Part shown: positions 1 through 64,000 of the stretch, piece by piece
Numbering within the stretch: position 1 is the first letter of the stretch
Layout: each line of letters begins with the position of its first letter
NCBI RefSeq assembly: GCF_004010195.1
Contig: NC_057718.1
Span: 82,539,848 to 82,603,847, forward strand
Origin: Chiloscyllium plagiosum
Taxonomy: Eukaryota
Direction: 5' to 3'
Length of the DNA stretch: 64,000 bases
Made by a program: the position numbers and the translations under genes
The notes under the pieces: model-generated
What the model was told of the DNA's origin: nothing
Database searches by the model: none
The model's input: the letters and a program-made list of their open reading frames with translations, nothing else

Positions 1-1246
1 ACTCCCTACATTTTCCAAAACAGCATACCTGTTTGAAATGGGTATATCCACAAAAGACTCCTGCCCTAGGTGCCTTCCTCTCCTACCCTTCCTGGAGTTA
101 ACCCATCTATGTGACTTTATCTGAGACTTTCCCCCCTTCCTATAACTGCCATCCATCACATACTGTTGCTGTTGCAAATTCCTCATCGCTTCTATCTGTC
201 TCTCCAACCGATCCACTCGATCTGATAAGATTCGCATCCAACAGCATTTATGGCAGTAACCCTTAAACTCTCTTTAAACTGTCGGAGGCTGAGGGGTGAC
301 TTTATAGAGGTTTACAAAATTATTAGGGGCATGGATAGGATAAATAGACAAAGTCTTTTCTCTGGGATCGGGGAGTCCAGAACTGGAGGGCATAGGTTTA
401 GGGTGAGAGGGGAAAGATATAAAAGAGACCTAAGGGGCAATGTTTTCACTTGGGTGGTACGTGTATGAAATGAGGCTGGTACAATTGAAACATTTAAGAG
501 ACGTTTGGATGGGTATATGAATAGGAAGGGTTTGGAGGGATATGGATCGGGTGCTGGCAGGTGGGACTAGATTGGGTTGGGATATCTGGTTGGCATGGAT
601 GGGTTGGACCAAAGGGTCTGTTTCCATGCTGTGACTCTATGACTGTAAGTACATATCACTGCAAAGGCCATTTTTGCTCCTTCACAATATACAGACCCAG
701 AAAATAACACCGTCTTATTCCTCTACAAAACACTGCACCAGGTTAAATTAATAGCTATGGCTTATATTTTAAGTTTAATCAAGAGACTTATCTCCAATCA
801 AGAAAGAACCCACTATACTCACTAATACAGCCTTTCTCTTGGACAGACTTAAAACAACAATTAACTTATCTAATTCTGTGTTGTGAACTTCGCTCAAACC
901 AGTTTCTCCAAGATTAGTTGTGAAATTCACTGTTTGTTAATTTTCCCAGATGCACTCCGATGTCCAGCGACACACGAATTCAAACAGCAAAGGCAGTAAC
1001 TTTTTTTTTCTCTCTCTCTCTCCTGCGCTATCCTCACCATGTGCTTCCTTTGTCTGCTCTTTTCCCTTTTAAAACTGCTGTTGTTTTGACTTTTTTTCCC
1101 AATGTTCCAAAACAATGCAACAGCATATAAAACAGTAATTGCTGCTCCTGGAATTCGAGGAAATCACCTCCAGCACCTAAAATACCTCAAAAAAACGAGC
1201 AGCTCTTACAGCCAGAAATTTCCGTCCTCCATCTTGGATTACCCAG
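1..1246 (-). mobile_element. 5' part of a CR1-clade LINE (5'UTR and ORF1 N-terminus), interrupted by a younger CR1 fragment
   Basis: Minus strand 255..1 reads open: CHKCCWMRILSDRVDRLERQIEAMRNLQQQQ...IPISNRYAVLENVG. The Cys motif, coiled-coil and NRY/FxxL motif are typical of CR1 ORF1. The 650-1246 extent is inferred. Confidence 0.65.
280..645 (+). mobile_element. CR1/HER1-type LINE 3' fragment
   Basis: RRLRGDFIEVYKIIRG ORF2 C-terminus, 3'UTR and ACTCTATG tail. Confidence 0.9.
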
Positions 1247-1249
1247 TAT

Positions 1250-3015
1250 CATCCCTAGGTCCGGATGGGATCCACCCCAGGTTACAGAGGGAAACGAGAG
1301 AGGAAATAGCTGGGGCCTTAACAGATATCTTTGCAACATCCTTGAACATGGGTAAGAACCCGGAGGGTTGGAGAATTGCTAATGTTGTCCCTGTGTTTAA
1401 GAGGGGTAGCAGGGATAATCCAGGTAATTGTAGATTGGAGGGCCTGACATCAGTGGTAGGGAAGCTGCTGGAGAAGATACTGAGGGATAGGGTCTATTTA
1501 CATTTGGAAGAAAATGGGATTATCAGTGATAGGCAGCATGGTTTTGTGCAGGGAAGGTCATGTCTTACTAACTTAATAGAATTCTTTGAGGAAGTGATAA
1601 AGTTGATTGATGAGGGAAGGGCTGTAGATGTCATATACATGGACTTCAATAAGGCGTTTGATAAAGTTTCCCATGGTCGGCTGATGGAGAAAGTGAAGTT
1701 GAATGGGGTCCAGGGTATACTAGCTGATGAATAGAGAACTGGCTGGGTAGTATGGGAGAGAGTAGTAGTAGTGGAAGGGAGTTTCTCAAAGTGGAGACCT
1801 GTGACCAATGATATTCTGCAGGATCCATGTTGGGACCACTGTTGTTTGTGATATACCTAAATGATCTGGGGGAAGGTATAGGTGGTCTGATTAGCAAGTT
1901 TGCAGATGACACTAAGATTGGTGGAGTAGCAGATAGTGAAGGGGACTATCAGAGAATGCAGCAGAATATAGATAGATTGGAGAGTTGGGCAGAGAAATGG
2001 CAGATGGAGTTCAATCCGGGCAAATGCGAGGTGATGCATTTTGGAAGATCCAATTCTAGAGCAATCTATACGGTAAATGGAAAATTGATGTACAGAGAGA
2101 TCTGGGTGTTCAGGTCCATTGTTCCCTGAAGATGGCAACGCAGGTCAATAGAGTGATCAAGAAGGCATACTGCTCGCTTTCCTTCACTGGACTGGTTATT
2201 GAGTACAAGAGTTAGCGGATCATGTTATAGTTGTAAAGGACTTTGGTTCGGCCACATTTGGAATACTGCATACAGTTCTGGTCGCCACATTACCAAAAAG
2301 GTGTGGATGCTTTGGAGAGGGTGCAGAGGAGGTTCACCAGGATGTTGCCTGGTATGGAGGGCGCTAACTATGAAGAGAGGTTGAATAGATTGACATTATT
2401 TTCAATAGAAAGATGGAGGTTGAGGGGGGACATGACTGACATCCTCAAAATCATGAGAGGTATAGACAGAATGGATAGCAAGAAGCTTTTTCCCAAAGTG
2501 GGGGACTCAATTACATGGACTCACAAGTTCAAGGTGAGAGGGGAAATGTTTAAGGGAGATATGTGTGGAAAGTTCTTTACGCAGAGGGTCATGGGGGCCT
2601 GGAATTCATTGCCAGCGGAGGTGTTCAAGACGGGCACAATAGCATAATTTAAGATGTATCTAGACAGATACATGAATGGGCCGGAAGCAGAGCGATACAG
2701 ACCCTTAGAAAATACTAGGGGGTCACAAGTTCAAAGTGAGAATGGAAAAGTTTAAGAGAGATATGCATGGAAAGTTCTTTACACAGAGGGTGGTGGGTCC
2801 CTGGGGCACATTGCCAGCGAAGGTGGTAGAGGCGGGCATGATAGCATCATTTAAGATGTATCTATGCAGATACATGAATGGGCAGGGCGCAGAGGGATTC
2901 AGATCTTTGGAAAATAGGTGACAGGTTTAGATAGAGGACCTGAATCACCACAGGCCTGGAGGGTTGAAGGGCCTGTTCCTGTGCTGTAATTTCCTTTGTT
3001 CTACTTCTTTGTTCT
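1250..3015 (+). mobile_element. CR1 LINE, degenerate ORF2 (reverse transcriptase) and 3' end
   Basis: GPDGIHPR, QHGF..GRSCLTNL, YMDFNKAFDKV, KFADDTK, VRPHLEYCIQFWSP. Contains frameshifts. Confidence 0.95.
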
Positions 3016-3589
3016 TTTTATGAAGTTTAGACTAGGATGACATGGTCTGTCTATTTCTCATTCTCATACACTTTCATCCTATACCTCTTTTGCTTGTTAC
3101 CATCATGCACATACTATCAAGTGCATTCTGTCTGTCCTATAAGCATGTGTTTTTCTCTCTCTTGCTTGAATGAATAATAAAACTGGCTCATGCTTTATTC
3201 TCTCCTTCCTATGACCCTAGGGATGCAGAAACTAATTTAGCACACCTAAAGATGTCCTTGTTGATATCATCAAACTTGTCAGCAATCATCCATTGAAGCT
3301 GCAACCTCCTGAACCTGCCTTTTTCTATTTTAATTGAATTCTGCACTGTTGGCTCTGTAGCCTGTCTGATTGCTGTGCATCCTGATTCACCTTTAAGGAG
3401 CAAAGAAAGTATTTAGTGGGTTGTTGTCATAAACGTCAAGAGTGGAGATGTGGGAAAACTATTTCCTCAAACAGGTGAATATAATGTTAAACATAGAGTT
3501 AGACAAGATCAGCAAGCACACACAAAGGGTAATGAAAAATCTGGCAAACACTGCCCCCAAAACACTGGAGGCATACTGGAACTTTCAAG

Positions 3590-4995
3590 AAGGAGTTCCT
3601 GATAATGAGTAATATATTAGCATGGATTGAGGAATGATTAGCAAACAGAAGACAGAATTGGGGCTAATGGCTTTTTTCCAGGTTGGAAAGTCGTAATTAC
3701 TGGAGTACCACGAGGACTAGGCCTAGAGCCTCAATTATATGCTTTCGACTAATGACTTGGAGGAGTAGGTAGAGTGCCATGTTTCCAGATTTGCTGATAC
3801 AAAAATAAGTGGGACTCGTTTTGTGGCAAGGACATAAGGAATCCACAAGAGGATGTAGGTAGGTTGAATGTGTGGGAAAAAGCTTAGTAGATAGAGTCCC
3901 TATAGTGTGGACACAGACCATTTGGCCTGTCAAATCCATTCCAACCCTCCAAAGAGCATTCCATCCAAACCCTGGGACTCTGCATTTTCCACAGCTAATC
4001 CATCTCACTTGCGTATTCTTGGACATTGTGAGCAATTTACCAAGACCAGTCCAACTAACCTGCACATCTTTGCATCATGGGAGGAAACCCACACAGACAC
4101 AGCACAAATGTGCAAACTTCACACAGGCAGTCACCCGAGGTTGGAATCGAACCCGGGTCCCTGGTACTGTGAGGCAGGAGTGCTGACCACCGAGCCACCA
4201 CACTGCCCGTATGGTGCTTAATGTAGGGAAGTGTGAGGTCGTATACAAGGATCAAAAATCACATTATTATTAAATGGAGACACACTCCAAAATAAGGTGC
4301 AGCGTGTCGGGAACTGAGTGTTCCTGTGAATGGATCAAAATGTTAGCATGAAGTTGCAGCAATTAATCAAGAAGAAAAATGAAGTTTTGGCCTTTATTGT
4401 TAGAGAGTTGGTGCTTAAAAGTAGGGAAGTCTTGTTACCACTTTATAGGGTGTTGGTGCGGACACACCCTGAGGACTGTGTACAGTTTTGGTTCTCTTAT
4501 TTAAGAAAGAACACACTGGAGGTTGTTCAAAAGAGATTCAAATGGGCTTTTTTATGATCTGTAAGGTTCAACCAATGGGGGAATGGCTAAACAAGTTAGG
4601 CAGTTAACTCATTAGAATTTTGAAGAAGCAGGGAGTTATCTTATTGAAATATACAAAATTCTGAGGGAGCTTGACAGAGTAAATGTTGAGAAAATGTTTC
4701 TACCATCTGGGAAATCTTGAAATAGAGGGGATATAGTTCTGCTTTGGGGAGACTCATTTAAAACTGAGATGTGAAGAAATTTATTTTACCAGTGGATAGT
4801 CAATGTCTGGAATTATCTACCCCAGAGAGTTGTGCAAGCTAGATTACTGAAAATATTGAAAGAGGGGTAAGATAGATTTTGCATTATTGGGGATGTGGCA
4901 CAAAGATGTGGTACTTGGCTATTATCTTATTGAATGGGGCGAGGGGGGCAGGCAGGCTTGAGAGTCTGAATTGCCTATTCCTGCTCCTACTTTTT
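3590..4995 (+). mobile_element. Old CR1 LINE fragment interrupted by an HE1 SINE
   Basis: Degenerate RT and C-terminal motifs (LYRVLVRTHPEDCVQFW). 3' tail cctattcctgctcctac. Confidence 0.8.
3885..4208 (-). mobile_element. HE1-like tRNA-derived SINE
   Basis: Minus strand has A box TGGCTCGGTGG, B box GGTTCGATTCC and the body gtctgtgtgaagtttgcac. Confidence 0.85.
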
Positions 4996-4997
4996 AT

Positions 4998-5105
4998 AGG
5001 AGAAAGGACTGCAGATGCTGGAGATCAGAGTTGACAATGGAGTGCTGGAAAAGCACAGCAGGTCAGGCAGCATCCGAGGAGCAGGAGAATCGACGTTTCA
5101 GGCAT
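4998..5105 (-). mobile_element. PLE terminal-repeat fragment with partial hammerhead
   Basis: ggactgcagatgctgg...caggtcaggcagcatcc...gaatcgacgtttcaggcat, same family as 30425. Confidence 0.8.
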
Positions 5106-6731
5106 ATGGTTTTTTTTTGTTGGGTAAGATTATGGAGGGATTTAGAGCAACGATGAGTAAATGGAACTGAGCTGTGAATCTTTTCATGAACTAATTAATC
5201 TTATAGCTGAATGGCTTCCTCCTGAGAGACGTTCAAACTAGCATCCTGGTATAATTATAGCAACACCAAATTATCCACTGAATGGTAAGATGGACTTGCA
5301 GCTTGGTTGTCTTCAATAGCAGTGTTGTTTTTACAGATATTTTAGCGCTGAGATGATTTTTGGACATGACTGACCTTTGACAGCAGCCAAGGTTAAATGG
5401 TTAGAACAGTAATGTTCGGCAGCAGTCTAGTGGATTAGTGCATTAGCATCAGTGAGTGTTAAAAGTCTAGAAGTGCTATGGGGGAGTATTTACTAAAAAA
5501 AAAGACATATTTATGTCGGCCTTTTATGATCTCATTAAATTCCAAGTGGTATTTCAGCTGTTCAGTTATGTTCTTACGTTCCTGAAATGGCACCTGTACG
5601 CTCAGCCTTCTGATTCAGTGAAATAGCTACCACTAAGGCCCAGTTGATACCTTAATCAAAGCACAATTAACCAGCTCACTGGACTATAATATGAAAGAAA
5701 GATTTATATGTATTCAAGTACTTCATTGTATTTGAATTCCTTTATGAAAATATATTTAGTGGTCTGCACTCATTCAGATGGAGTAATTGTGTGGAAATTA
5801 TATTTTAAATACAATTGTTAAGGTTGTGGGAGCAGTGTGTTTGTTCTGGGGCAGGGCTGTGAATTGATGACTGGCCTGTTATTGCAGGGCTCCTCCTGTT
5901 GCCAATCCCAAAGCAAGTGCACTTGGTTTTCCAATCTCTGGATGTGGCAGTAGTCGACTGATACATTTTCACGAGTCAATGGGAAGATACAACGGGAAGG
6001 GAAATAGTTGTGAATCCTGCCAAGGGTTTGTGCTGATGAAGCAGCACATCACAACCCCATATTACAACAGGGATTACACTTCAAAAGTATTTTATTGCCT
6101 CTAAAATTAAATTTGAGGTTGTGAAAGCTGCTACATAATGCAGAAATAGGTTGTTTGTAAAATACTTGTCAACTTTAAACTTCAACTTTGAATCCACACT
6201 TGACAAAACAACGTTGAGATGGAATAAGGAAGCATAATTAATAAAATACCATTTAAATGTTGTTAAGGCCTTCAGCTCTGTCAGAACTCTCAATTCAGCC
6301 GACCTGCTACTCCCATTTTCAGCCTTGAATGAAATGAGGAAACATTACTATAGCATTAACAACATTAGCCTTAATTATTTAAATAAATAGTGTTTTCATA
6401 TGCTTTTTAGAGTTTGCTCCGATCATGTATATCCGAAGTTATCAAATTTAAAATATCACAAGGACTCCATAAATGTCCCATATAAATATAAATTGTGCCT
6501 TTTCACAATATATGCTTATTCCTGTCAGGGCACGTTTAGAATATCCATCAAAGCTCGTGTGCGGCCAGATGTCTATTGCGGTTTGCTGATATTTCTAAAA
6601 TGCCTGGTTGCGCTTCATTCAGACTCCCTGTTTGCAGTGGAAAATAATCACTGCTGAAGGTTTAACCCATGTAGCACTGGTTTTATTTTCCTACAGTCAA
6701 ATACTGATAAATCCAGGCCTAGTTAATTCTT

Positions 6732-6868
6732 AGCTGAAAATGTGTTGCTGGAAAAGCGCAGCAGGTCAGGCAGCATCCTGTTCCCTGGATGCTGCCTGAC
6801 CTGTTGCGCTTTTCCAGCAACACATTTTCAGCTCTGACCTCCAGCATCTGCAGCCCTCACTTTCTCCT
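6732..6868. mobile_element. Fold-back PLE-derived short element with 18-bp TSD
   Basis: Inverted arms of about 47 bp. Flanking direct repeat cctagttaattcttagct at 6718-6735 and 6869-6886. Confidence 0.85.
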
Positions 6869-8466
6869 CCTAGTTAATTCTTAGCTTATCCACCGTCTAA
6901 AACATTCTCTGAGCAGTCCTGTTCAGTATGACAAGGGCAGTAGGCTGTTAGCAGTTGACTACCTCCAGGTTCCCAATCAAGTAACACGCCAGCACATTTC
7001 TGATTGTTCGTACGATGTCCATATTGCCCATCCCTTAATTGTCCAAGGGCAGTTAAAAGTCAGTTACATTACTGTGGATTGGAGACACCTGTAGGATGAT
7101 TTTGTTCCCTAAAGGGCATTGGTGTGAGAGCTAGTTTTATTTAACAGCAATTGACATTGTTATACATGTCACCATTTGGCTGGTCTTGTATTGTAAATTT
7201 TTATGGAATTCAAATTTCATCGTTGCCTTAAGTCCTCAAAACATTAGCCTCATGTCCTGGATTGCTAGCCCAATGTCATTACCACTGCGTTACCATCTCC
7301 CAATATGTTGCTGTTGATTTATTGTTGCCTGAACGTCCTGGAAATGCCTACCTGATAGTATTGTGGGTATACCCTTGGTGTGTGGATGATAAGGGGTCAT
7401 AGCCACCACCTCAAGAGCTTAGACAAAATATCTGCTGTTTATTTGGAAGGCAAAAAGCTATTACTGAAATATTGAGCAACATATAGAACAGCTAGCTGCA
7501 CCTTTTAAATCCACTCAATTTAGTATTGTTTAACATAAACTCCATTTATAATAAGTACTACATTCAACAAGGCACAGGTCCAACCTAAATATTAAGTATC
7601 TGTTGCTGTCTTTGTGATGTTTTTATTTGACCTGTTAGGTGATTAAAATTGTCCACTAGATTTTGTATATTGCAGTAGCTAATCATCAAAAGGCATTGCA
7701 TTGGCTGTGAAGTGATTCCATGTTATGAATGGTGCTATATAAGTGCAAGTTTTCTGTTAGATTCAAATAATGCTTTTCAAAAGATTTCATGTAATGCCAA
7801 TTAATGATGGAAATACAGCAATAAGCTATTCCATTGTATATAAATCAGGGATCCTTTATTTTGGAAGATTACCTCAAGATTTTCTCCAGGGCTATTTCTT
7901 GATTTTACGGGGCTGCTTTTTCATTGTCATAACTGATGTATTATGTGATACAGTCACATCTCATTAGCGGGGCTTATCTGACACAATCGGCTGAATGTCA
8001 CGAGGTCGTACAGCACCTGCTCCAGTTGCAGTTCTGATGGTTCTGCTACCTCCTTCCCCTCAGTTTGGCCAAGGTCTGTGCCACGCATCAGGTAACATGA
8101 GATTTAAAAAAAGAGGTAAACCTGTAGAAATGCTAGAACCAGTAGATTGAATGTAGGAGAAAAGATAAGTTAGTGTTTTGTTGTAGATCAGGTGGCTCTG
8201 CTGGCTTGTTTCCAGTATTTTCTCTGTTTAAATAAAATATTGTTGTCTTCCTATCTGAACTGTAGATGTTAGCTACCACCTGATAGCACTATGGAAATGC
8301 AGTGGATTAACAAAAGAAAGTGCTTCTGTTTAGCCCTGAATTTGTATAGCCTCAGGTGTATGTGTCGGTGCACTTCCACGTTCCAGATAGTCTCGAATTA
8401 AAGCAAGGTAATTGTTTTGCTTTCTCTCCCCATCTTTCCTCCTTACCCTGTCTTCCTCTCTGTAGT

Positions 8467-8794
8467 CATGATTCGGCGATGCCGGTGTTGGACTGGGGTG
8501 TACAAAGTTAAAAATCTCACAATGCCAGGTTATAGTCCAACAGGTTTAATTGGAAGCACACTAGCTTTCGGAGCGACGCTCCTTCATCAGGTGGTTGTGG
8601 AGGGCTCGATCGTAACACAGAATTTATAGCAAAAATTTCAGTGTGATGTAACTGAAATTATACATTGAAAAATTGATTGTCTGTTAAGCCTTTCATCTGT
8701 TAGAATACAGTTAGAAGGAGTGTCGCTCCAAAAGCTAGTGTGCTTCCAATTAAACCTGTTGGACTATAACCTGGTGTTGTGTGATTTTTAACTT
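8467..8794. mobile_element. Fold-back hammerhead-bearing element (probably PLE-derived) with about 15-bp TSD
   Basis: Inverted arms about 8505-8584 and 8715-8794. Direct repeat cttcctctctgtagt at 8452-8466 and 8792-8806. Confidence 0.8.
8559..8593 (-). ncRNA. Minimal hammerhead ribozyme motif (intact core)
   Basis: Minus strand reads CAC-CUGAUGA-A-GGAGC-GUC-GCUCC-GAAA-G-CUA|GUG. Stem I CAC/GUG, perfect stem II, palindromic AGCU in place of stem III. Confidence 0.8.
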
Positions 8795-9074
8795 CCTCTC
8801 TGTAGTGATTGGAACCAAGTAGACCTCATTGACTTATGAGGTCTGTTGATTGGGGTTATTAACCTGGGCCGATCAGGAAAACCCTGTCTGACCAAAATAA
8901 CCAGGACATTAGAATCTCTTCGGAAAAAAGAACAAGAAAAAAATGAAACAAAATACAGAACCAGGAGATTAGATTCTCCTCAGTTTGACTGACTCTGAGC
9001 TGGCTGGTAACAGCCAGTGTACTGTGCACTAGTAAATAAAGATTGACTTGGTGACGGATACCAGCCTCGGTGCA

Positions 9075-9330
9075 GTTATTTCATTCTCGCTTTTTCTCCA
9101 GTCTACATTTTCCCCTCCATCTTCTCCATCTCTGTCTGTTCTTTCTCACTTTCTCTCATTTTCTTTCTCCTTTCCCCATCTCCTCTCTCTTCCCTCTTCT
9201 CGCCTCCTCCATCTTCCTTTTCTTCTCTCTCACTCCTTCTTTTCCACCTCTCTTTTGTCCGACCACAGTCCTCCACTCTTATTCCTTCATATACTCATCC
9301 TTCATCTCTGTTTATCCATTCCATTACTGA
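9075..9330 (+). repeat. CT-rich low-complexity tract
   Basis: About 250 nt almost entirely pyrimidine. Confidence 0.85.
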
Positions 9331-10327
9331 GCACCTTCTGAAACGCTTTGAAAATTGTTCATGTTTCTTCACTGACCTTAATATTTAGAAAGGCAAGGGT
9401 AGCTTTATAGTTAAATTAATTTGATGGTGTCTGCTTTTCATATGCTGATGTTTACCCAATGAATGAAGAGCTGGAAATTAGTCTTGGTTGGTGGAGTAAT
9501 ACAGGCAATACCTGTTCAGCCATTGATTGTAGTGGAACTGGTTATTAGACATTGGATATAATAAGCATCCAATTCGATACCAAGTGTAATATGCCTTAGC
9601 CCAAGGCAAACCTCTCCCCATGGTGTGTACAGGCAATTAGCTGACTCCCTATGCAGGTATGCTCTGTGACTTCTGCTAAGGTGATAACGTATGGTGAGAT
9701 AGATGCTCCAGTTCACTTGGGTCCTCATGGTGTAGTGGTTGTGTCCCTCCTTCTGAGCTAGGAGGCCTAGGTTCAGTCTTTGGGGTATGTCTTATAACAT
9801 CTCTGAACGGCTTGGTTAGAAAATATCCTACTGCATCATCACACTCAAACATTTTTTTATATTGTTTTCCACCAAAGGAACAGCCAGAAATTTATCTTAA
9901 TGCTTGTCATGAAACAAAAATTAAGACAAGGAAAGGTTGATACAAGCCGTTTTAAAATAATGAGAGATAGGCAAAAGGAGAGATTAATAAAAGCAAAAAG
10001 ATGTTGAAAGTCAGTTGGGAGAGCATGTTATTGAAAGCCACCGTGAGTTTAAATAATACAGAATTTGTTTGCTTGCCGACACATGTTGGAACGGTTTCTG
10101 TAACACTCAGAGCAATCGCAAGCTGCTGGAGGACTTCCCAATGTCCTTTGTAATGACAGCTGACCAACTTGCTTTCCCTGCCAAACAGTGGCAAAGAATG
10201 AGTTGCAGTACAGCACAAGCTTTCGGTACAATAACTCAGTCAGCCTCAGGCACAGTCCCTGCTTCCATGCAGATCTTTTGATTAGTATGCCCACTCAAAT
10301 GAGCTATAATTTCCTTTAACTCGTGAG

Positions 10328-10470
10328 TGAAAACAGAAATTGTTAGAAAAACTCAGCAGATCTGACAGCATCTCTAGAGAGAAAGCAGAGTTAACATTTT
10401 GGGTCCAGCGACTCTTTTTCAGAACTGTTCTTCTTTCTGATTTTTGCATTCGCTGTTCTTTGTTTTATTT
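10328..10470 (-). mobile_element. PLE terminal-repeat unit with degenerate hammerhead (10389-10426)
   Basis: Minus strand AGTT-CTGAAAA-AGAGTC-GCTG-GACCC-AAAAT-GTT-AACT. Confidence 0.7.
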
Positions 10471-11315
10471 ATAGTCAAAGACCACCTGCCTCCACTTCTA
10501 ATATAATGTCCATCACTACAATAGTCATCTTCAGTGGCTCGTCTGACCTGAAACACTCATCCCGTTCTGTCACCAAATTGCAACTATTCTAATGCTTTCC
10601 TGAATTGCTTCCTTCTCAAGCCTGAATTCATAAGCAAAACTGATGCCTGTATTCCAAGTCCTGCTTATCTCTCATCCTTGAGCTTGCTGACAGACCTATG
10701 ATTCACTTCTCATCCTCATAAGCTGTGAGCTTTCATATTAGTAGATGAGCACAAATCAGGACAGTATACATTTCCCGAATATGGTTGGGATAGTTTTTCT
10801 GTCACAAAATCCAGCCTACATTCAAATTAGCCATTGAAATGGAACCATCAGATGAGAAATCTGATGGTCGCAGCCATTATCTACATTGTTGGGCTTATTA
10901 ATTGTTGGGATTCCTCCAGTTCCAAGCGCTACAAGATTATTCTTATGAATAGGGCCCTTACTGTCTGGTCATAATGCCAGCTTGATGCTGAGTTAAGGTA
11001 TCTCATACCCTGATCAAGTAATCATTTGCTTTATATTGTGAAAACTCAGGAAAGAGCCTATGTCCAGTACCTTTGTCCCTGCTTGGTGTCTGGTGCACCT
11101 CAGTTTACCCTGGGTGGAGAAGATGTGTGAAGAATGTGAACAACAGGTAGAACTAGCTGTCTCACACTTCTATTTTGCAACAAAGCTTTAAATGGTTTTC
11201 TTCACTAACATGATGCTGCCATGAAGCCAAACCAATAAGTAGTATGATATGAGTTTCAGTGCCACTGTGGTGACAAGCATGTCCTAATGACTGGCAGACC
11301 ATATCAAAAAACATG

Positions 11316-11447
11316 ACGAAACTGAGGACTGCAGATGCTGGAGATTAGAGTCGAGAGTGTGTGGTGCTGGAAAAGCACAGCAGGTCAGGCAGCATCTGAG
11401 GAGCAGGGGAATCGACGTTTTGGGCAAAAGCCCTTCACTAGGAATCT
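11316..11447 (-). mobile_element. PLE terminal-repeat monomer with 16-bp TSD and degenerate hammerhead
   Basis: TSD catatcaaaaaacatg at 11300-11315 and 11448-11463. The unit ends at ggaat, the stem I strand. Confidence 0.85.
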
Positions 11448-11909
11448 CATATCAAAAAACATGTCTCATTAGACATTTGCAATGGACAGCATACCATTCG
11501 TGTTCAACCAGCCTGTGTTTGCAAGCTTCAGAGCACTATGTCCACCATTAAATGTGATTTTAGTTTTGAATAACACTTACAAAGTGATCTGGACAGTGCT
11601 GAAGCTTACACTAGAAACCAATTTAAGATTATCAGTCAGGCATGCAGTGCTATGCATTTGTGCATACTAGATGCAATGTGCGTTAACACACAGGATCGTA
11701 TGTCATGTAGTCTAAAGGAATTTGTATGTGCATTACAGCTTTCTCATTAGAACAAAAAGCAGTCATGGAGACTGCCAATCACTGCTACATTCCCATGGCA
11801 ATACCCTAACCAATCAGTCTTTCTACCAGGTCTGAGAACTAAGATTCTTGACACAATCAATGTCCATCCTCTTCTCATGCTGTTTAAAACAAAAAGTGTC
11901 TCTTTTGTT

Positions 11910-12465
11910 ATAGAGTCATACAGCATGGAAACAGACTCTTCGGTAACCAACCAGCCCATGCCGGACATGATCCCAAACTAAACTAGCTCCCCCAGCCTGT
12001 TCCTGGCTCATATCCATCCAAACCTTTCCTATTCATGTATCCATCCAAATGTCTTTTATACGTTGAAATTGTACCCGCATCCACCACTTCTTCAGGAAGT
12101 TCATTCCACATGTGAACCACCCTGTGTGTAAAAATAAATGCCTCTTATGTCTTTTTAAAATTCCTCTCCTGTCATCTTAAAAATGTGTCCCCTAGTTTTG
12201 AAATCCCCCATCTTAGGGAAAAGACAACTACCATCAACTCTATCTATACCTCTCATTATTTATCTATACCTCTCATTATTTAATAAACCTCATCTCTCAA
12301 TCTCCTACGCTCCAGTGAAAAATGTCCCAGCTTTTCTTTATAATTCAAACCTTCCATACCCGGCAACATCCTGGTAAATCTCTTCTGAACCCTCTCCAGA
12401 TTGATAATATTCTTCCCACAACTGGGCAACCAGAACTGGACACAGTATTCCAGAAGAGGCCTCAC
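11910..12465 (-). mobile_element. CR1/HER1 LINE 3' fragment
   Basis: RPLLEYCVQFW...LERVQKRFTRMLPG on the minus strand. Tail at about 11910. Confidence 0.9.
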
Positions 12466-12531
12466 CTATGTGCTCAACAGAACATCCTAACTCCTATATT
12501 CAATGAAGTCGCTGAGTCATAGGCACTTCTA

Positions 12532-13132
12532 CAGGGGAAAAAGGCTTCATCCTGTTTTGAGTGGTTAGTCTCTGGCTCGAATTTGCTAAAAGGAGAAACA
12601 CTCTCCATTGTTATAAAAACGGGAGCCGCGCCTGAGTCTGGAAGCCCATCTCCAGAACCATTTATGCATGGATATGGTCTAAGCACACATTTGGAAGAGG
12701 CCAGGTATCTATTGGGATTAAAAATATACATGAATAGCACAAAATGTGCATTATTGATTGGAACTATTAATAGGAGCTGTCCACACATTTAAAACCCCTG
12801 CTCTACACCCAATGGGTGTTCTGCCTCTTCAAAGGATTCCAGGAGCTGTAGATCATGTTCTATAGGTCTAAAGTGCACAACTTGTATTTTGGGTGCCCCA
12901 CTAGCAAAGATCAGATCAGCGGAGGAAGCTGCACTTTAACATATGCAACTGCCTTAATCAATATGCAACTTATAACCCACTCCAGTACCCCGGCATGCAA
13001 AAATGGTTCTGGAGATGGGTTTACAGACTCGTGCGTAGCTCCCACTTTTGTAACAGTGGAGACTGTTTCTGTGTTTTGGTCAGTGCGAGTCAGAGACTAA
13101 CCACTCAAAACAGGATGAAGCTTTTCTCCCTG
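12532..13132. mobile_element. Non-autonomous Tc1/mariner-type DNA transposon (MITE), about 600 bp
   Basis: About 140-bp imperfect terminal inverted repeats (TIRs), CAGGGGAAAAAGGCTTCATCCTGTTTTGAGTGG... and ...CCACTCAAAACAGGATGAAGCTTTTCTCCCTG, flanked by TA on both sides. Confidence 0.85.
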
Positions 13133-13160
13133 TAGACTCGGGGATATGGTAGGTGAATAA

Positions 13161-13256
13161 CAGTTCTGAGGAAGGATGGAAACATTAACTCTGCTTTCTG
13201 TCTCCACAGATGCTGCCAGACCTGCTGTGTTTTTCCAGTAATTTCTGTTTTTGTTT
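13161..13256 (+). mobile_element. PLE terminal-repeat unit, hammerhead with deleted stem II
   Basis: cagttCTGAGGAaggatgGAAAcattaactctg...gatgctgccagacctgctg. Confidence 0.7.
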
Positions 13257-13544
13257 AAGAATAAGGAGTCTGATTTTCCAAACAGAGATGTGGAGATTTT
13301 TTTTCTTGGAGAGCCATTAGTCTGTGGAATTCTCTTACCCAGGAAACAGTGGAGGTCATTAAATATACCAGTTATGTAGATTTTTCATAGAGATTAGAAT
13401 CATGGTTTATGAGGTGCAGCCAGCAAAGTGAAGTTGAGATCGCCACTAAATGAGCCTTGATTTTACTGATTGATTGATTGAGCTGGAATGGCTGAATAGC
13501 TTATTGTTGCTTCCAAGTACAATGTCCAATGTTCCTAAAACTGT

Positions 13545-13860
13545 TTAGATTAGATTAGATTAGATTAGATTCCCTACATTGTGGAAACAGGCCCTTTGGC
13601 CCAACAAGTCCACACCGACCCTCCGAAGAGCAACCCCCCCCGACTAATGCACCTAGCTCTATGGGCAATTTAGCATGGCCAATTCACCTGACCTGCACAT
13701 CTTTGGAATGTGGGAGGAAACCGGAATACTCTGAGGAAACCCATGCAGACACGGGGAGAATGTGCAAACTCCACACAGACAGTCGCCCAAGGCTGGAATC
13801 GAACCTGGGACCCTGATGCTGTGAGGCAGCAGGGCTAACCACTAAGCCACCGTGTTGCCC
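13545..13860 (-). mobile_element. HE1-like SINE, full length
   Basis: A box TGGCTTAGTGG, B box GGTTCGATTCC and (TCTAA)n tail. Confidence 0.9.
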
Positions 13861-16119
13861 TACATGGGTAATATAATAGTACATCAGACAGAGGTGTGCA
13901 AAACAACAAGATGTTACAGTAACAATTGATGTCTGTAAGCTGTCCCACAAGGATATCAGGAACCATTGTGACATGAAGAGCAAAATCACTTCTGAACATA
14001 GGCCGCTGTTCTGAAATAAAAATCAATGAAGTATTGTTTTACTGCTTGCCCTAAATGAGAATACAATATCATTTTTTGTAGTTCATAGCTGTAGCTGTAT
14101 GAATTGTAATAGCCAATGGTCAGCCTTTTGTGACTCGCGAGCTGCCATATCTCCTCTTGTACATAAGCCAAGTTTCTGCCCTCATTTGTTTTGCTGTTTC
14201 GACCCTCTGGCGTAGTACCATCTCTCTGTCCAATGATTTCCTTGAAGCTGAAATGGAAACAGCAGTGACATGAGAGATTTCAACAGCATTGTAAAACATT
14301 CTAAGGTTCCCAAAGCGCTTCACAGGAAGGTAATCAGGAGATAAATTTGACACCAAGCCAAATGATGAGACAGACCTGTCCCAAATAAATGGTTGATGCC
14401 TATGTAATGGAGTAATATAAGTTTGGACACCACCTTCTCCACATCTCTAACTCCCTCTCTGTCTTTAAGACTATCTTTAAAACACACCTCATTGACCAGA
14501 ATGCAGTACTCTCTGCTAAAGTCATCTCCTCCTTCATCTGATTATGTTGCCAGGAAGTGTCATGAAATGTTTGTGTGTCAAGGTGCTATACCATTCATTA
14601 TGGGGATGAAGAAAATTGGAATGTCTCTTTAGAAAACTGGAGACATGAATACAATGTTCTTAACCAACACACTCCCCCTCCCCCACCCATGCCTCCCTTT
14701 CAGCCTCCAAATCTCCCAAATCTTTATCAAGTAAATGGAAACAACTACTGTGTGCACTCTTACATAGCAGGATATCCACATAAAGGAGTGAAAAGGGTGA
14801 TAATCACCGTATCGAAAGTTAAGAAGACACTTAGGAAGAAAGGAGATCAAATCCAACACCAGAGTGATAGAGATCTAAAATGCTTGTATGTGAAATAGAG
14901 GAAAGGACATTTTATGGGAAAAGGGAAAGAAATAAGAACAATAGGTAAAGAGTAGGATTGTGTGGGATTCATTGGATGACTTTTCTCACAAGATCTGTCC
15001 CTACAGGCATGGTGGGTCTGAAGAGTCTCCTGCTCTGTCAGAATTGATGATTTTTAAGAGGGTTGTGAAGGAAGGGTTTGGGCTGGTTTCCAGAGTTGTT
15101 TAGGAGGAGACTTTAAAGATCAGGAGTTTTATTGAGTTAAAGTGACTGCAGTGGGGGCTTCGTGAGTTGAGTAAGCAGTTTGTTGCATGCTATCGTCTGA
15201 CCATTTTTCTGTACCATGATACACTCATTACAATACCAAGTGAGTTCTATCTGGGACTTTGGGAAAACAATAAGTAACCAAGCAAACACACTGCACTGAG
15301 AACTGTGCATTGACCGTGCGTGCTCTCTATCATCCTGCAGCCTGTAAACAGCAAACTTCCTGTCAATATCCATTTGAACCCCTTTTGTTGTTTTTTTGCA
15401 ACACTGGTGCATATATGTGTGGGTGGTCTGGGCATTATTCCCAAATTAGGTCATATTTTTCATTCATGCAGCCGTCAATTTAATTAATAGCTCTCTTTTA
15501 AAACCGTCTGGCTACGTATCTCGAATCCAAAGATAGATGACCTGCCTCGAAAGGCATATGATCTTAATTAAGTTACAAGCACTATCTTTCACATGAGTAA
15601 ACAAATAATGGTCAAAAGTAGGAGGAAGTAGTATATTGAGGAGAACAGTACTAAATTTTACAAACTCCCTTCATTACTGAAGTCCCTCATTTTCGGTAGT
15701 ATTCTGGTAATCCTGTGTGACATGTGGCTCTTTGGTATGGGTGGTGGTGGGGAGGGATGGGTGATGGCACTGGATAGGACACCCAAAGTGTTTTTTGGAG
15801 GCCTGGTTGATCTCAGCAGCAGGATCACATGTATTTTATATTTCCTGGAATCCAATTTGATGCCTGTTTTAACAATCTACCTGGTTAGAGGAATGGTGCA
15901 AGCATTTGGGTGCAGGAGATCACAGAATGGAGTCATGGGAACAGCCCACAGCACTCAGTGGCAGGAAGAATTGCAGGGTCGATGTGAATTGCAGTGAGTC
16001 CCGTGAGTGTCAGGTGGGTTTGGCTGGTAGAGGCTGAGGTAGAGAGGCTCGAAGGATCCTTGCAAGACATTAGGACTGCATTCCTGCTCCTTCTGACTCA
16101 CAAGGAGTTCAAATCGAAT

Positions 16120-17018
16120 TAATATGTTTGCAGATGATACCTAAATTGGAGGTATAGTGGACAATGAAGAAGGTTACCTCAGATTACAATGGAATCTTGA
16201 TCAGATGGGCCAATCGGCTGAGCGGTGGAAGATGGAGTTTGTGAGGTGCTGTAGTTTGGAAAAGCAAATTTGAGGAGGACTTATACACTTAATGGTAAGG
16301 TCCTAGGGAGTGTTGCTGAACAGAGAGACCTTGGAGTGTAGCTTCATAGCTTCTTGAAAGTGGAGTCGCAGGTAGATAGAATAGTGAAGATAGCGTTTGG
16401 TATGCTTTTCTTTATTGGGTATTGAGTACAGGAATTGGGAGGTCATGTTGCGGCTGTATAGGTTTTTGGTTAGGCCACTATTGGAATATTGCGCGCAATT
16501 CTGGTCTCCTTCCTATCGGAAAGATGCTGTGAAACTTGAAAGGGTTCAGAAAAGATTTACAAGGATGTTGCCAGGGTTTTAAGGATTTGAGCTGTAGGGA
16601 GAGGCTGGGGCTGTTTTCCCTGGAGCGTCGGAGGCTGCGGTATGACCTTATAGAAGTTTATAAAATCATGAGGGGCATGATAAATAGACAAAGTCTTCTC
16701 CCTGGGATGGGGAAGTCTAGAACTAGGGGGCATATGTTTAGGGTTAGAGGGGAAAGATATAAAAGAGACCTAAGGGGCAACCTTTTCACGCAGAGGGTGG
16801 TACGTGTATGGAATGAGCTGCCAGAGGAAGTGGTAGATGCTGGTACAATTGCAACATTTAAAAGGCATCTGGATGGGTATATGAATAGGAAGGGTTTGGA
16901 GGGATATGGGCCAAGTGCAGGCAGGTGGGACTAGATTGGGTTGGGATATCTAGTTGGCATGGACTAGTTGGACTGAAGGGTCTGTTTCCATGCTGTACAT
17001 CTCTATGACTCTATGACT
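16120..17018 (+). mobile_element. CR1/HER1 LINE 3' part
   Basis: FADD region through RRRLRYDLIEVYKIMRG...; (CTCTATGA)n tail. Confidence 0.92.
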
Positions 17019-17624
17019 TGGTTTGATCTCTTCTAAACAGTTAGATCCTCCATAGATGGTGACAGTAGGGCCTTACTTTGTTTGACATTGACATTGTGTC
17101 CACTGCTAATGATCTCTGATTTTTGCAAGCAAGTGCATCTACCCTTCCTTTTTAGCAAGAGTCTCAGCAATGGGCTGAATTACCAATGAACTCAATATTA
17201 AAGTATTACGCAGACTGGGATGCAGTGGGATTTTCATTTTGAAGTGATCTTTTATACATATCGTCTTCTGCAAGTGTCTTGTTTGACTTATTTATTGTTG
17301 TAAATATTATCTTCTATTCATCTGTCCCTTTTTTACCTGGCCGTTTCTTGTCAATACAAGCCCAGGGAGGGGAGGTCACCATTCAGGTCATGCCCACAGT
17401 CTCCCTTGATATACGAGGATTGTGAGTGGGATTGGAAATATCATGTTAGGCTCTAGCTATGAACCACCAACAGTTAGTGGTTAGGGTAGTTAGCTGCCAT
17501 CAATCCTCTTTTCACTGTTCATCCTACGAGTCTGTCCCATTATCAGTGGTAGACAATGGACAACTAGAGAGTCTTAACGAGTAGAAAGACTTGTCTCACA
17601 TAACTAGGTAATGTTTATTGAATG

Positions 17625-20210
17625 ATCATAAGGTCGTAGGATAGAGCAGCAGAATTAGACCATTGAGTCTGCTCCATCATTTAATCATCAGGAGGCTGGA
17701 AGACCACAGCAAGCCTGGCAGCATCAGGAGGTGGAGGTTGACATTTTGAGTGAAACCCTTCTTCAGGACTGGGGGGAGCTGCAGTCATCGACCAACTAGG
17801 TCATACCCTCTACCTGTCTTCACCTATCCCCACTTCACCACCCTGGCCCTGCCACCTCCTTTATCTGTAGCTCCCCATACACCCAACCCCAGTTCTGAAG
17901 AAGGGTTACGCCTGAAATGTAACCACATCCTGATGCTGCCTGGCTTGCTGTGTTCTCCCAGTCTCCTGCCTGTTTACCTTGGATCCCAGCATCTGCAGTT
18001 TTTTTGTCTCCCACCATTTTACATGGCTGATATGTTTCTCCACCCCATTGTCCTGTCCACTCCCTGTAATGTTCAATCAAGAATCTATCTATCTCTGTCT
18101 TAAATCTATCTATCTCTGTCTTAAATGCACTTAATGACCTGGCTGCCACAGAAGGTTCTGGAGGCTATGAGTTCCACAGATTTACCTCCCTGTGGCTGAA
18201 GAAATTCCTCCTTATTTCAGGTGTAAAGGGTTGCCTTTTCACTCTGAGGCTGTATATCCTCGGGGCCTAGTCTCTCCTATTAGTGGAAACATCTTCTCCA
18301 CATCCACTTTGTTCAACCTTTCAGGATTCTGTAAGTTTCAAATTCCACCTCATCCTTCTATACTCCATTAATTACAGACCCACAGTCCTCATAGACTTAT
18401 CATATAACAAACCCTTCATCCCCAGGATCATTCCTGTAAATCTCCCCTAGACTCCCTCCAATGCCAGAACATCCTTCCTTAGATGTGAGGCCCAAAACTG
18501 CTCACAATGTTCCAAATGCAGGCTGACTACAGCCATATGCAGTTTTAGCTGTACATCTCTGTTCTTGTATTCTAGCCCTCTTGAAATGAATGTTGACATT
18601 ACATTGCCCTCTTAACTGCCAACTGAACCTGCAAGTTAACCTTCAGAGAACCCTGAACCATTTGTGCTTCAGATTTCTAAAGTCTTTCCCCATTCAGAAA
18701 ATATTGAATTATTCCTGCCAAGTGCACGACCTCACTTTTCCACATTGTATTCCATCTGGCTCTTTTTGTCCACTCTCCTAAACTATCCAAGTCCTTCTGC
18801 AGCATCCTCACTTCCTCAACATTACCTGTTCCTCCATCCGTCTTTGTGTCATCTGTTAATTTAGCAACAATACCCTCATTTCCTTCATCACGGTTGTTAA
18901 TGTATAATACGAATAGTTGCGATCCCAACACTGAGCCCCACGGAACTCTGCTAGTCACTGGCTGCCACCCTGAAAAAAACACTTTATCCTTTGCCTCTAC
19001 CAGACAGCCAATCCTCTATTCATGCTAGTACTTTGTCCCTAACAAAGGGCTCTTATTTAACTTAGCAATGTCCTGTATGGCAAAGGCCTTCTGGAAATCC
19101 AAATAGAACAGGTCCACTGGCTCTCCTTTGTCAATCTTGCTCATTACCTCCTCAATGAATTCCAGCAGATTTGTCAGGCATGTCCTTCCCTTGAGGAAGC
19201 TGTGCTGACTTAGCATTGTTTTACATACACTTCCTTAATAATGGACTCTAAAATCTTACCAATCATCGAAGTCAGGCTGAATGGTCTATAGTTTCCTGTC
19301 TTCTGCCTTTCTCCCTTCTTAAACTGGAGGTTACATTAGCTATTTTCCAGTCCTCTGGGACCATCCCTAATTCCAGTGATTCCTGAAAGATCACTATCAA
19401 TGCCTTTATGTTCTCCTCAGCTATATCTTTCACATCTCTGGAGTGTAGTCCATCTGGTCCAGGTCGTTTATCCACCTTCAGATCTTTCAGTTTCCCCAGC
19501 ATCTTCTCTTTTTTTGATGGCCACTGCACTGACCTCTGACCTCTGGGTCTCTTGAAGTTCTGGTGTGCCACTGGTGTCTTCCACTGTGAAACCTGATGCA
19601 ATGAACCTGTTCAGTTCCTCTGCCATTTGTTTGTTCCCCATTACTACTTCTCCAACTCATTCTCCAGTGGTCCAATGTCCACTTTTGCCTCTCTCTTACC
19701 TTTTTTATATATCTGAAAATAACTCTTGCAATCTTCTTTTAGTTAGCTTACTCTCATATTTCATCTTTCCCTGCTTATTGCTTTTTAGGTACCCTCTGCT
19801 GTTTTTAAAGGCTTCCCAATCCTCTGGCTTCTCACTAACCTTCACCACATTGTATGCTTTTCCTTTTGCTTTTATGCTTTCCCTGACTTCTCTTGTCAGC
19901 CATGTTTGCCTCATCCTCCCCTTAGTATCTTTCTTCTTCCTTGCGTTGCCTTTCTGTTGTGCATCCCAAATTATCCCCAGAAACTCCTGCCATTGGTGTT
20001 CAACCATCTTCACTACTAGGCTCCCCTTCCAATCAACTCTGGCCAACTCCTCCTCCATGTTTTTTATAGTTACCTTTACATTGTAATACAGTCACAACTG
20101 ATTCCAGCTTCTCCCTGTCAACCTGCAGGTTGAATTCTATCATATTGTGGTCACTGCTTCCAAGGGCTTGCTTCACTTTAAGCTCTCTAATCAAGTCTGC
20201 CTCATTGTAC
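17625..20210 (-). mobile_element. CR1 LINE (endonuclease end, RT, 3' end), with a PLE unit nested near its 3' end
   Basis: Minus-strand ORFs GPDGLHSR, GRTCLTNLLEF, YLDFQKAF, GSVLGSQLF, TDDTK. Confidence 0.92.
17689..18010. mobile_element. Fold-back Neptune-type PLE terminal repeat with two opposed hammerhead motifs
   Basis: Motifs at about 17737-17771 (-) and 17891-17924 (+, AGTT-CTGAAGA-AGGG-TTACG-CCT-GAAA). Inverted arms. Confidence 0.75.
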
Positions 20211-20569
20211 AAACTGATCGCATTAAGTAAAATTAATATTCATTAGTTATGCATAATTTCAACTATCCAGAGTCAGGAATGTCACACCTGACTGTACTGG
20301 GATCTCAGACAAGACTAAGTCCTTCTCCACCCAAAGACTGTGTGACATCATCAGGTTGGGTGGAGTTAATGCAACTTCAACATTAACTCTTTTGGAACCA
20401 TTAGCTTATAGAAAAGGAGAAACCCCTGTGCAAAACTGATTGAATTTTATACATAGATATGTGTGGATCCGGCTTTTCAGTGTGATATTCAGATTCCATT
20501 TGGAAATGTCCCCCATGCATTACACACAATCATCTTAATAATCATTTGATTTTAATTTGCACAACTTAC

Positions 20570-21235
20570 CTGTGAAGTGAATGGGTTACCTTTGCTCTGA
20601 CTCTGTGCTTAAGGTTCAAATCCATCTCTCGAGCTTTGGCCATGTACCTCAGGCTAACGCTGATGGAGAGCCACACTGCTGGAGGTTCTGCTCCTTGAAT
20701 GAGGTCCAGTCTGTCCCCATAACTTGAAGTAAAGGTTTTCATGGCATGTGCGAAGAGAAGTAAAGGAGTTCTCCTGAGTGATCTGACCAACAATTAACCT
20801 TCAACCATGCCATTTAAAAAAAGGCTGCCTTTACATTGCATTTTTCATGGTCACTGAACATCTCAAAGTGCTCTGCAGACAATGGGGCGCATTTTGAAGT
20901 GTAGAGCTTGTTGTAACGTAGAAACATCAGCTACCATGCGTACAGAAAACTCCCACTAACAGTAATCTAATAATAACCCGATAACTCTTTTTCTGATGTT
21001 GGTTGAGGGATAAATATTGGCAAGAACACTACGAGTTTCCATGCTGCTCTACTTCATGCTATGGGATCTTTTGTGTCAGCCAAGCTCGCAGGTAGTGTCT
21101 GGGTTTAACATCTAATCCCAAATTTGACATTTCCAGCACTGTAGCACTCCCTCAGTAGTGCAGTAGCATACCAGCCTTGATCATCTTTGTGCTCAAGTCC
21201 TGTAGTAGGACCAGGAACCTTGAGACTCAGTTAAT
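20570..21235. mobile_element. Two opposed ancient DeuSINE/SacSINE1-like copies
   Basis: Similar to 60555-60940 (gaaga..ggagttctcc..ggccaatatttatccctcaacca). Plus copy about 20570-20810, minus copy about 20825-21235. Confidence 0.55.
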
Positions 21236-24200
21236 ACGCTTACCAATAGATTAGCACCTAACACTAACATGTTCCATCCATTCTGCTTAGTGTTTCTTCA
21301 GTAAAATTTGGGTTTGAAATGTGTCTCGATTGACCTGGAATACTAGTAAAGGATGGCTATATTTTTTCAAATAGCTGACAGTTCAAGAGTGGCCTTGAGA
21401 TTTAGGACATCTTATCACTACTGCCCTCATCACAACATTCCCTAGTTTCATCCTCCTTCCCTTTCCCTGTTACCTTTCCCCTCCACCCACTGCCTCACTT
21501 CCCTCTCACCTTCATGGTCATTTGTTCCCTTGCCTCTCTGTGAGCTTTGTGCTCAAATTCTGCTGCTAACTGGAGTGATTCCCTGCTTCATAAAGTGGTG
21601 GGAATTCTTCATGAAAGTTTCTGTCCTTGTCTGGCATTAGCTACTAATACAGGTTGGGCAAGAGGTGACTTAGGTAGGGGCAGAACTGAGGAAAGATGCC
21701 TGGGGCCAGAACTGATAGGTGACTTGAGTAAAAGCTGTGCTGAAGGACAAAAGTTTCCAATTCTCCCCGATTTGTCAGTATTTACTAACATTTGGCGTTC
21801 ACCTATTGTTGCCACAAACCAGTTGTTTTGTATGAAAGGCGGTTGACGCAAAATAATAATTAGGAATACCTAACATTCTTTCTCTTGTATTGGTATGAGA
21901 AGATGATGTATGACACATGAGCATGGTATACCACAAGAACAGATCTTCTGACAGGACTAGCTACCAGCACAAACAGAGGTTGTGCAAGTATCCAAGAAGC
22001 TTAAAACAGTTGGCACATTTCTCCTGGATGGGGCGGTGTTTGCAGTGTGGGGAATCCCTCTCTTACATTTTGTTTAAACTTTTAAGCACCATTAAAGCTG
22101 TCAGTTGACAGCCTTTTAATTTAGATTTCCCAGGTAGCAACCGGGCCATCAGTTCCCAATTAAAAATTCTGAATGGAATCATTCTCCCACTTTCATCTGT
22201 TTGTGTGACAAGGAAAATGTAAACAAACATTGGGAATATGTTCTGATACCCCTAGCTTAATTTATTCTATGAAATTCCCTTCACCTGAATTGATCTACTC
22301 AGTTGAGTTTTGATCTGCTCTCCAGAGTGTAATAACAGTTCACAAAGAGCTTCCTTCATCCATTCTGTGAGACAGACCGATCTGCATTTTGATTCGGTTT
22401 TGGACTTGTTGCCTTATACGTAACAATGAGTGTCATATCCTGTGAGCATTGGCACGTCAATTGATTCAACATCAGCCGCGAGTTATGACTCCTCTGGTGT
22501 CATTGCTGTCTTGGGCTAATAGGAGATTGGGCTTGCAAGGCAGAACATCAGTCTGACAGCCAGGCAGCACAGGGGCACCAAGGAAACAGCTGCTTAATCA
22601 GAGACAGGGAGAGCAGAGCAGATCTTCTGGGGATATAATAACAAAAAAAATCCTAATTATTCTCATCCTGTTTATACAAGTCATTTCAGAAGTGTGCAAT
22701 TTGGGAATTCTGCTTATCATAGATTTACAGCATGGAGAGAGGCTGTCTGACTCATTGTGCCTGTGCTGGCTCTTCAGAACAGCTATTCACATAGTCCCAC
22801 CATCGGCTGTTTCCTGAGAGCTCTGCTGTATTTTTCCCTTTTCAAGTATCCATCCATTCCCCTTAGGGTGGTGTAAGCAGAATCAACCTTCCAATGTGAC
22901 AGAGATTGAGTAAAAAGGAAAGGATCTCAGAATGTCCCATCAGTGAATAAGCACTTTTGAAGTGTAATGGCTGTTGTCATATTGGAGATATGGCTACTTG
23001 TGTACAGCAAGATCTCACAAGTGATTAGCTAACTTGTTACCAATTAAGCCACAGTTAACATTATAAAATATTCTATGCCTTAAATTGTAAGTACTCAGGT
23101 CCTGGACGTGTACAGGGCAGGTTTCAGAGCTCCAGTGTTTGTTACACCTTTGTGTGGGAAACATACCATTTGGTCTCAATGCCATGCCACAGCATGATGG
23201 ATGCTCATCAGGTGTTTGTATAAAATCATGGTACAAACTTTTTGATTACACTCCTCTGAAGCACCTTGGGATGTTTGCCCGGTTAAAGATGCTATATAAA
23301 TGCAAGCTATTGCTGTATCTGTGGGTAGTTCTTTGCAGTGCCAAGTTCTTTTCCACACGCTGCCAATTATGTTGCAGAGATTATATGTTGTGTGGCGCAG
23401 GCCCCGCTCCTGATTGCTGGTCTTTGCCTTATATTTAAATCAGCTTGGCATTGAAATATTGCCAGCACTGGGTGAAATGTAGGTCAGAGCTTTCATTCCT
23501 GAGACTGAATCCTACTGTGGTGGTGAAGTGTGGGTTGGGAACCCAGCAATACAAGCATTGGAGGCACTCAGCACTGTTTAGTAAATGGCAGCAGACTGGC
23601 TCCCCAAGTCTGGACGGCAAATTGAAGGCTATCCAGTACCGAAAGAACAGCAGCCTCCCAGGCAGCAGTGGGAACTGTGAAAGAATTCAGAGAGGCATGA
23701 AGGTGTCTCCAGTTCTGGTTGCTAGGTGTGTATGGTTAAGGAAATATGGTTAGGGCTATGGGGAGGGAAAGGGTTATTGAAATCTCTAGAAGTAATACAC
23801 ATTGTAGCAGATGCGACTGTTTATTAGTGTGTGACACCTTCTCTTTTGAATGGAGTCTCTGGCTCCTATGTCTACTAAGCCTACCACTAGGAGCCAGGTA
23901 CCATCACGACTGGTACCCCATCTGTGATGGCATTGGGAGAGTGCCCTTGATTCTTCCCCACAGCTGGACATTGTCACATGTCATAGAAGTGGAACCATAT
24001 CATACAGTCAGCCATGGACTTTCCTTTTGATTTTATCATTAATTGATTTGAAACATTTTGTGAAGGAGTGAAAGGTTATGTATAAACAAAAGTTTTTTTC
24101 TCTCTCTGGTCCAAATCAGAGTGGCCAATGTCGATGGCAGTGAATGGCTGTGTTCCAGTGGAGTTGAAGCTGATGTCTTCAGTGGATGCCCACACAGTGC

Positions 24201-24551
24201 TTGTCTCCATCAGAGTCTCTTAACCAATAATTTAGTTCATTCTCCCCAACACCGATCAACACAGGATCTGGGAGCTCCCTGATACTGTCCAGCTGTCTGC
24301 TTACAGCATGAACTCAGCGATCCATGGGGAAACCCATCACAGCCTGATCAAGCTACGAGAGCAGTATATATTCTTGCTTTAGCTGTGTCTGATTGTATGG
24401 AGGTGGAGTTGTAAAATCCATCATTTTGCAGCTCATTTGCAAGTAAGGCAGTGGAACATCTGTTGCTTACGATGTTAATGCTGAGATGTGTCAGTAATCA
24501 ATTGGTGAGAGGTCAACTCATTAACAGTGGCTTGTTTTCCCACTTTCTCAG

Positions 24552-24709
24552 TCAATGTTCCTGCTGACTCCTTGGATGGCCCTCTCTACATTCCTTACAA
24601 AACCCTGCTTTCCACAGTGAGCAGCATGGATTTCAGCGAGGGAGAGGCCCAGCAGCTCATCGAGATCCTGATGGACAAGGCGGGCATTGTGCAGGACACC
24701 TGGCACACA
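24552..24709 (+). CDS. RRBP1: RRBP1 internal coding exon (first in window)
   Basis: ttctcAG acceptor and GTaagc donor. Encodes (V)NVPADSLDGPLYIPYKTLLSTVSSMDFSEGEAQQLIEILMDKAGIVQDTWHT, matching the recalled mammalian RRBP1 segment DGPLYLPYKTLVSTVGSM...QDTWHK. Phase 1 to 0. Confidence 0.95.
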
Positions 24710-25158
24710 GTAAGCTACCTGTTCGGTTTGTGCCAGGCATTGCATTCATTTGCTTTCTCACTGTTTTGGCAAGGAATCAGTAAAAATAAAGTTGCCTTTC
24801 ACAACCACGGAACATCTCAAAGTGCTTCACAGTGCTCGTGATTCATTTAGTGTTAAAGTGTAAGCCACTCCCTTGACCAACTGCTCAAAGTCGTGTCAGT
24901 GACTTGGACGTGCCACGCTTATTGGCCCTGTTCCTGGCCTTACCAGGAGAAATATTCAAACTCGATTTTTCTCTCTCCAATAAGGGGAATCATTGGGCTT
25001 TCCAAACTACCGCCAGCCATTTCCAAGCAACCCCTGATGTATCAGTCTGGATCTGAGGCTGGTGCTAAATTCTTTCATTTAATTAGCCTGTTTAATAGAT
25101 TCAGGGTAGAGGAATTTGGATGGAATTTGGTGTCAAACCCATTCCTAATATTGCGCAG

Positions 25159-26381
25159 AGTCGAAAAGTGTGGCGCTGGAAAAGCGCAGCAGGTCAGGCA
25201 GCATCTGAGGAGCAGGAGAGACGGCATTTTGAGTATAAGGTCTTCATCAGGACTGGGGAGGGGGGGTGAAGCTGGGAAGAAGGTAGGTGGGAAGGCGATA
25301 GGTGGATGCAGGTGGGAGGTAATAGTGATAGATTAGTGGGAAGGGCGGAATGGATACGTGGGAAGGAAGATGGACAGGCAAGAGGGCGGTGCCGATTTGG
25401 AGAGTTGGATCTGGGATGAGGTAAGGGGAGGGGAGATTTGTGAAACTAGTGAAGTCGATGTTGATGCAGTGTGATTGGAGACTTCCAAGGTGGAAGATGA
25501 GGCGTTCTTCCTCCAGTTAGTGGGTGGCTTGATTTGGCAGTGGAGGAAGCTCAGGACTTGCATGTCCTTGGGGAGTGTGAGGGGGAATTGAAGAGGTTGG
25601 CCACAGGGTAGTGAGGTTGTTTGGTGTATGTGTCCCAGAGATGTTCCCTGAACTGCTCCATGAGTTGGCATCCTGTCTCCTGTAGAGGAGACCACATGAA
25701 GAGAAACGAATACAGTAGATGAAATGGGTGGATGTGCAGGAAAATCTCCAGATTTGAAATGATCCTTTAGGGCCTTGGATGGAGGTGAGGGGGGTAGGTG
25801 TGGATGCAAGTTTTACATGGTTCAGGGAACATTTCTTGGACGCACGCACCAAGCAACCCCACTGCCCTGTGGCCAACCACTTCAACTGCCCCTCTCACCC
25901 CCCCAAGGACATGCAAGTCCTGGGCCGCCTCCACCGCCAAATCAAAACCACCCACCAACTGGAGGAAGAATGCCTCATCTTCTGCCTCAGGACCCTCCAA
26001 CCACATGGCATCAATATCGACTTTACCAGTTTCCATAACTCCCCTCCCTCCCATCTCATCCCAGGTCTAACCATCCAACTTGGCACGCCCTCTTGGCCTG
26101 TCCATCTTCCTTCTCACCATCTGCTCTATCCTTCCTACCGACCTATCACATTCACTCCCACCCGCATCCACCTATCACCTTATCCACATTTACCTTATCC
26201 CCAGCCCCATCTCTACTCCCTTATTTGTCTCTCAGTGCCCTCCCCCCTTCATGTTCCTGATGAAGGGCTTATGCCTGAAACTTCAACTCTCCTGTATCCT
26301 TGGATGTTGCCTGACCTGCTGTGCTTTTCCAGCACCACACTTTTCAGCTCTGACTGTCCAGCATCTGCAGTCCTCACTATG
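25159..26381. mobile_element. Neptune-type Penelope-like element, inverted two-arm structure, GIY-YIG C-terminal remnants, 16-bp TSD
   Basis: FREH...PVANHFN..SH...MQVLG...LEEECLIFCLRTLQPHGINIDF on the + strand, with a mirror copy on the - strand. TSD tcctaatattgc(g/a)cag at 25143-25158 and 26382-26397. Confidence 0.88.
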
Positions 26382-26869
26382 TCCTAATATTGCACAGCTG
26401 GATTACAGTTCTACGTCACACCTCGTTACTTATGGGGGAGGTCGATAGTTCCTTTGGTTCCCCATTTTCCTGCTGTATCTGATTGATGGGTTTGGGAAGA
26501 GTGGGATTTGGTTGCCGCTTGTATTAATATTTCTCAATCCCTATGGGTGAAAATTGCAGTGTTTTGAAAATTGGTTGCCCTGGCAACATTAGACTGCCTC
26601 AAATTATGGTGCATATCAAGCTGCATTCACACTCTGTATAACCCAGCACTGAGGGGTTTCCTTTGCGTTTTGCACCAGCTATTCCTTGAAATGTAGAAGT
26701 CACAGTAAAACTTCCAACTTGTTTGATTTTCCTGAAACGGATAGGAAATTGACATTGTGAATATTATAGTTTGTACTAAGGAGCACTGCATCATTGGAGG
26801 TATTGTCTCTCAGATGAAAAATTAAACTGAGGCCCCATTTGCCCTTTCTGGTGGATGAAAAGGTTCCAA

Positions 26870-27372
26870 GGCAAGTTATAGGAAGGATATTATCAAGCAG
26901 GAGGGGGTCCAGAAGAGATTTGCCAGGATGTTGCTGGGTATGCAAGGTTTGATTTATAAAGATAGGCTGGGATCGTTTTTTCACTGGAGCGTAGGAGGTT
27001 GAGAGGTGACCTGATAGAAGTTTATCAAATAATGAGAGGTATAGATAGAGTTAATGGTAGTTGCCTTTTCCCTGAGATGGGGAATTTTCAAGACTAGGGG
27101 CCACATTTTTAAGGTGAGAGGAGAGAGATTTTAAAAAAGACATGAGGCGAATTGTTTACACAGAGGGTTGTTTGTGCGTGGGGTGGATTTCCTGAAGAAG
27201 TATGGATGCAGGTACAATTACAACATTTAAAAGACAATTGGATAAACCCATGAATAGGGAAAGTTTGGAGGGATATGGGCCAGGAGCAGGCAGGTGGGAC
27301 TAATTTGATTTGGGATTATGTTCAGCTTAGACTGAAGGGTCTGCTTCCTTCTCTATGGCTCTGTGACTCCAT
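26870..27372 (+). mobile_element. CR1/HER1 3' fragment inserted in a DeuSINE-like copy (about 26770-27610)
   Basis: ORF2 C-terminal nucleotide motifs. The SINE sequence resumes after 27372. Confidence 0.8.
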
Positions 27373-27750
27373 GAGAAGTTCTTCCAGTTATCGTGTTCAA
27401 TCTTCAGCCCTGAATCAACAATCATGAAGCAGATTGTCAGTCTACTATTGCGTTTCTATTTGTGAGACTTTGCTGTGTGCAAATTGGTTGTCACATGTCC
27501 TACACTATAACCGTGACTACTCATCAATTAATTAATTCCAAAAAAAATCTGTTTGGCACTTAGGGACATCTTGGAGTTATGAAGCTGCAGTATACTTACA
27601 AGTTTCTTTTTACCATTGAGTCCAATTTGTTTTATTACCCCTTCTCATGTTGGTTGGGATAAGAAGGGCAATATTTAAGAATTTAATGCACGCTATGTTT
27701 GTATTATTTTTTCTTTCTTATCCATTCTGATTACTTTTTGTGACTTATAG

Positions 27751-27873
27751 GCTACTCAAAAAGGAGACCCAGTAACAGCTCTGAAACGCCAACTGGACGA
27801 GAAAGAGAAACAGCTTGTAGCAGAGCAAGAGGATTCCAGTGCAGCCAAAAGCAAGCTCCGGGAAGTCAACAAG
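27751..27873 (+). CDS. RRBP1: RRBP1 coding exon
   Basis: cttatAG / GTatag. 123 nt, ATQKGDPVTALKRQLDEKEKQLVAEQEDSSAAKSKLREVNK. Phase 0-0. Confidence 0.95.
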
Positions 27874-27899
27874 GTATAGTTTGTCACATAGCGTGGATT

Positions 27900-28925
27900 C
27901 AGGAAGAATTCAGCAGCATTTGTGGAGGTAGTTAACATCTTGAGTCCAGTGTCACTCTTCAGAATTAAGGGCGAATGGCAGGTTTGGTGCTGATGAAAAA
28001 AGAGGGAAGAGACAGTTGGAGCAAAAGGTAAGCTCAGGAAAGGTGGGAGATTAGAATCAAAGGTGCTGTGGAGCAAAAGGCAAGTGGAATAGTGATGATT
28101 ATACAGAATACGCAAAGCATTGGTCCAAAGCAGGTGTTAGTAGCAGAATAAAGGTAACTCTGACTGAAAGCAAAAGCATGAAAGCAAGATACAGGCATTA
28201 TGGGGAGGGGATGATATCAAAGTAGAGACCAGAGTTTGTGGTCTTAAATTGCTGAACTAAGTGTTAAGCCCAAAGGCTTGTAAGGTGCCTAATCAGAAAA
28301 TGAGGTCCTGATCCTCCAGATTGTGTTGGGTTTTCCTGGATTACTGCAGCAGGACTAGCACAGCAATGTGAGCAATGAGAGTAAGAAGGTGCATTGAAAT
28401 GGCAAGCGACAGCAAGGTTGAGTGATGCTTCTGGACTGTTGGTGTTTCACAAAGCAGTCACTTGGTCGGCATCTGGTCTCCCCAAAGTAGAGATTGCATA
28501 GGACGATGCCCTGGGAGGAGGATGGGCATTGGAAGTGATAGAGGAGTGGACCAAGGTGTTGAGGAGGGAATGGTACATTCAGAATACTGATAATGGAGCT
28601 CGGGCTACAGATGTATTTGGTGGTGACATCATATTGGAGGTTACAGGAAAGGCAGAAGATAATCTATTGACTAGAGAGGCTGAGAAGTGAGGAGAAAGGG
28701 AACCCGGTTATCCTGGGAGGGAGGTGAAAGGATGAATGTAGAAGTGCAAGCAGTGGGTTTTGTCAGATGTGGTTTCGATGGGGGTACACTTGAAGAAAAA
28801 GGAAGAATCGTTGGGAGTCTGTTTAGAAGGTAACATCATTGGAATAGATACAACAGAGGTGAAGAAACTGGGAGAATGGTGTGGGGTCCTTACAGGAAGC
28901 CAGGTGTAAGAAAGTGTAGTCTGCA
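27900..28925 (-). mobile_element. Highly degenerate Neptune-type PLE fragment
   Basis: Eroded similarity to the 47755-48735 and 39670-40385 copies. Degenerate hammerhead at about 27929-27966. Confidence 0.6.
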
Positions 28926-29155
28926 TTAATGTTATAATACAATGTAAAAATAATGTAAAACTGTTGTTATTATTCCCATTTGGTGTGGGAATAATGAATG
29001 TAGGTAGACATCTTTCCCCCTAAATGGAAGAGGGGAAAAGGAGGGGAAAGAATCAGAGATGAACACCTGTAGGTGAGAGAAGAAAGAGGAAGGTAGAAAC
29101 GGTCCATTTTACTTACCTTTTAATATATCTGTTTTTAAATTGTTGTAACTTTCAG

Positions 29156-29308
29156 GAACTTGCAGCTGAAAAAACCAAAGCTTCAGCCAATGAAACAAAG
29201 CTAAAGGAGCAGCTGACGATGCGGGAGGAGGAGCTAAATGCGATGCAGACCCGTATGCAGGCCAGTTACCAGGACCACGTGGCTGAGACACAGCAACTGC
29301 AGGCTAAG
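29156..29308 (+). CDS. RRBP1: RRBP1 coding exon
   Basis: tttcAG / GTcact. 153 nt, ELAAEKTKASANETKLKEQLTMREEELNAMQTRMQASYQDHVAETQQLQAK. Phase 0-0. Confidence 0.93.
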
Positions 29309-29904
29309 GTCACTAGTTATCTATCACTCCCTAAACCAGTTAATGCTCTAACACATCTGAGATACCAATTCACCATTGTGTGCCTGAATGTCCTATATTA
29401 AGGCAAGATTGGCCCTTTTTCAACATTCTCCAGGAAACCATAGAGGAAGGGGCAAGGCAGAGAGTGCCAATAGCCATTGGCATTGGCTACTATTTTGTTT
29501 TCTCTCACTGTTGGATCATGGAGTGTTTATGTTGTGGACCAGAGCTGAAAGGGACCAATATCCCTTTTAAATGGTCAATGAAACGTTTTCCCAGACCCAT
29601 CCTCTTAGACAATCCCTTGGAGCCATGAGTGGTAACATGGCAGAGAAACCACTCTCAAGGGCAGTGAGAGGAGGCACAGAAATGTGGATGCACGTGTGAA
29701 ATATAAGAGGAAGTGTTAAAATCCAAGACATGGTTTTAGTACAGATCCATATTGAACAGTTCATCTTCTTGTAAATGTGAACTTGTAGGTTAAATAGTTA
29801 ACGTAAAGCAGAGTTGGGCTTGTATAGGCTAGAGAAAGGAGCTTTATTGCTTGAGCACATTATTTGGTGTAATCTGTTTTAAAATGAAGATATTGGATTA
29901 GCGA

Positions 29905-30150
29905 TTTTTGAGAAGATTTGTAGCTCAGGTTGATGATAAGTATGTAAGTTGGCTCACTGAGCTTGAAGGTTTGTTTTCAGATGGTTCATCACCATACTAG
30001 GTAACATCATCAGTGAAAGTCTCTGGTAAAGTGCTGGCGGTATGTCCTGCCTCTCTATTTATAGGTCTTGGTTTCTTAAGATGTGTGATGTCATTTCCGG
30101 TTCTTTTTCTCAAGGGAAGGTAGGTTGGGTCCAAATTGATGTTTTATTGA
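29905..30150 (-). mobile_element. Poseidon/Penelope-type PLE 3' terminal repeat with hammerhead (29975-30018)
   Basis: Minus strand TTTCA-CTGATGA-T-GTTACC-TAGTAT-GGTGAT-GAAC-C-ATC-TGAAA. Related to 54400-54645. Confidence 0.75.
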
Positions 30151-30424
30151 ATGCCTCATTCTGCTCCCACTAGCTTTTTAACCTATGGAAAGGGGAAGCT
30201 GAGCAGCTTTATTTGAGCAAGCCAGTGTCAGGCAAGGTGTTGGCAGGGGTAAGCCTTCTTTGTGGATCTTATGAACTCCCATGAGGCAGCGTTGAACCAA
30301 GCTTTAACTGGGCTCCTTGACATATTAGGAATGCCTGTAGTTCCAACAGTGGCCACTGCTCCTGGCTGGCACTGCTGGGACAAAACATTTGTTGGTCATC
30401 CGATTGGCTAGAAATCTCTTGAAG

Positions 30425-30648
30425 GAGAAAGTGAGGACTGCAGATGCTGGAGATCAGAGCTGAAAATGTGTTGCTGGAAAAGCGCAGCAGGTCAGGCAGC
30501 ATCCAAGGAGCAGGAGAATCATTCCTGAAGAAGGGCTTATGCCTGAAACGTCGATTCTCCTGCTCCTTGGATGCTGCCTGACCTGCTGCGCTTTTCCAGC
30601 AACACATTTTCAGCTCTGCTCGCCAGCATCTGCAGTCCTCACTTTCTC
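30425..30648. mobile_element. Fold-back PLE-derived element: 96-bp arms around a hammerhead core
   Basis: Arms 30425-30520 and 30553-30648 are reverse complements with 2 mismatches. Confidence 0.9.
30521..30556 (+). ncRNA. Minimal hammerhead ribozyme motif
   Basis: AUUC-CUGAAGA-A-GGGC-UUAU-GCCU-GAAA-C-GUC|GAUU. Confidence 0.75.
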
Positions 30649-31499
30649 TTAGATATATATCATAAAAGCAAAATATTGCAGATGCTGGCAGTCTGAAATA
30701 AAAACAGAAAACTGAGGAGGGCCAAGTTGTGGGGTATGACCTGTCTTTGTAATATAACCTTTTCTGCACCGGTACCGTTCTGATGAATCTGTACTGCACG
30801 CCCTCCAAGAGCCTCCTATGATGAGGTGTCAAGAAGGAATCACAGTGTTGCAAATAGTGTATTACCAGAACTGCATATAATCTTTTCTATAAGGCACTTT
30901 CCGAGAGGTTCCCCTTAAGCCAGCTCTGGTCATGTTTCCAGAGAGCAGCAATAAAGAGAATGGGCAGGGCCATCTATTCAGACACTTGGTCTGGGGAAGC
31001 ATGCACCAATAGTGGAGATTGGGGAAAAAAAAAACAGATGTCTGAGCTATGCCCCACCCCCCAACCTAATAATATCATTAATTTCTTTCCTCCCTTCTCC
31101 TTCCATTCTTAACCCTATTTGTTGGTCCTTTATTCTCCCACTCTCCTCCCCCCACACCATGGGTTTTTGCCTCCCTCAGAATCCCTTTCAGCTGGGCCAC
31201 AGGTAAAGCTAGCATCGCCTCCTTCGTGACTACCACTGGTACTCTGTGCTCAGTCGACCATGAGGGACAACTCTTGCGAGGCGAGACAAATCTATGGCCG
31301 GGCTTTTTGTTCCAAAGGGTAAGATGCGCCTGCAAGTCAGCTCTTGAACGAACCGGTCGAGAACAATGATGAGAAAGAGCAACAGCATTGCTCTTATACT
31401 TGGCCATGTAACCATTGGGGTTGTGAAGGCAACATCTTAACAAGAACTTACCCTTATATAATGACTTCAATGTAATAAAACATTCCAAGGTAACTCAAG

Positions 31500-33300
31500 T
31501 CAGCGTTATCTGCAGGGATTGGCGGTGAGGCCTCATCTATTTAAAATCTATATTAATGACTCTGATGAACAGACTGGGTTGTTGCCCGATTTGATGGTGA
31601 TACCAAGATAGGTAGGAACGCATGTTATGGTCGACAGAAGCAGTCTGTGAAAAGATATAGATCAGTTAAGTGAGTGGACTAAATTTAGTATCTAGTGTTT
31701 TGTGATTAAAATTTGAAATTGTCTATTTTAGTAGGAAAATTTAAAAAGCGGAATATTATGTAATTGGAGAGAGGCTCCAGAACATTGCATACAACCATAA
31801 GACATATGGAACATAATAGGTCATTCAGTTAATCAAATCTATTGTGCTATTCAGTGATATCATAGTTGATCTGTAATCCTCAGCTCCACTTCTCTGCCTT
31901 TTTCAGAAAACCCTTGATCCCAGTACTGTTTAAAAATCTGTCTATCCCAGCCTTGAGTATACTTAACAGCCCGGCTTGTATAGCCCTCAGCAATAAAGAA
32001 TCCAACAGATTCACTACTCTTTGAGAGAGAAATTCCTCCTCATGTCTGTCTTGAATGTGTAACTCTTTATTCTGGAATTATGCTGTCTGGTCCTGAATTA
32101 TGCTCCTAAACTCCAATGACTACACGCCTGACTGGCTCAATCTTTCCTCATGAGATAGTCCCTCCATATCCAGGATCAGCCTAGTGAATGATCTCTGGAC
32201 GGCCTTCAACACCAGTATAGCCATTCTTAGATAAAGGATCCCAAACTGTTCATGGTGTTCCAGCTATAGGCTGACTCGTGCCTTGTGTAGTTTGAACAAG
32301 ACTTCAAACTTTTTATACTCCATTCCTTTTGAAATAAAGAACAGCATTCCATTTGCCTTCCTGAGTATTGCACTTGAAAGCTGACATTTTGTGATTGATG
32401 CACAAGGGCTCCAAAATCCCTCAATGCTGTAGCTTTCTGCTGCCTTTCTCTATTAAATAGTAATCAACACCTCTATTCTTCCTGTCAAAATGCACAACCT
32501 TATATTTCCCCATATTATATTCCTAATGTCAAATTTTAGCCTACTCACTGAAGCGGTCTAATCCCTCCCTCAGCAGACTCTTTCAGTCATCCTCACTGCT
32601 TGCCTTCCTATCTGCTTTTTCCCGACTGGAGTGCATTTGTTTTCCTCATCCAAGGAAATTTTACTTAATTGGAAAGAATTATGACCCAGCACTAATACCT
32701 GTACACATCACTAGTTACAGGTTGCCATCCTAAAAACACCCCTCCCCCCTTCGCCCACTCTCTGTCTTCTGTTAGTTAGTCAATCCTCAATCCATGCTAA
32801 TATACTACCCCCAACACCATGGACAGTTTTCTTATTAAGCAGCCTAAAGTGAACCTTATCAAATGCCTTCTGAAATCCAAGTATTTTGCATCCATTGAAT
32901 TCCCTTTATCTGTCCTGTTTGTTACCTCCTCAAAGAGTTCTGGTAAGTTTGTCAGGCATGATTTCCCCTTCATGAAGCCATGCTGACTCTGCCTGACCAT
33001 ATTGTGTATTTCAAAATGCTCTACTATAACATCCTTTATAACAGGCTCCAACATTTTTCCAGTAATAGATGATAAGCTATCTGGCCTGTTCTTTTTGTCT
33101 CCTTCCCTTTTTAAATAAAGATATTATATTGGTAGTCTAGGACTTTTCCTGAATCTAAGGGTATGTAGAAGATAACCAGCAGTGCTTCCACTATCACTGT
33201 AGCCACTTCTTTTCATGTCCTGGGATGCATCCCATCAGGTTCAGGGGACTTATCGGTCGTTAGCCCCATTTATCAGTTTTTCACCAGTGATAGTTATTGT
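31500..33300. mobile_element. Old CR1 fragments (+ about 31500-31790; - about 31790-33300)
   Basis: Minus-strand SQHGFMKGKSCLTNL..., YLDF. Confidence 0.85.
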
Positions 33301-33339
33301 GTTTATTTCCTCTGCTCCATGATTATTTCTGCAGTCAGA

Positions 33340-33712
33340 TGAGACGATTGTGGCAATTATACCAGGCTAGTAATCAGAAACCCAGGCTAATAATGCTTCT
33401 GGGAATGAATTCTAATCACACTATTACAGCTGGTGAGCTTAATTTATAAATCTGGAATATAAATCTAGTCTCTGTAATAGTGACAGTAAGAACAATCATT
33501 GTCTGTTATAAATAGAAAAAACAATCTGGATCACTGATGTCCTTAATATTACCACCTTTACCCAGACTGGTCTGTGTATAATTGTAAACTCTCAGTATTG
33601 TGGTTTGACTCTGAACTGCCCTCTGAAATGGCTGAGGAAGGGCAATTAGGGATGGGCACCAAATGCTGTCATTGCAAGCAATGCTCACATCACATGAAAG
33701 AACAAGGAAAAA
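33340..33712 (+). mobile_element. Unclassified SINE-like interspersed repeat (related copies about 7000-7300 -, 36080-36390 +, 52850-53080 -)
   Basis: Shared tail ggcaattagggatgggca..aaatgct...cacatc.catgaa seen several times in the window. Confidence 0.55.
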
Positions 33713-33714
33713 TA

Positions 33715-34425
33715 GTGCAGAGGAATCTTGATATTCTCATCCATGAACCATAAAATGTTAGGTAGATATGGTGAAAAAGTAGGAAGCAAAGACAATATAG
33801 TCCTTTATTGCAAAGGGGTTAGTTGTATAAAGATGGACAGGTTTTGCTGCCACTTTACAGGGTGTTGGAGACACTAGAGGTATAGTAGAGACAGCATATA
33901 GTTTTGGTATTCTTATACAATGAGGGATTGTACTGGAGATCGTCCAGGAAAGGGTTACTCGGTTGATTCCTGTAATGAAAGAGTGGCCTTATGAGGAAGG
34001 GTTGAGCAGGTTGGGTCTACACTCACTAGGCTTTAAATGAATGAGAGGCGATCCTTCTGAAACAAGTAATATTGATAGGGTCTTCACAGGGTAGATGCTG
34101 AGAGAACAGTTCCCCTCTAAATCGAAAACCTGGGGACAGTTTCAGAATAAATGCTCCTCCCTTTAAGATCAAAATGGGGTGGAGTTTCATCTTTCTGAGG
34201 GTAGCTAATGTTTGGAAGTCTCTACCCAGAAATCAATGCAGGTTTGGTCACTAAAAACATTCAAGGCTGGGTTGGACAAATTTCTAATCTATAAGGATCT
34301 AGACACATTGTAGGGACAGGCAAGCAGGTGGAGTTAAAATTGGGCCAGCCGTAATCTTATTGAATGAAGGAGCAGGCTTGAAATATCAAATGTCGCTGTC
34401 ATGCAACTTCTTTATATTCTTTTTA
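33715..34425 (+). mobile_element. Old CR1 3' fragment
   Basis: Degenerate ORF2 C-terminus and 3'UTR (cttattgaatg..ggagcaggcttga). Confidence 0.7.
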
Positions 34426-34539
34426 TCAAAACAAAATTGACACTGAGTCATGGAACAGGATATAAGGACAGGCAACTAAATATTTGATCAAGGAGCTATG
34501 TTTGAAGAAACACCTTACAGAGTGAGAGAAATTTTGATA

Positions 34540-35070
34540 TGATTTATTATTGTTACATGTATCGAGGTATAGTAGAAGATTTTGTTTTGCATGCAGTGCC
34601 AACAGATCATACCGTACAAAAACCATAGAGTAATGGAACAGCACAATGTTACAGCCGCAGAGAAGGTGCACAGAAAGCGAGATCAACATTAAATTTAAAA
34701 TATGAGAGCTTCATTCAGATATTTAATACCAGCGGGGAGGAAACTGTTTTTGAATCTGTTTGTATGTGTTTACGAACTTTTATATCTTCCGGCGGATGAA
34801 GAAGGGTGGAAGAGAGTCTAACCATGGTGGGAGGGGTCTTTGATTATGTTTGTTGCTTTCTCAAGGCAGCAGGAAGTATAGATGAAGTGAATGAATGGAT
34901 GGAAGGCTGGTTTGCATGATGGACTAGGCTGTGTTCATGAATCTCTATAGTTTTTTGCATTCTTGGGAAGACCAGTTGCAAAACCATGCTGAGATGCATC
35001 CAGGTAGAATGCTTTCTATGGTGCATCTGTAAACATTGCTCAGGATCCTTGTGGACATGCTGAATTTTCT
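34540..35070 (-). mobile_element. Rex1/Babar-like LINE 3' fragment
   Basis: Minus strand encodes YRCTIESIL..CI..WF, the recalled Rex1 RT C-terminal motif. Confidence 0.65.
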
Positions 35071-35342
35071 AATGGAGAGGATTTGAGAGCTTAGTATTTA
35101 GGCAGCTGAAGGCCCAGGCCATTAATGATACAGTGACGAAAATCAAGTGATATGCAACAGGCCACGATTATGGGAGTATAGAGATCTCTTCGAGTTGCAG
35201 TGTTGGATAAGGTATCCGAGTTAGACAAAGGGAAAAACAATGTGAAAAAAGTGAGGATCTCAAACTTTAAATATTGTAAACCTGGTGACCAGTCTGGTTC
35301 CTGCTGTGCAGTATAGTGCAAGTGCAGTGAGTATTTAAAAAT

Positions 35343-35523
35343 CAAAGTAACTGTGGATGCTGTAAATCAGAGACAAAAATAGAAATTGCTGGAGAAGCTC
35401 AGCAGATCTGGCAGCATCCCTGCAGAGAAATCAGAGTTAACATTTCAGGCAGAGTGAAAACTCTGATTTGTCTCCACAGATGCTGCCAGACCTGCTGAGC
35501 TTCTCCAACAATTTCTGTTTTTG
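35343..35523. mobile_element. Fold-back PLE-derived short element
   Basis: Inverted arms about 35374-35438 and 35459-35523. Flanking gagtattt repeat. Confidence 0.8.
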
Positions 35524-35751
35524 CAAAGAGTATTTGCTGGTTTTTAACTTTTGACTTTTCATCGGTGCCAACTGCTATTCAAATATGTTTGCCATAAGGA
35601 TTATCTTACTTCACACTTGTTTGGAAAATTTAAAAGCTGAGACAACATCTTGGTCAGTGTGCATGGCGGTTTGAAAACTACCTCTGGTGAGCACAGGTTT
35701 TGTTTCTCTCTAAGCAGCTTCCCAATATTGAATACAATATTTCCATTCCAG

Positions 35752-35870
35752 ATCCGAGGGCTCCAAGAACAGCTGGAGAATGGACCAACAGCCCAGATAG
35801 CCCGGCTCCAACAGGAGAACTCCATTTTAAGGGATGCCCTCAACCAGGCCACTAGCCAGACTGAAAGCAA
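35752..35870 (+). CDS. RRBP1: RRBP1 coding exon
   Basis: ttccAG / GTaaga. 119 nt, IRGLQEQLENGPTAQIARLQQENSILRDALNQATSQTES(K). Phase 0-2. Confidence 0.96.
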
Positions 35871-36886
35871 GTAAGAAAGTTTATAGTTTCAATAACAGCC
35901 TCAATTTTATAATTCCAAAGAAGATTCACAATCATAGAATTTACCAGCTGCTGAGCTCACAGGCAGGACTGGTACTGGTTATTGATTTGGAACAGATGTA
36001 ATTCAGATCCAGTAATGTTGCAAATTTACAGAATATATTTGGAGGGTCCAGAGCAGAGTGAACAAAAGCCATCTGTGGATTGACAGTGGAGGGGATTCTA
36101 GACATAGAAAGTTTTAATCTGCTTAGAAATATGAGGTTGATATCTGTGAAAGTGACCCAGGAGCTGCTGAATTGTCATAAAAAGCCAAATGGTTTGCATG
36201 TCTATAAGGGAAGAAAACCAGTTCTTATGATCCATGACTTAAATCTCACACTAACCTGTTTTGTGTTAACCCTTTGATGTGGCTTGGCAAGGTGTTCAAA
36301 CTCTTCCTCAAGTCAACTAGATAGAGTAATAAATGCCAGCATTGCCCAATGAGAAAATGAGGTACTGAGAATGAAAACATTTTTTTCAAAAATCCTTGAC
36401 AGTAGTGTGTGTGTGATAACATTGGAAAACATGACAGCTTGCTTGGGCTTTCAATCTCAACGACCTGACATTTATATATGTTTGAGTATACAAGGACAGG
36501 GCCATCTTCCCAAGAAAGGATTGGGCTAAGTGAGGCATCCAATCTAATTTGAGTCTAATTTTAGTCCCAATTAGCTTCAATAAAATGAGTTGTATTCAGG
36601 GCTCCTAGCACATCTGTGTGTATGTGAGTAATTGTTGGTATGTTGGTAACTAAACATTGGGAAACTGAGCCCCTTGTTCTTGAGCGTGCTGTAAATGGCA
36701 TTCCATGCCTTCGGATTTCATCTCTTTCCCTGGCAACTGTGAAATTGAACCAAATTGTCACCAACCTTGGTGTCATATTTGACCGCAAGGTGAGCATCTG
36801 ACCACATATTTGTGCCATCACTAAAATGTCCATTTCCATCTCTATAAAATCACCTGCTTTAGCTCATCTATGCTAATCTAATTCTA

Positions 36887-37018
36887 GGCAAAAGTGAGGA
36901 CTGCAGATGCTGGAAACCAGAGTTTAGATCAAAGTGGTGCTGGAAAAGCACAGCAGATCAGGCAGCATCCAAGGAGCAGGGAAATCGACATTTCGAGCAA
37001 AAGCCCTTCATCAGGAAT
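36887..37018 (-). mobile_element. PLE terminal-repeat monomer with near-intact hammerhead (36983-37018)
   Basis: Minus strand AUUC-CUGAUGA-A-GGGC-UUUU-GCUC-GAAA-U-GUC|GAUU. Confidence 0.8.
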
Positions 37019-38029
37019 CCTGTTTAACTGCCTAGGTCCTAAGTAATGGAATTATCTCAATAAATCTTTCTTTCTTTAAAACCCTGTTCTATGACCAAGC
37101 TTTTGAATATTTGTCATTATATTACTTTATTTGGCTCAGTGTCCAATTTTGTTTTATTAGGCTGTGTGAGGTGCCTCACAACATTTTATTGCTTTGCAAA
37201 CACTGAGTGTTGTTTTTATCCATGTGTGACCGTGTCTATTTGCTCTGGTCTGTGTTGGTATATGCAAGTAGCTCTGAGTGCTGGGGCTATATGTCTGTGG
37301 GTCAACATATCTATTCCATCATGGCTTTGATATGCACGGCCTATGCACTAGATCTTCTTACTTTATGGTAGAATTTAAAGTCGAAGATGGGGTTGATGCC
37401 CACTCATTGGAGAGCCACAAGAGCCTGCATTGCCTATTTTTGGGAAGTTCTGCTGAACTAAGTATTAATCGGGCAGTTATCTGTGTGGCAACAGGCCAAG
37501 GGCCATGGGAGATTAACTCCTATCCTCCCTGACAACCCATTGGAGGCTGTTTACTGTACATTGCTCGGCAGCATCACCGTGACAATGTCTGCTGTGGATA
37601 ATGAGCCAATCCGAGACCCAGCGTCAGCTGGGAGCTTGCAGGGTCACGTGGTGGTGGTTGCGGGGAGGAAATGGAAGAGGAGTCAGCAGTGAAAGACACT
37701 TTATGGATGCCCTCCTTCCCAATGCCAGGTCTCTCAATCAGGTACTGAGTCCACGTCAGAGAGTGACCCCCAACCCCCTCTCACTTCAAAGCCCACAGCA
37801 ATTCACAGAGTTTGCCTTTGAGGCTTTCTGTATGGTGTTGCCCTTAACCACCACTTGTTCAGCTCCAGTTAAGATGGGATAAGGCGGTTAGTTAGGCATA
37901 ACTGCCCACTCGAAAGCCTCAGTGAGGACTGGAGCAGGAATAACATCCCCAAGCTTCTCTCCACAAACATAATCAGGGCAGAGGTGGAAAGCTGATAGAA
38001 TTAGCTCTACCCTTCTGCTCAGAAGATAG

Positions 38030-40565
38030 GAGAAAGAAAAGATGTGTAGGAAAGGTAAAGTTACAGTGATCGTAAGGGATTTCAATATGCAGATGGACTG
38101 GGAAAATCAAGTTGATAGTGGATTGCAAGAAAATAAATTTGTGAAATGTCTACAAGATGGTTTTTTGGCACAGCTTGTGGTGGAGCCCGCTAGGGAACAG
38201 GCAATACTGGATTTAGTGTTGTGCAATAAGACAGACTTGATAAAGGAGCTTAAGGTGAAGGAGCCCTGAGGAGGCAGTGATCATAAAATGATTGAATTTA
38301 CTCTGCATTTTGACAGAGAGAAGATAGAATCAGAAATAATGGTATTACAGCTGTATAAAGACAACTACAGAGGCATGAGGGAGGAGCTGGGTAGCACTGA
38401 TTGGGAGAGGAGCCTAGCAGCAAACACAGTGGAACAGCAATGGCAGGAGTTTCTGGGAGTAGTTCAGAAGACACAGCAGAGATTCATCCCGAGGAAAAAT
38501 AAGCACAGTACTGGGAGGATGAGTCAACCGTGGCTGACTAGGGAAGTCAGGGATAGCATAAAAGCAAAAGAAAAAGTATATAACGTGGCAAAGGGCAGTG
38601 GGAAACCAGAAGATTAGGAAGCTTACAAAGGTCAACAGAGGGCATCAAAAAAAGAAATAATGAGGGAGAAGATTAAATATGAAGGTAAGATAACCAGCAA
38701 TATGAAGGAAGACTGTCAGGTATCTAAAGGGCAAAAGTGAGGCAAAAGTGGACACTGGGCTGCTGGAAAATGACGCTGGAGAGATAGTAGTGGAGAACAA
38801 GGAAATGGCTGAGGAACTGAATAATTACTTCGCATCAGTCTTCATGGTGGAAAACATGAGTAATATCCCAAAAATTCAAGAGAGTGAGGGGGCAGACCTG
38901 AGTACAGACCTTAGCACTAAGGCAAAGGTGCTAAAAAAAAACTGAATGGCCTGAAGGCGGATAATTAACCTGGACAGATGGACTACACCCCACAGTTTGA
39001 AGGGAGATAGCTGAAGAGATAGTGGAGGCACTAGTGGTGATCTTTCAGGAATTACTAGAATCAGGGAGGGTCACAGAGGACTGGAAAATCGCTAACGTGA
39101 CATCCCTGTTTAAAAAGAGAATAAGGCAGAAGATGGAAAATTACAGACCAATTAGCCTAACCTCGATTGTGGTTAAGATCCTGGAATCCATTGTGAAAAA
39201 TGTGATTTCTGAATACTTGGGTGTGTGGTGAAATATGGATAAGTCAGCATGGTTTCATCGGGGGAAGGTCATGCCTGACAAAAGAAGTAACAAGCAGGTT
39301 AAACCAAGGAGAACCAATGGATGTTATCTACCAGGACTTCAAGAAGGCCTTTGACAAGGTACCGCACAGGACACTAGAGTACGATAAGGGCCCATGCAAG
39401 GTGCTAGCATGAATAGAAGCTTGACTGTCTGGCAGAAAGCAGAGAGTGGGGATAAATGTATCCTTCTCAAGATGGCAGCTGGTGACAAGTGGTGTTCTGC
39501 AAGGCTCAGTGTTGGGACCACAACTTTTCAGTTTATACATTAACGAACGAGATGAAGGAACTGAGGGCTTTCTAGCTACGTTTGCAGATGATACAAAGTT
39601 AGATAGAGGGACAGGGAGCATTGAGGAGGCAGGGAGGCTACAAAAGGATTTGGACAGGTTAGGAGAGTGGTGGACAAGCAGGAGGCTGGAAGAACACAAC
39701 AAGTCAGGCTGCATCAGGAGGTGGAGAAGTCAATGTTTTGGGTGTAACCCTTCTTCAGGACTGGGGATGGGTGTAAGGGGTGCTGCAGATAAAGAGGGTG
39801 GCGGGAACAGGTTGGTGAAGTGGGGATAGGTGAAGACAGGCAGAGGGTACGACCTGATTGGTCAGTAGGAGGAATGAACCGGGTTGGTGAGGAGTGGAAG
39901 GGAGGAGGAAGGGCCCGGAAGGGAAGGAGGGTTATTTGAAATTGGAGAACATATTGTTGAGTTCTCCGGGCTATAGGCTGCCCAGGTAGAAGATGAGGTG
40001 GTGTTCCTCCAATTCGTGGCAATGGAGGAGGCCAAGGATGGTCATGTTGGAAAGGGAGTGGGAAGGGGAATTAAAATGGGCGGTGACTGGGAGGTCTGGT
40101 TAGCCCCTGTGGGCCCGGCTGAGATGCTCAGCAAACCATTCCCTAAGTTTACGTTTGGTCTCCCCGATGTAGAGAAGACCAGATTGGGAGCACCTGATGC
40201 AGTAAACTAGGTTGGAGGAGAGGCAGGTGAACCTCTGTCTCACCTGGAAGGACTGTTTGGGGTCCTGGATGGAAGTGAGGTGGGTGGTGTTCTGTTTCCT
40301 TTGCCAGTCCTTGGTTTGTGCCACCCTCCCCACTAACCCTCAGGTACCTTCCCCTGCAACTGGAAAAGATGCAGAACCTGCCGGTACATGGAGGCCAGGT
40401 CATTGAGTATATTTAAGAAGGAGACAGATAGTTTCTTGATTAACAGGCGGATCATGGGTTATGAGGAGAAAGCGGAAGCATGGGGTTGAGAAACCTATCA
40501 GCCATGATTGAATGGCAAAGCATTTTCGATGGACTGACTGGCCTAATTTCTGCTCCTGTGTCTTA
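38030..40565 (+). mobile_element. CR1 LINE (endonuclease end and RT; 3' tail 40390-40565) disrupted by a PLE
   Basis: RDFNMQMDW, ILDLVLCN, NYRPISLTS, GVLQGSVLGPQLF, FADDTK. Confidence 0.92.
39672..40388 (-). mobile_element. Neptune-type PLE 3' fragment (GIY-YIG) with hammerhead 39728-39762
   Basis: FTCLSSNLVYCIRCSQSGLLYIGETKRKLREWFAEH. Confidence 0.88.
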
Positions 40566-41803
40566 ATCAAATACCATCTTGCGCCAAAAAGGCTAAGGGA
40601 TAGATGGTCAAATTCTGCCCTTGCTGTGCAGTTTGCAAGCAGAAGGTGAAAGCTTGTGCTGATCCTTGTAATTGGAAGTAAGGCAGATGGGGAACATAAT
40701 CACACGTGATGGTAGAAATCAGGTCTTGATGGAAAGGTGGAAGCTTGCAGTTTAGTTCTTGGAACTTAAAGATGGATCAAACTGAAGCCATTTTGCATGC
40801 ATTTGAAGGTCATGCATGTTCATTAAGACACCAGAATTATGTTCCCCTTTCCAACAAAGTTCTCTTCAAGCAAGCGACATGTCCCTCTGACTCCTGACAG
40901 CATGTCAGCGGCGTGGAGCAGGTGAGGCATTGAATTTGCTGGACTTCAAAGCAAATAGCCGTTGAGAGTGTTTGTTTCTGTCATACCGTGATTGACTTCG
41001 GCTGGCAGCTGCACTGAGGAAGACCAGTGGAGGGAGACTGGTGCGTAATGGGAACAGGCTGATCAGGGAAAACAGGCTGATGAGGGCAAGGGAAACAAGT
41101 AGATTCGGGAAGTGATTGAAAAGGTTCAAATGTTTTAGCCCTATGAGAACCTGAGTGATGCTCTTGACTTGTAGAAAATGCATTGCCTTTAAATTTGGTG
41201 CCAAGACTTTCTACTCCATGAGGTCATGACGAGGCGTTGTTTCGAGTTTCTGCCTGGTCCTGCCAGAAGATTCACCATGCACATCATACAATACATATCG
41301 AATAAGCTAAGAAGGGCATTAATCGTGGAAGGACAGCCAACCTGCCCCTGAGCAGAGGTGATACTTCCATAGACTGTGCAATGGAAGATTCTGCCTAGAG
41401 TTTCAATAGAGGGTGTTGAAGTGGGATGACTGCTTTTGTTGATGAATGTGTATGGTGTGTGAAACAGAGAGGAGAGGCTGTTTGTCTTAGTAACTAGCAA
41501 AGAGTTCTGCATAACAGCAGAAATGTCATGCTGTGTCAGTGTTCAGACTCTGGTTTCCTAGATTATCTCCAAATGTCAGGGGATACAGTCCAAACTAAGG
41601 GCGGGGGAAGAAGGTCTGTGCAATTTAAAGATGTATACAACTGAAATGTTCAAAATGAAGGTTTGTAACACACAGCAGACAATTGGTTCCAGGAAAGCTT
41701 ATGCTACTGATGCTATTGGCTTGCAGACCCTTGTTGAATGCATGTTGTTGCTAGCCTTTTGTTCTCTTTCTCTGGGATTGACTGTCGTCAACATTTGTTG
41801 TAG

Positions 41804-41957
41804 GCAGAACGCTGAACTGGCTAAATTGCGGCAGGAGTGTGCCAAACTCACCAAGGAGCTGAGCGAAAAGTCGGAGGCCCTCCAGCAGGATGAGCAGCAG
41901 AGGAAGGTTCTGGAGGGAAAAGTCAGCAAGTATGAGCAGCAGCTTACTGAGCTTCAG
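41804..41957 (+). CDS. RRBP1: RRBP1 coding exon
   Basis: ttgtAG / GTgagc. 154 nt, QNAELAKLRQECAKLTKELSEKSEALQQDEQQRKVLEGKVSKYEQQLTELQ. Phase 2-0. Confidence 0.95.
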
Positions 41958-42289
41958 GTGAGCGAGAGCACGTTGTCCAATAGTTCTGTTTGTATGCTAT
42001 ACCATCTGTACCCCTCAGTGAACAGCTTGTGACTTTTCCTCACCATCTTTCTCGCTCCTTCTGATGACTTTTTTTTCCTGTGTTTCCAACCCAGCTGTCA
42101 ATGGCTCAGTTATTGTGCTTTAGAGTTAGAAGATTGAGTTCCATTCCAGGACTGAGCGAGTGTATCACTACTGGGAGGTGCTGCCTTTCAGATGGGACTT
42201 TAAAGTGAGGCACCATCTGCCCTCATGGGAAAATGAAAGATCCTAAGACTTTATTTGAAGAAGAGCTGAGGAGTTATATGAATGTACAA

Positions 42290-42630
42290 ATTAGGAGCAG
42301 GAGTAGGCCGTTTGGCCCAGAGCCTGCTCTGTCATTTTTTTTAAGATGATGGCTGACTTGACACTCATTTTAATTCTACATGCCTGCTGTACCCTGGTAA
42401 CCTTTGACCTGCCTCCTCTTAACAAGAATCTGTCTACCTCTGCCTTAAAAATAATCAAAGTTTCTGAAGAAGAGTTCCAAAGAATCACGACCCTTTGAGA
42501 GAAAACATCCTCATCTGTCTTAAATAGTTGATGCCTCACTTCTTAAACAGTGGCCACGGTTCTAGATTTTCCTACAAGAGGAAATATCCTTTCCACATCC
42601 ACCGTGTCAAACCCTTCAGGATCTTATATG
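42290..42630 (-). mobile_element. CR1 3' fragment inside a DeuSINE-like copy (about 42100-42790)
   Basis: FSQRVVILWNS...FKAEVDRFL. Confidence 0.8.
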
Positions 42631-44566
42631 TGGTCCGCAATGTGTATATTCTTAAAAAAATTCCTCTTAACCAAATGATTGGCTGATTATCATATTGCTG
42701 CTTTGGGTGCAACAGAGATTCCTCTCCCAAGTACTTCACTGACTACAAAACCCCTTTGGATGTGCTGTGGCCATGAAAATAACAAATGCAGTTGTGTTAA
42801 CCGCCCCACCTCCATTTTGTTTTATTAACTTCCCAGGTCAACAAGATCACTTTTAGTATTTTAACCTCCACAACCACCTTGACATAGGCCAGGGAATTAA
42901 AGCTGTGACCAGCCGACTGGAGCTCAGATCACTATCTGAGCTACATCGGGCCATGCTTTGTAACTTTGAAAGGAATATTGCAGAACGTTGTTGCGGATGT
43001 TGAAACTGGTAACTCACTGTACATCTGTTGAGGACTGCGTGAAATGGAGAGGGGGATGAATATAAACTGAGGGAGGGCGTGAGAGAGAAAAAAAGAGAGA
43101 GAGGAGCACTGAAACTAGTGAGAGAGAAAAACACTCAGGTTAATGAAAAAATGAGAAATACAAACTGAGAGAGAGAGATAGAGAAATACAAACCTGGAAT
43201 GATAAAAGAGGGGGAAACAAACTAGGGGTGGAATCTTCTGCTCTTAGAGGCATTAGGCCTGGAGGTAATTAGGTGGGATGGTGGTATCCCAGAACCTAGC
43301 TTCCTGCTTCCACATGAATTACATTCAGGGCAGAAAGGCCAAGGTTCCACTTTCCTACCCTGCTATTAATTGAGACCCTTAAGTGATCAGTTGATGATCA
43401 ATTTGGTGCCTATTTGTGCCTGGGCCGCAATTACTTAAACTGGAGGCAGGAGTTTGTTCATCCGACTGGTAAACCAGTGCGGGCAGGCTGTGAGTCCGGA
43501 GTGTCCCTTGATCTGCAAGATCAAGGGAATGGACATAGTGCAGGAGGGTTGGCTGTTGAAACTGTCCTCCTGTACCACCCACTTTTCCCCATGAGCCCCA
43601 ACCCCAGAAAACTCCCCTCCCCTTTGTGTGGCTGCCAGCTCTTGCTGGGCGGGATTTCTGTCTCTATCTCACTGCTGCCCTTATACTGGCTGGCTGGAGG
43701 AAGCTATGGTAGGCTTTGATCAGAAGAGACAGGGCAGGGGTCTCACCAGCCTTTCAGCAAGCATATAAGATATCCAATGAAAACGGATGGTGCCTTCCTA
43801 GGTTGAGATAGAGAGCACAACACAAACGTCGGGAGTGAGTAAAACACAAACTGAGGGAGATGGACATAAAAGCGGGAGATGAGGGTGAGAACACAAGAGA
43901 AAAATTAACCGGGGAGGATGAAAGAAAGAGAAATAGAGGAAGGAAAGAGAGGGAGAAACACAAACAAGATAGAGAAAATCACACTGGGTTAAGTAGAGAA
44001 GTGTAAGCTGACACAAGGGGGGAGTTCATCTCTGTCATGCTTTGGTGCTATTATGAGGCTCAGTGGCTTTTCCTGAGGACTGAACCATATTGGGCTCCAG
44101 TGATGGGACGTGGGAATCTTGAAGCTGAAGTAACTGTAGTTTTGGAATCACTCACTAGTTTTATACTTTATTGTATCTGAAAGTTATGTGATTAAGTGTC
44201 ATGAACTGCCATATGATTAAACTGTCACATGACCATATCTCCAAGCGCATGTCACATCAAAATTGGCACAGGCTAGTGGAAACCTTTTCCCCTGAAATGT
44301 TGGAAAAACTGGGGTCAGCTGAACATTTCAAAACTGAAATTCCCAGATTTTTGTTGGATAAGAGGATGGGATATTAAGGAACATGGAGCCAAGGTGCATG
44401 CATGGGGCTCAGGTACAAATTAGCTATGGTATGATTGAGTAGTGGAACAGGATGAATGGTTTCCTGTTCTTTGGTCTTGCCTGCCTTCATCACTAGAGTA
44501 TTGCTGCACCTCATGATTTGCTGAAATTATTGCCCTCAATATAGCTTTACACTGTCTGATTTACAG

Positions 44567-44717
44567 TCGAATCAGCAAGAAACAGAGAGGACGTTACAGA
44601 AACGACTTGATGATGTTAGTGAGGAGCTTCGAAAGTCCCAGAGTAACTATTCCAGTCTGCTGACAGATGCTGAGAAGATGAGAGGGGAGAAGCGCACTAC
44701 ACTCAGTACCTTAACCG
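44567..44717 (+). CDS. RRBP1: RRBP1 coding exon
   Basis: ttacAG / GTgagt. 151 nt, SNQQETERTLQKRLDDVSEELRKSQSNYSSLLTDAEKMRGEKRTTLSTLT. Phase 0-1. Not in the supplied ORF track. Confidence 0.92.
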
Positions 44718-44914
44718 GTGAGTCTGTAGGTCAGGTGAGTGTGAGGGTTAAACCTAGGATTAATATCTGTGTGTAAGTTAAGGCATTGTTCAATGTCCCC
44801 TCATCCCACCCACCATTTCATTAGCTGGGAAATTCCTAGCAGTTTTCCAAAGTGTGCAGTTCTGGGGAATGTCAAGCTCCAGAGTCTCTCAGTTTAAATC
44901 CATAATTCAATGGT

Positions 44915-45552
44915 GTCAAGAGGTTGAGATGTGTATGTAAGTTAGCTCGCTCAGCTTGAAGGTCTGTTTTCAGATGTTACGTCACCGCACTAGGTAATAT
45001 CATCAGTGAGACTCTCCGGTGAAGTGCTGGTGGTATGTCCTCCCTCTCTATTTATGGGTCTTGGTTTCTCAGGGTGGGTGATATCATTTATTTTTAGATT
45101 AGATTACTTTACAGTGTGGAAACAGGCCCTTCGGCCCAACAAGTCCACACCGCCCCGCCAAAGCGCAAACCACCCATACCCCTACATTTACCCCTTACCT
45201 AACACTACGGGCAATTTAGCATGGCCAATTCACCTGACCTGCACATCTTTGGACTGTGGGAGGAAACCGGAGCACCCGGNNNNNGGAATTGAACCCGGGT
45301 CTCTGGCGCTGTGAGGCAGCAGTGCTAACCACTGGTTTCTGTTTTTTTTTCAAGGGAAGGTAAATAGGATCTAAATTGATGTGTTTATTGATGGAGTTCT
45401 GGTTAGAATGCCATGCCTCTAAGAATCCTCATGCGTTTCTTTGTTTCACCTGTCCTAGGATGTGCGTGTTGTCCTTCTTTGTATGTATAGAAACGAGTGA
45501 TAGTGGGTCATGTCTTTTGGTGGCCAGTTGGTGTTCATGTATCCTGGTGGAA
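44915..45552 (-). mobile_element. Poseidon-type PLE 3' fragment (hammerhead 44970-45009) interrupted by an HE1 SINE (about 45093-45333)
   Basis: Minus strand encodes ...FLEAWHSN..SINKH. The SINE has a B box and a TCTAA tail. Confidence 0.8.
45280..45284. other. Short assembly gap
   Basis: Five N inside the HE1 SINE copy. Confidence 1.
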
Positions 45553-45655
45553 AGTTAGAGATATTCCAGGAAAATTTAAAATTTGTTTATGGACTGAACT
45601 TCTCTTTGCCCTCTGTGCATCAGTCAGAAACTATCTAACATATGCCACAAAGGAT

Positions 45656-45764
45656 TGAAGGGCTTTTGCTCCTGTTGCTCGGATGCTGCCTGACCTGCTG
45701 TGCTTTTCCAGCACCACTCTACTCTAGACTCTGATTTCCAGCATCTGTAGTCCTCGCTTTTGCC
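45656..45764 (+). mobile_element. PLE terminal-repeat fragment
   Basis: gaagggcttttg...ggatgctgcctgacctgctgtgcttttccagc...gtcctcgctttt. Confidence 0.8.
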
Positions 45765-45947
45765 ACAGGATTCTCTGCCCAGTGCTGGCAGTATATTCTT
45801 CAGTCAAGCCCGCGACCTTCCTTTGGCCTTCAGTGGATGTTAGATAATTTGTGCACTTTTGTGTCTTTGAGTTACATGTTGGGCTATGGCCTCCAGCCGC
45901 ATGAGGTACGTTAACAGCACACTTTGTCCTATTCCTCTTGGTCGTAG

Positions 45948-46135
45948 ATCTTCAGGCTAAAATGTTGTCGACAGAGGCTGACCTAAAGAGCAAAGTGGAG
46001 GAGCTGGAGAAGCTGCACAGTCAGCTGATGGAGGCTGGATCAGAGAAAGAACGCCTGGAGGAAAGAATCAAGTCGATTGAAACTCTGCTCGAGGCTGGTC
46101 AGAACAAAGAAACAGAGAAAGGACTTCCAGCTCAG
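45948..46135 (+). CDS. RRBP1: RRBP1 coding exon
   Basis: cgtAG / GTtaga. 188 nt, (D)LQAKMLSTEADLKSKVEELEKLHSQLMEAGSEKERLEERIKSIETLLEAGQNKETEKGLPAQ. Phase 1-0. Confidence 0.92.
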
Positions 46136-47145
46136 GTTAGACATCCCGTCAAGGGTAGACCTTCAGTGGGAGCTAATTATTTTGAAAATAAAGGAAAGTA
46201 CAATGCATTTCTTAAAATTAAGACACAGCAAAGTGCTTTACAGTAATTACCACATTTTCTACAACAGTGACTACATTTCAAAAGTACTTAGTTGGCTGTA
46301 AAAAGCTTTGACATTTCCAATGGTCATGAAAAACACTTTAAAAATGTGACTCCTCCTTTATTTCTGCAATGAAGTGCTTATTATTTTGCAGTGTTGCCAC
46401 TAAGACACTATAGAAAATGTGGCAACCAGTTTCCACACAGCAAGTTGCCATAAGTATCATTGAGATAATGTTTTGGTGATGGTAAGTAAGGGAATATGTT
46501 GGATACTATGAAGACATTCCCTTAATCTTCATTGCATAATGTCAAGGGATCCTTTCCATGCATCTGAGATGCTGCAGGGCCATTGTTTAAAGTCCTATTT
46601 GAAAATGGCACCTCTATGGTACAAAGTGCACAAGGAATGTTCACTTTAGCCCTCGATTTTTAGACTTAGAATCCAAAGTGCTACCCATTGAATCACAGCA
46701 GATACTTGTAAATTGTAAGAGAGTGGAAACTGAAGACTGGGAGCTTATAGGAAAGAAAATTATAAAAGCACACACAGTACAACAAGTTTTGATTTTAACG
46801 GTGTGAGGAAGGAGATAAATTCCTTTTAGGACATGAGATGAGCTGAAAGGAAAGTTAAGAGTAATAGTAGTATTTTTTAAAGACATGTTGCAATAAGAGA
46901 GGTTGAGGTGTATATTATACTAAAGGGAGCATACATAATTAGCTTTTGTCTGCTGCATTTGTTATATTTCAGTAGAATCACATGGTACATGAGAGAGCCA
47001 TCAGCCCACTTGTTCCTGTGTCAGCTCTTTGAAATAACTAATTGTATTAGTTCCTTGCCCATTGTTGAGTCCATAGTTCTGCAAATATTATCTCTTCAAA
47101 TTAATATTCTGGATTAGTGGTGCTGGAAGAACACAGCAGTTCAGG

Positions 47146-47754
47146 NNNNNNNNNNNNNNNNNNNNNNNNNNNNNNNNNNNNNNNNNNNNNNNNNNNNNNN
47201 NNNNNNNNNNNNNNNNNNNNNNNNNNNNNNNNNNNNNNNNNNNNNNNNNNNNNNNNNNNNNNNNNNNNNNNNNNNNNNNNNNNNNNNNNNNNNNNNNNNN
47301 NNNNNNNNNNNNNNNNNNNNNNNNNNNNNNNNNNNNNNNNNNNNNNNNNNNNNNNNNNNNNNNNNNNNNNNNNNNNNNNNNNNNNNNNNNNNNNNNNNNN
47401 NNNNNNNNNNNNNNNNNNNNNNNNNNNNNNNNNNNNNNNNNNNNNNNNNNNNNNNNNNNNNNNNNNNNNNNNNNNNNNNNNNNNNNNNNNNNNNNNNNNN
47501 NNNNNNNNNNNNNNNNNNNNNNNNNNNNNNNNNNNNNNNNNNNNNNNNNNNNNNNNNNNNNNNNNNNNNNNNNNNNNNNNNNNNNNNNNNNNNNNNNNNN
47601 NNNNNNNNNNNNNNNNNNNNNNNNNNNNNNNNNNNNNNNNNNNNNNNNNNNNNNNNNNNNNNNNNNNNNNNNNNNNNNNNNNNNNNNNNNNNNNNNNNNN
47701 NNNNNNNNNNNNNNNNNNNNNNNNNNNNNNNNNNNNNNNNNNNNNNNNNNNNNN
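47146..47754. other. Assembly gap
   Basis: Run of N. Confidence 1.
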
Positions 47755-48021
47755 GCTCTGCTAGGAGGCGTCCAGTTTCCCCAATGTAGAGGAGACTGCA
47801 TCGGGAGCAACGGATACAATAGCTGATATTAGTGGATGTGCAGGTAAAATTTTGATGGATGTGGAAGGCTCCTTTAGGTCCTTGGATGGAGGTGAGGGAG
47901 GAGGTGTGGGCGCTGGTTTTACAGTTCCTGCGGTGGCAGGGGAAGGTGGCAGGATGGGGGGGTGGGTCGTAGGGGGGCGTGGACCTGACCAGGTAGTCAC
48001 GGAGGGAGCGGTCTTTGCGGA

Positions 48022-48339
48022 AGGCGGAGAGGGGTGGGGAGGGAAATATATCCCTGGTGGTGGGGTCTGTTTGGAGGCGGAGAGGGGTGGGGAGGGAAAT
48101 ATATCCCTGGTGGTGGGGTCTGTTTGGAGGCGGAGAGGGGTGGGGAGGGAAATATATCCCTGGTGGTGGGGTCTGTTTGGAGGCGGAGAGGGGTGGGGAG
48201 GGAAATATATCCCTGGTGGTGGGGTCTGTTTGGAGGCGGAGAGGGGTGGGGAGGGAAATATATCCCTGGTGGTGGGGTCTGTTTGGAGGCGGAGAGGGGT
48301 GGGGAGGGAAATATATCCCTGGTGGTGGGGTCTGTTTGG
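48022..48339 (+). repeat. 53-bp minisatellite, 6 identical copies
   Basis: Unit aggcggagaggggtggggagggaaatatatccctggtggtggggtctgtttgg starts at 48022, 48075, 48128, 48181, 48234 and 48287. Confidence 0.95.
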
Positions 48340-49871
48340 GGGTGGGGGGAATGTCGGCGGATGATTTGGTTTATGCGGAGGTTGGTAGGGTGGAAGGTGG
48401 GCACCAGGGGCGTTCTGTCCTTGTTGCGGTTGGTGGGGTTGGGTCTGAGGGCGGAGGTGCGGGATGTGGATGAGATGCGTTGGAGGGCATCTTTAACCAC
48501 GTGGGAAGGGAAATTGCGGTCTCTAAAGAAGGAGGCCATCTGGGGTGTTCTATGGTGGAACTGGTTCTCCTAGGAGAGATACGGCGGAGGCGGAGGAATT
48601 GGGAATACGGGATGGCATTTTTGCAAGAGGTAGGGTGGGAAGAGGTGTAATCCAGGGAGCTGTGGGAGTCGGTGGGTTTGTAAAAAATGTCAGTGTCAAG
48701 TCGGTCGTCATTAATGGAGATGGAGAGGTCCAGTTACCTCTTCAAATTAATAGACTTGCAAATGCTTGTTATCACTGGCAAATTATCAGATTTAGATTTA
48801 ATATAATTAGTTCCTTTTTCCCTACTAGCCCCCTGAGCTGATTTTCTAATGCTATGATATTTAACAACTTTTGATGAAAAATGATCTGAGTTGCAGCTTG
48901 TAGCTACACAAAACAGCCTACATGATGGCACTAATGATTATAGTTCAACTAGGTACAAGTTAATTAGGCATTAAGTACAAAAGATGGATTTTTACTCCAA
49001 TCCTTTGATGTGTAGGCCACCCTGTGTTCAAATTGTTTAGTTTCTTTGTCCTTTACTCTAATTCCACCCCTCCCCCTTCGGATAGATCATTATTAGAACA
49101 TAAAGTCCAAGTAGTACCTTATTGGTATGATTCTAAGCCAATCAGTGGCACTGTAGCCCATTTAACTCATAAATGTTCATACAGTATTTCCATTTTGTTA
49201 CTCCCTGACAATCTCCAGCACTTTTCCAGCACAGACAACTTAAAAGAAGCTTTGGTAAGACAGGTTTACAATTACACTGTTGATGTACAATGTATTTCAC
49301 ATTAACATAAACTTCTGTTATTGGAATTTGTAATGCTGGGATCAGTTGAGTGCTTGCTTCAGTGTAGAGCCAGTGGTGTTTTCCTTGTAACAATGGAATT
49401 AAAAAATGAACTGTGCTGCCTTGATGAGAGAAAAGGAATGCCGTTTTGGTGGTTCTGTGTACTGTTGCTGCCCTATTAGATAGAATGGCCAATACCTCAA
49501 TTCTGATATGTAGGATTAAGGACTTTGTGGGTAAAGAGAAGTGGATTCAGAGATCACTATAACATGCAACCCAGAATGAGCTTCGCTCCGTCCACATGCA
49601 GTTGCAGAACAACTCGAAATCCTCTTTAATTAGGAGGAGGCCTTTCCCTTAGAGTTGCCAATCTGGTTGAATATGTTCTAGAGGTTTCCTTATGTGACCT
49701 CCTACCTCTAATCGCCACACCCTGATACTCCCATCATTGGTCACCCAGCATATGCAGTAGCTGATTTTGTCCTGTCTTTAACCCACCCAGCGTGGTTTCT
49801 TAAATGAATTAAAACATGTTCTGTGGGAAGTTGGCTATTGTCACACCTATTGACCCAGGGTAGGCCAGCAT

Positions 49872-49972
49872 CAGTGAAGAAGAGTCATACCAGACCCGAA
49901 ACGTTAACTCTGTTTCTGTCTCCACCGATGCTGCCAAACCTGTTGGTTTTCCCAGTACCTTCTGTTTCTATT
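49872..49972 (+). mobile_element. PLE terminal-repeat unit with hammerhead remnant
   Basis: gTGAAGA-AGAGTC-ATACCA-GACCC-GAAA-C-GTT-AACT. Confidence 0.7.
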
Positions 49973-50237
49973 TTATAATCTCATGTCAACAATGCAAAGA
50001 GAAGGGATGAAGTAGAAGTTAGGGGAATGGTGAGGGTTATATTAAAATACCAAGAACTGCTACTTGCTGCAGCAGCAATTTAATCCAAAATTTTGACTTG
50101 GAAGATGACTTCAGTGTAGCATCAATTCACACATTAATATTTGGGGCATCTGCTGGTTGAAATGGAGGTTTGTGAAAGGATGTGTTCTGCAAAAGGTATT
50201 ATGCCTAAGTTTGTTTTAATTTATTCTTACATTTCAG

Positions 50238-50275
50238 ACCACCCAACAGGAAGAACTGGAACAGTTGGGGAACAG
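50238..50275 (+). CDS. RRBP1: RRBP1 small coding exon (38 nt)
   Basis: atttcAG / GTaagg. Encodes TTQQEELEQLGN(R). Phase 0-2 is exactly what is needed to join the flanking exons. Confidence 0.85.
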
Positions 50276-50334
50276 GTAAGGTACAGTTCTGAAGCATGTA
50301 ATTGGGTGAGAGTGTGTGTAGCCGTGCGTGTTTG

Positions 50335-50772
50335 TACGGTATGCTTTCCTTTATTGGTCAGAGTATTGAGTACAAGAGTTGGGAGGTCATGTCGCGGCTG
50401 TACAGGACATTGGTTAGGCCACTGTTGAAATATTGCGTGCAATTCTGGTCTCCTTCCTATCGGAAAGATGTTGTGAAATTTGAAAGGATTCATAAAAGAT
50501 TTACAAGAATGTTGCCAGGAATGGAGGATCTGAGCTACGGGGAGAGGCTGAACAGGCTGGGGCTGTTTTCCCTGGAGTGTCGGAGGCTGAGGGGTGACCT
50601 TATAGAGGTTTACAAAATTATGAGGGGCATGAATAGGATAAATAGACAAAGTCTTTTCCCTGGGGTCGGGGAGTCCAGAACTAGAGGGCAAAGGTTTAGG
50701 GTGAGAGGCATGGACGGGTTGGACCGAAGGGTCTGTTTCCACGCTGTACATCTCTATGACTCTATGACTCTA
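50335..50772 (+). mobile_element. Young CR1/HER1 3' fragment with internal deletion
   Basis: Open frame LYRTLVRPLLKYCVQFWSP...RRLRGDLIEVYKIMRG. CTCTATGA tail. Confidence 0.92.
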
Positions 50773-51947
50773 TCTGTGAGTGTGTGCATGCATACCTGAG
50801 AGAGTGCACATAAGAGTGTGTGGATGGTACACTGTGGGGCGTATTGGTGAGGGTATAGTGAGTGTCCATTGGAAATAAGCATGGCAGGGAGATCCAAAAA
50901 GAATATAAGACTGAGTTAAGGCCAGCAATGCTATTTTCAAGCTCAGCAGTCTAGTGAACCTCCTCTCTCATACTCACACAACTGAACACACATCCAGCAG
51001 CAGGGGAAGGAATCTTCTATTTAAAGAGATTGTCAAGCATTTATAGACTTCCTATCAGTTGGCAACTACTTCTTTTGCTATGATTTGTGTTATAAGGGCA
51101 TCATAAGCATCTGCTCCTTTTTTACTGTTGTTTTAAGTTGAAAAAGCCTTCCGGTTGTGGAGTGATGTGGGCTGAAAGACTTTTTGCTGACTTCAAGGAT
51201 TCTGCACAAACCAATCAATCTTAGTCATTACTCCCCTGTTAGGCACTTCCCATGGAACACTTGGGGAAGACGAGATGCCATGTGGAGCAGGGCAAATTGT
51301 GAGAATTTAAGCAAAAGACATCAGCGCTTTTGGAAGCATATGTGTCAACTTAACTTCAACTCAAAAAGGGCAAGGACTGCATTCCCTGTGGCTGTGAAGA
51401 TCCTGTGATGATGAACATTTTAAAATCGGGCTCTTTTGAGGCTGGAGCTAATACATTTGAAACATCTCGCAGCTTATCACTGCTGAATAAGAGAGGCTAA
51501 TGTGGCTCGCGGTTCGAAGGAAATTTCAATTGCTCTCACAGGGACAAGCAATTGTCAGCAACCATGTTGCTTTTTGGGAAGGCAACCGACCCAGTGTTTC
51601 AAGATACCACTGGCTGCCCCTCCCTCACCAAAATGTTTTTCAAATGCCATATTCAAATCTGCCCTTAAACAGAGCCAGAGAGAATTGCACCCTGACTCTC
51701 CAACCGCCTTGTGACTTTAGATAGATCAGTGGCCAAAGTCCTGGCAGCAGTTACCATTCCTCCGTCCAATGCAGTCTGTTGCACCAGCTGCATTTGAGCC
51801 AACAAGGCAAATTAAAGGATGGCTATGTGACATCCAGAGTCATTTGCTCACCAGCCACATGGCTGATGACTCAAGGGTGCAACCCATATTTCTATATGGT
51901 ACATTTATTAAGTGGAGGCCATGCTGCTAAACAAAGCATGATGGAAG

Positions 51948-52473
51948 ATAGTCATAGAGATGTACAGCACGGAAACAGGCCCTTCGGTCCAACTTGTCCA
52001 TGCTGACCAGATATCCCAACCCAATCTAGTCCCACCTACCAGCACCTGGCCCATATCCCTCCAAACCCTTCCTATTCATATACCCATACAGATGCCTTTT
52101 AAATGTTGCAATTATACCAGCCTCCACCACATCCTCTGGTGGCTCATTCCATACACATACCACCCTCTGTGTGAAAAAGTTGCCCCTTAGGTCCCTTTTT
52201 ATATCTTTCCTCTCTCACCCTAAACCTATGCCCTGTGGTTCTGGTCTCCCACACCCCAGGGGAAAGACTTTATTTGTACGATCCATGCCCCTCATGATTT
52301 TATAAACCTCCATAAAGTCATCCCTTAGCCTCCGACGTTCCAGGGGAAACAGCCTTAGCCTATTCAACCTCTCCCTATAGCTCAATACCTCCAACCCTGG
52401 CAACATCCTTGTAAATCTTTTCTGAACTCTTTCAAGTTTCACAACATCCTTCCAACAGAAAGGAGACCAGAAT
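51948..52473 (-). mobile_element. CR1/HER1 3' fragment
   Basis: KLERVQKRFTRMLPG... on the minus strand. Confidence 0.92.
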
Positions 52474-53721
52474 CCTGAATGACCACAATTGTTAGTCAGT
52501 GTGAGTTAGCCTGTGGTGATTTAAGCAGTGCCTATGATGATTCTACATTCACCCATCTTGATCATTGGACAATTTGGACACTGAGGCCTTGTCCCTAGGG
52601 CATGATTTCTAATCTTGAGCTCCACATCTGTCTGCTTCCACTGCCTTTTCAATGTGTGTCCAGAGTGACTCTGGGGAAACTGGATCTCTCAATCTCTGTT
52701 CTATGTCCCCCATGAGACTTCAGTCCAATATCTGTAAATCTCGGCTCAAACACTTTTCCATGTTGTGTCAATCATTATGGTTTCACAAGTCACATTCACT
52801 TACTGCACAATGCCAGCACCTATTCCAGCTACTACTTTAAGTGCACCTTTTCTTTAAGTGACAGGTTCGTTCATGGGATATGGGTGTTGCTGGTTGGGCC
52901 AGCACTTGTTGTCCCTGACATGGCGATTATGAGCTGTATTCTTGAACCCTGCAATACCTGCATGGTAGGTAGACCCACAATGCATTCAGGGAGAGAATTT
53001 CAGGATTAACACTGAACAAACAGCGATATATTTCAAAGTCAGGATAGTGAGTGGGTTGGATGGGAACCTGCAATTTGTTGTCTGAGAGTGCAAGGAAAAG
53101 ACAAACACACAACCTCAACACCAAGGAGAGGGAAGCACTGAAATCACTAAGAAACGATAAGAACATAATCATACTACCAGCAGACAAAGGCAGAATGACG
53201 GTCATCCTGGACAAAGCAGACTACATCCAAAAAGCGCAACAACTACTTGCAGATACCAACACCTACCAAAAGAGGGGGTTTGACCCCCCCCCCCCCCCAC
53301 CAAATAGGATAAACAACACACTGAGGAACCTAAAAAAAACAGACAGATAACCAGGCTTGACCTACAAAGAATGAAACCTGAAAGCAACAACACCCCCAGA
53401 TTCTATGGACTACCTAAAGTGCACAAACCAGACATCCCACTCAGACCCATAGTATCACTACCAGGGACACCATCACACAAACAGGCTAAAGAAATACAGC
53501 AGAAACTGAAACAACTGATCAGCGGATCCAGACACTCTATACAATCAACACAGGAATTCTTGCACATCATCAGAAATATACACATAGACAAGGAAGAAAC
53601 CATGGCCTCATTTGATGTAACGGCACCGTTCAAACAGATTCAATCAATAAGCACATCGACCTGGACCCAATATACCGACCACTGCAACGGACAGCTGGAA
53701 CTGACAACCGGAAGCGGCAGA

Positions 53722-54247
53722 NNNNNNNNNNNNNNNNNNNNNNNNNNNNNNNNNNNNNNNNNNNNNNNNNNNNNNNNNNNNNNNNNNNNNNNNNNNNNNN
53801 NNNNNNNNNNNNNNNNNNNNNNNNNNNNNNNNNNNNNNNNNNNNNNNNNNNNNNNNNNNNNNNNNNNNNNNNNNNNNNNNNNNNNNNNNNNNNNNNNNNN
53901 NNNNNNNNNNNNNNNNNNNNNNNNNNNNNNNNNNNNNNNNNNNNNNNNNNNNNNNNNNNNNNNNNNNNNNNNNNNNNNNNNNNNNNNNNNNNNNNNNNNN
54001 NNNNNNNNNNNNNNNNNNNNNNNNNNNNNNNNNNNNNNNNNNNNNNNNNNNNNNNNNNNNNNNNNNNNNNNNNNNNNNNNNNNNNNNNNNNNNNNNNNNN
54101 NNNNNNNNNNNNNNNNNNNNNNNNNNNNNNNNNNNNNNNNNNNNNNNNNNNNNNNNNNNNNNNNNNNNNNNNNNNNNNNNNNNNNNNNNNNNNNNNNNNN
54201 NNNNNNNNNNNNNNNNNNNNNNNNNNNNNNNNNNNNNNNNNNNNNNN
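53722..54247. other. Assembly gap
   Basis: Run of N. Confidence 1.
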
Positions 54248-54529
54248 GACACGACCAGCTATCCTTAGTAGCCACACACGCAGATGACAAGCAACCTGAG
54301 TTTGACTGGGACAACACTACTATCTTAGGACAAGCCAAACAGAGAACAGCCAGGGAATTCCTAGAGGCATGGCACTCATCCACAGGTTCAATCAATAAGC
54401 CCATTAACCTGGACCCAATATACCGACCACTGCAATGGACAGCTGGAACTGACAACCGGAAGCGGCAGATTCAAACCACTATAAATGCCGGAGGAAAGAT
54501 CACCGAAGCGCTTCACAGGAGGCTCCCAA

Positions 54530-54569
54530 GCACTGAGGATGTCACCTAGACAGGGGACGAAATGTCTGC
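54530..54569 (+). ncRNA. Minimal hammerhead ribozyme motif in PLE terminal repeat
   Basis: GCA-CUGAGGA-U-GUCACC-UAGACA-GGGGAC-GAAA-U-GUC|UGC. Confidence 0.75.
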
Positions 54570-54849
54570 AACACAAATTCCCACTCGGCGAACAGAACCA
54601 CAACAACGAGCAGCCGAGCTACAAATCTTCTCACAAACTTTGAACAGCTTAATCACACATTGTAATCCCCACACTTGTTTCCATTCTGTGATTTAGTAGC
54701 CCTCGGCGAACAGAACCACAACAACGAGCAGCCGAGCTACAAATCTTCTCACAAACTTTGAACAGCTTAATCACACATTGTAATCCCCACACTTGTTTCC
54801 ATTCTGTGATTTAGTAGCCCTTGTGCGTGTGAGAGACTACATGCACCTG

Positions 54850-55232
54850 GAGATAATGAGGATTGCAGATGCTGGAGAAGTCAGAATCGATAAAGTGTGG
54901 CGCTGGAAAAAGCACAGTAGGAAGTAAATAGCGGGAGGGAGGTGGGGCTAGGCCAAAGGTAGTGGGATGGCGATAGGTGGGCGAAGGACCACCGTCTTGA
55001 CCTGGTTTAACTGTCCATCTTCCTTCCCTCCTATCTGCTCCAACCTCCCCATTGACTAATCACAATCACCTCCTACCTTCACCCATCTATCCTTAGCCTC
55101 AGCTCCATCGCCCCCCATTTATTTCCCAGTCCCCTTCCTCCTCCCCAGTCCTGAGGAAGGGTTATGCCCGAATTGTCGACTTTCTAGGTCCTCGGATGCT
55201 GCCTGACCTGCTGTGCTTTCCCAACGCCACAC
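54850..55232. mobile_element. Fold-back Neptune-type terminal repeat, hammerhead at 55147-55181
   Basis: AGTC-CTGAGGA-AGGG-TTATG-CCC-GAAT-T-GTC-GACT. Inverted arms. Confidence 0.75.
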
Positions 55233-55326
55233 TTATCAACTACAAGCATGTGTGTGTGTGTTGTGTGTGTGTAGTTAGCTGATTCTGTGGTTACCAGTCT
55301 CTTTATGCTCACTGTTTTGTCTTTAG

Positions 55327-55417
55327 GCTAAAGGATAAAGATATTCAGATTACCACTTTGGAACAGGAGGTACTGCAGCTCAAAGAAACAATTGAACAGC
55401 AAAAAAACAAAAACAAT
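55327..55417 (+). CDS. RRBP1: RRBP1 coding exon
   Basis: ctttAG / GTgagt. 91 nt, LKDKDIQITTLEQEVLQLKETIEQQKNKNN. Phase 2-0. Confidence 0.93.
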
Positions 55418-55949
55418 GTGAGTGTTTTATTACTTATGTTTTAATCCTGGTTTTCAGGAAGAGTTTTCATGCCCAATGTACTATTGTATAAAGAGCTTCA
55501 TGGTTCAGGTCAGAGTTCACATTCCCCATACAGGAGGGCTCCACTTGGACTGGAATCCTGGCAATGGCAAAAGGCAGAAGTTTAATTTCAGTGATGCAGA
55601 ACTTTGTCTGACAGAACAAGTATCAGGAATTCTGGCACAGAGGTCATGAAGGCCTGAGGAGAGGACTTGCAGATGTATGTATGCAGAGGTCTGATATGAA
55701 TTTCCACTGAGAACTCCACATCCACCGGGCATCAATTGCATATCTTCTTGGACCTGTTATTTGATAATAGTTTCCTTCATCAGTTGAGACTGGATATCAC
55801 TACATCAGCCAAAGTGTTTGAGGTAAAATGGGACATATGACAGGACTTGCGGCAAACAGTACATTATTTAAACAGAATCACTGCAAACAGAATTCCTCAA
55901 TTATATTGCAGCAGACTCCCAATAAATGCTGCAAAATACAGTCAGTGAA

Positions 55950-56292
55950 TCATGATGTGTCTGGACAGAGTAGATAGGGGGAAACTGCTCCATTAGTGGA
56001 AGGATTGGGAATTAGAGACCACCAATTTAATGTAACTGACAAAAGAAACAATGGAGGAATGAGGAAAGCCTTTATTGAACAGCGAGTGGTTGATGTCTGG
56101 AGTGCACCATCTGAGAGTGTGGCGAAAGCAGTTTCAATCATCTAAGAGGGAATTGGATTATTATCCATGAAGGAAGAATGTGTTGGGTTGCGAGGAGATG
56201 ATGGCCGAGCAGCAGTAGGCAAATTGTTCATTTGGGGAGCAGGCATAGACAAAATGGGCTGAATGGTCACCTGTGTTGTAACAATTCTGTGA
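55950..56292 (+). mobile_element. Old CR1 3' fragment
   Basis: Degenerate FxQRVVxVWxxL coding region plus 3'UTR. Confidence 0.65.
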
Positions 56293-58465
56293 ATGTGAAA
56301 GGATATATAGCTAAGGAAGTAATGTGGAGTTGAGATGTATATTAAATTTGGTTTAAATAAACGATGAAACAGTGCTGACTGACCTACTGTTCCCATCATG
56401 TTACACTACCCAGCTGCTGAGATTAGTGTGAAGTGATTCCATTCATCTCTGCCTTCTCTCTGGCTGAATTGCCATTCATGTGTGGGTTTTGACACCACTG
56501 AGTTTTGCCATGATGCCTGAGTTGTCAGATTCTGATTTAGAGTAGATTCGCCACTCAGTATGTCTGAGCTTGTTGATTAGAAATTATCTGTAACTATGGA
56601 ACACTTTGTGGTTGTGGAACATTAATTAGAATAGTACAGCACAGAAGGAAGCTATCGGACCTCAAGCCTGTGCTGTCTCTTTGGAAGAGCTGCCTCGTTG
56701 GTCTCACTTCTAACTCTTTTTGTATCCCTGCAGCTTTTTTCTCCTTCAAGTAGTTAGCCAACTCCCTTTTGAGGGAGTTGTGAATTAATTTCCACTAGAC
56801 TTTCCGGCAGAGTGGTCAAAATCCTAACAAATGCAACTTTCTCATGTTGCCCTGGTTCTTTTGATATCTCCTTAAATCTGTAACTTCTGATTTATCAACC
56901 TGTCAACCATTAGAAACAGTTTTGCTTTATTTAAACCCTTCAGGATTTTATGCACTTTATTAAGATTTCCTCTCTTCCCTCTTTGCTCTCACGAGAAAAT
57001 AATAACTTCTCCAGTCTACCCATAAAACCAGATAATTTCTGGTAGATGTCTTCTGTACCCTTTCAAAATGCAAGGATCTTATGTGTGAAGATTTCCCTAA
57101 TTTCACCACTGAGCGGCTGGGCTTTAATTCACCCTCTCCTCCTACTCTCCCCAATCTGCTTCTGAGAATCTACCATACCTGTTCTTTTTAATCGTTTAGC
57201 TCAACTTATTTTTTTAATTGAACTGTTAAATTTTAATGTTATTAATACAGTTGAGAGTATTATTACTCATGGTAATTCCAGAATGGCAGTGTGTGAGAGC
57301 TGACTGCTATAAGTTTAGCCATATGATACAGGTATAGTGAAGTAGAATTAGTCTGTTTGCATCAACAGTTCAAGTTACAATTAAAAATGATTGTTTTACT
57401 TTTTGTTTTAAGAAACCAAGCAGACATTAGTATCACGGAACTCTGAGCAGGATCGGGATACTTTCCCTGCAAAAGAGAAACTAAAATTGGAATCAAAAAA
57501 ACAAAATGCTGCATTTTGCTTTAGACTTAAACCTGATAGAGGTCTTAATGAATCGTTTTATGAAGAGATTTGAGAAAATGAATGTGGAGAAACTGCTTCT
57601 ATTGTTCAAGTTCAGAACAAAGGACCATAAATATAAGAAAGACACTGACAATGCAATTGTGTAGTGAGAATGCAAAACCTGCCCCCACATAGTGGTGGAA
57701 GCAGTTACTGCAAACTGATGTATTTAGTCGGAAACTTTATGCATATCATAGGGAGTTGGGAGTGGAAAGGTGTGGGAACAGAGTGAGAAGAGGTAATTAG
57801 AGTGAGGGAAGGCTGTGCTGTAAATTCTGTATAATTTTATATGACTTCAGCCAAAGGTATACATGCCCATTATGTATTTGTTGAGCAATGCTTAGTGGTA
57901 GTATATCAGGGCTATTTTGAGATCTGGTCCCATATTTTTATCTTTGTGACAGGAATTGATCTTTTCCTGAGATTGCCACCAGCCTCCTGCCTGGTTGAGT
58001 CTCTAATTTTGTAGTGGCATGGGAGTAGATGCACTGGAGTCAGGTTCCCCAACTCTGAAAGCAAGAAGTGGGTGGATACTGAAGCAGATAGATTAAAAGA
58101 CACCTGTGTTCACTGAGGCATCAATCCATTATTGTACGTGTGTTAGACACCCTAGCCCTCCCACTCTGCCATGTTCCTCCATATCTCCTCTGCTCCCTGT
58201 GCCATGGCTCCAGAGATTGAACAGATGGTGAGGCTGTCAATCAATGTAAAGATCAAAATATCGGGTCCAATTGACAGGCAAATATATGAAGTTCAATACT
58301 GTTGAATGCAGAAGAGCACTTTACCCACTGGAGAAAGTAATGTACCTGAAGATTTTTCCACTTGCACAATGTTGGTTAATTTATTGGTTTCTTTTCTAAA
58401 TATCTATCATTCATCACTGTATTTATAGATGCATTTAACTTATTACACAATGTTTAATTATAACA

Positions 58466-58637
58466 CAGAAGAACCTCGGTTATCCAGCATTCAATTATCC
58501 AAATATTGGATTATGCGGCATGATCGCAAGGTCCTGATGCTCGATTGACTGTTATCCAGCATTCAATTATCCGGAATTTGATTTACCGAATGAAATACTC
58601 CCCGCTCATCTCCTTTTGGATAATTGAGGTTCCTCTA
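58466..58637. mobile_element. Tigger/pogo-like MITE, about 170 bp
   Basis: TIRs cagaagaacctcggttatcc / ggataattgaggttcctcta. Internal repeats ttatccagcattcaattatcc. Confidence 0.75.
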
Positions 58638-59784
58638 TAATATGAAGTTGGGAAGAACTTTAAAATTTACCTGTCATAAAGTTCTGACTCCCAGCAAGGG
58701 ATCTATTATGGTTTGCAACTCTTCTGAGCTGTGGCAAGCCGAACTCCATGAAAATAGTAGTGAGTCTAAAATGCCAACCCTGCAATGGGTTAGCTAAGTG
58801 TGAGATGGTTTTGTGTGAGCTCAGTATTTGAACATTCATTCTGGCCTTTTAAAAATCCCACACGGTGGAAATGGAAGCAGGAATCACAGCACTGTCTCCC
58901 GATTGTCATTTTTAAATGTTGCTTGCCTCCATTTCGACATGAATGGAGGAATTAAACCCCCTGGTGAGGGAAGGTGAATCCTGGTTTATGAACACAACAG
59001 GCTGGACAGAAACATGCATTTGCCTCATTTTCCCGTCATCCCAGCCACTATTTGTCCCAAGGCCCTTCATGACTCTGAAGGAATAGAGAGATTTTGGAGA
59101 TTGAAACTGTGCAGGAGCCAGGAGGTGGATGGTCCTTGTTAGCTCTAGGAAACAAAGACATGAGAAACTTGCTATTAAATTGTGATTTAACAGAGAAGTT
59201 GAAATTGTTTTCATATTATTTCATATTGTTTCATGACCTGGTCCGTCCCTATCTCAGTAGCCTCCTATATACCACTAAAATGTTAGCACTATTACAATTC
59301 TGCCTTTTGCTCATCCTTGGTTTTTTTCTCATTGGCTCCACCACCCTGTTTTTTTAACAGATCCATCCATCTTTTACCTAATTATCTCACATCCTGATCA
59401 TTTCCTTATGGATGCCATTGTCTCATATTTATGGCACTGAGGTGGTGCTTGTATTGTTGGTGCTTCCTGTGACATTAGTGGGATGGTCCAACATGGCGTC
59501 TGGGATCTTGGGACCCCTAGCTGGCCCAGATTGGTGGCAGCAGGTAGAATGCAGGCCACAGCAAGTTCAGACCTTGGGTCCAGGGTGGGGGAGGTGGGGA
59601 GGATGGTGGAAGCGTGACTGGCCTAAGGAGTGGTGATGGGAGGGGGTGATACTGACTGATAACTCCAATGCCAGCCCCAAATCGAGTGTCAACTTGTCCT
59701 TTTATTTACCCATAGAGTTCATCACCCTGGATTCAATTGTGACATAGTGAAAGTGAAATAGTGAAAAGAAATTAGGCATATAAT

Positions 59785-60262
59785 GACATATAAACAAGGG
59801 CAGGAGGAGGCCATTCAGCCCATCGAGCCTGCTATGCTATTCAAAAAGATCATGGCTGGTCTGATTGTAACCATTCCTATCCACTCCTGATAACCTTTCA
59901 CACCCCCAGTTTAACATGAGGCTATCTACCTCTGCCTTGAAAATATTCAAGGATTCTGCTTCCAACATATTCTCAAGAAGTGAGTTCCAAAGTCTCTCAA
60001 TAATGGTGCCTTATCTCTGTCTTAAATGGGCAACCCTTAATTTTTAGACGCCCTAGTTCTATATACTCCCATACAAGGAAACATCCTCCCCCATCTACCC
60101 TGTCAAGACACCTCAGGATTTTGTAAGTTTCAGTCAAGTCACCTCTTACTCTTCTAAACTCCAGCAGCTATAAGTTGAGCCTATCAAACCTTTCCTCACA
60201 AGACAACTTACTCATCTTGTGTCTTAGTCTGGTAAACCTTCCCTAAATTGCTTCAAAGGCAT
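59785..60262 (-). mobile_element. Old CR1 3' fragment
   Basis: Similar to 42290-42630 and 31790-32200. Confidence 0.75.
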
Positions 60263-60549
60263 TTAGGGAATGGAACTAATTGGATAGATTGTTTAGGGAG
60301 TTGGCACAAACGTGATGGGCCACATGGCCATTTTCTCAGATATCGGATTTTAAAACCAATTCGAATTGAGCATTGTTTCTTCCCCCAGCTGACATTCGAT
60401 GTAAAGTTAAGGTCTGTGTGGTGTTATGATTATTGATCATCACTACACAGTTCAAGTGGAGATGATGTACTAACCCACATGCATCATTAGCTAAACTCCA
60501 GGCCCTGCCATGAACTCCAGTCTCCCTTGCCTTTGGCTATTTTACAGAA

Positions 60550-60940
60550 ATCAGTTCAGTGGTAACACTCTTGCCTCTGGGTCAGGGGGTCTCACTTCAG
60601 AGACTTGAACCACACACACACACTGACACACCAGTGCAGAAGAGAAAGAGTGCTGCAGTGTTACAGGTATCATTTATCAGATGGAACACCAAACCAATGC
60701 TACTATTTGAAGAAAAATTGGGGCGTTGTCCCAGTGTCCTGGTCAATATTTATCCCTCAACCATGTAACTAAGGAAAACACTAATCTGGTCATTATCACA
60801 TAATGTCTGTGGGACCTGGCTGTCTACAAATTGATTGCTGCAGTTCATACATTACAAGTGACCACATTTCTTAAAAAAAACAGGTTCCGCTGTAAAGCAC
60901 TTGGGATATGCTGAGATAATGAATGGCATCAAATAAATGG
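60550..60940 (+). mobile_element. DeuSINE/SacSINE1-like ancient SINE
   Basis: tRNA-like head (cagtggtaacactcttgcctct), Deu-like core and tail tgtaaagcacttgggat...ataaatg. Related fragments at about 6050, 7620, 23250 and 46200-46700. Confidence 0.6.
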
Positions 60941-61015
60941 GAGGTTTGTTTCTGCTTGGTATCTTGCGTGTGAAACTGTGCATGGCGTGTCATTAAAAAA
61001 ACTGTTTCCAAATAG

Positions 61016-61108
61016 GACCTTCGAGCGAAAAACTGGAAGGCCATGGAGGCTTTGGCATCAGCCGAAAAAATGTGCGGGGAGAAATTCATTGCTGCTAAGC
61101 ACATAAAG
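61016..61108 (+). CDS. RRBP1: RRBP1 coding exon
   Basis: aatAG / GTtgta. 93 nt, DLRAKNWKAMEALASAEKMCGEKFIAAKHIK, containing the DLRxKNWKAMEAL motif of the RRBP1/kinectin family. Confidence 0.94.
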
Positions 61109-61559
61109 GTTGTACTCTCCGTGATATAATGGCATGTATTCAGTGCTTTTGCATTCTCTAAAGGAATTTTTTACAATCTGGGCTATGCTGCTTATCTGCT
61201 CAACAGTGGTATTTTCCCCTGTTGACTCAGTGGTAGATTGGGGTCAGGTAAGTAGCAATTGCTAGGGCAGAAGGTGCTGGAATGTTCAGTTGGAGCAGCA
61301 ATCAAAGAGAGACCCAATTCTTGTCATCAACAACTCTTACCATGTACAATATTAAGAGAATTGATATATGTGTTTGGCAAATCACTCTTGATCTCACATA
61401 GGCTGCTTTCATTAGAAGGTACGATAAAGAATGCACCCCAGTAAGCATCTCTGATGTTCTGCTGATTCATGTGTGCATCAAAATAGTCTCATTTATCAAA
61501 ATAATCATCTGGTTGATTGAATATGTTAGAGTCCATTTACTAAGGGCACTATCATGACC

Positions 61560-61781
61560 ATGTGTGGAATGCTCTGCCCCAGAGGGCAGTGGAGGCCCAG
61601 TCTCTGGATTCATTTAAGAAAGAGTTGGATAGAGCTCTCAAAGATAGTGGAATCAAGGGTTATGGAGATAAGGCAGGAACAGGATACTGATTAAGGATGA
61701 TCAGCCATGATCATGTTGAATGGCGGTGCAGGCTCGAAGGGCTGAATGGCCTATTCCTGCACCTATTGTCTATTGTCTATT
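61560..61781 (+). mobile_element. CR1 3' end
   Basis: VWNALPQRAVEA...FKKELDR. (ATTGTCT)n tail. Confidence 0.85.
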
Positions 61782-62960
61782 CGTTGGATATTGACACTTC
61801 TGGCGAAAACAATGTCTTCACGTTCAACCCATACACCATCGCCTGCTGATAAAGGACAACTTCCAGATCGAAGTTGATACATACCCGAATGACACCTCTA
61901 GTTCTCTGTCACTATTTGAGATTTTAAATTAATTGCAGTATCAAGTCAATTTCTGATCTCTGCCCCCAGCTCAGTCTACCTTTTGCTGAAAACTTCATTT
62001 AGGTTCTTGTCAGCTCAAACTTTTGTGAGATGACCATCTTCCCATTCCACACCCTCCATAACCTTCATCTGGTTCAGAAAACCCATGATCTAACACTCAC
62101 CACATCCTGTTAATCCAAATGTCTGATACTGCAACAAATTTTGCATCTTAAATCCTGAGGGGGCATATTTCTGTAGTGAGAGAACCAGAGTTAATGTTCA
62201 AGTCTGTGATCTTTCAGCAGAATTGAGAATAGTTAAATCCAGAATAATGAAGGCATAAATTGAAGTTTTTGAACAACGGATGAGCTAAAGCAGTTGTGAA
62301 GTTTGGCAGTGTTATGGAGATGGGATCGGCCATCATAGTGAGGCTGGAAGCTTATATTTGACTCAAATGTGATTTGATCTGAGAATGTTGCCAGGGAGAG
62401 GAATGGAGTTGGTAGCTGGGGAGCAAAGATTGAATGGGGTAGTGGAGGGTTAATGACAACAATGGCCTCACAATTGCCAATATTTAGTTGGAGGAATTTT
62501 CTACTTATCCGATGCTGGATGTTGGGTAATCTGGCAACGGTGGAGCAGTCAAGAGAGGAACATGGTGGTGTTGGTTGAAATGCAAAAACAAAACAACACC
62601 TGATTGTCATGGGCATGGATTCCCAAAACAAAGAGAGAGGCATCAGTGCAAATGTGGCTTCTAGAGACTGGCTTGGTTATCTTTGACATCGTCAATCCTG
62701 CATTTAGTGATGTTATGGGTGCTTTTAATCAAAAGTATTTTCAACAAATTAATGAAACAGAAGGAGAAATGGGTTCTTGATCATCATGAATCATTTAATG
62801 AAAACTCCTGTCTCATATCAAATTTCTTTTTGATGTTTTCTCCCTGATGAGATTGCTGTCATATCAGGGACAGATTGATTGGACTGCACGATTCATCACA
62901 CATTCCTGGTCAGACTTATTCTCACCTATTAAATAAATCTATTTATGTATCTCTTTTTAG

Positions 62961-63053
62961 GAAGAGGCAGAGAACCAATTAAGATTGGTCCACACACAGA
63001 CCAAAGAAATGCTTCAGGGGCTCTTCCCAGAGGTGTCAGTATCCTCACAACAG
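62961..63053 (+). CDS. RRBP1: RRBP1 coding exon (last in window)
   Basis: ctttttAG / GTaaga. 93 nt, EEAENQLRLVHTQTKEMLQGLFPEVSVSSQQ. Phase 0-0. Confidence 0.92.
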
Positions 63054-63487
63054 GTAAGAGATGATTATTTGTTGTCTAAATGATCTCAATTTTAGTGGGC
63101 CAGCAACTGTGTTTTTAATTGAAAAGATGGAATTCTAAATTGTACTGTCAGCAACAATACTGTACATTTCCCATCATGCTTGACACCAGATTGAAGATGC
63201 GAGGTCCAATCTGTGCTCAGTTGGCTGAACTGAGGGGAAAAGACTCTACAGGTCCTCCTTTTGATTGCTATCCAGTGACCCCTGCTGGAACATCCATGTA
63301 TGTGCAGACTTCCAGTGAATCCAGCTCAGCCTCAGCTGTCAAACTGTCTGAACTCTGTTAAGACAAATGATCATGCAAGTGATGTCAGAGCTTTATAGAT
63401 CAGGCTGAGCCATAGCCAGGCAGCAGTGCCTCAGTTGAAAGCCTTGTTGGGTCATATAGTAAAGGTGAAGTCACCATAGTCCTAGAG

Positions 63488-63673
63488 ACAGTGAGGACCG
63501 CAGATGCTGGAGATCAGAGTCGAGAGCGTGGTGCTGGAAAAGCACAGCAGGTCAGGCAGCATCCGAGAAGCAGGAGACGGGCTTATACTCCTGATGAAAG
63601 GCTTATGCCTGAAATCTCGATTCTCCTCGGATGCTGCCTGACCTGCTGTGCGTTTCCAGCACCACAGTCCCAA
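63488..63673. mobile_element. Fold-back PLE-derived element with hammerhead in loop (63587-63622) and 13-bp TSD
   Basis: TSD catagtcc(t/g)agag at 63475-63487 and 63674-63686. CTGATGA-A-AGGC-TTAT-GCCT-GAAA. Confidence 0.82.
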
Positions 63674-64000
63674 CATAGTCCGAGAGTCCCACAGTGCTGT
63701 TCCCTTATAAGAGATGATTGTGGTGCATTTAACCTGAGGGTCACCGCACCTCAGGGAAGTGGCGTGGTAGGACCTTCAGCTGGCCCAGGAATTGGGGGCA
63801 CCATTGAACCCACACAATTGACATCAGTCACTGGCCAACTGAGCAACTGACCCCCATGCAGTGATACATCAGCAACGGCAGCGCCGTCAGGAGAGGTGGA
63901 ACAAGTGAATGTTCAGTCCGCTTTTAGTCCTAGTTCTAAATAGCAGGAATGTAATTTTTAACTAAGGCCTTTTTTTTATGAAAGCAAATGCATTTAATCA

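Follow-up and report, generated by a model that had tools for sequence, protein, structure and literature searches.

Hammerhead motifs in the introns of RRBP1

In this paper we analysed a window of 64,000 nucleotides from the genome of the shark Chiloscyllium plagiosum (contig NC_057718.1, positions 82,539,848 to 82,603,847), whose features are collected in Table 1. Coding exons of RRBP1 flank and cross the entire window on the plus strand, with the first coding exon lying 17.6 kb before it and more exons past its end. This agrees with a first-pass annotation, which had placed about 20 minimal hammerhead ribozyme motifs of at least four families in the introns of one gene. A hammerhead-family repeat is present at all 18 of the positions it gave (its minus strand numbers mark the low end of each motif), and we find nine sequence clusters. 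The sites are not all separate: 17737-/17891+ and 25222-/26253+ are arm pairs of single insertions with target duplications, so that 18 sites correspond to 16 insertions.

Table 1. Hammerhead-bearing and related features of the window (positions within the window; the strand of the core follows its start).
Positions	Strand	Core start	Description
4998..5106	-		Family A tailed arm, cut off inside the hammerhead, without 5' core
6732..6867			Family A head-to-head pair, tail-less (-) and tailed (+), no core; target duplication 14-18 bp
8456..8794		8590-	Family E pair: long tailed arm (-) with intact core, short tail-less arm (+); target duplication
10330..10427	-	10422-	Family F tail-less arm, two core changes
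11318..11445	-	11441-	Family A tailed solo ending at hotspot, three core changes; 16-bp target duplication; 5' junction with two extra bases, the last a G
13162..13256	+	13166+	Family F arm, core intact, stem II deleted
17689..18010		17766-, 17895+	Family B pair, one insertion: short tail-less arm (-), longer tailed arm (+)
25156..26385		25250-, 26257+	Large insertion with two arms head to head, both holding the 3' remnant of a Neptune-type endonuclease and, after it, a hammerhead; 11-bp target duplication
27925..27966	-	27962-	Decayed F-like motif
29904..30150	-	30013-	Family D (Poseidon-type) tailed arm, one core change
30424..30648		30525+	Family A palindrome, core intact, both arms tailed, no clear target duplication
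35350..35523			Family F pair, tailed and tail-less, without 5' core
36891..37018	-	37014-	Family A tailed arm ending at hotspot, core intact
39674..40399	-	39758-	Family B arm, one core change, Neptune-type endonuclease remnant upstream
44921..45554	-	45006-	Family D arm, one core change, Poseidon-type endonuclease remnant upstream
45669..45764	+		Family A tailed arm without core
47116..48733	-		Neptune-type RT thumb, CX2-5CxxC-type linker and GIY-YIG remnant, broken, spans assembly gap
49869..49973	+	49874+	Family F arm, C3 changed
53072..54642	+	54533+	Poseidon-type RT and endonuclease remnant (broken, internal gap), then family C hammerhead and tail
54849..55241		55151+	Family A pair: tailed arm without core (-), tail-less arm with one core change (+)
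63485..63674		63591+	Family A pair with target duplication: (-) arm tailed, from +3; (+) arm tail-less, core intact
24551..63071	+		Host gene RRBP1, ten coding exons, aa 228-656

All core bases are kept at eight of the 18 sites (8590, 13166, 17895, 26257, 30525, 37014, 54533 and 63591); a single core change is found at six and at least two changes at four, the core state of the family B rows and of 49874 having been re-read by eye. Many copies are decayed, as had been supposed, and the decay consists mainly of CG to TG/CA changes. Core, stem I and stem II are intact together at only five sites (8590, 30525, 37014, 54533 and 63591), stem I being scored as kept at three of four pairs, and among these the palindromic loop III survives only in 8590 and 30525, which lie on opposite strands. 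The weakest of the 18 assignments is 27962, with an alignment score of 54.5 and no other copy in the window.

An exact-core descriptor finds 6 matches in the window, where 20 Markov controls average 0.65. Allowing one core mismatch gives 23 matches against 13.75 in 8 controls; the relaxed descriptor by itself is therefore mostly noise, and the decayed copies rest on family homology. The covariation around a fixed core that had been proposed is borne out in 12 hand-picked natural copies: both sides have changed in 7 of 8 stem pairs, and the covariation score was reached by none of 500 shuffles. In these copies 83.9% of cells are paired against 57.9% when shuffled and 20-45% in slid-alignment controls, a fraction too high for typical copies, since they were chosen for good stems. 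The cluster consensuses carry the core CUGAnGA, GAAA and UH; family A has a U-U mismatch in stem I. The region 15.1-16.1 is palindromic (ACGU in A and F2, AGCU in E; CpG-decayed in C, D and F1) without a stable stem III, in line with the earlier identification as minimal type I hammerheads of Penelope-like elements (PLEs). One shark subfamily, F2, bears a U3-A8 core variant. An Rfam search returned 20 matches at E<=10, none of them a hammerhead, and folding of single motifs gave z-scores that were not significant in 6 of 7 cases, as expected for minimal hammerheads.

Element identity and abundance

The motifs are almost certainly the dead-on-arrival 3' ends of endonuclease-positive PLEs. They represent the pLTR and tail of Neptune- and Poseidon-type elements, with Neptune-type ORF remnants upstream in families A, B and F and Poseidon-type remnants in C and D; no ORF remnant was found upstream in seven long copies of family E. 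Homologues contain RVT_1 and GIY-YIG; none of the nine PLE fragments of the window was itself matched by Pfam, and the best protein matches are gapped or broken. We provisionally take P0001 to be Poseidon, partly from its missing linker zinc finger. P0030 and P0031 possess the CX2-5CxxC linker between RT and endonuclease by which Neptune is defined (PMC8557442), and one linker cysteine is changed in the Neptune-type copy of the window. That such motifs accompany PLEs is already known, and the observation as such is ordinary. The hammerhead was under selection in the active source elements, not in the present copies of the window.

In 80 evenly spaced 10-kb regions, drawn from contigs C1-C6 and C10 only, we counted 207 hammerhead arms, or about 270 (267) per Mb. 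The genome-wide number is thus very large, as had been anticipated; intact cores extrapolate to about 0.2-0.3 million. This suggests that the shark genome has among the largest loads of hammerhead cores of any vertebrate, amounting to a few per cent of the genome. With 29 arms in 62.9 kb (461 per Mb) the window is about 1.7 times above the sampled mean, and so is only modestly enriched.

5' ends of the stubs

The short copies, or stubs, have a sharp 5' boundary. For arms of family A at 85% identity or more in the sampled regions, 33 of the 58 at risk stop between -35 and -26, compared with 4 of 75 at the cleavage site (-5 to +4) and none or one of 18-21 in each 10-base bin between -46 and -95. 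The other 25 of the 58 run past this hotspot. Ends between core-8 and core+2 are found in 11 of 33 arms of family E and 19 of 58 of family F, with none and one, respectively, at most two bases from the cleavage site; measured 5' ends may shift through later deletions at palindrome centres and through diverged F subfamilies. Public reads and contigs show the same step, with loose ends at the -32 base. The hotspot words are TCATT in A and TCAGT in F, which are initiator-like. Family E has no clear word of this kind and its ends spread more widely, from -29 to -40.

Several other ideas about ends and templates were not borne out. An inversion breakpoint at the cleavage site came from top matches chosen by their likeness to a junction-bearing query, and is contradicted by the evenly spaced sample. 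A pyrimidine tract and an AG are present at stem I in families F and B, as for an intron ending there, but a spliced template is not compatible with stubs that retain the AG and share no common upstream exon (judged by eye). A cap-derived extra G was seen in 6 of 12 cases against 41% expected (p 0.36, not significant); among those listed (12 of 29 rows), G is the last base at all four joints into the -32 base. One raw-read run gave 2,026 reads, lying on both strands, with no position at which starts or ends pile up as for an RNA start or a cleavage; 94% continue into unlike sequence. A second run gave no reads.

Head-to-head pairs, tails and target duplications

All 35 tight same-family pairs of the evenly spaced sample consist of one tailed and one tail-less arm, while solo arms are tailed in 62 of 123 cases. 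The palindrome at 30424-30648 in the window, with two tailed arms, is an exception to this rule. Target duplications score at least 8 in 25 of the 35 pairs, and 6 of 300 controls with swapped flanks do so. In 18 of 35 pairs the 5' end of the tail-less arm lies beyond that of the tailed arm by five bases or more, so that in these neither contains the other. In the insertion L035, whose two arms, one long and one short, belong to the same subfamily, the unshared sequence comes to 160 bases on the 5' side and about 38 bases on the 3' side. Variants tend to be common to the two arms of an insertion: in family A, 2.89 non-consensus sites are common within an insertion against 0.78 for other arms (18 pairs, permutation p 0.0005), and the same holds in E (p 0.01) and F (p 0.001). 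Microhomology between primer and template was also considered as a feature of the junctions, whose overlaps are too noisy to call.

The tail may form a hairpin, with best stems of 6-9 bp (p 0.01-0.14 taken singly). Consensus folds return it for A/B/F and for C/D, with one compensatory change each, and give a hairpin in a different register for E.

Origin of the stubs

We suggest that the stubs arise by priming at two sites and run-off from an uncleaved RNA, a reading we favour by a small measure; taken as a whole, PLE origin together with this manner of formation is probably the best explanation. The element RNA would begin at the initiator-like site about four bases before the CUGA core, so that the ribozyme would come first in the transcript. 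The RT might bind the hairpin downstream of the cleavage site and start at two internal sites, in family A at about +59 and +97, the interval between them being the tail. Following an endonuclease cut staggered by 12-15 bp, each target strand would prime at a different one of these two sites. A cDNA on the 5' copy of the repeat would pass through the uncleaved ribozyme and run off the 5' end of the RNA, giving stubs of 90-130 bases that may be likened to retroviral strong-stop DNA. A cDNA on the 3' copy would enter the ORF and be truncated at variable points. Joining of both cDNA ends head to head would then produce a palindrome in which a single arm bears the tail. Counting against this model are the two-tailed palindrome at 30424-30648, the broader ends of family E, the reads without piled ends and two published observations: the start site of anole Poseidon in vitro did not differ between strands (PMC11167929), and Drosophila virilis Penelope starts further upstream, by 46 bases plus a 75-base intron (PMC2377424), the hammerhead being located where that intron ends (PMC4209133).

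Another possibility, which we consider unlikely, accepts the same PLE origin and sees the hotspot as a processing or stop site within a longer RNA or cDNA, where the endonuclease cuts the element's own DNA or the RT drops off after unwinding the ribozyme. Anole Poseidon does cut its own ORF-pLTR junction and prefers a motif, ATT, with which the family A hotspot begins (PMC11167929); tails and inverted repeats have been attributed to endonuclease resolution by Craig 2021 (PMC8557442), and 25 of the 58 arms that reach the hotspot pass beyond it. However, families F, F2, E and D carry different words at the equivalent place, and a structural stall would be expected at the 3' side of the structure, where ends are few.

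The palindromes might also come from self-priming, with the cDNA folding back to copy itself, or from later gene conversion yielding the second arm. This was put forward from the palindromic junctions of rotifer PLEs (PMC3846280), and near-perfect palindromic junctions in some of our pairs, along with the variants common to both arms (11 of them insertion-private in family A), speak for it. But a copied arm must lie within the first, which is at odds with the unshared sequence in each arm of 18 of 35 pairs and with the arms of L035, and the tail asymmetry in every pair would need an extra trimming step. We regard it as improbable.

The first-pass annotation had inferred, on condition that the density here is typical, a very large and mostly non-autonomous ribozyme-bearing retroelement system. 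On such a reading the stubs would be SINE- or retrozyme-like families, each with a master of its own and amplified via ribozyme cleavage and circular RNA. The fixed 5' boundary, the high copy number and family E speak for this reading, and tandem retrozymes derived from PLE repeats are known, including one chondrichthyan (bioRxiv 10.64898/2026.07.22.740005). Against it, every sampled family has both long copies and short stubs, breakpoints differ between insertions and junctions vary among otherwise similar palindromes, RT or endonuclease remnants lie directly upstream of the motif in six of seven family groups (all except E), and L035 unites a long and a short arm. In addition, the 5' ends avoid the cleavage site, and no tandem head-to-tail units of the retrozyme type occur among the window arms or sampled contexts. 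A non-autonomous origin is very unlikely, and the arms of the window are truncated copies of autonomous elements.

That the intronic hammerheads serve the host by cutting RRBP1 pre-mRNA can practically be dismissed: three sense-strand copies (30525, 54533 and 63591) keep core and stems, but decay is dominated by CpG changes, solos occur in both orientations (9 minus, 6 plus), and the dimer palindrome is found in only one sense copy, whose stem I 3' strand can pair into a 96-bp inverted arm.

Returning to two-site priming, the anatomy of the stubs offers a clue to the copying of PLEs, which is poorly understood. Both PMC8557442 and PMC11167929 describe as unsettled what the PLE hammerhead does and where tails and inverted repeats come from. 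It is possible, though somewhat less likely than not, that several hundred thousand copies are frozen intermediates of a PLE integration mechanism not yet described, in which both strands are primed in one event at two fixed RNA sites, determined by a hairpin that keeps its place in both Neptune and Poseidon families, copying proceeds through an uncleaved hammerhead at the 5' end of a capped RNA, and strong-stop-like cDNAs are joined head to head. If so, the hammerhead would be a decapping or circularisation switch and not the cutter that defines the template. The model predicts a start at -32, one start site per strand and an uncleaved template, which the existing in vitro system and cap mapping could check.

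Comparison with known systems

The shark motifs resemble the minimal hammerheads of metazoan PLEs (Cervera and De la Pena 2014, PMC4209133) in their type I core, short stem I, unpaired base before stem II, G10.1-C11.1 and palindromic loop III, as well as in the U3-A8 variant and the occurrence mainly as solo copies of truncated PLEs, with opposite-strand pairs 100-700 bp apart. The extrapolated number of intact cores is far above the 9,000 of Xenopus and 4,000 of coelacanth reported there, although the descriptors differ; sharks are not named in the accessible part of that paper.

All components of the canonical unit of endonuclease-positive PLEs (PMC8557442, PMC3846280), namely pLTR, inverted 5'-truncated copy, optional tail of 30-40 bp and target duplication, are found in the Neptune- and Poseidon-type families of the shark. 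Here, in contrast, the unit is mostly reduced to arms of 90-130 bases that end abruptly on the 5' side, immediately ahead of the core, and in 35 of 35 pairs one arm alone is tailed; the accessible parts of these two papers contain no such counts.

Poseidon of Anolis carolinensis (Frangieh 2024, PMC11167929) shares the stem-loop downstream of the ribozyme, a 7-bp stem from about +20 being readable in the published template. In vitro it cuts and extends both strands, with two internal starts bounding the tail, an uncleaved RNA template and a predicted dimer; for the shark, both-strand extension, the two starts and the uncleaved template are proposed from the genomic pattern. This pattern suggests different sites per strand in one event, unlike the published account, which in its accessible part maps no transcription start and offers no explanation of inverted pairs.

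Animal non-LTR retrozymes (bioRxiv 10.64898/2026.07.22.740005) are likewise non-coding, hammerhead-bearing and related to PLE terminal repeats. They form tandem head-to-tail units, whereas the shark copies are scattered, either alone or as head-to-head pairs with target duplications, and are common in introns.

Hammerhead repeats in the window

The whole window lies inside RRBP1 on the + strand, in agreement with the first-pass annotation, which had placed about 20 minimal hammerheads in the introns of one gene. Ten coding exons were mapped at 24551-63071, further coding exons come before and after the window, and a 50-residue exon is a 100% match to bamboo-shark RRBP1 records. All 18 listed positions carry a hammerhead-family repeat, but two pairs of these sites are one insertion each. 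Many copies are indeed decayed, with the core complete in 8 of the 18, changed once in 6 and changed twice or more in 4. Core and both stems are kept at five of the 18 sites, and the palindromic loop III at two of these five. Since core, stems and palindrome are kept together in only one sense copy, the intronic copies are, judging by sequence, probably inert. An exact-core descriptor gave 6 matches against a mean of 0.65 across 20 Markov controls, and a descriptor allowing one mismatch gave 23 against 13.75. The proposed stem covariation is seen in a chosen, non-random set of 12 copies (83.9% paired, against 57.9% when shuffled and 20-45% in slid controls).

The suggested link to Penelope-like elements (PLEs) is borne out by broken ORFs directly upstream of several motifs (see table), whose homologues match RVT_1 and GIY-YIG. 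The CX2-5CxxC linker of Neptune elements is present in the protein records P0030 and P0031 and absent from P0001. These sequences link repeat families A, B and F to the Neptune type, and C and D to a putative second type, which we take to be Poseidon. No ORF was found upstream of family E across 7 long copies. Family E cores at four sampled loci (L054, L135, L132, L072) follow a long AT-rich stretch starting at (CA)n or (TG)n tracts, to which no ORF was linked. First-look searches of the genome with two protein fragments gave 13,272 and 62,985 candidates, which are not copy numbers. A bamboo-shark MAP3K7 isoform record (P0004) includes part of the Poseidon-type endonuclease region at 93% identity, either by exonisation or as an annotation artefact.

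The window also holds many CR1-like LINE 3' fragments, with an RVT_1 match at 1090-1731. Within PLE remnants next to N gaps, 53-bp tandem copies and duplicated stretches (47969-48392, 53634-53721, 54584-54821) look like assembly artefacts.

Coordinates of features in the window and, for locus handles beginning with L, at sampled loci elsewhere in the genome
Feature	Position	Strand	Remark
Broken ORF	53072-54546	+	Precedes hammerhead 54533
Broken ORF	25758-26060	+	Precedes hammerhead 26257
Broken ORF	25415-25843	-	Precedes hammerhead 25250
Broken ORF	39938-40399	-	Precedes hammerhead 39758
Broken ORF	45249-45554	-	Precedes hammerhead 45006
U3-A8 subfamily of family F	L036:4649-4687	+	Further members in L129, L030, L031
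LINE 3' fragment	280-632
LINE 3' fragment	1090-1734
LINE 3' fragment	2196-2916
LINE 3' fragment	16419-17010
LINE 3' fragment	50302-50799
LINE 3' fragment	51950-52473

Genome-wide load

We sampled 80 evenly spaced 10-kb regions of contigs C1-C6 and C10 (774,491 non-N bases). In the first 60 of these regions, 42 motifs satisfied a strict descriptor; five controls gave 0-3. Homology identified 207 arms (single repeat copies) in the 80 regions. The core is recognisable in 136 of them and intact in 75, whatever the state of the stems; the densities are 267, 176 and 97 per Mb, as compared with 461 arms per Mb in the window. Scaled to 3.0 Gb, with the small chromosomes left out of the sample, this gives roughly 0.8, 0.5 and 0.3 million, in keeping with the very large system that had been predicted. 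The arms resolve into nine clusters, and their decay is mostly CG to TG or CA.

Ends and pairing of the arms

With the cleavage site as 0, the family A core begins at -28. The counts for this family take arms with an identity of 85% or more and censor any end that lies at a gap or region edge. Of the 58 arms reaching -26, 33 end by -35; 4 of 75 end at the cleavage-site interval (-5 to +4), and from -46 to -95 the figure is 0-1 of 18-21 per 10 bases. Families E (11/33) and F (19/58) end at the same place, the ends in F being blurred by divergence between subfamilies. Directly beyond lies host DNA or a partner arm. In public reads and contigs the depth steps at the -32 base, where there are loose ends as well.

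The 3' ends are bimodal (medians A +59/+97, E +56/+93, F +65/+89, D +43/+75). From 45 head-to-head pairs we counted 35, from sampled regions, of the same family and with gaps of at most 70 bases; the ten left out were seven from the window, one a cross-family mis-pairing, and three with longer gaps. All 35 combine a tailed with a tail-less arm, and 62 of 123 solo arms are tailed. The exception, outside this count, is the window palindrome 30424-30648, where both arms are tailed. A target duplication scoring 8 or more accompanies 25 of the 35 pairs, compared with 6 of 300 controls; among short solos the figure is 7 of 22. Exact target repeats of 9-18 bp (median 14) flank 24 of 40 pairs. In 18 of the 35 pairs it is the tail-less arm that extends further 5', by 5 bases or more, and in 10 the tailed arm; in the other 7 the two ends lie within 4 bases. 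Arms of a pair share more variants than unrelated arms do, and therefore come from a single source element or a single molecule, or have been converted.

Palindromes at 30469-30594, 63543-63650 and 6742-6823 give weak scores with several Rfam miRNA models; in introns, such elements may be mistaken for miRNAs or produce long double-stranded RNA.

Proposed mechanism

We infer that the stubs would be cDNAs run off at the 5' end of an RNA, about 4 bases ahead of the core, and that a palindrome would record two primings, one at each start site. Such stubs would resemble strong-stop DNA, and the words at the 5' hotspot were judged against the initiator consensus. For anole Poseidon in vitro, PMC11167929 describes cutting and extension of both target strands, two internal start sites, one at either end of the tail, a predicted protein dimer, and ribozyme cleavage that is protein-assisted and dispensable. 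The two long arms of the insertion 25156-26385 are about 76% alike and unlike each other upstream of the core, as if derived from two different source elements, which would speak directly for two priming events.

A cut or stall at the hotspot, in place of an RNA 5' end, is a real rival to run-off. Several results tell against the reading proposed here: public reads showed no RNA start, an extra-G test at arm junctions was not significant, family E lacks a clear initiator-like word, and the start site in D. virilis (PMC2377424) lies further upstream. Simple fold-back is disfavoured as the origin of the palindromes, since in half of the pairs each arm has sequence missing from the other.

Comparison with known systems

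The hammerhead repeats are real and of a known kind; the host lineage is new and the load is high, and the mechanistic signature of the stubs is the source of moderate interest. In the open-access literature, searches turned up neither a paper on PLE hammerheads of sharks nor one describing an obligatory tail asymmetry together with a 5' stop at the core, though supplements of PMC4209133 and PMC11167929 could contain shark motifs or such end counts.

A hairpin (+16 to +26 with the tail), at an apparently constant position across the families, joins the 3' part of the PLE terminal repeat to the tail; the short end falls within its loop. Its stem of 6-9 bp begins at +16 to +18 and is found in families A, F, E, D and C, which form three unrelated sequence groups. 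Consensus folding of A/B/F and of C/D recovers this stem, each with one compensatory change, but family E is given a different register. The hairpin is a candidate RT-binding element, and by eye the published anole template (PMC11167929) shows a 7-bp stem at about +20. In 8 of the 13 arms of one family F cluster, U3 and A8 replace C3 and G8, the same core covariation as reported for Schistosoma PLEs.

Follow-up and report, generated by a model that had tools for sequence, protein, structure and literature searches.

Insertions of Penelope-like elements (PLEs) are heavily 5′-truncated and often comprise an inverted, 5′-truncated copy together with a 30-40-bp tail at one end (PMC8557442). In rotifers, PLE insertions show a shorter inverted pseudo-LTR (pLTR), a 31-bp tail and target-site duplications (TSDs) of 8-10 bp (PMC3846280). 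The minimal hammerhead ribozymes (min-HHRs) of metazoan PLEs are mostly solo, with opposite-strand pairs found 100-700 bp apart; they do not cleave as monomers and cleave weakly as dimers (Cervera and De la Pena 2014, PMC4209133). For PAc (Poseidon of Anolis carolinensis), the protein cuts and extends both strands, reverse transcription (RT) starts at two internal sites bracketing the tail, and the ribozyme is assisted by the protein, is not required for insertion and shows no read ends in RNA-seq (Frangieh et al. 2024, PMC11167929). Animal retrozymes, on the other hand, are defined as tandem arrays carrying two or more hammerheads on the same strand (bioRxiv 10.64898/2026.07.22.740005; PMC7229834). 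The first of these two sources requires two consecutive hammerhead units, reports cleavage in one of nine dimers tested, and also admits minimal motifs.

The locus considered here lies in a 64-kb stretch of Chiloscyllium plagiosum DNA, called the window, to which all coordinates refer. Our analysis indicates that it follows an ordinary pattern and is most likely a known kind of insertion, not a new retrozyme. The locus itself is of little importance, being one fossil among tens of thousands, although it provides a clean example of one tailed and one tailless end.

Anatomy of the insertion

The insert is 355 bases long (8452..8806) and contains a hammerhead motif, a mirror-image second arm and a duplicated target site. 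Its features are as follows.

8452..8466, unstranded: target-site duplication, left copy, 15 nt, exact
8467..8504, minus: tail, 38 nt, on the left side only, with no counterpart on the right
8505..8585, minus: arm A, the 3′ part of the pLTR, containing the poly(A) signal, the larger part of the hammerhead and a stem's 5′ arm
8545..8550, minus: ATTAAA hexamer, the likely poly(A) signal of RNAs that end at 8533 and 8530
8559-8593, minus: minimal type I hammerhead motif, all conserved residues present, matching a strict descriptor
8593-8583, minus: 5′ part of the hammerhead, with CAC (8593-8591), CUGAUGA (8590-8584) and an extra A (8583)
8582-8570, minus: hammerhead stem II, 5 bp and a 3-nt loop
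8569-8559, minus: 3′ part of the hammerhead, with GAAA (8569-8566), then GC, UA, and GUG (8561-8559)
8586..8711, minus: element body upstream of the ribozyme core, high-copy, ending at 8711, the 5′ truncation point
8710..8716, plus: inversion junction, 7 nt repeating 8699-8705
8714..8794, plus: arm B, an inverted, 5′-truncated second terminal repeat without the tail, 81 nt
8792..8806, unstranded: target-site duplication, right copy, its first 3 nt overlapping the end of arm B

A sequence-only reading of the locus had noted a complete hammerhead core at 8559-8593 on the minus strand, a direct repeat of about 15 bp and a partial mirror copy at about 8713-8732. The core, including its CUA cleavage triplet and the AGCU palindrome in place of stem III, is borne out both by reading residue by residue and by the strict descriptor. 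The repeat is likewise real, with 15 nt exact between 8452-8466 and 8792-8806. The mirror copy is present too, but it was given far too short an extent (20 nt), and actually covers the 81 nt from 8714 to 8794.

With helix III replaced by the palindrome and helix I reduced to 3 bp, the hammerhead (8593-8559) has its predicted cut between 8562 and 8561 on the minus strand. This is the sole match to the strict descriptor in the window, and 60 simulated windows of the same trinucleotide make-up gave one match in all. A looser scan of the window returned eight core-like sites. Rfam models gave nine matches window-wide at E ≤ 1, none of them a hammerhead in the element and none in the element at all.

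None of 1,926 random window pairs at equal spacing reached a 15-nt exact repeat, the longest being 12 nt (2,000 pairs were drawn, from which 68 with N and six overlapping the element were removed). Contig depth rises from ∼16 to ∼1e6 at the left TSD edge. Loose ends of the family before 8480 carry identical letters up to ∼8464, and the last 3 nt of the left TSD probably match the element end as well, as microhomology. The tail is high-copy in all four sequencing runs aligned (see below), with loose ends clustering at 8467-8480, and hence belongs to the repeat. A 9-bp stem links the two sides of the pLTR boundary, with its 5′ arm (8542-8534) in arm A and its 3′ arm (8494-8486) in the tail, both on the minus strand. 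The tail also holds an ATG (8469-8467, minus), which may be the start codon of a putative parent.

Arm B is identical to arm A (8505-8585) at 76 of 81 positions, leaving five mismatches, and family loose ends cluster at its outer edge (8789-8794). It starts at G8 of the core, so that CUGAU is missing, and G12 is changed to A; it therefore contributes no second ribozyme. The 7-nt repeat at the seam suggests a locally templated or microhomology-driven join. If the site is intronic, the 81-bp near-perfect hairpin (8505-8794) would give long dsRNA in the host pre-mRNA, a possible editing substrate.

Family abundance and genomic setting

At least half of the element's sampled words occur in 20 of the 24 listed runs, which come from four organisms and nine studies. 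Four runs were aligned to 8250-9000 at 85% likeness. These yielded 72,323 contigs for X12 and 67,753 for X5 (both DNA runs), 13,528 contigs for X15, and 3,573 of 12,955,460 raw RNA reads for X21, a poly(A)-selected single-cell library from organism D, a relative, in which circles are undetectable. A single-copy sequence would have refuted the sequence-only reading; the contig counts of the two DNA runs clearly speak against that. In X12, depth sums to 15.8 over the left flank, compared to 2.8e5-1.1e7 within the element; these depths are not to be taken as copy numbers. Element-related sequence is thus very abundant, with related pieces numbering in the tens of thousands in shark DNA. The flanks of the contigs are heterogeneous, as in dispersed, 5′-truncated copies of a longer element.

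The window copy ends at 8711, but the family does not. In X21, 276 RNA reads pass this point with one common continuation (agreement 0.96), a 30-letter read consensus that comes from organism D and not from the source organism. Because these reads share one continuation, the family must be longer and the window copy cut short. Of the 15 joints listed (823 others are outside the list), 12 skip from 8538-8599 to 8717-8768 at varying points; the seam of the window copy is absent from these 15. Fold-backs are therefore common in the family and turn at different places. The family ends fall into two clusters ∼40 nt apart, one at the pLTR end (8789-8794) and one at the tail end (8467-8480), with mixed flanking sequences. 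Among the 40 variant positions listed (85 others are not), the window copy differs from the X12 depth majority at 8474, 8477, 8517 and 8524, all outside the core, and substitutions in the ribozyme are confined to loop II (8576, 8577). These data indicate that the core is ordinary for the family and that the copy is not brand new. The ribozyme is a standard minimal hammerhead of its family.

Occupancy of the site probably differs between relatives. An X12 contig spans the left flank into the tail (8250-8489), showing that the site is filled in organism B. In X5, the aligned piece of a 770-nt contig of depth 6.73 ends exactly at 8451, with 83 letters left over. X5 depth at 8842-8843 is 15.5 and stems from two contigs, one contributing 8.81 and leaving ∼6.7 for the other. 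It is quite likely, on these depths, that the X5 contig jumps from 8451 to 8792 and represents the empty site, the joint itself being outside those listed. Organism B probably carries the insertion and organism A probably lacks it, a difference that might make the locus useful for phylogeny. In both flanks, ∼3% of the letters depart from the window (8/240 and 7/202).

A homolog search showed the exon at 41802-41960 to be 98% identical to bamboo-shark RRBP1, while the ESM Atlas gave no identification of it. Eleven RRBP1 exon matches on the plus strand, between 24551 and 63071, cover residues 228-687 of the bamboo-shark protein; residue 228 is at 24551, and residues 1-227 are absent from the window. 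The element probably lies in a long RRBP1 intron, with its ribozyme antisense to the host transcript. The right flank (8796-9000) is modestly repetitive in the two DNA runs, with X12 depth of 1e2-1e4.

The window also contains remnants of PLE-type ORFs at ∼25.4-26.1, 39.9-40.4, 47.8-48.8 and 53.1-53.6 kb, none of which overlaps the element. For the remnant at 47.8 kb we found nine long relatives with RT domains, eight of them with GIY-YIG. Near-identical tandem duplications by assembly gaps lie inside PLE ORF remnants at 48022-48345 and 53634-54821 and may be assembly artefacts. Other hammerhead-type ends are present as well.

6732-6881, 11318-11446, 30410-30656, 63481-63666, 36883-37030, 4998-5106 and 45669-45764: stubs of a second, commoner hammerhead-end family

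Three of these stubs are fold-backs, and two of the stubs have 16-nt direct repeats; the one at 6732-6881 combines a fold-back, a one-sided tail and a 16-nt repeat. Considering nine other stubs in the window, direct repeats measure 16 nt in two and 8-9 nt in three, and are lacking in four. A longer insert of the second family (25156-26395) is flanked by a 9-nt repeat and contains ORF remnants in inverted arrangement, one on the minus strand (25394-25876) and one on the plus strand (25776-26072). Two further hammerhead-type ends are found, one at 17895 and one within 53075-54670, at 54533, directly after a PLE-type ORF remnant.

The sequence-only reading had placed the element in a distinct family, and blastn agrees: there is no second copy in the window, and the best matches outside the element are 13-15 nt long. 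MAFFT gave no usable alignment of seven ends outside the core. Despite this unrelated sequence, the element end is built like the other hammerhead ends of the window. Their common stem, of 7-9 bp, starts 18-27 nt after GAAA and closes 39-50 nt later; it is present in the element end and in four of the six other ends tested, the remaining two having stems of 5 and 6 bp. The 86-nt element end folds better than 196 of 200 shuffles.

No coding remnant was found in the element by tblastn with 150 PLE-type proteins, gathered using an ORF remnant elsewhere in the window, or by a profile of them, as the sequence-only reading had proposed. Protein and profile searches likewise returned no RT or GIY-YIG in this copy. 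Two of ten looked-up PLE-type proteins have names, one from a snail and one from a ray. The 28-residue frame ending at the tail ATG was too short for a protein search; five short motifs taken from it were absent from the 150 PLE-type proteins, save for one 4-letter chance match. A search for longer copies gave no matches in the viral contig and genome contig collections. Three metagenome contig loci showed only 19-23-nt matches and were rejected as chance, as was, on the minus strand of the right flank, a peptide resembling a PLE linker (8922-8839), whose score of 1.8 bits was equalled in 9 of 200 shuffles. As no RT/GIY-YIG gene was tied to the family, its autonomous parent is a presumed one. 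One caveat here is that only ∼120 nt upstream of the core are present, and hence the missing ORF says little. This end may belong to a long element of sharks whose ORF is of the Neptune type.

Ribozyme activity and the poly(A) site

To judge from an energy model, the isolated 49-mer forms helix II with a probability of 0.94-0.95 and helix I weakly (0.13-0.14). When the entire minus-strand RNA is folded, the model pairs the two arms with each other (mean 0.95), and each of the five ribozyme base pairs examined has a probability of 0.0. A double hammerhead of two 43-mers reaches -18.3 kcal/mol, compared to -33.1 for the best predicted dimer fold. No same-strand hammerhead partner of the family was detected by blastn in the 64 kb. 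Cutting would need a second same-strand copy or the protein of the element. Because arm B is predicted to sequester the ribozyme in read-through RNA, this copy is a poor candidate for activity, and the insertion is probably inert today. Of the sequence-only proposal that this is the window's best candidate for activity, one part stands, namely that it holds the sole core matching the strict descriptor. Against it are the lack of a partner, the sequestering arm, an orientation antisense to the likely host gene and the four non-core differences.

The minus strand carries a likely poly(A) site between the ribozyme and the tail. In X21, where the first mate lies on the plus strand, 989 of 3,573 reads contain poly(T), 537 of them before 8530 and 452 before 8533. 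The poly(T) ends are 12-15 nt past A(A/T)TAAA, and the site is not A-rich. The AATAAA variant (8549) makes up 30-37% of contig depth in X12 and X5. We infer that RNA of ribozyme sense ends at 8533/8530 in organism D. X21 depth is continuous across the predicted cut (1,390 and 1,571 in adjoining bins), and no pile of read ends is seen, although this type of library would probably not retain a 30-nt 3′ cleavage product. The hexamer is absent from the other six ends tested. RNAs ending at 8533/8530 may be host transcripts that borrow the signal.

A tentative and rather doubtful alternative is that the PLE family ends its own transcripts in the pLTR, ∼30 nt downstream of a hammerhead left uncut and 25-65 nt before both RT starts, and that only tandem read-through RNA is copied. 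A poly(A) site placed before the RT starts implies that the finished mRNA could not be the template; if true, this would explain in a simple way both the tail of PLEs and their dependence on tandems. Furthermore, the poly(A) site lies immediately beside the 5′ arm of the stem formed by pLTR and tail, so that this stem might determine whether the RNA ends there or is read through. A narrow literature search, including PMC2377424, did not turn up any earlier description of poly(A) sites in pLTRs. Of all the observations made here, this site is the only lead of wider reach, bearing on the template RNA of PLEs and on the purpose of the hammerhead.

Origin of the insertion and comparison with described systems

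We consider it very likely that the locus is a single, TSD-flanked insertion that joins the truncated hammerhead end of an abundant repeat to an inverted second copy, made most likely by the RT/endonuclease of a PLE and probably inert. By analogy with anole PAc (PMC11167929), the element protein would cut both target strands ∼15 nt apart. One cut would prime at the distal start, at the tail end, giving a cDNA of ∼245 nt that runs through the ribozyme and stops at 8711, and the other would prime at the proximal start, at the pLTR end, giving an 81-nt cDNA that stops inside the ribozyme core. The two cDNAs would then be joined head to head at the 7-nt local repeat of the seam, and gap filling would produce the TSD of 15 nt, which overlaps the element by 3 nt at either end. 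The presence of a tail at one end only is consistent with both cut strands having acted as primers, at the two RT starts known in vitro for the anole element. As PMC3846280 argues for self-priming on an antisense template to explain head-to-head inversions, two-ended priming is one of two models.

Other origins must be weighed against this one. We give little credence to the idea that the family derives from PLEs but is non-autonomous, its full unit being longer and non-coding (pLTR, ribozyme and tail) and moved in trans, with the present copy still a truncated, inverted insertion of it. The 245 nt examined hold no ORF, our searches linked no parent ORF, the family is very abundant, and PMC8557442 describes pLTR-bearing non-autonomous derivatives of PLEs. 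However, the short stretch of ∼120 nt upstream of the core makes ORF absence a poor guide, an ATG sits at the tail end, where the ORFs of rotifer and anole PLEs begin or have begun, and the end is unlike the other PLE ends of the window that could be its partner. It is very unlikely that the fold-back formed after insertion, through a nested second stub or a repair-driven inversion, since a single TSD bounds the two arms precisely, nothing of the unit is present at the probable empty site, and the same layout recurs in the other hammerhead-end family. The differences between the arms at 5 of 81 positions and the local 7-nt repeat at the seam would suit such a history.

The sequence-only reading had favoured a retrozyme-like non-autonomous element, that is, a unit which is transcribed, cleaves itself, circularises and is copied as a 355-bp fold-back. 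We find this scarcely credible. An intact core, a TSD, the lack of coding capacity, the many related sequences and the presence of family RNA in a relative are all compatible with it, and animal retrozymes have been proposed to derive from the pLTRs of PLEs. Yet the locus is a single unit with one ribozyme and no tandem, and its second arm is on the opposite strand, with the core lost. The family runs past the inversion point, since the 276 reads reaching 8711 go on into different sequence, and other copies invert elsewhere. The predicted sequestration of the core by arm B and the lack of a read-end pile at the cut site count against it as well, as does the finding that minimal PLE hammerheads showed no cleavage as monomers (PMC4209133).

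These conclusions agree with how the locus compares to known systems. It resembles non-LTR (animal) retrozymes in being ∼300 bp long, non-coding, PLE-related and equipped with a type I hammerhead. However, retrozymes are head-to-tail tandems, which PMC7229834 describes with canonical hammerheads and circular RNAs, whereas the element is a head-to-head truncated insert with one minimal hammerhead, a single unit without a second copy in the window. Its helix I is 3 bp long, compared to ∼6 bp in canonical type I hammerheads, which have loop-loop contacts. Plant LTR retrozymes have a type III hammerhead, direct LTRs and 4-bp TSDs, compared to the type I motif, inverted arms and 15-nt TSD seen here.

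The ribozyme is, by contrast, a close match to the min-HHRs of PMC4209133. Comparison with that consensus, by eye and with the descriptor, shows a CUGANGAH box with its extra base, a stem II with G10.1-C11.1, a GAAAN-palindrome-NUH segment with the palindrome standing in for helix III, and a short helix I of 3 bp. The turtle row of the alignment carries the same palindrome as the element. The alignment portion available has no shark or ray row, and file 1 of that paper may list shark families. Full-text literature searches with four sequence motifs of the family gave no match, though 2026 preprint supplements may list shark families, and a search combining Penelope, shark and hammerhead ribozyme retrieved nothing relevant.

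PAc offers a parallel on two counts, in that two end clusters flank the tail and no read ends mark the ribozyme cut site. It differs in that its RT starts lie within the ORF, ∼111-118 nt in; the part of PMC11167929 available makes no mention of polyadenylation between the ribozyme and the tail.

The TSD of the element, at 15 nt, exceeds the 8-10 nt of the rotifer PLE cases quoted from PMC3846280, although 16-nt repeats flank two of nine other stubs in the window. A second difference is that only 245 nt of body are left, and hence no ORF. In its other features, the insertion looks like the units of endonuclease-bearing PLEs as portrayed in PMC8557442 and PMC3846280: a hammerhead in the terminal repeat, an adjoining, shorter inverted arm, 5′ truncation, a one-sided 38-nt tail within the 30-40-bp range, and a TSD, for which one X5 contig points to the corresponding empty site.
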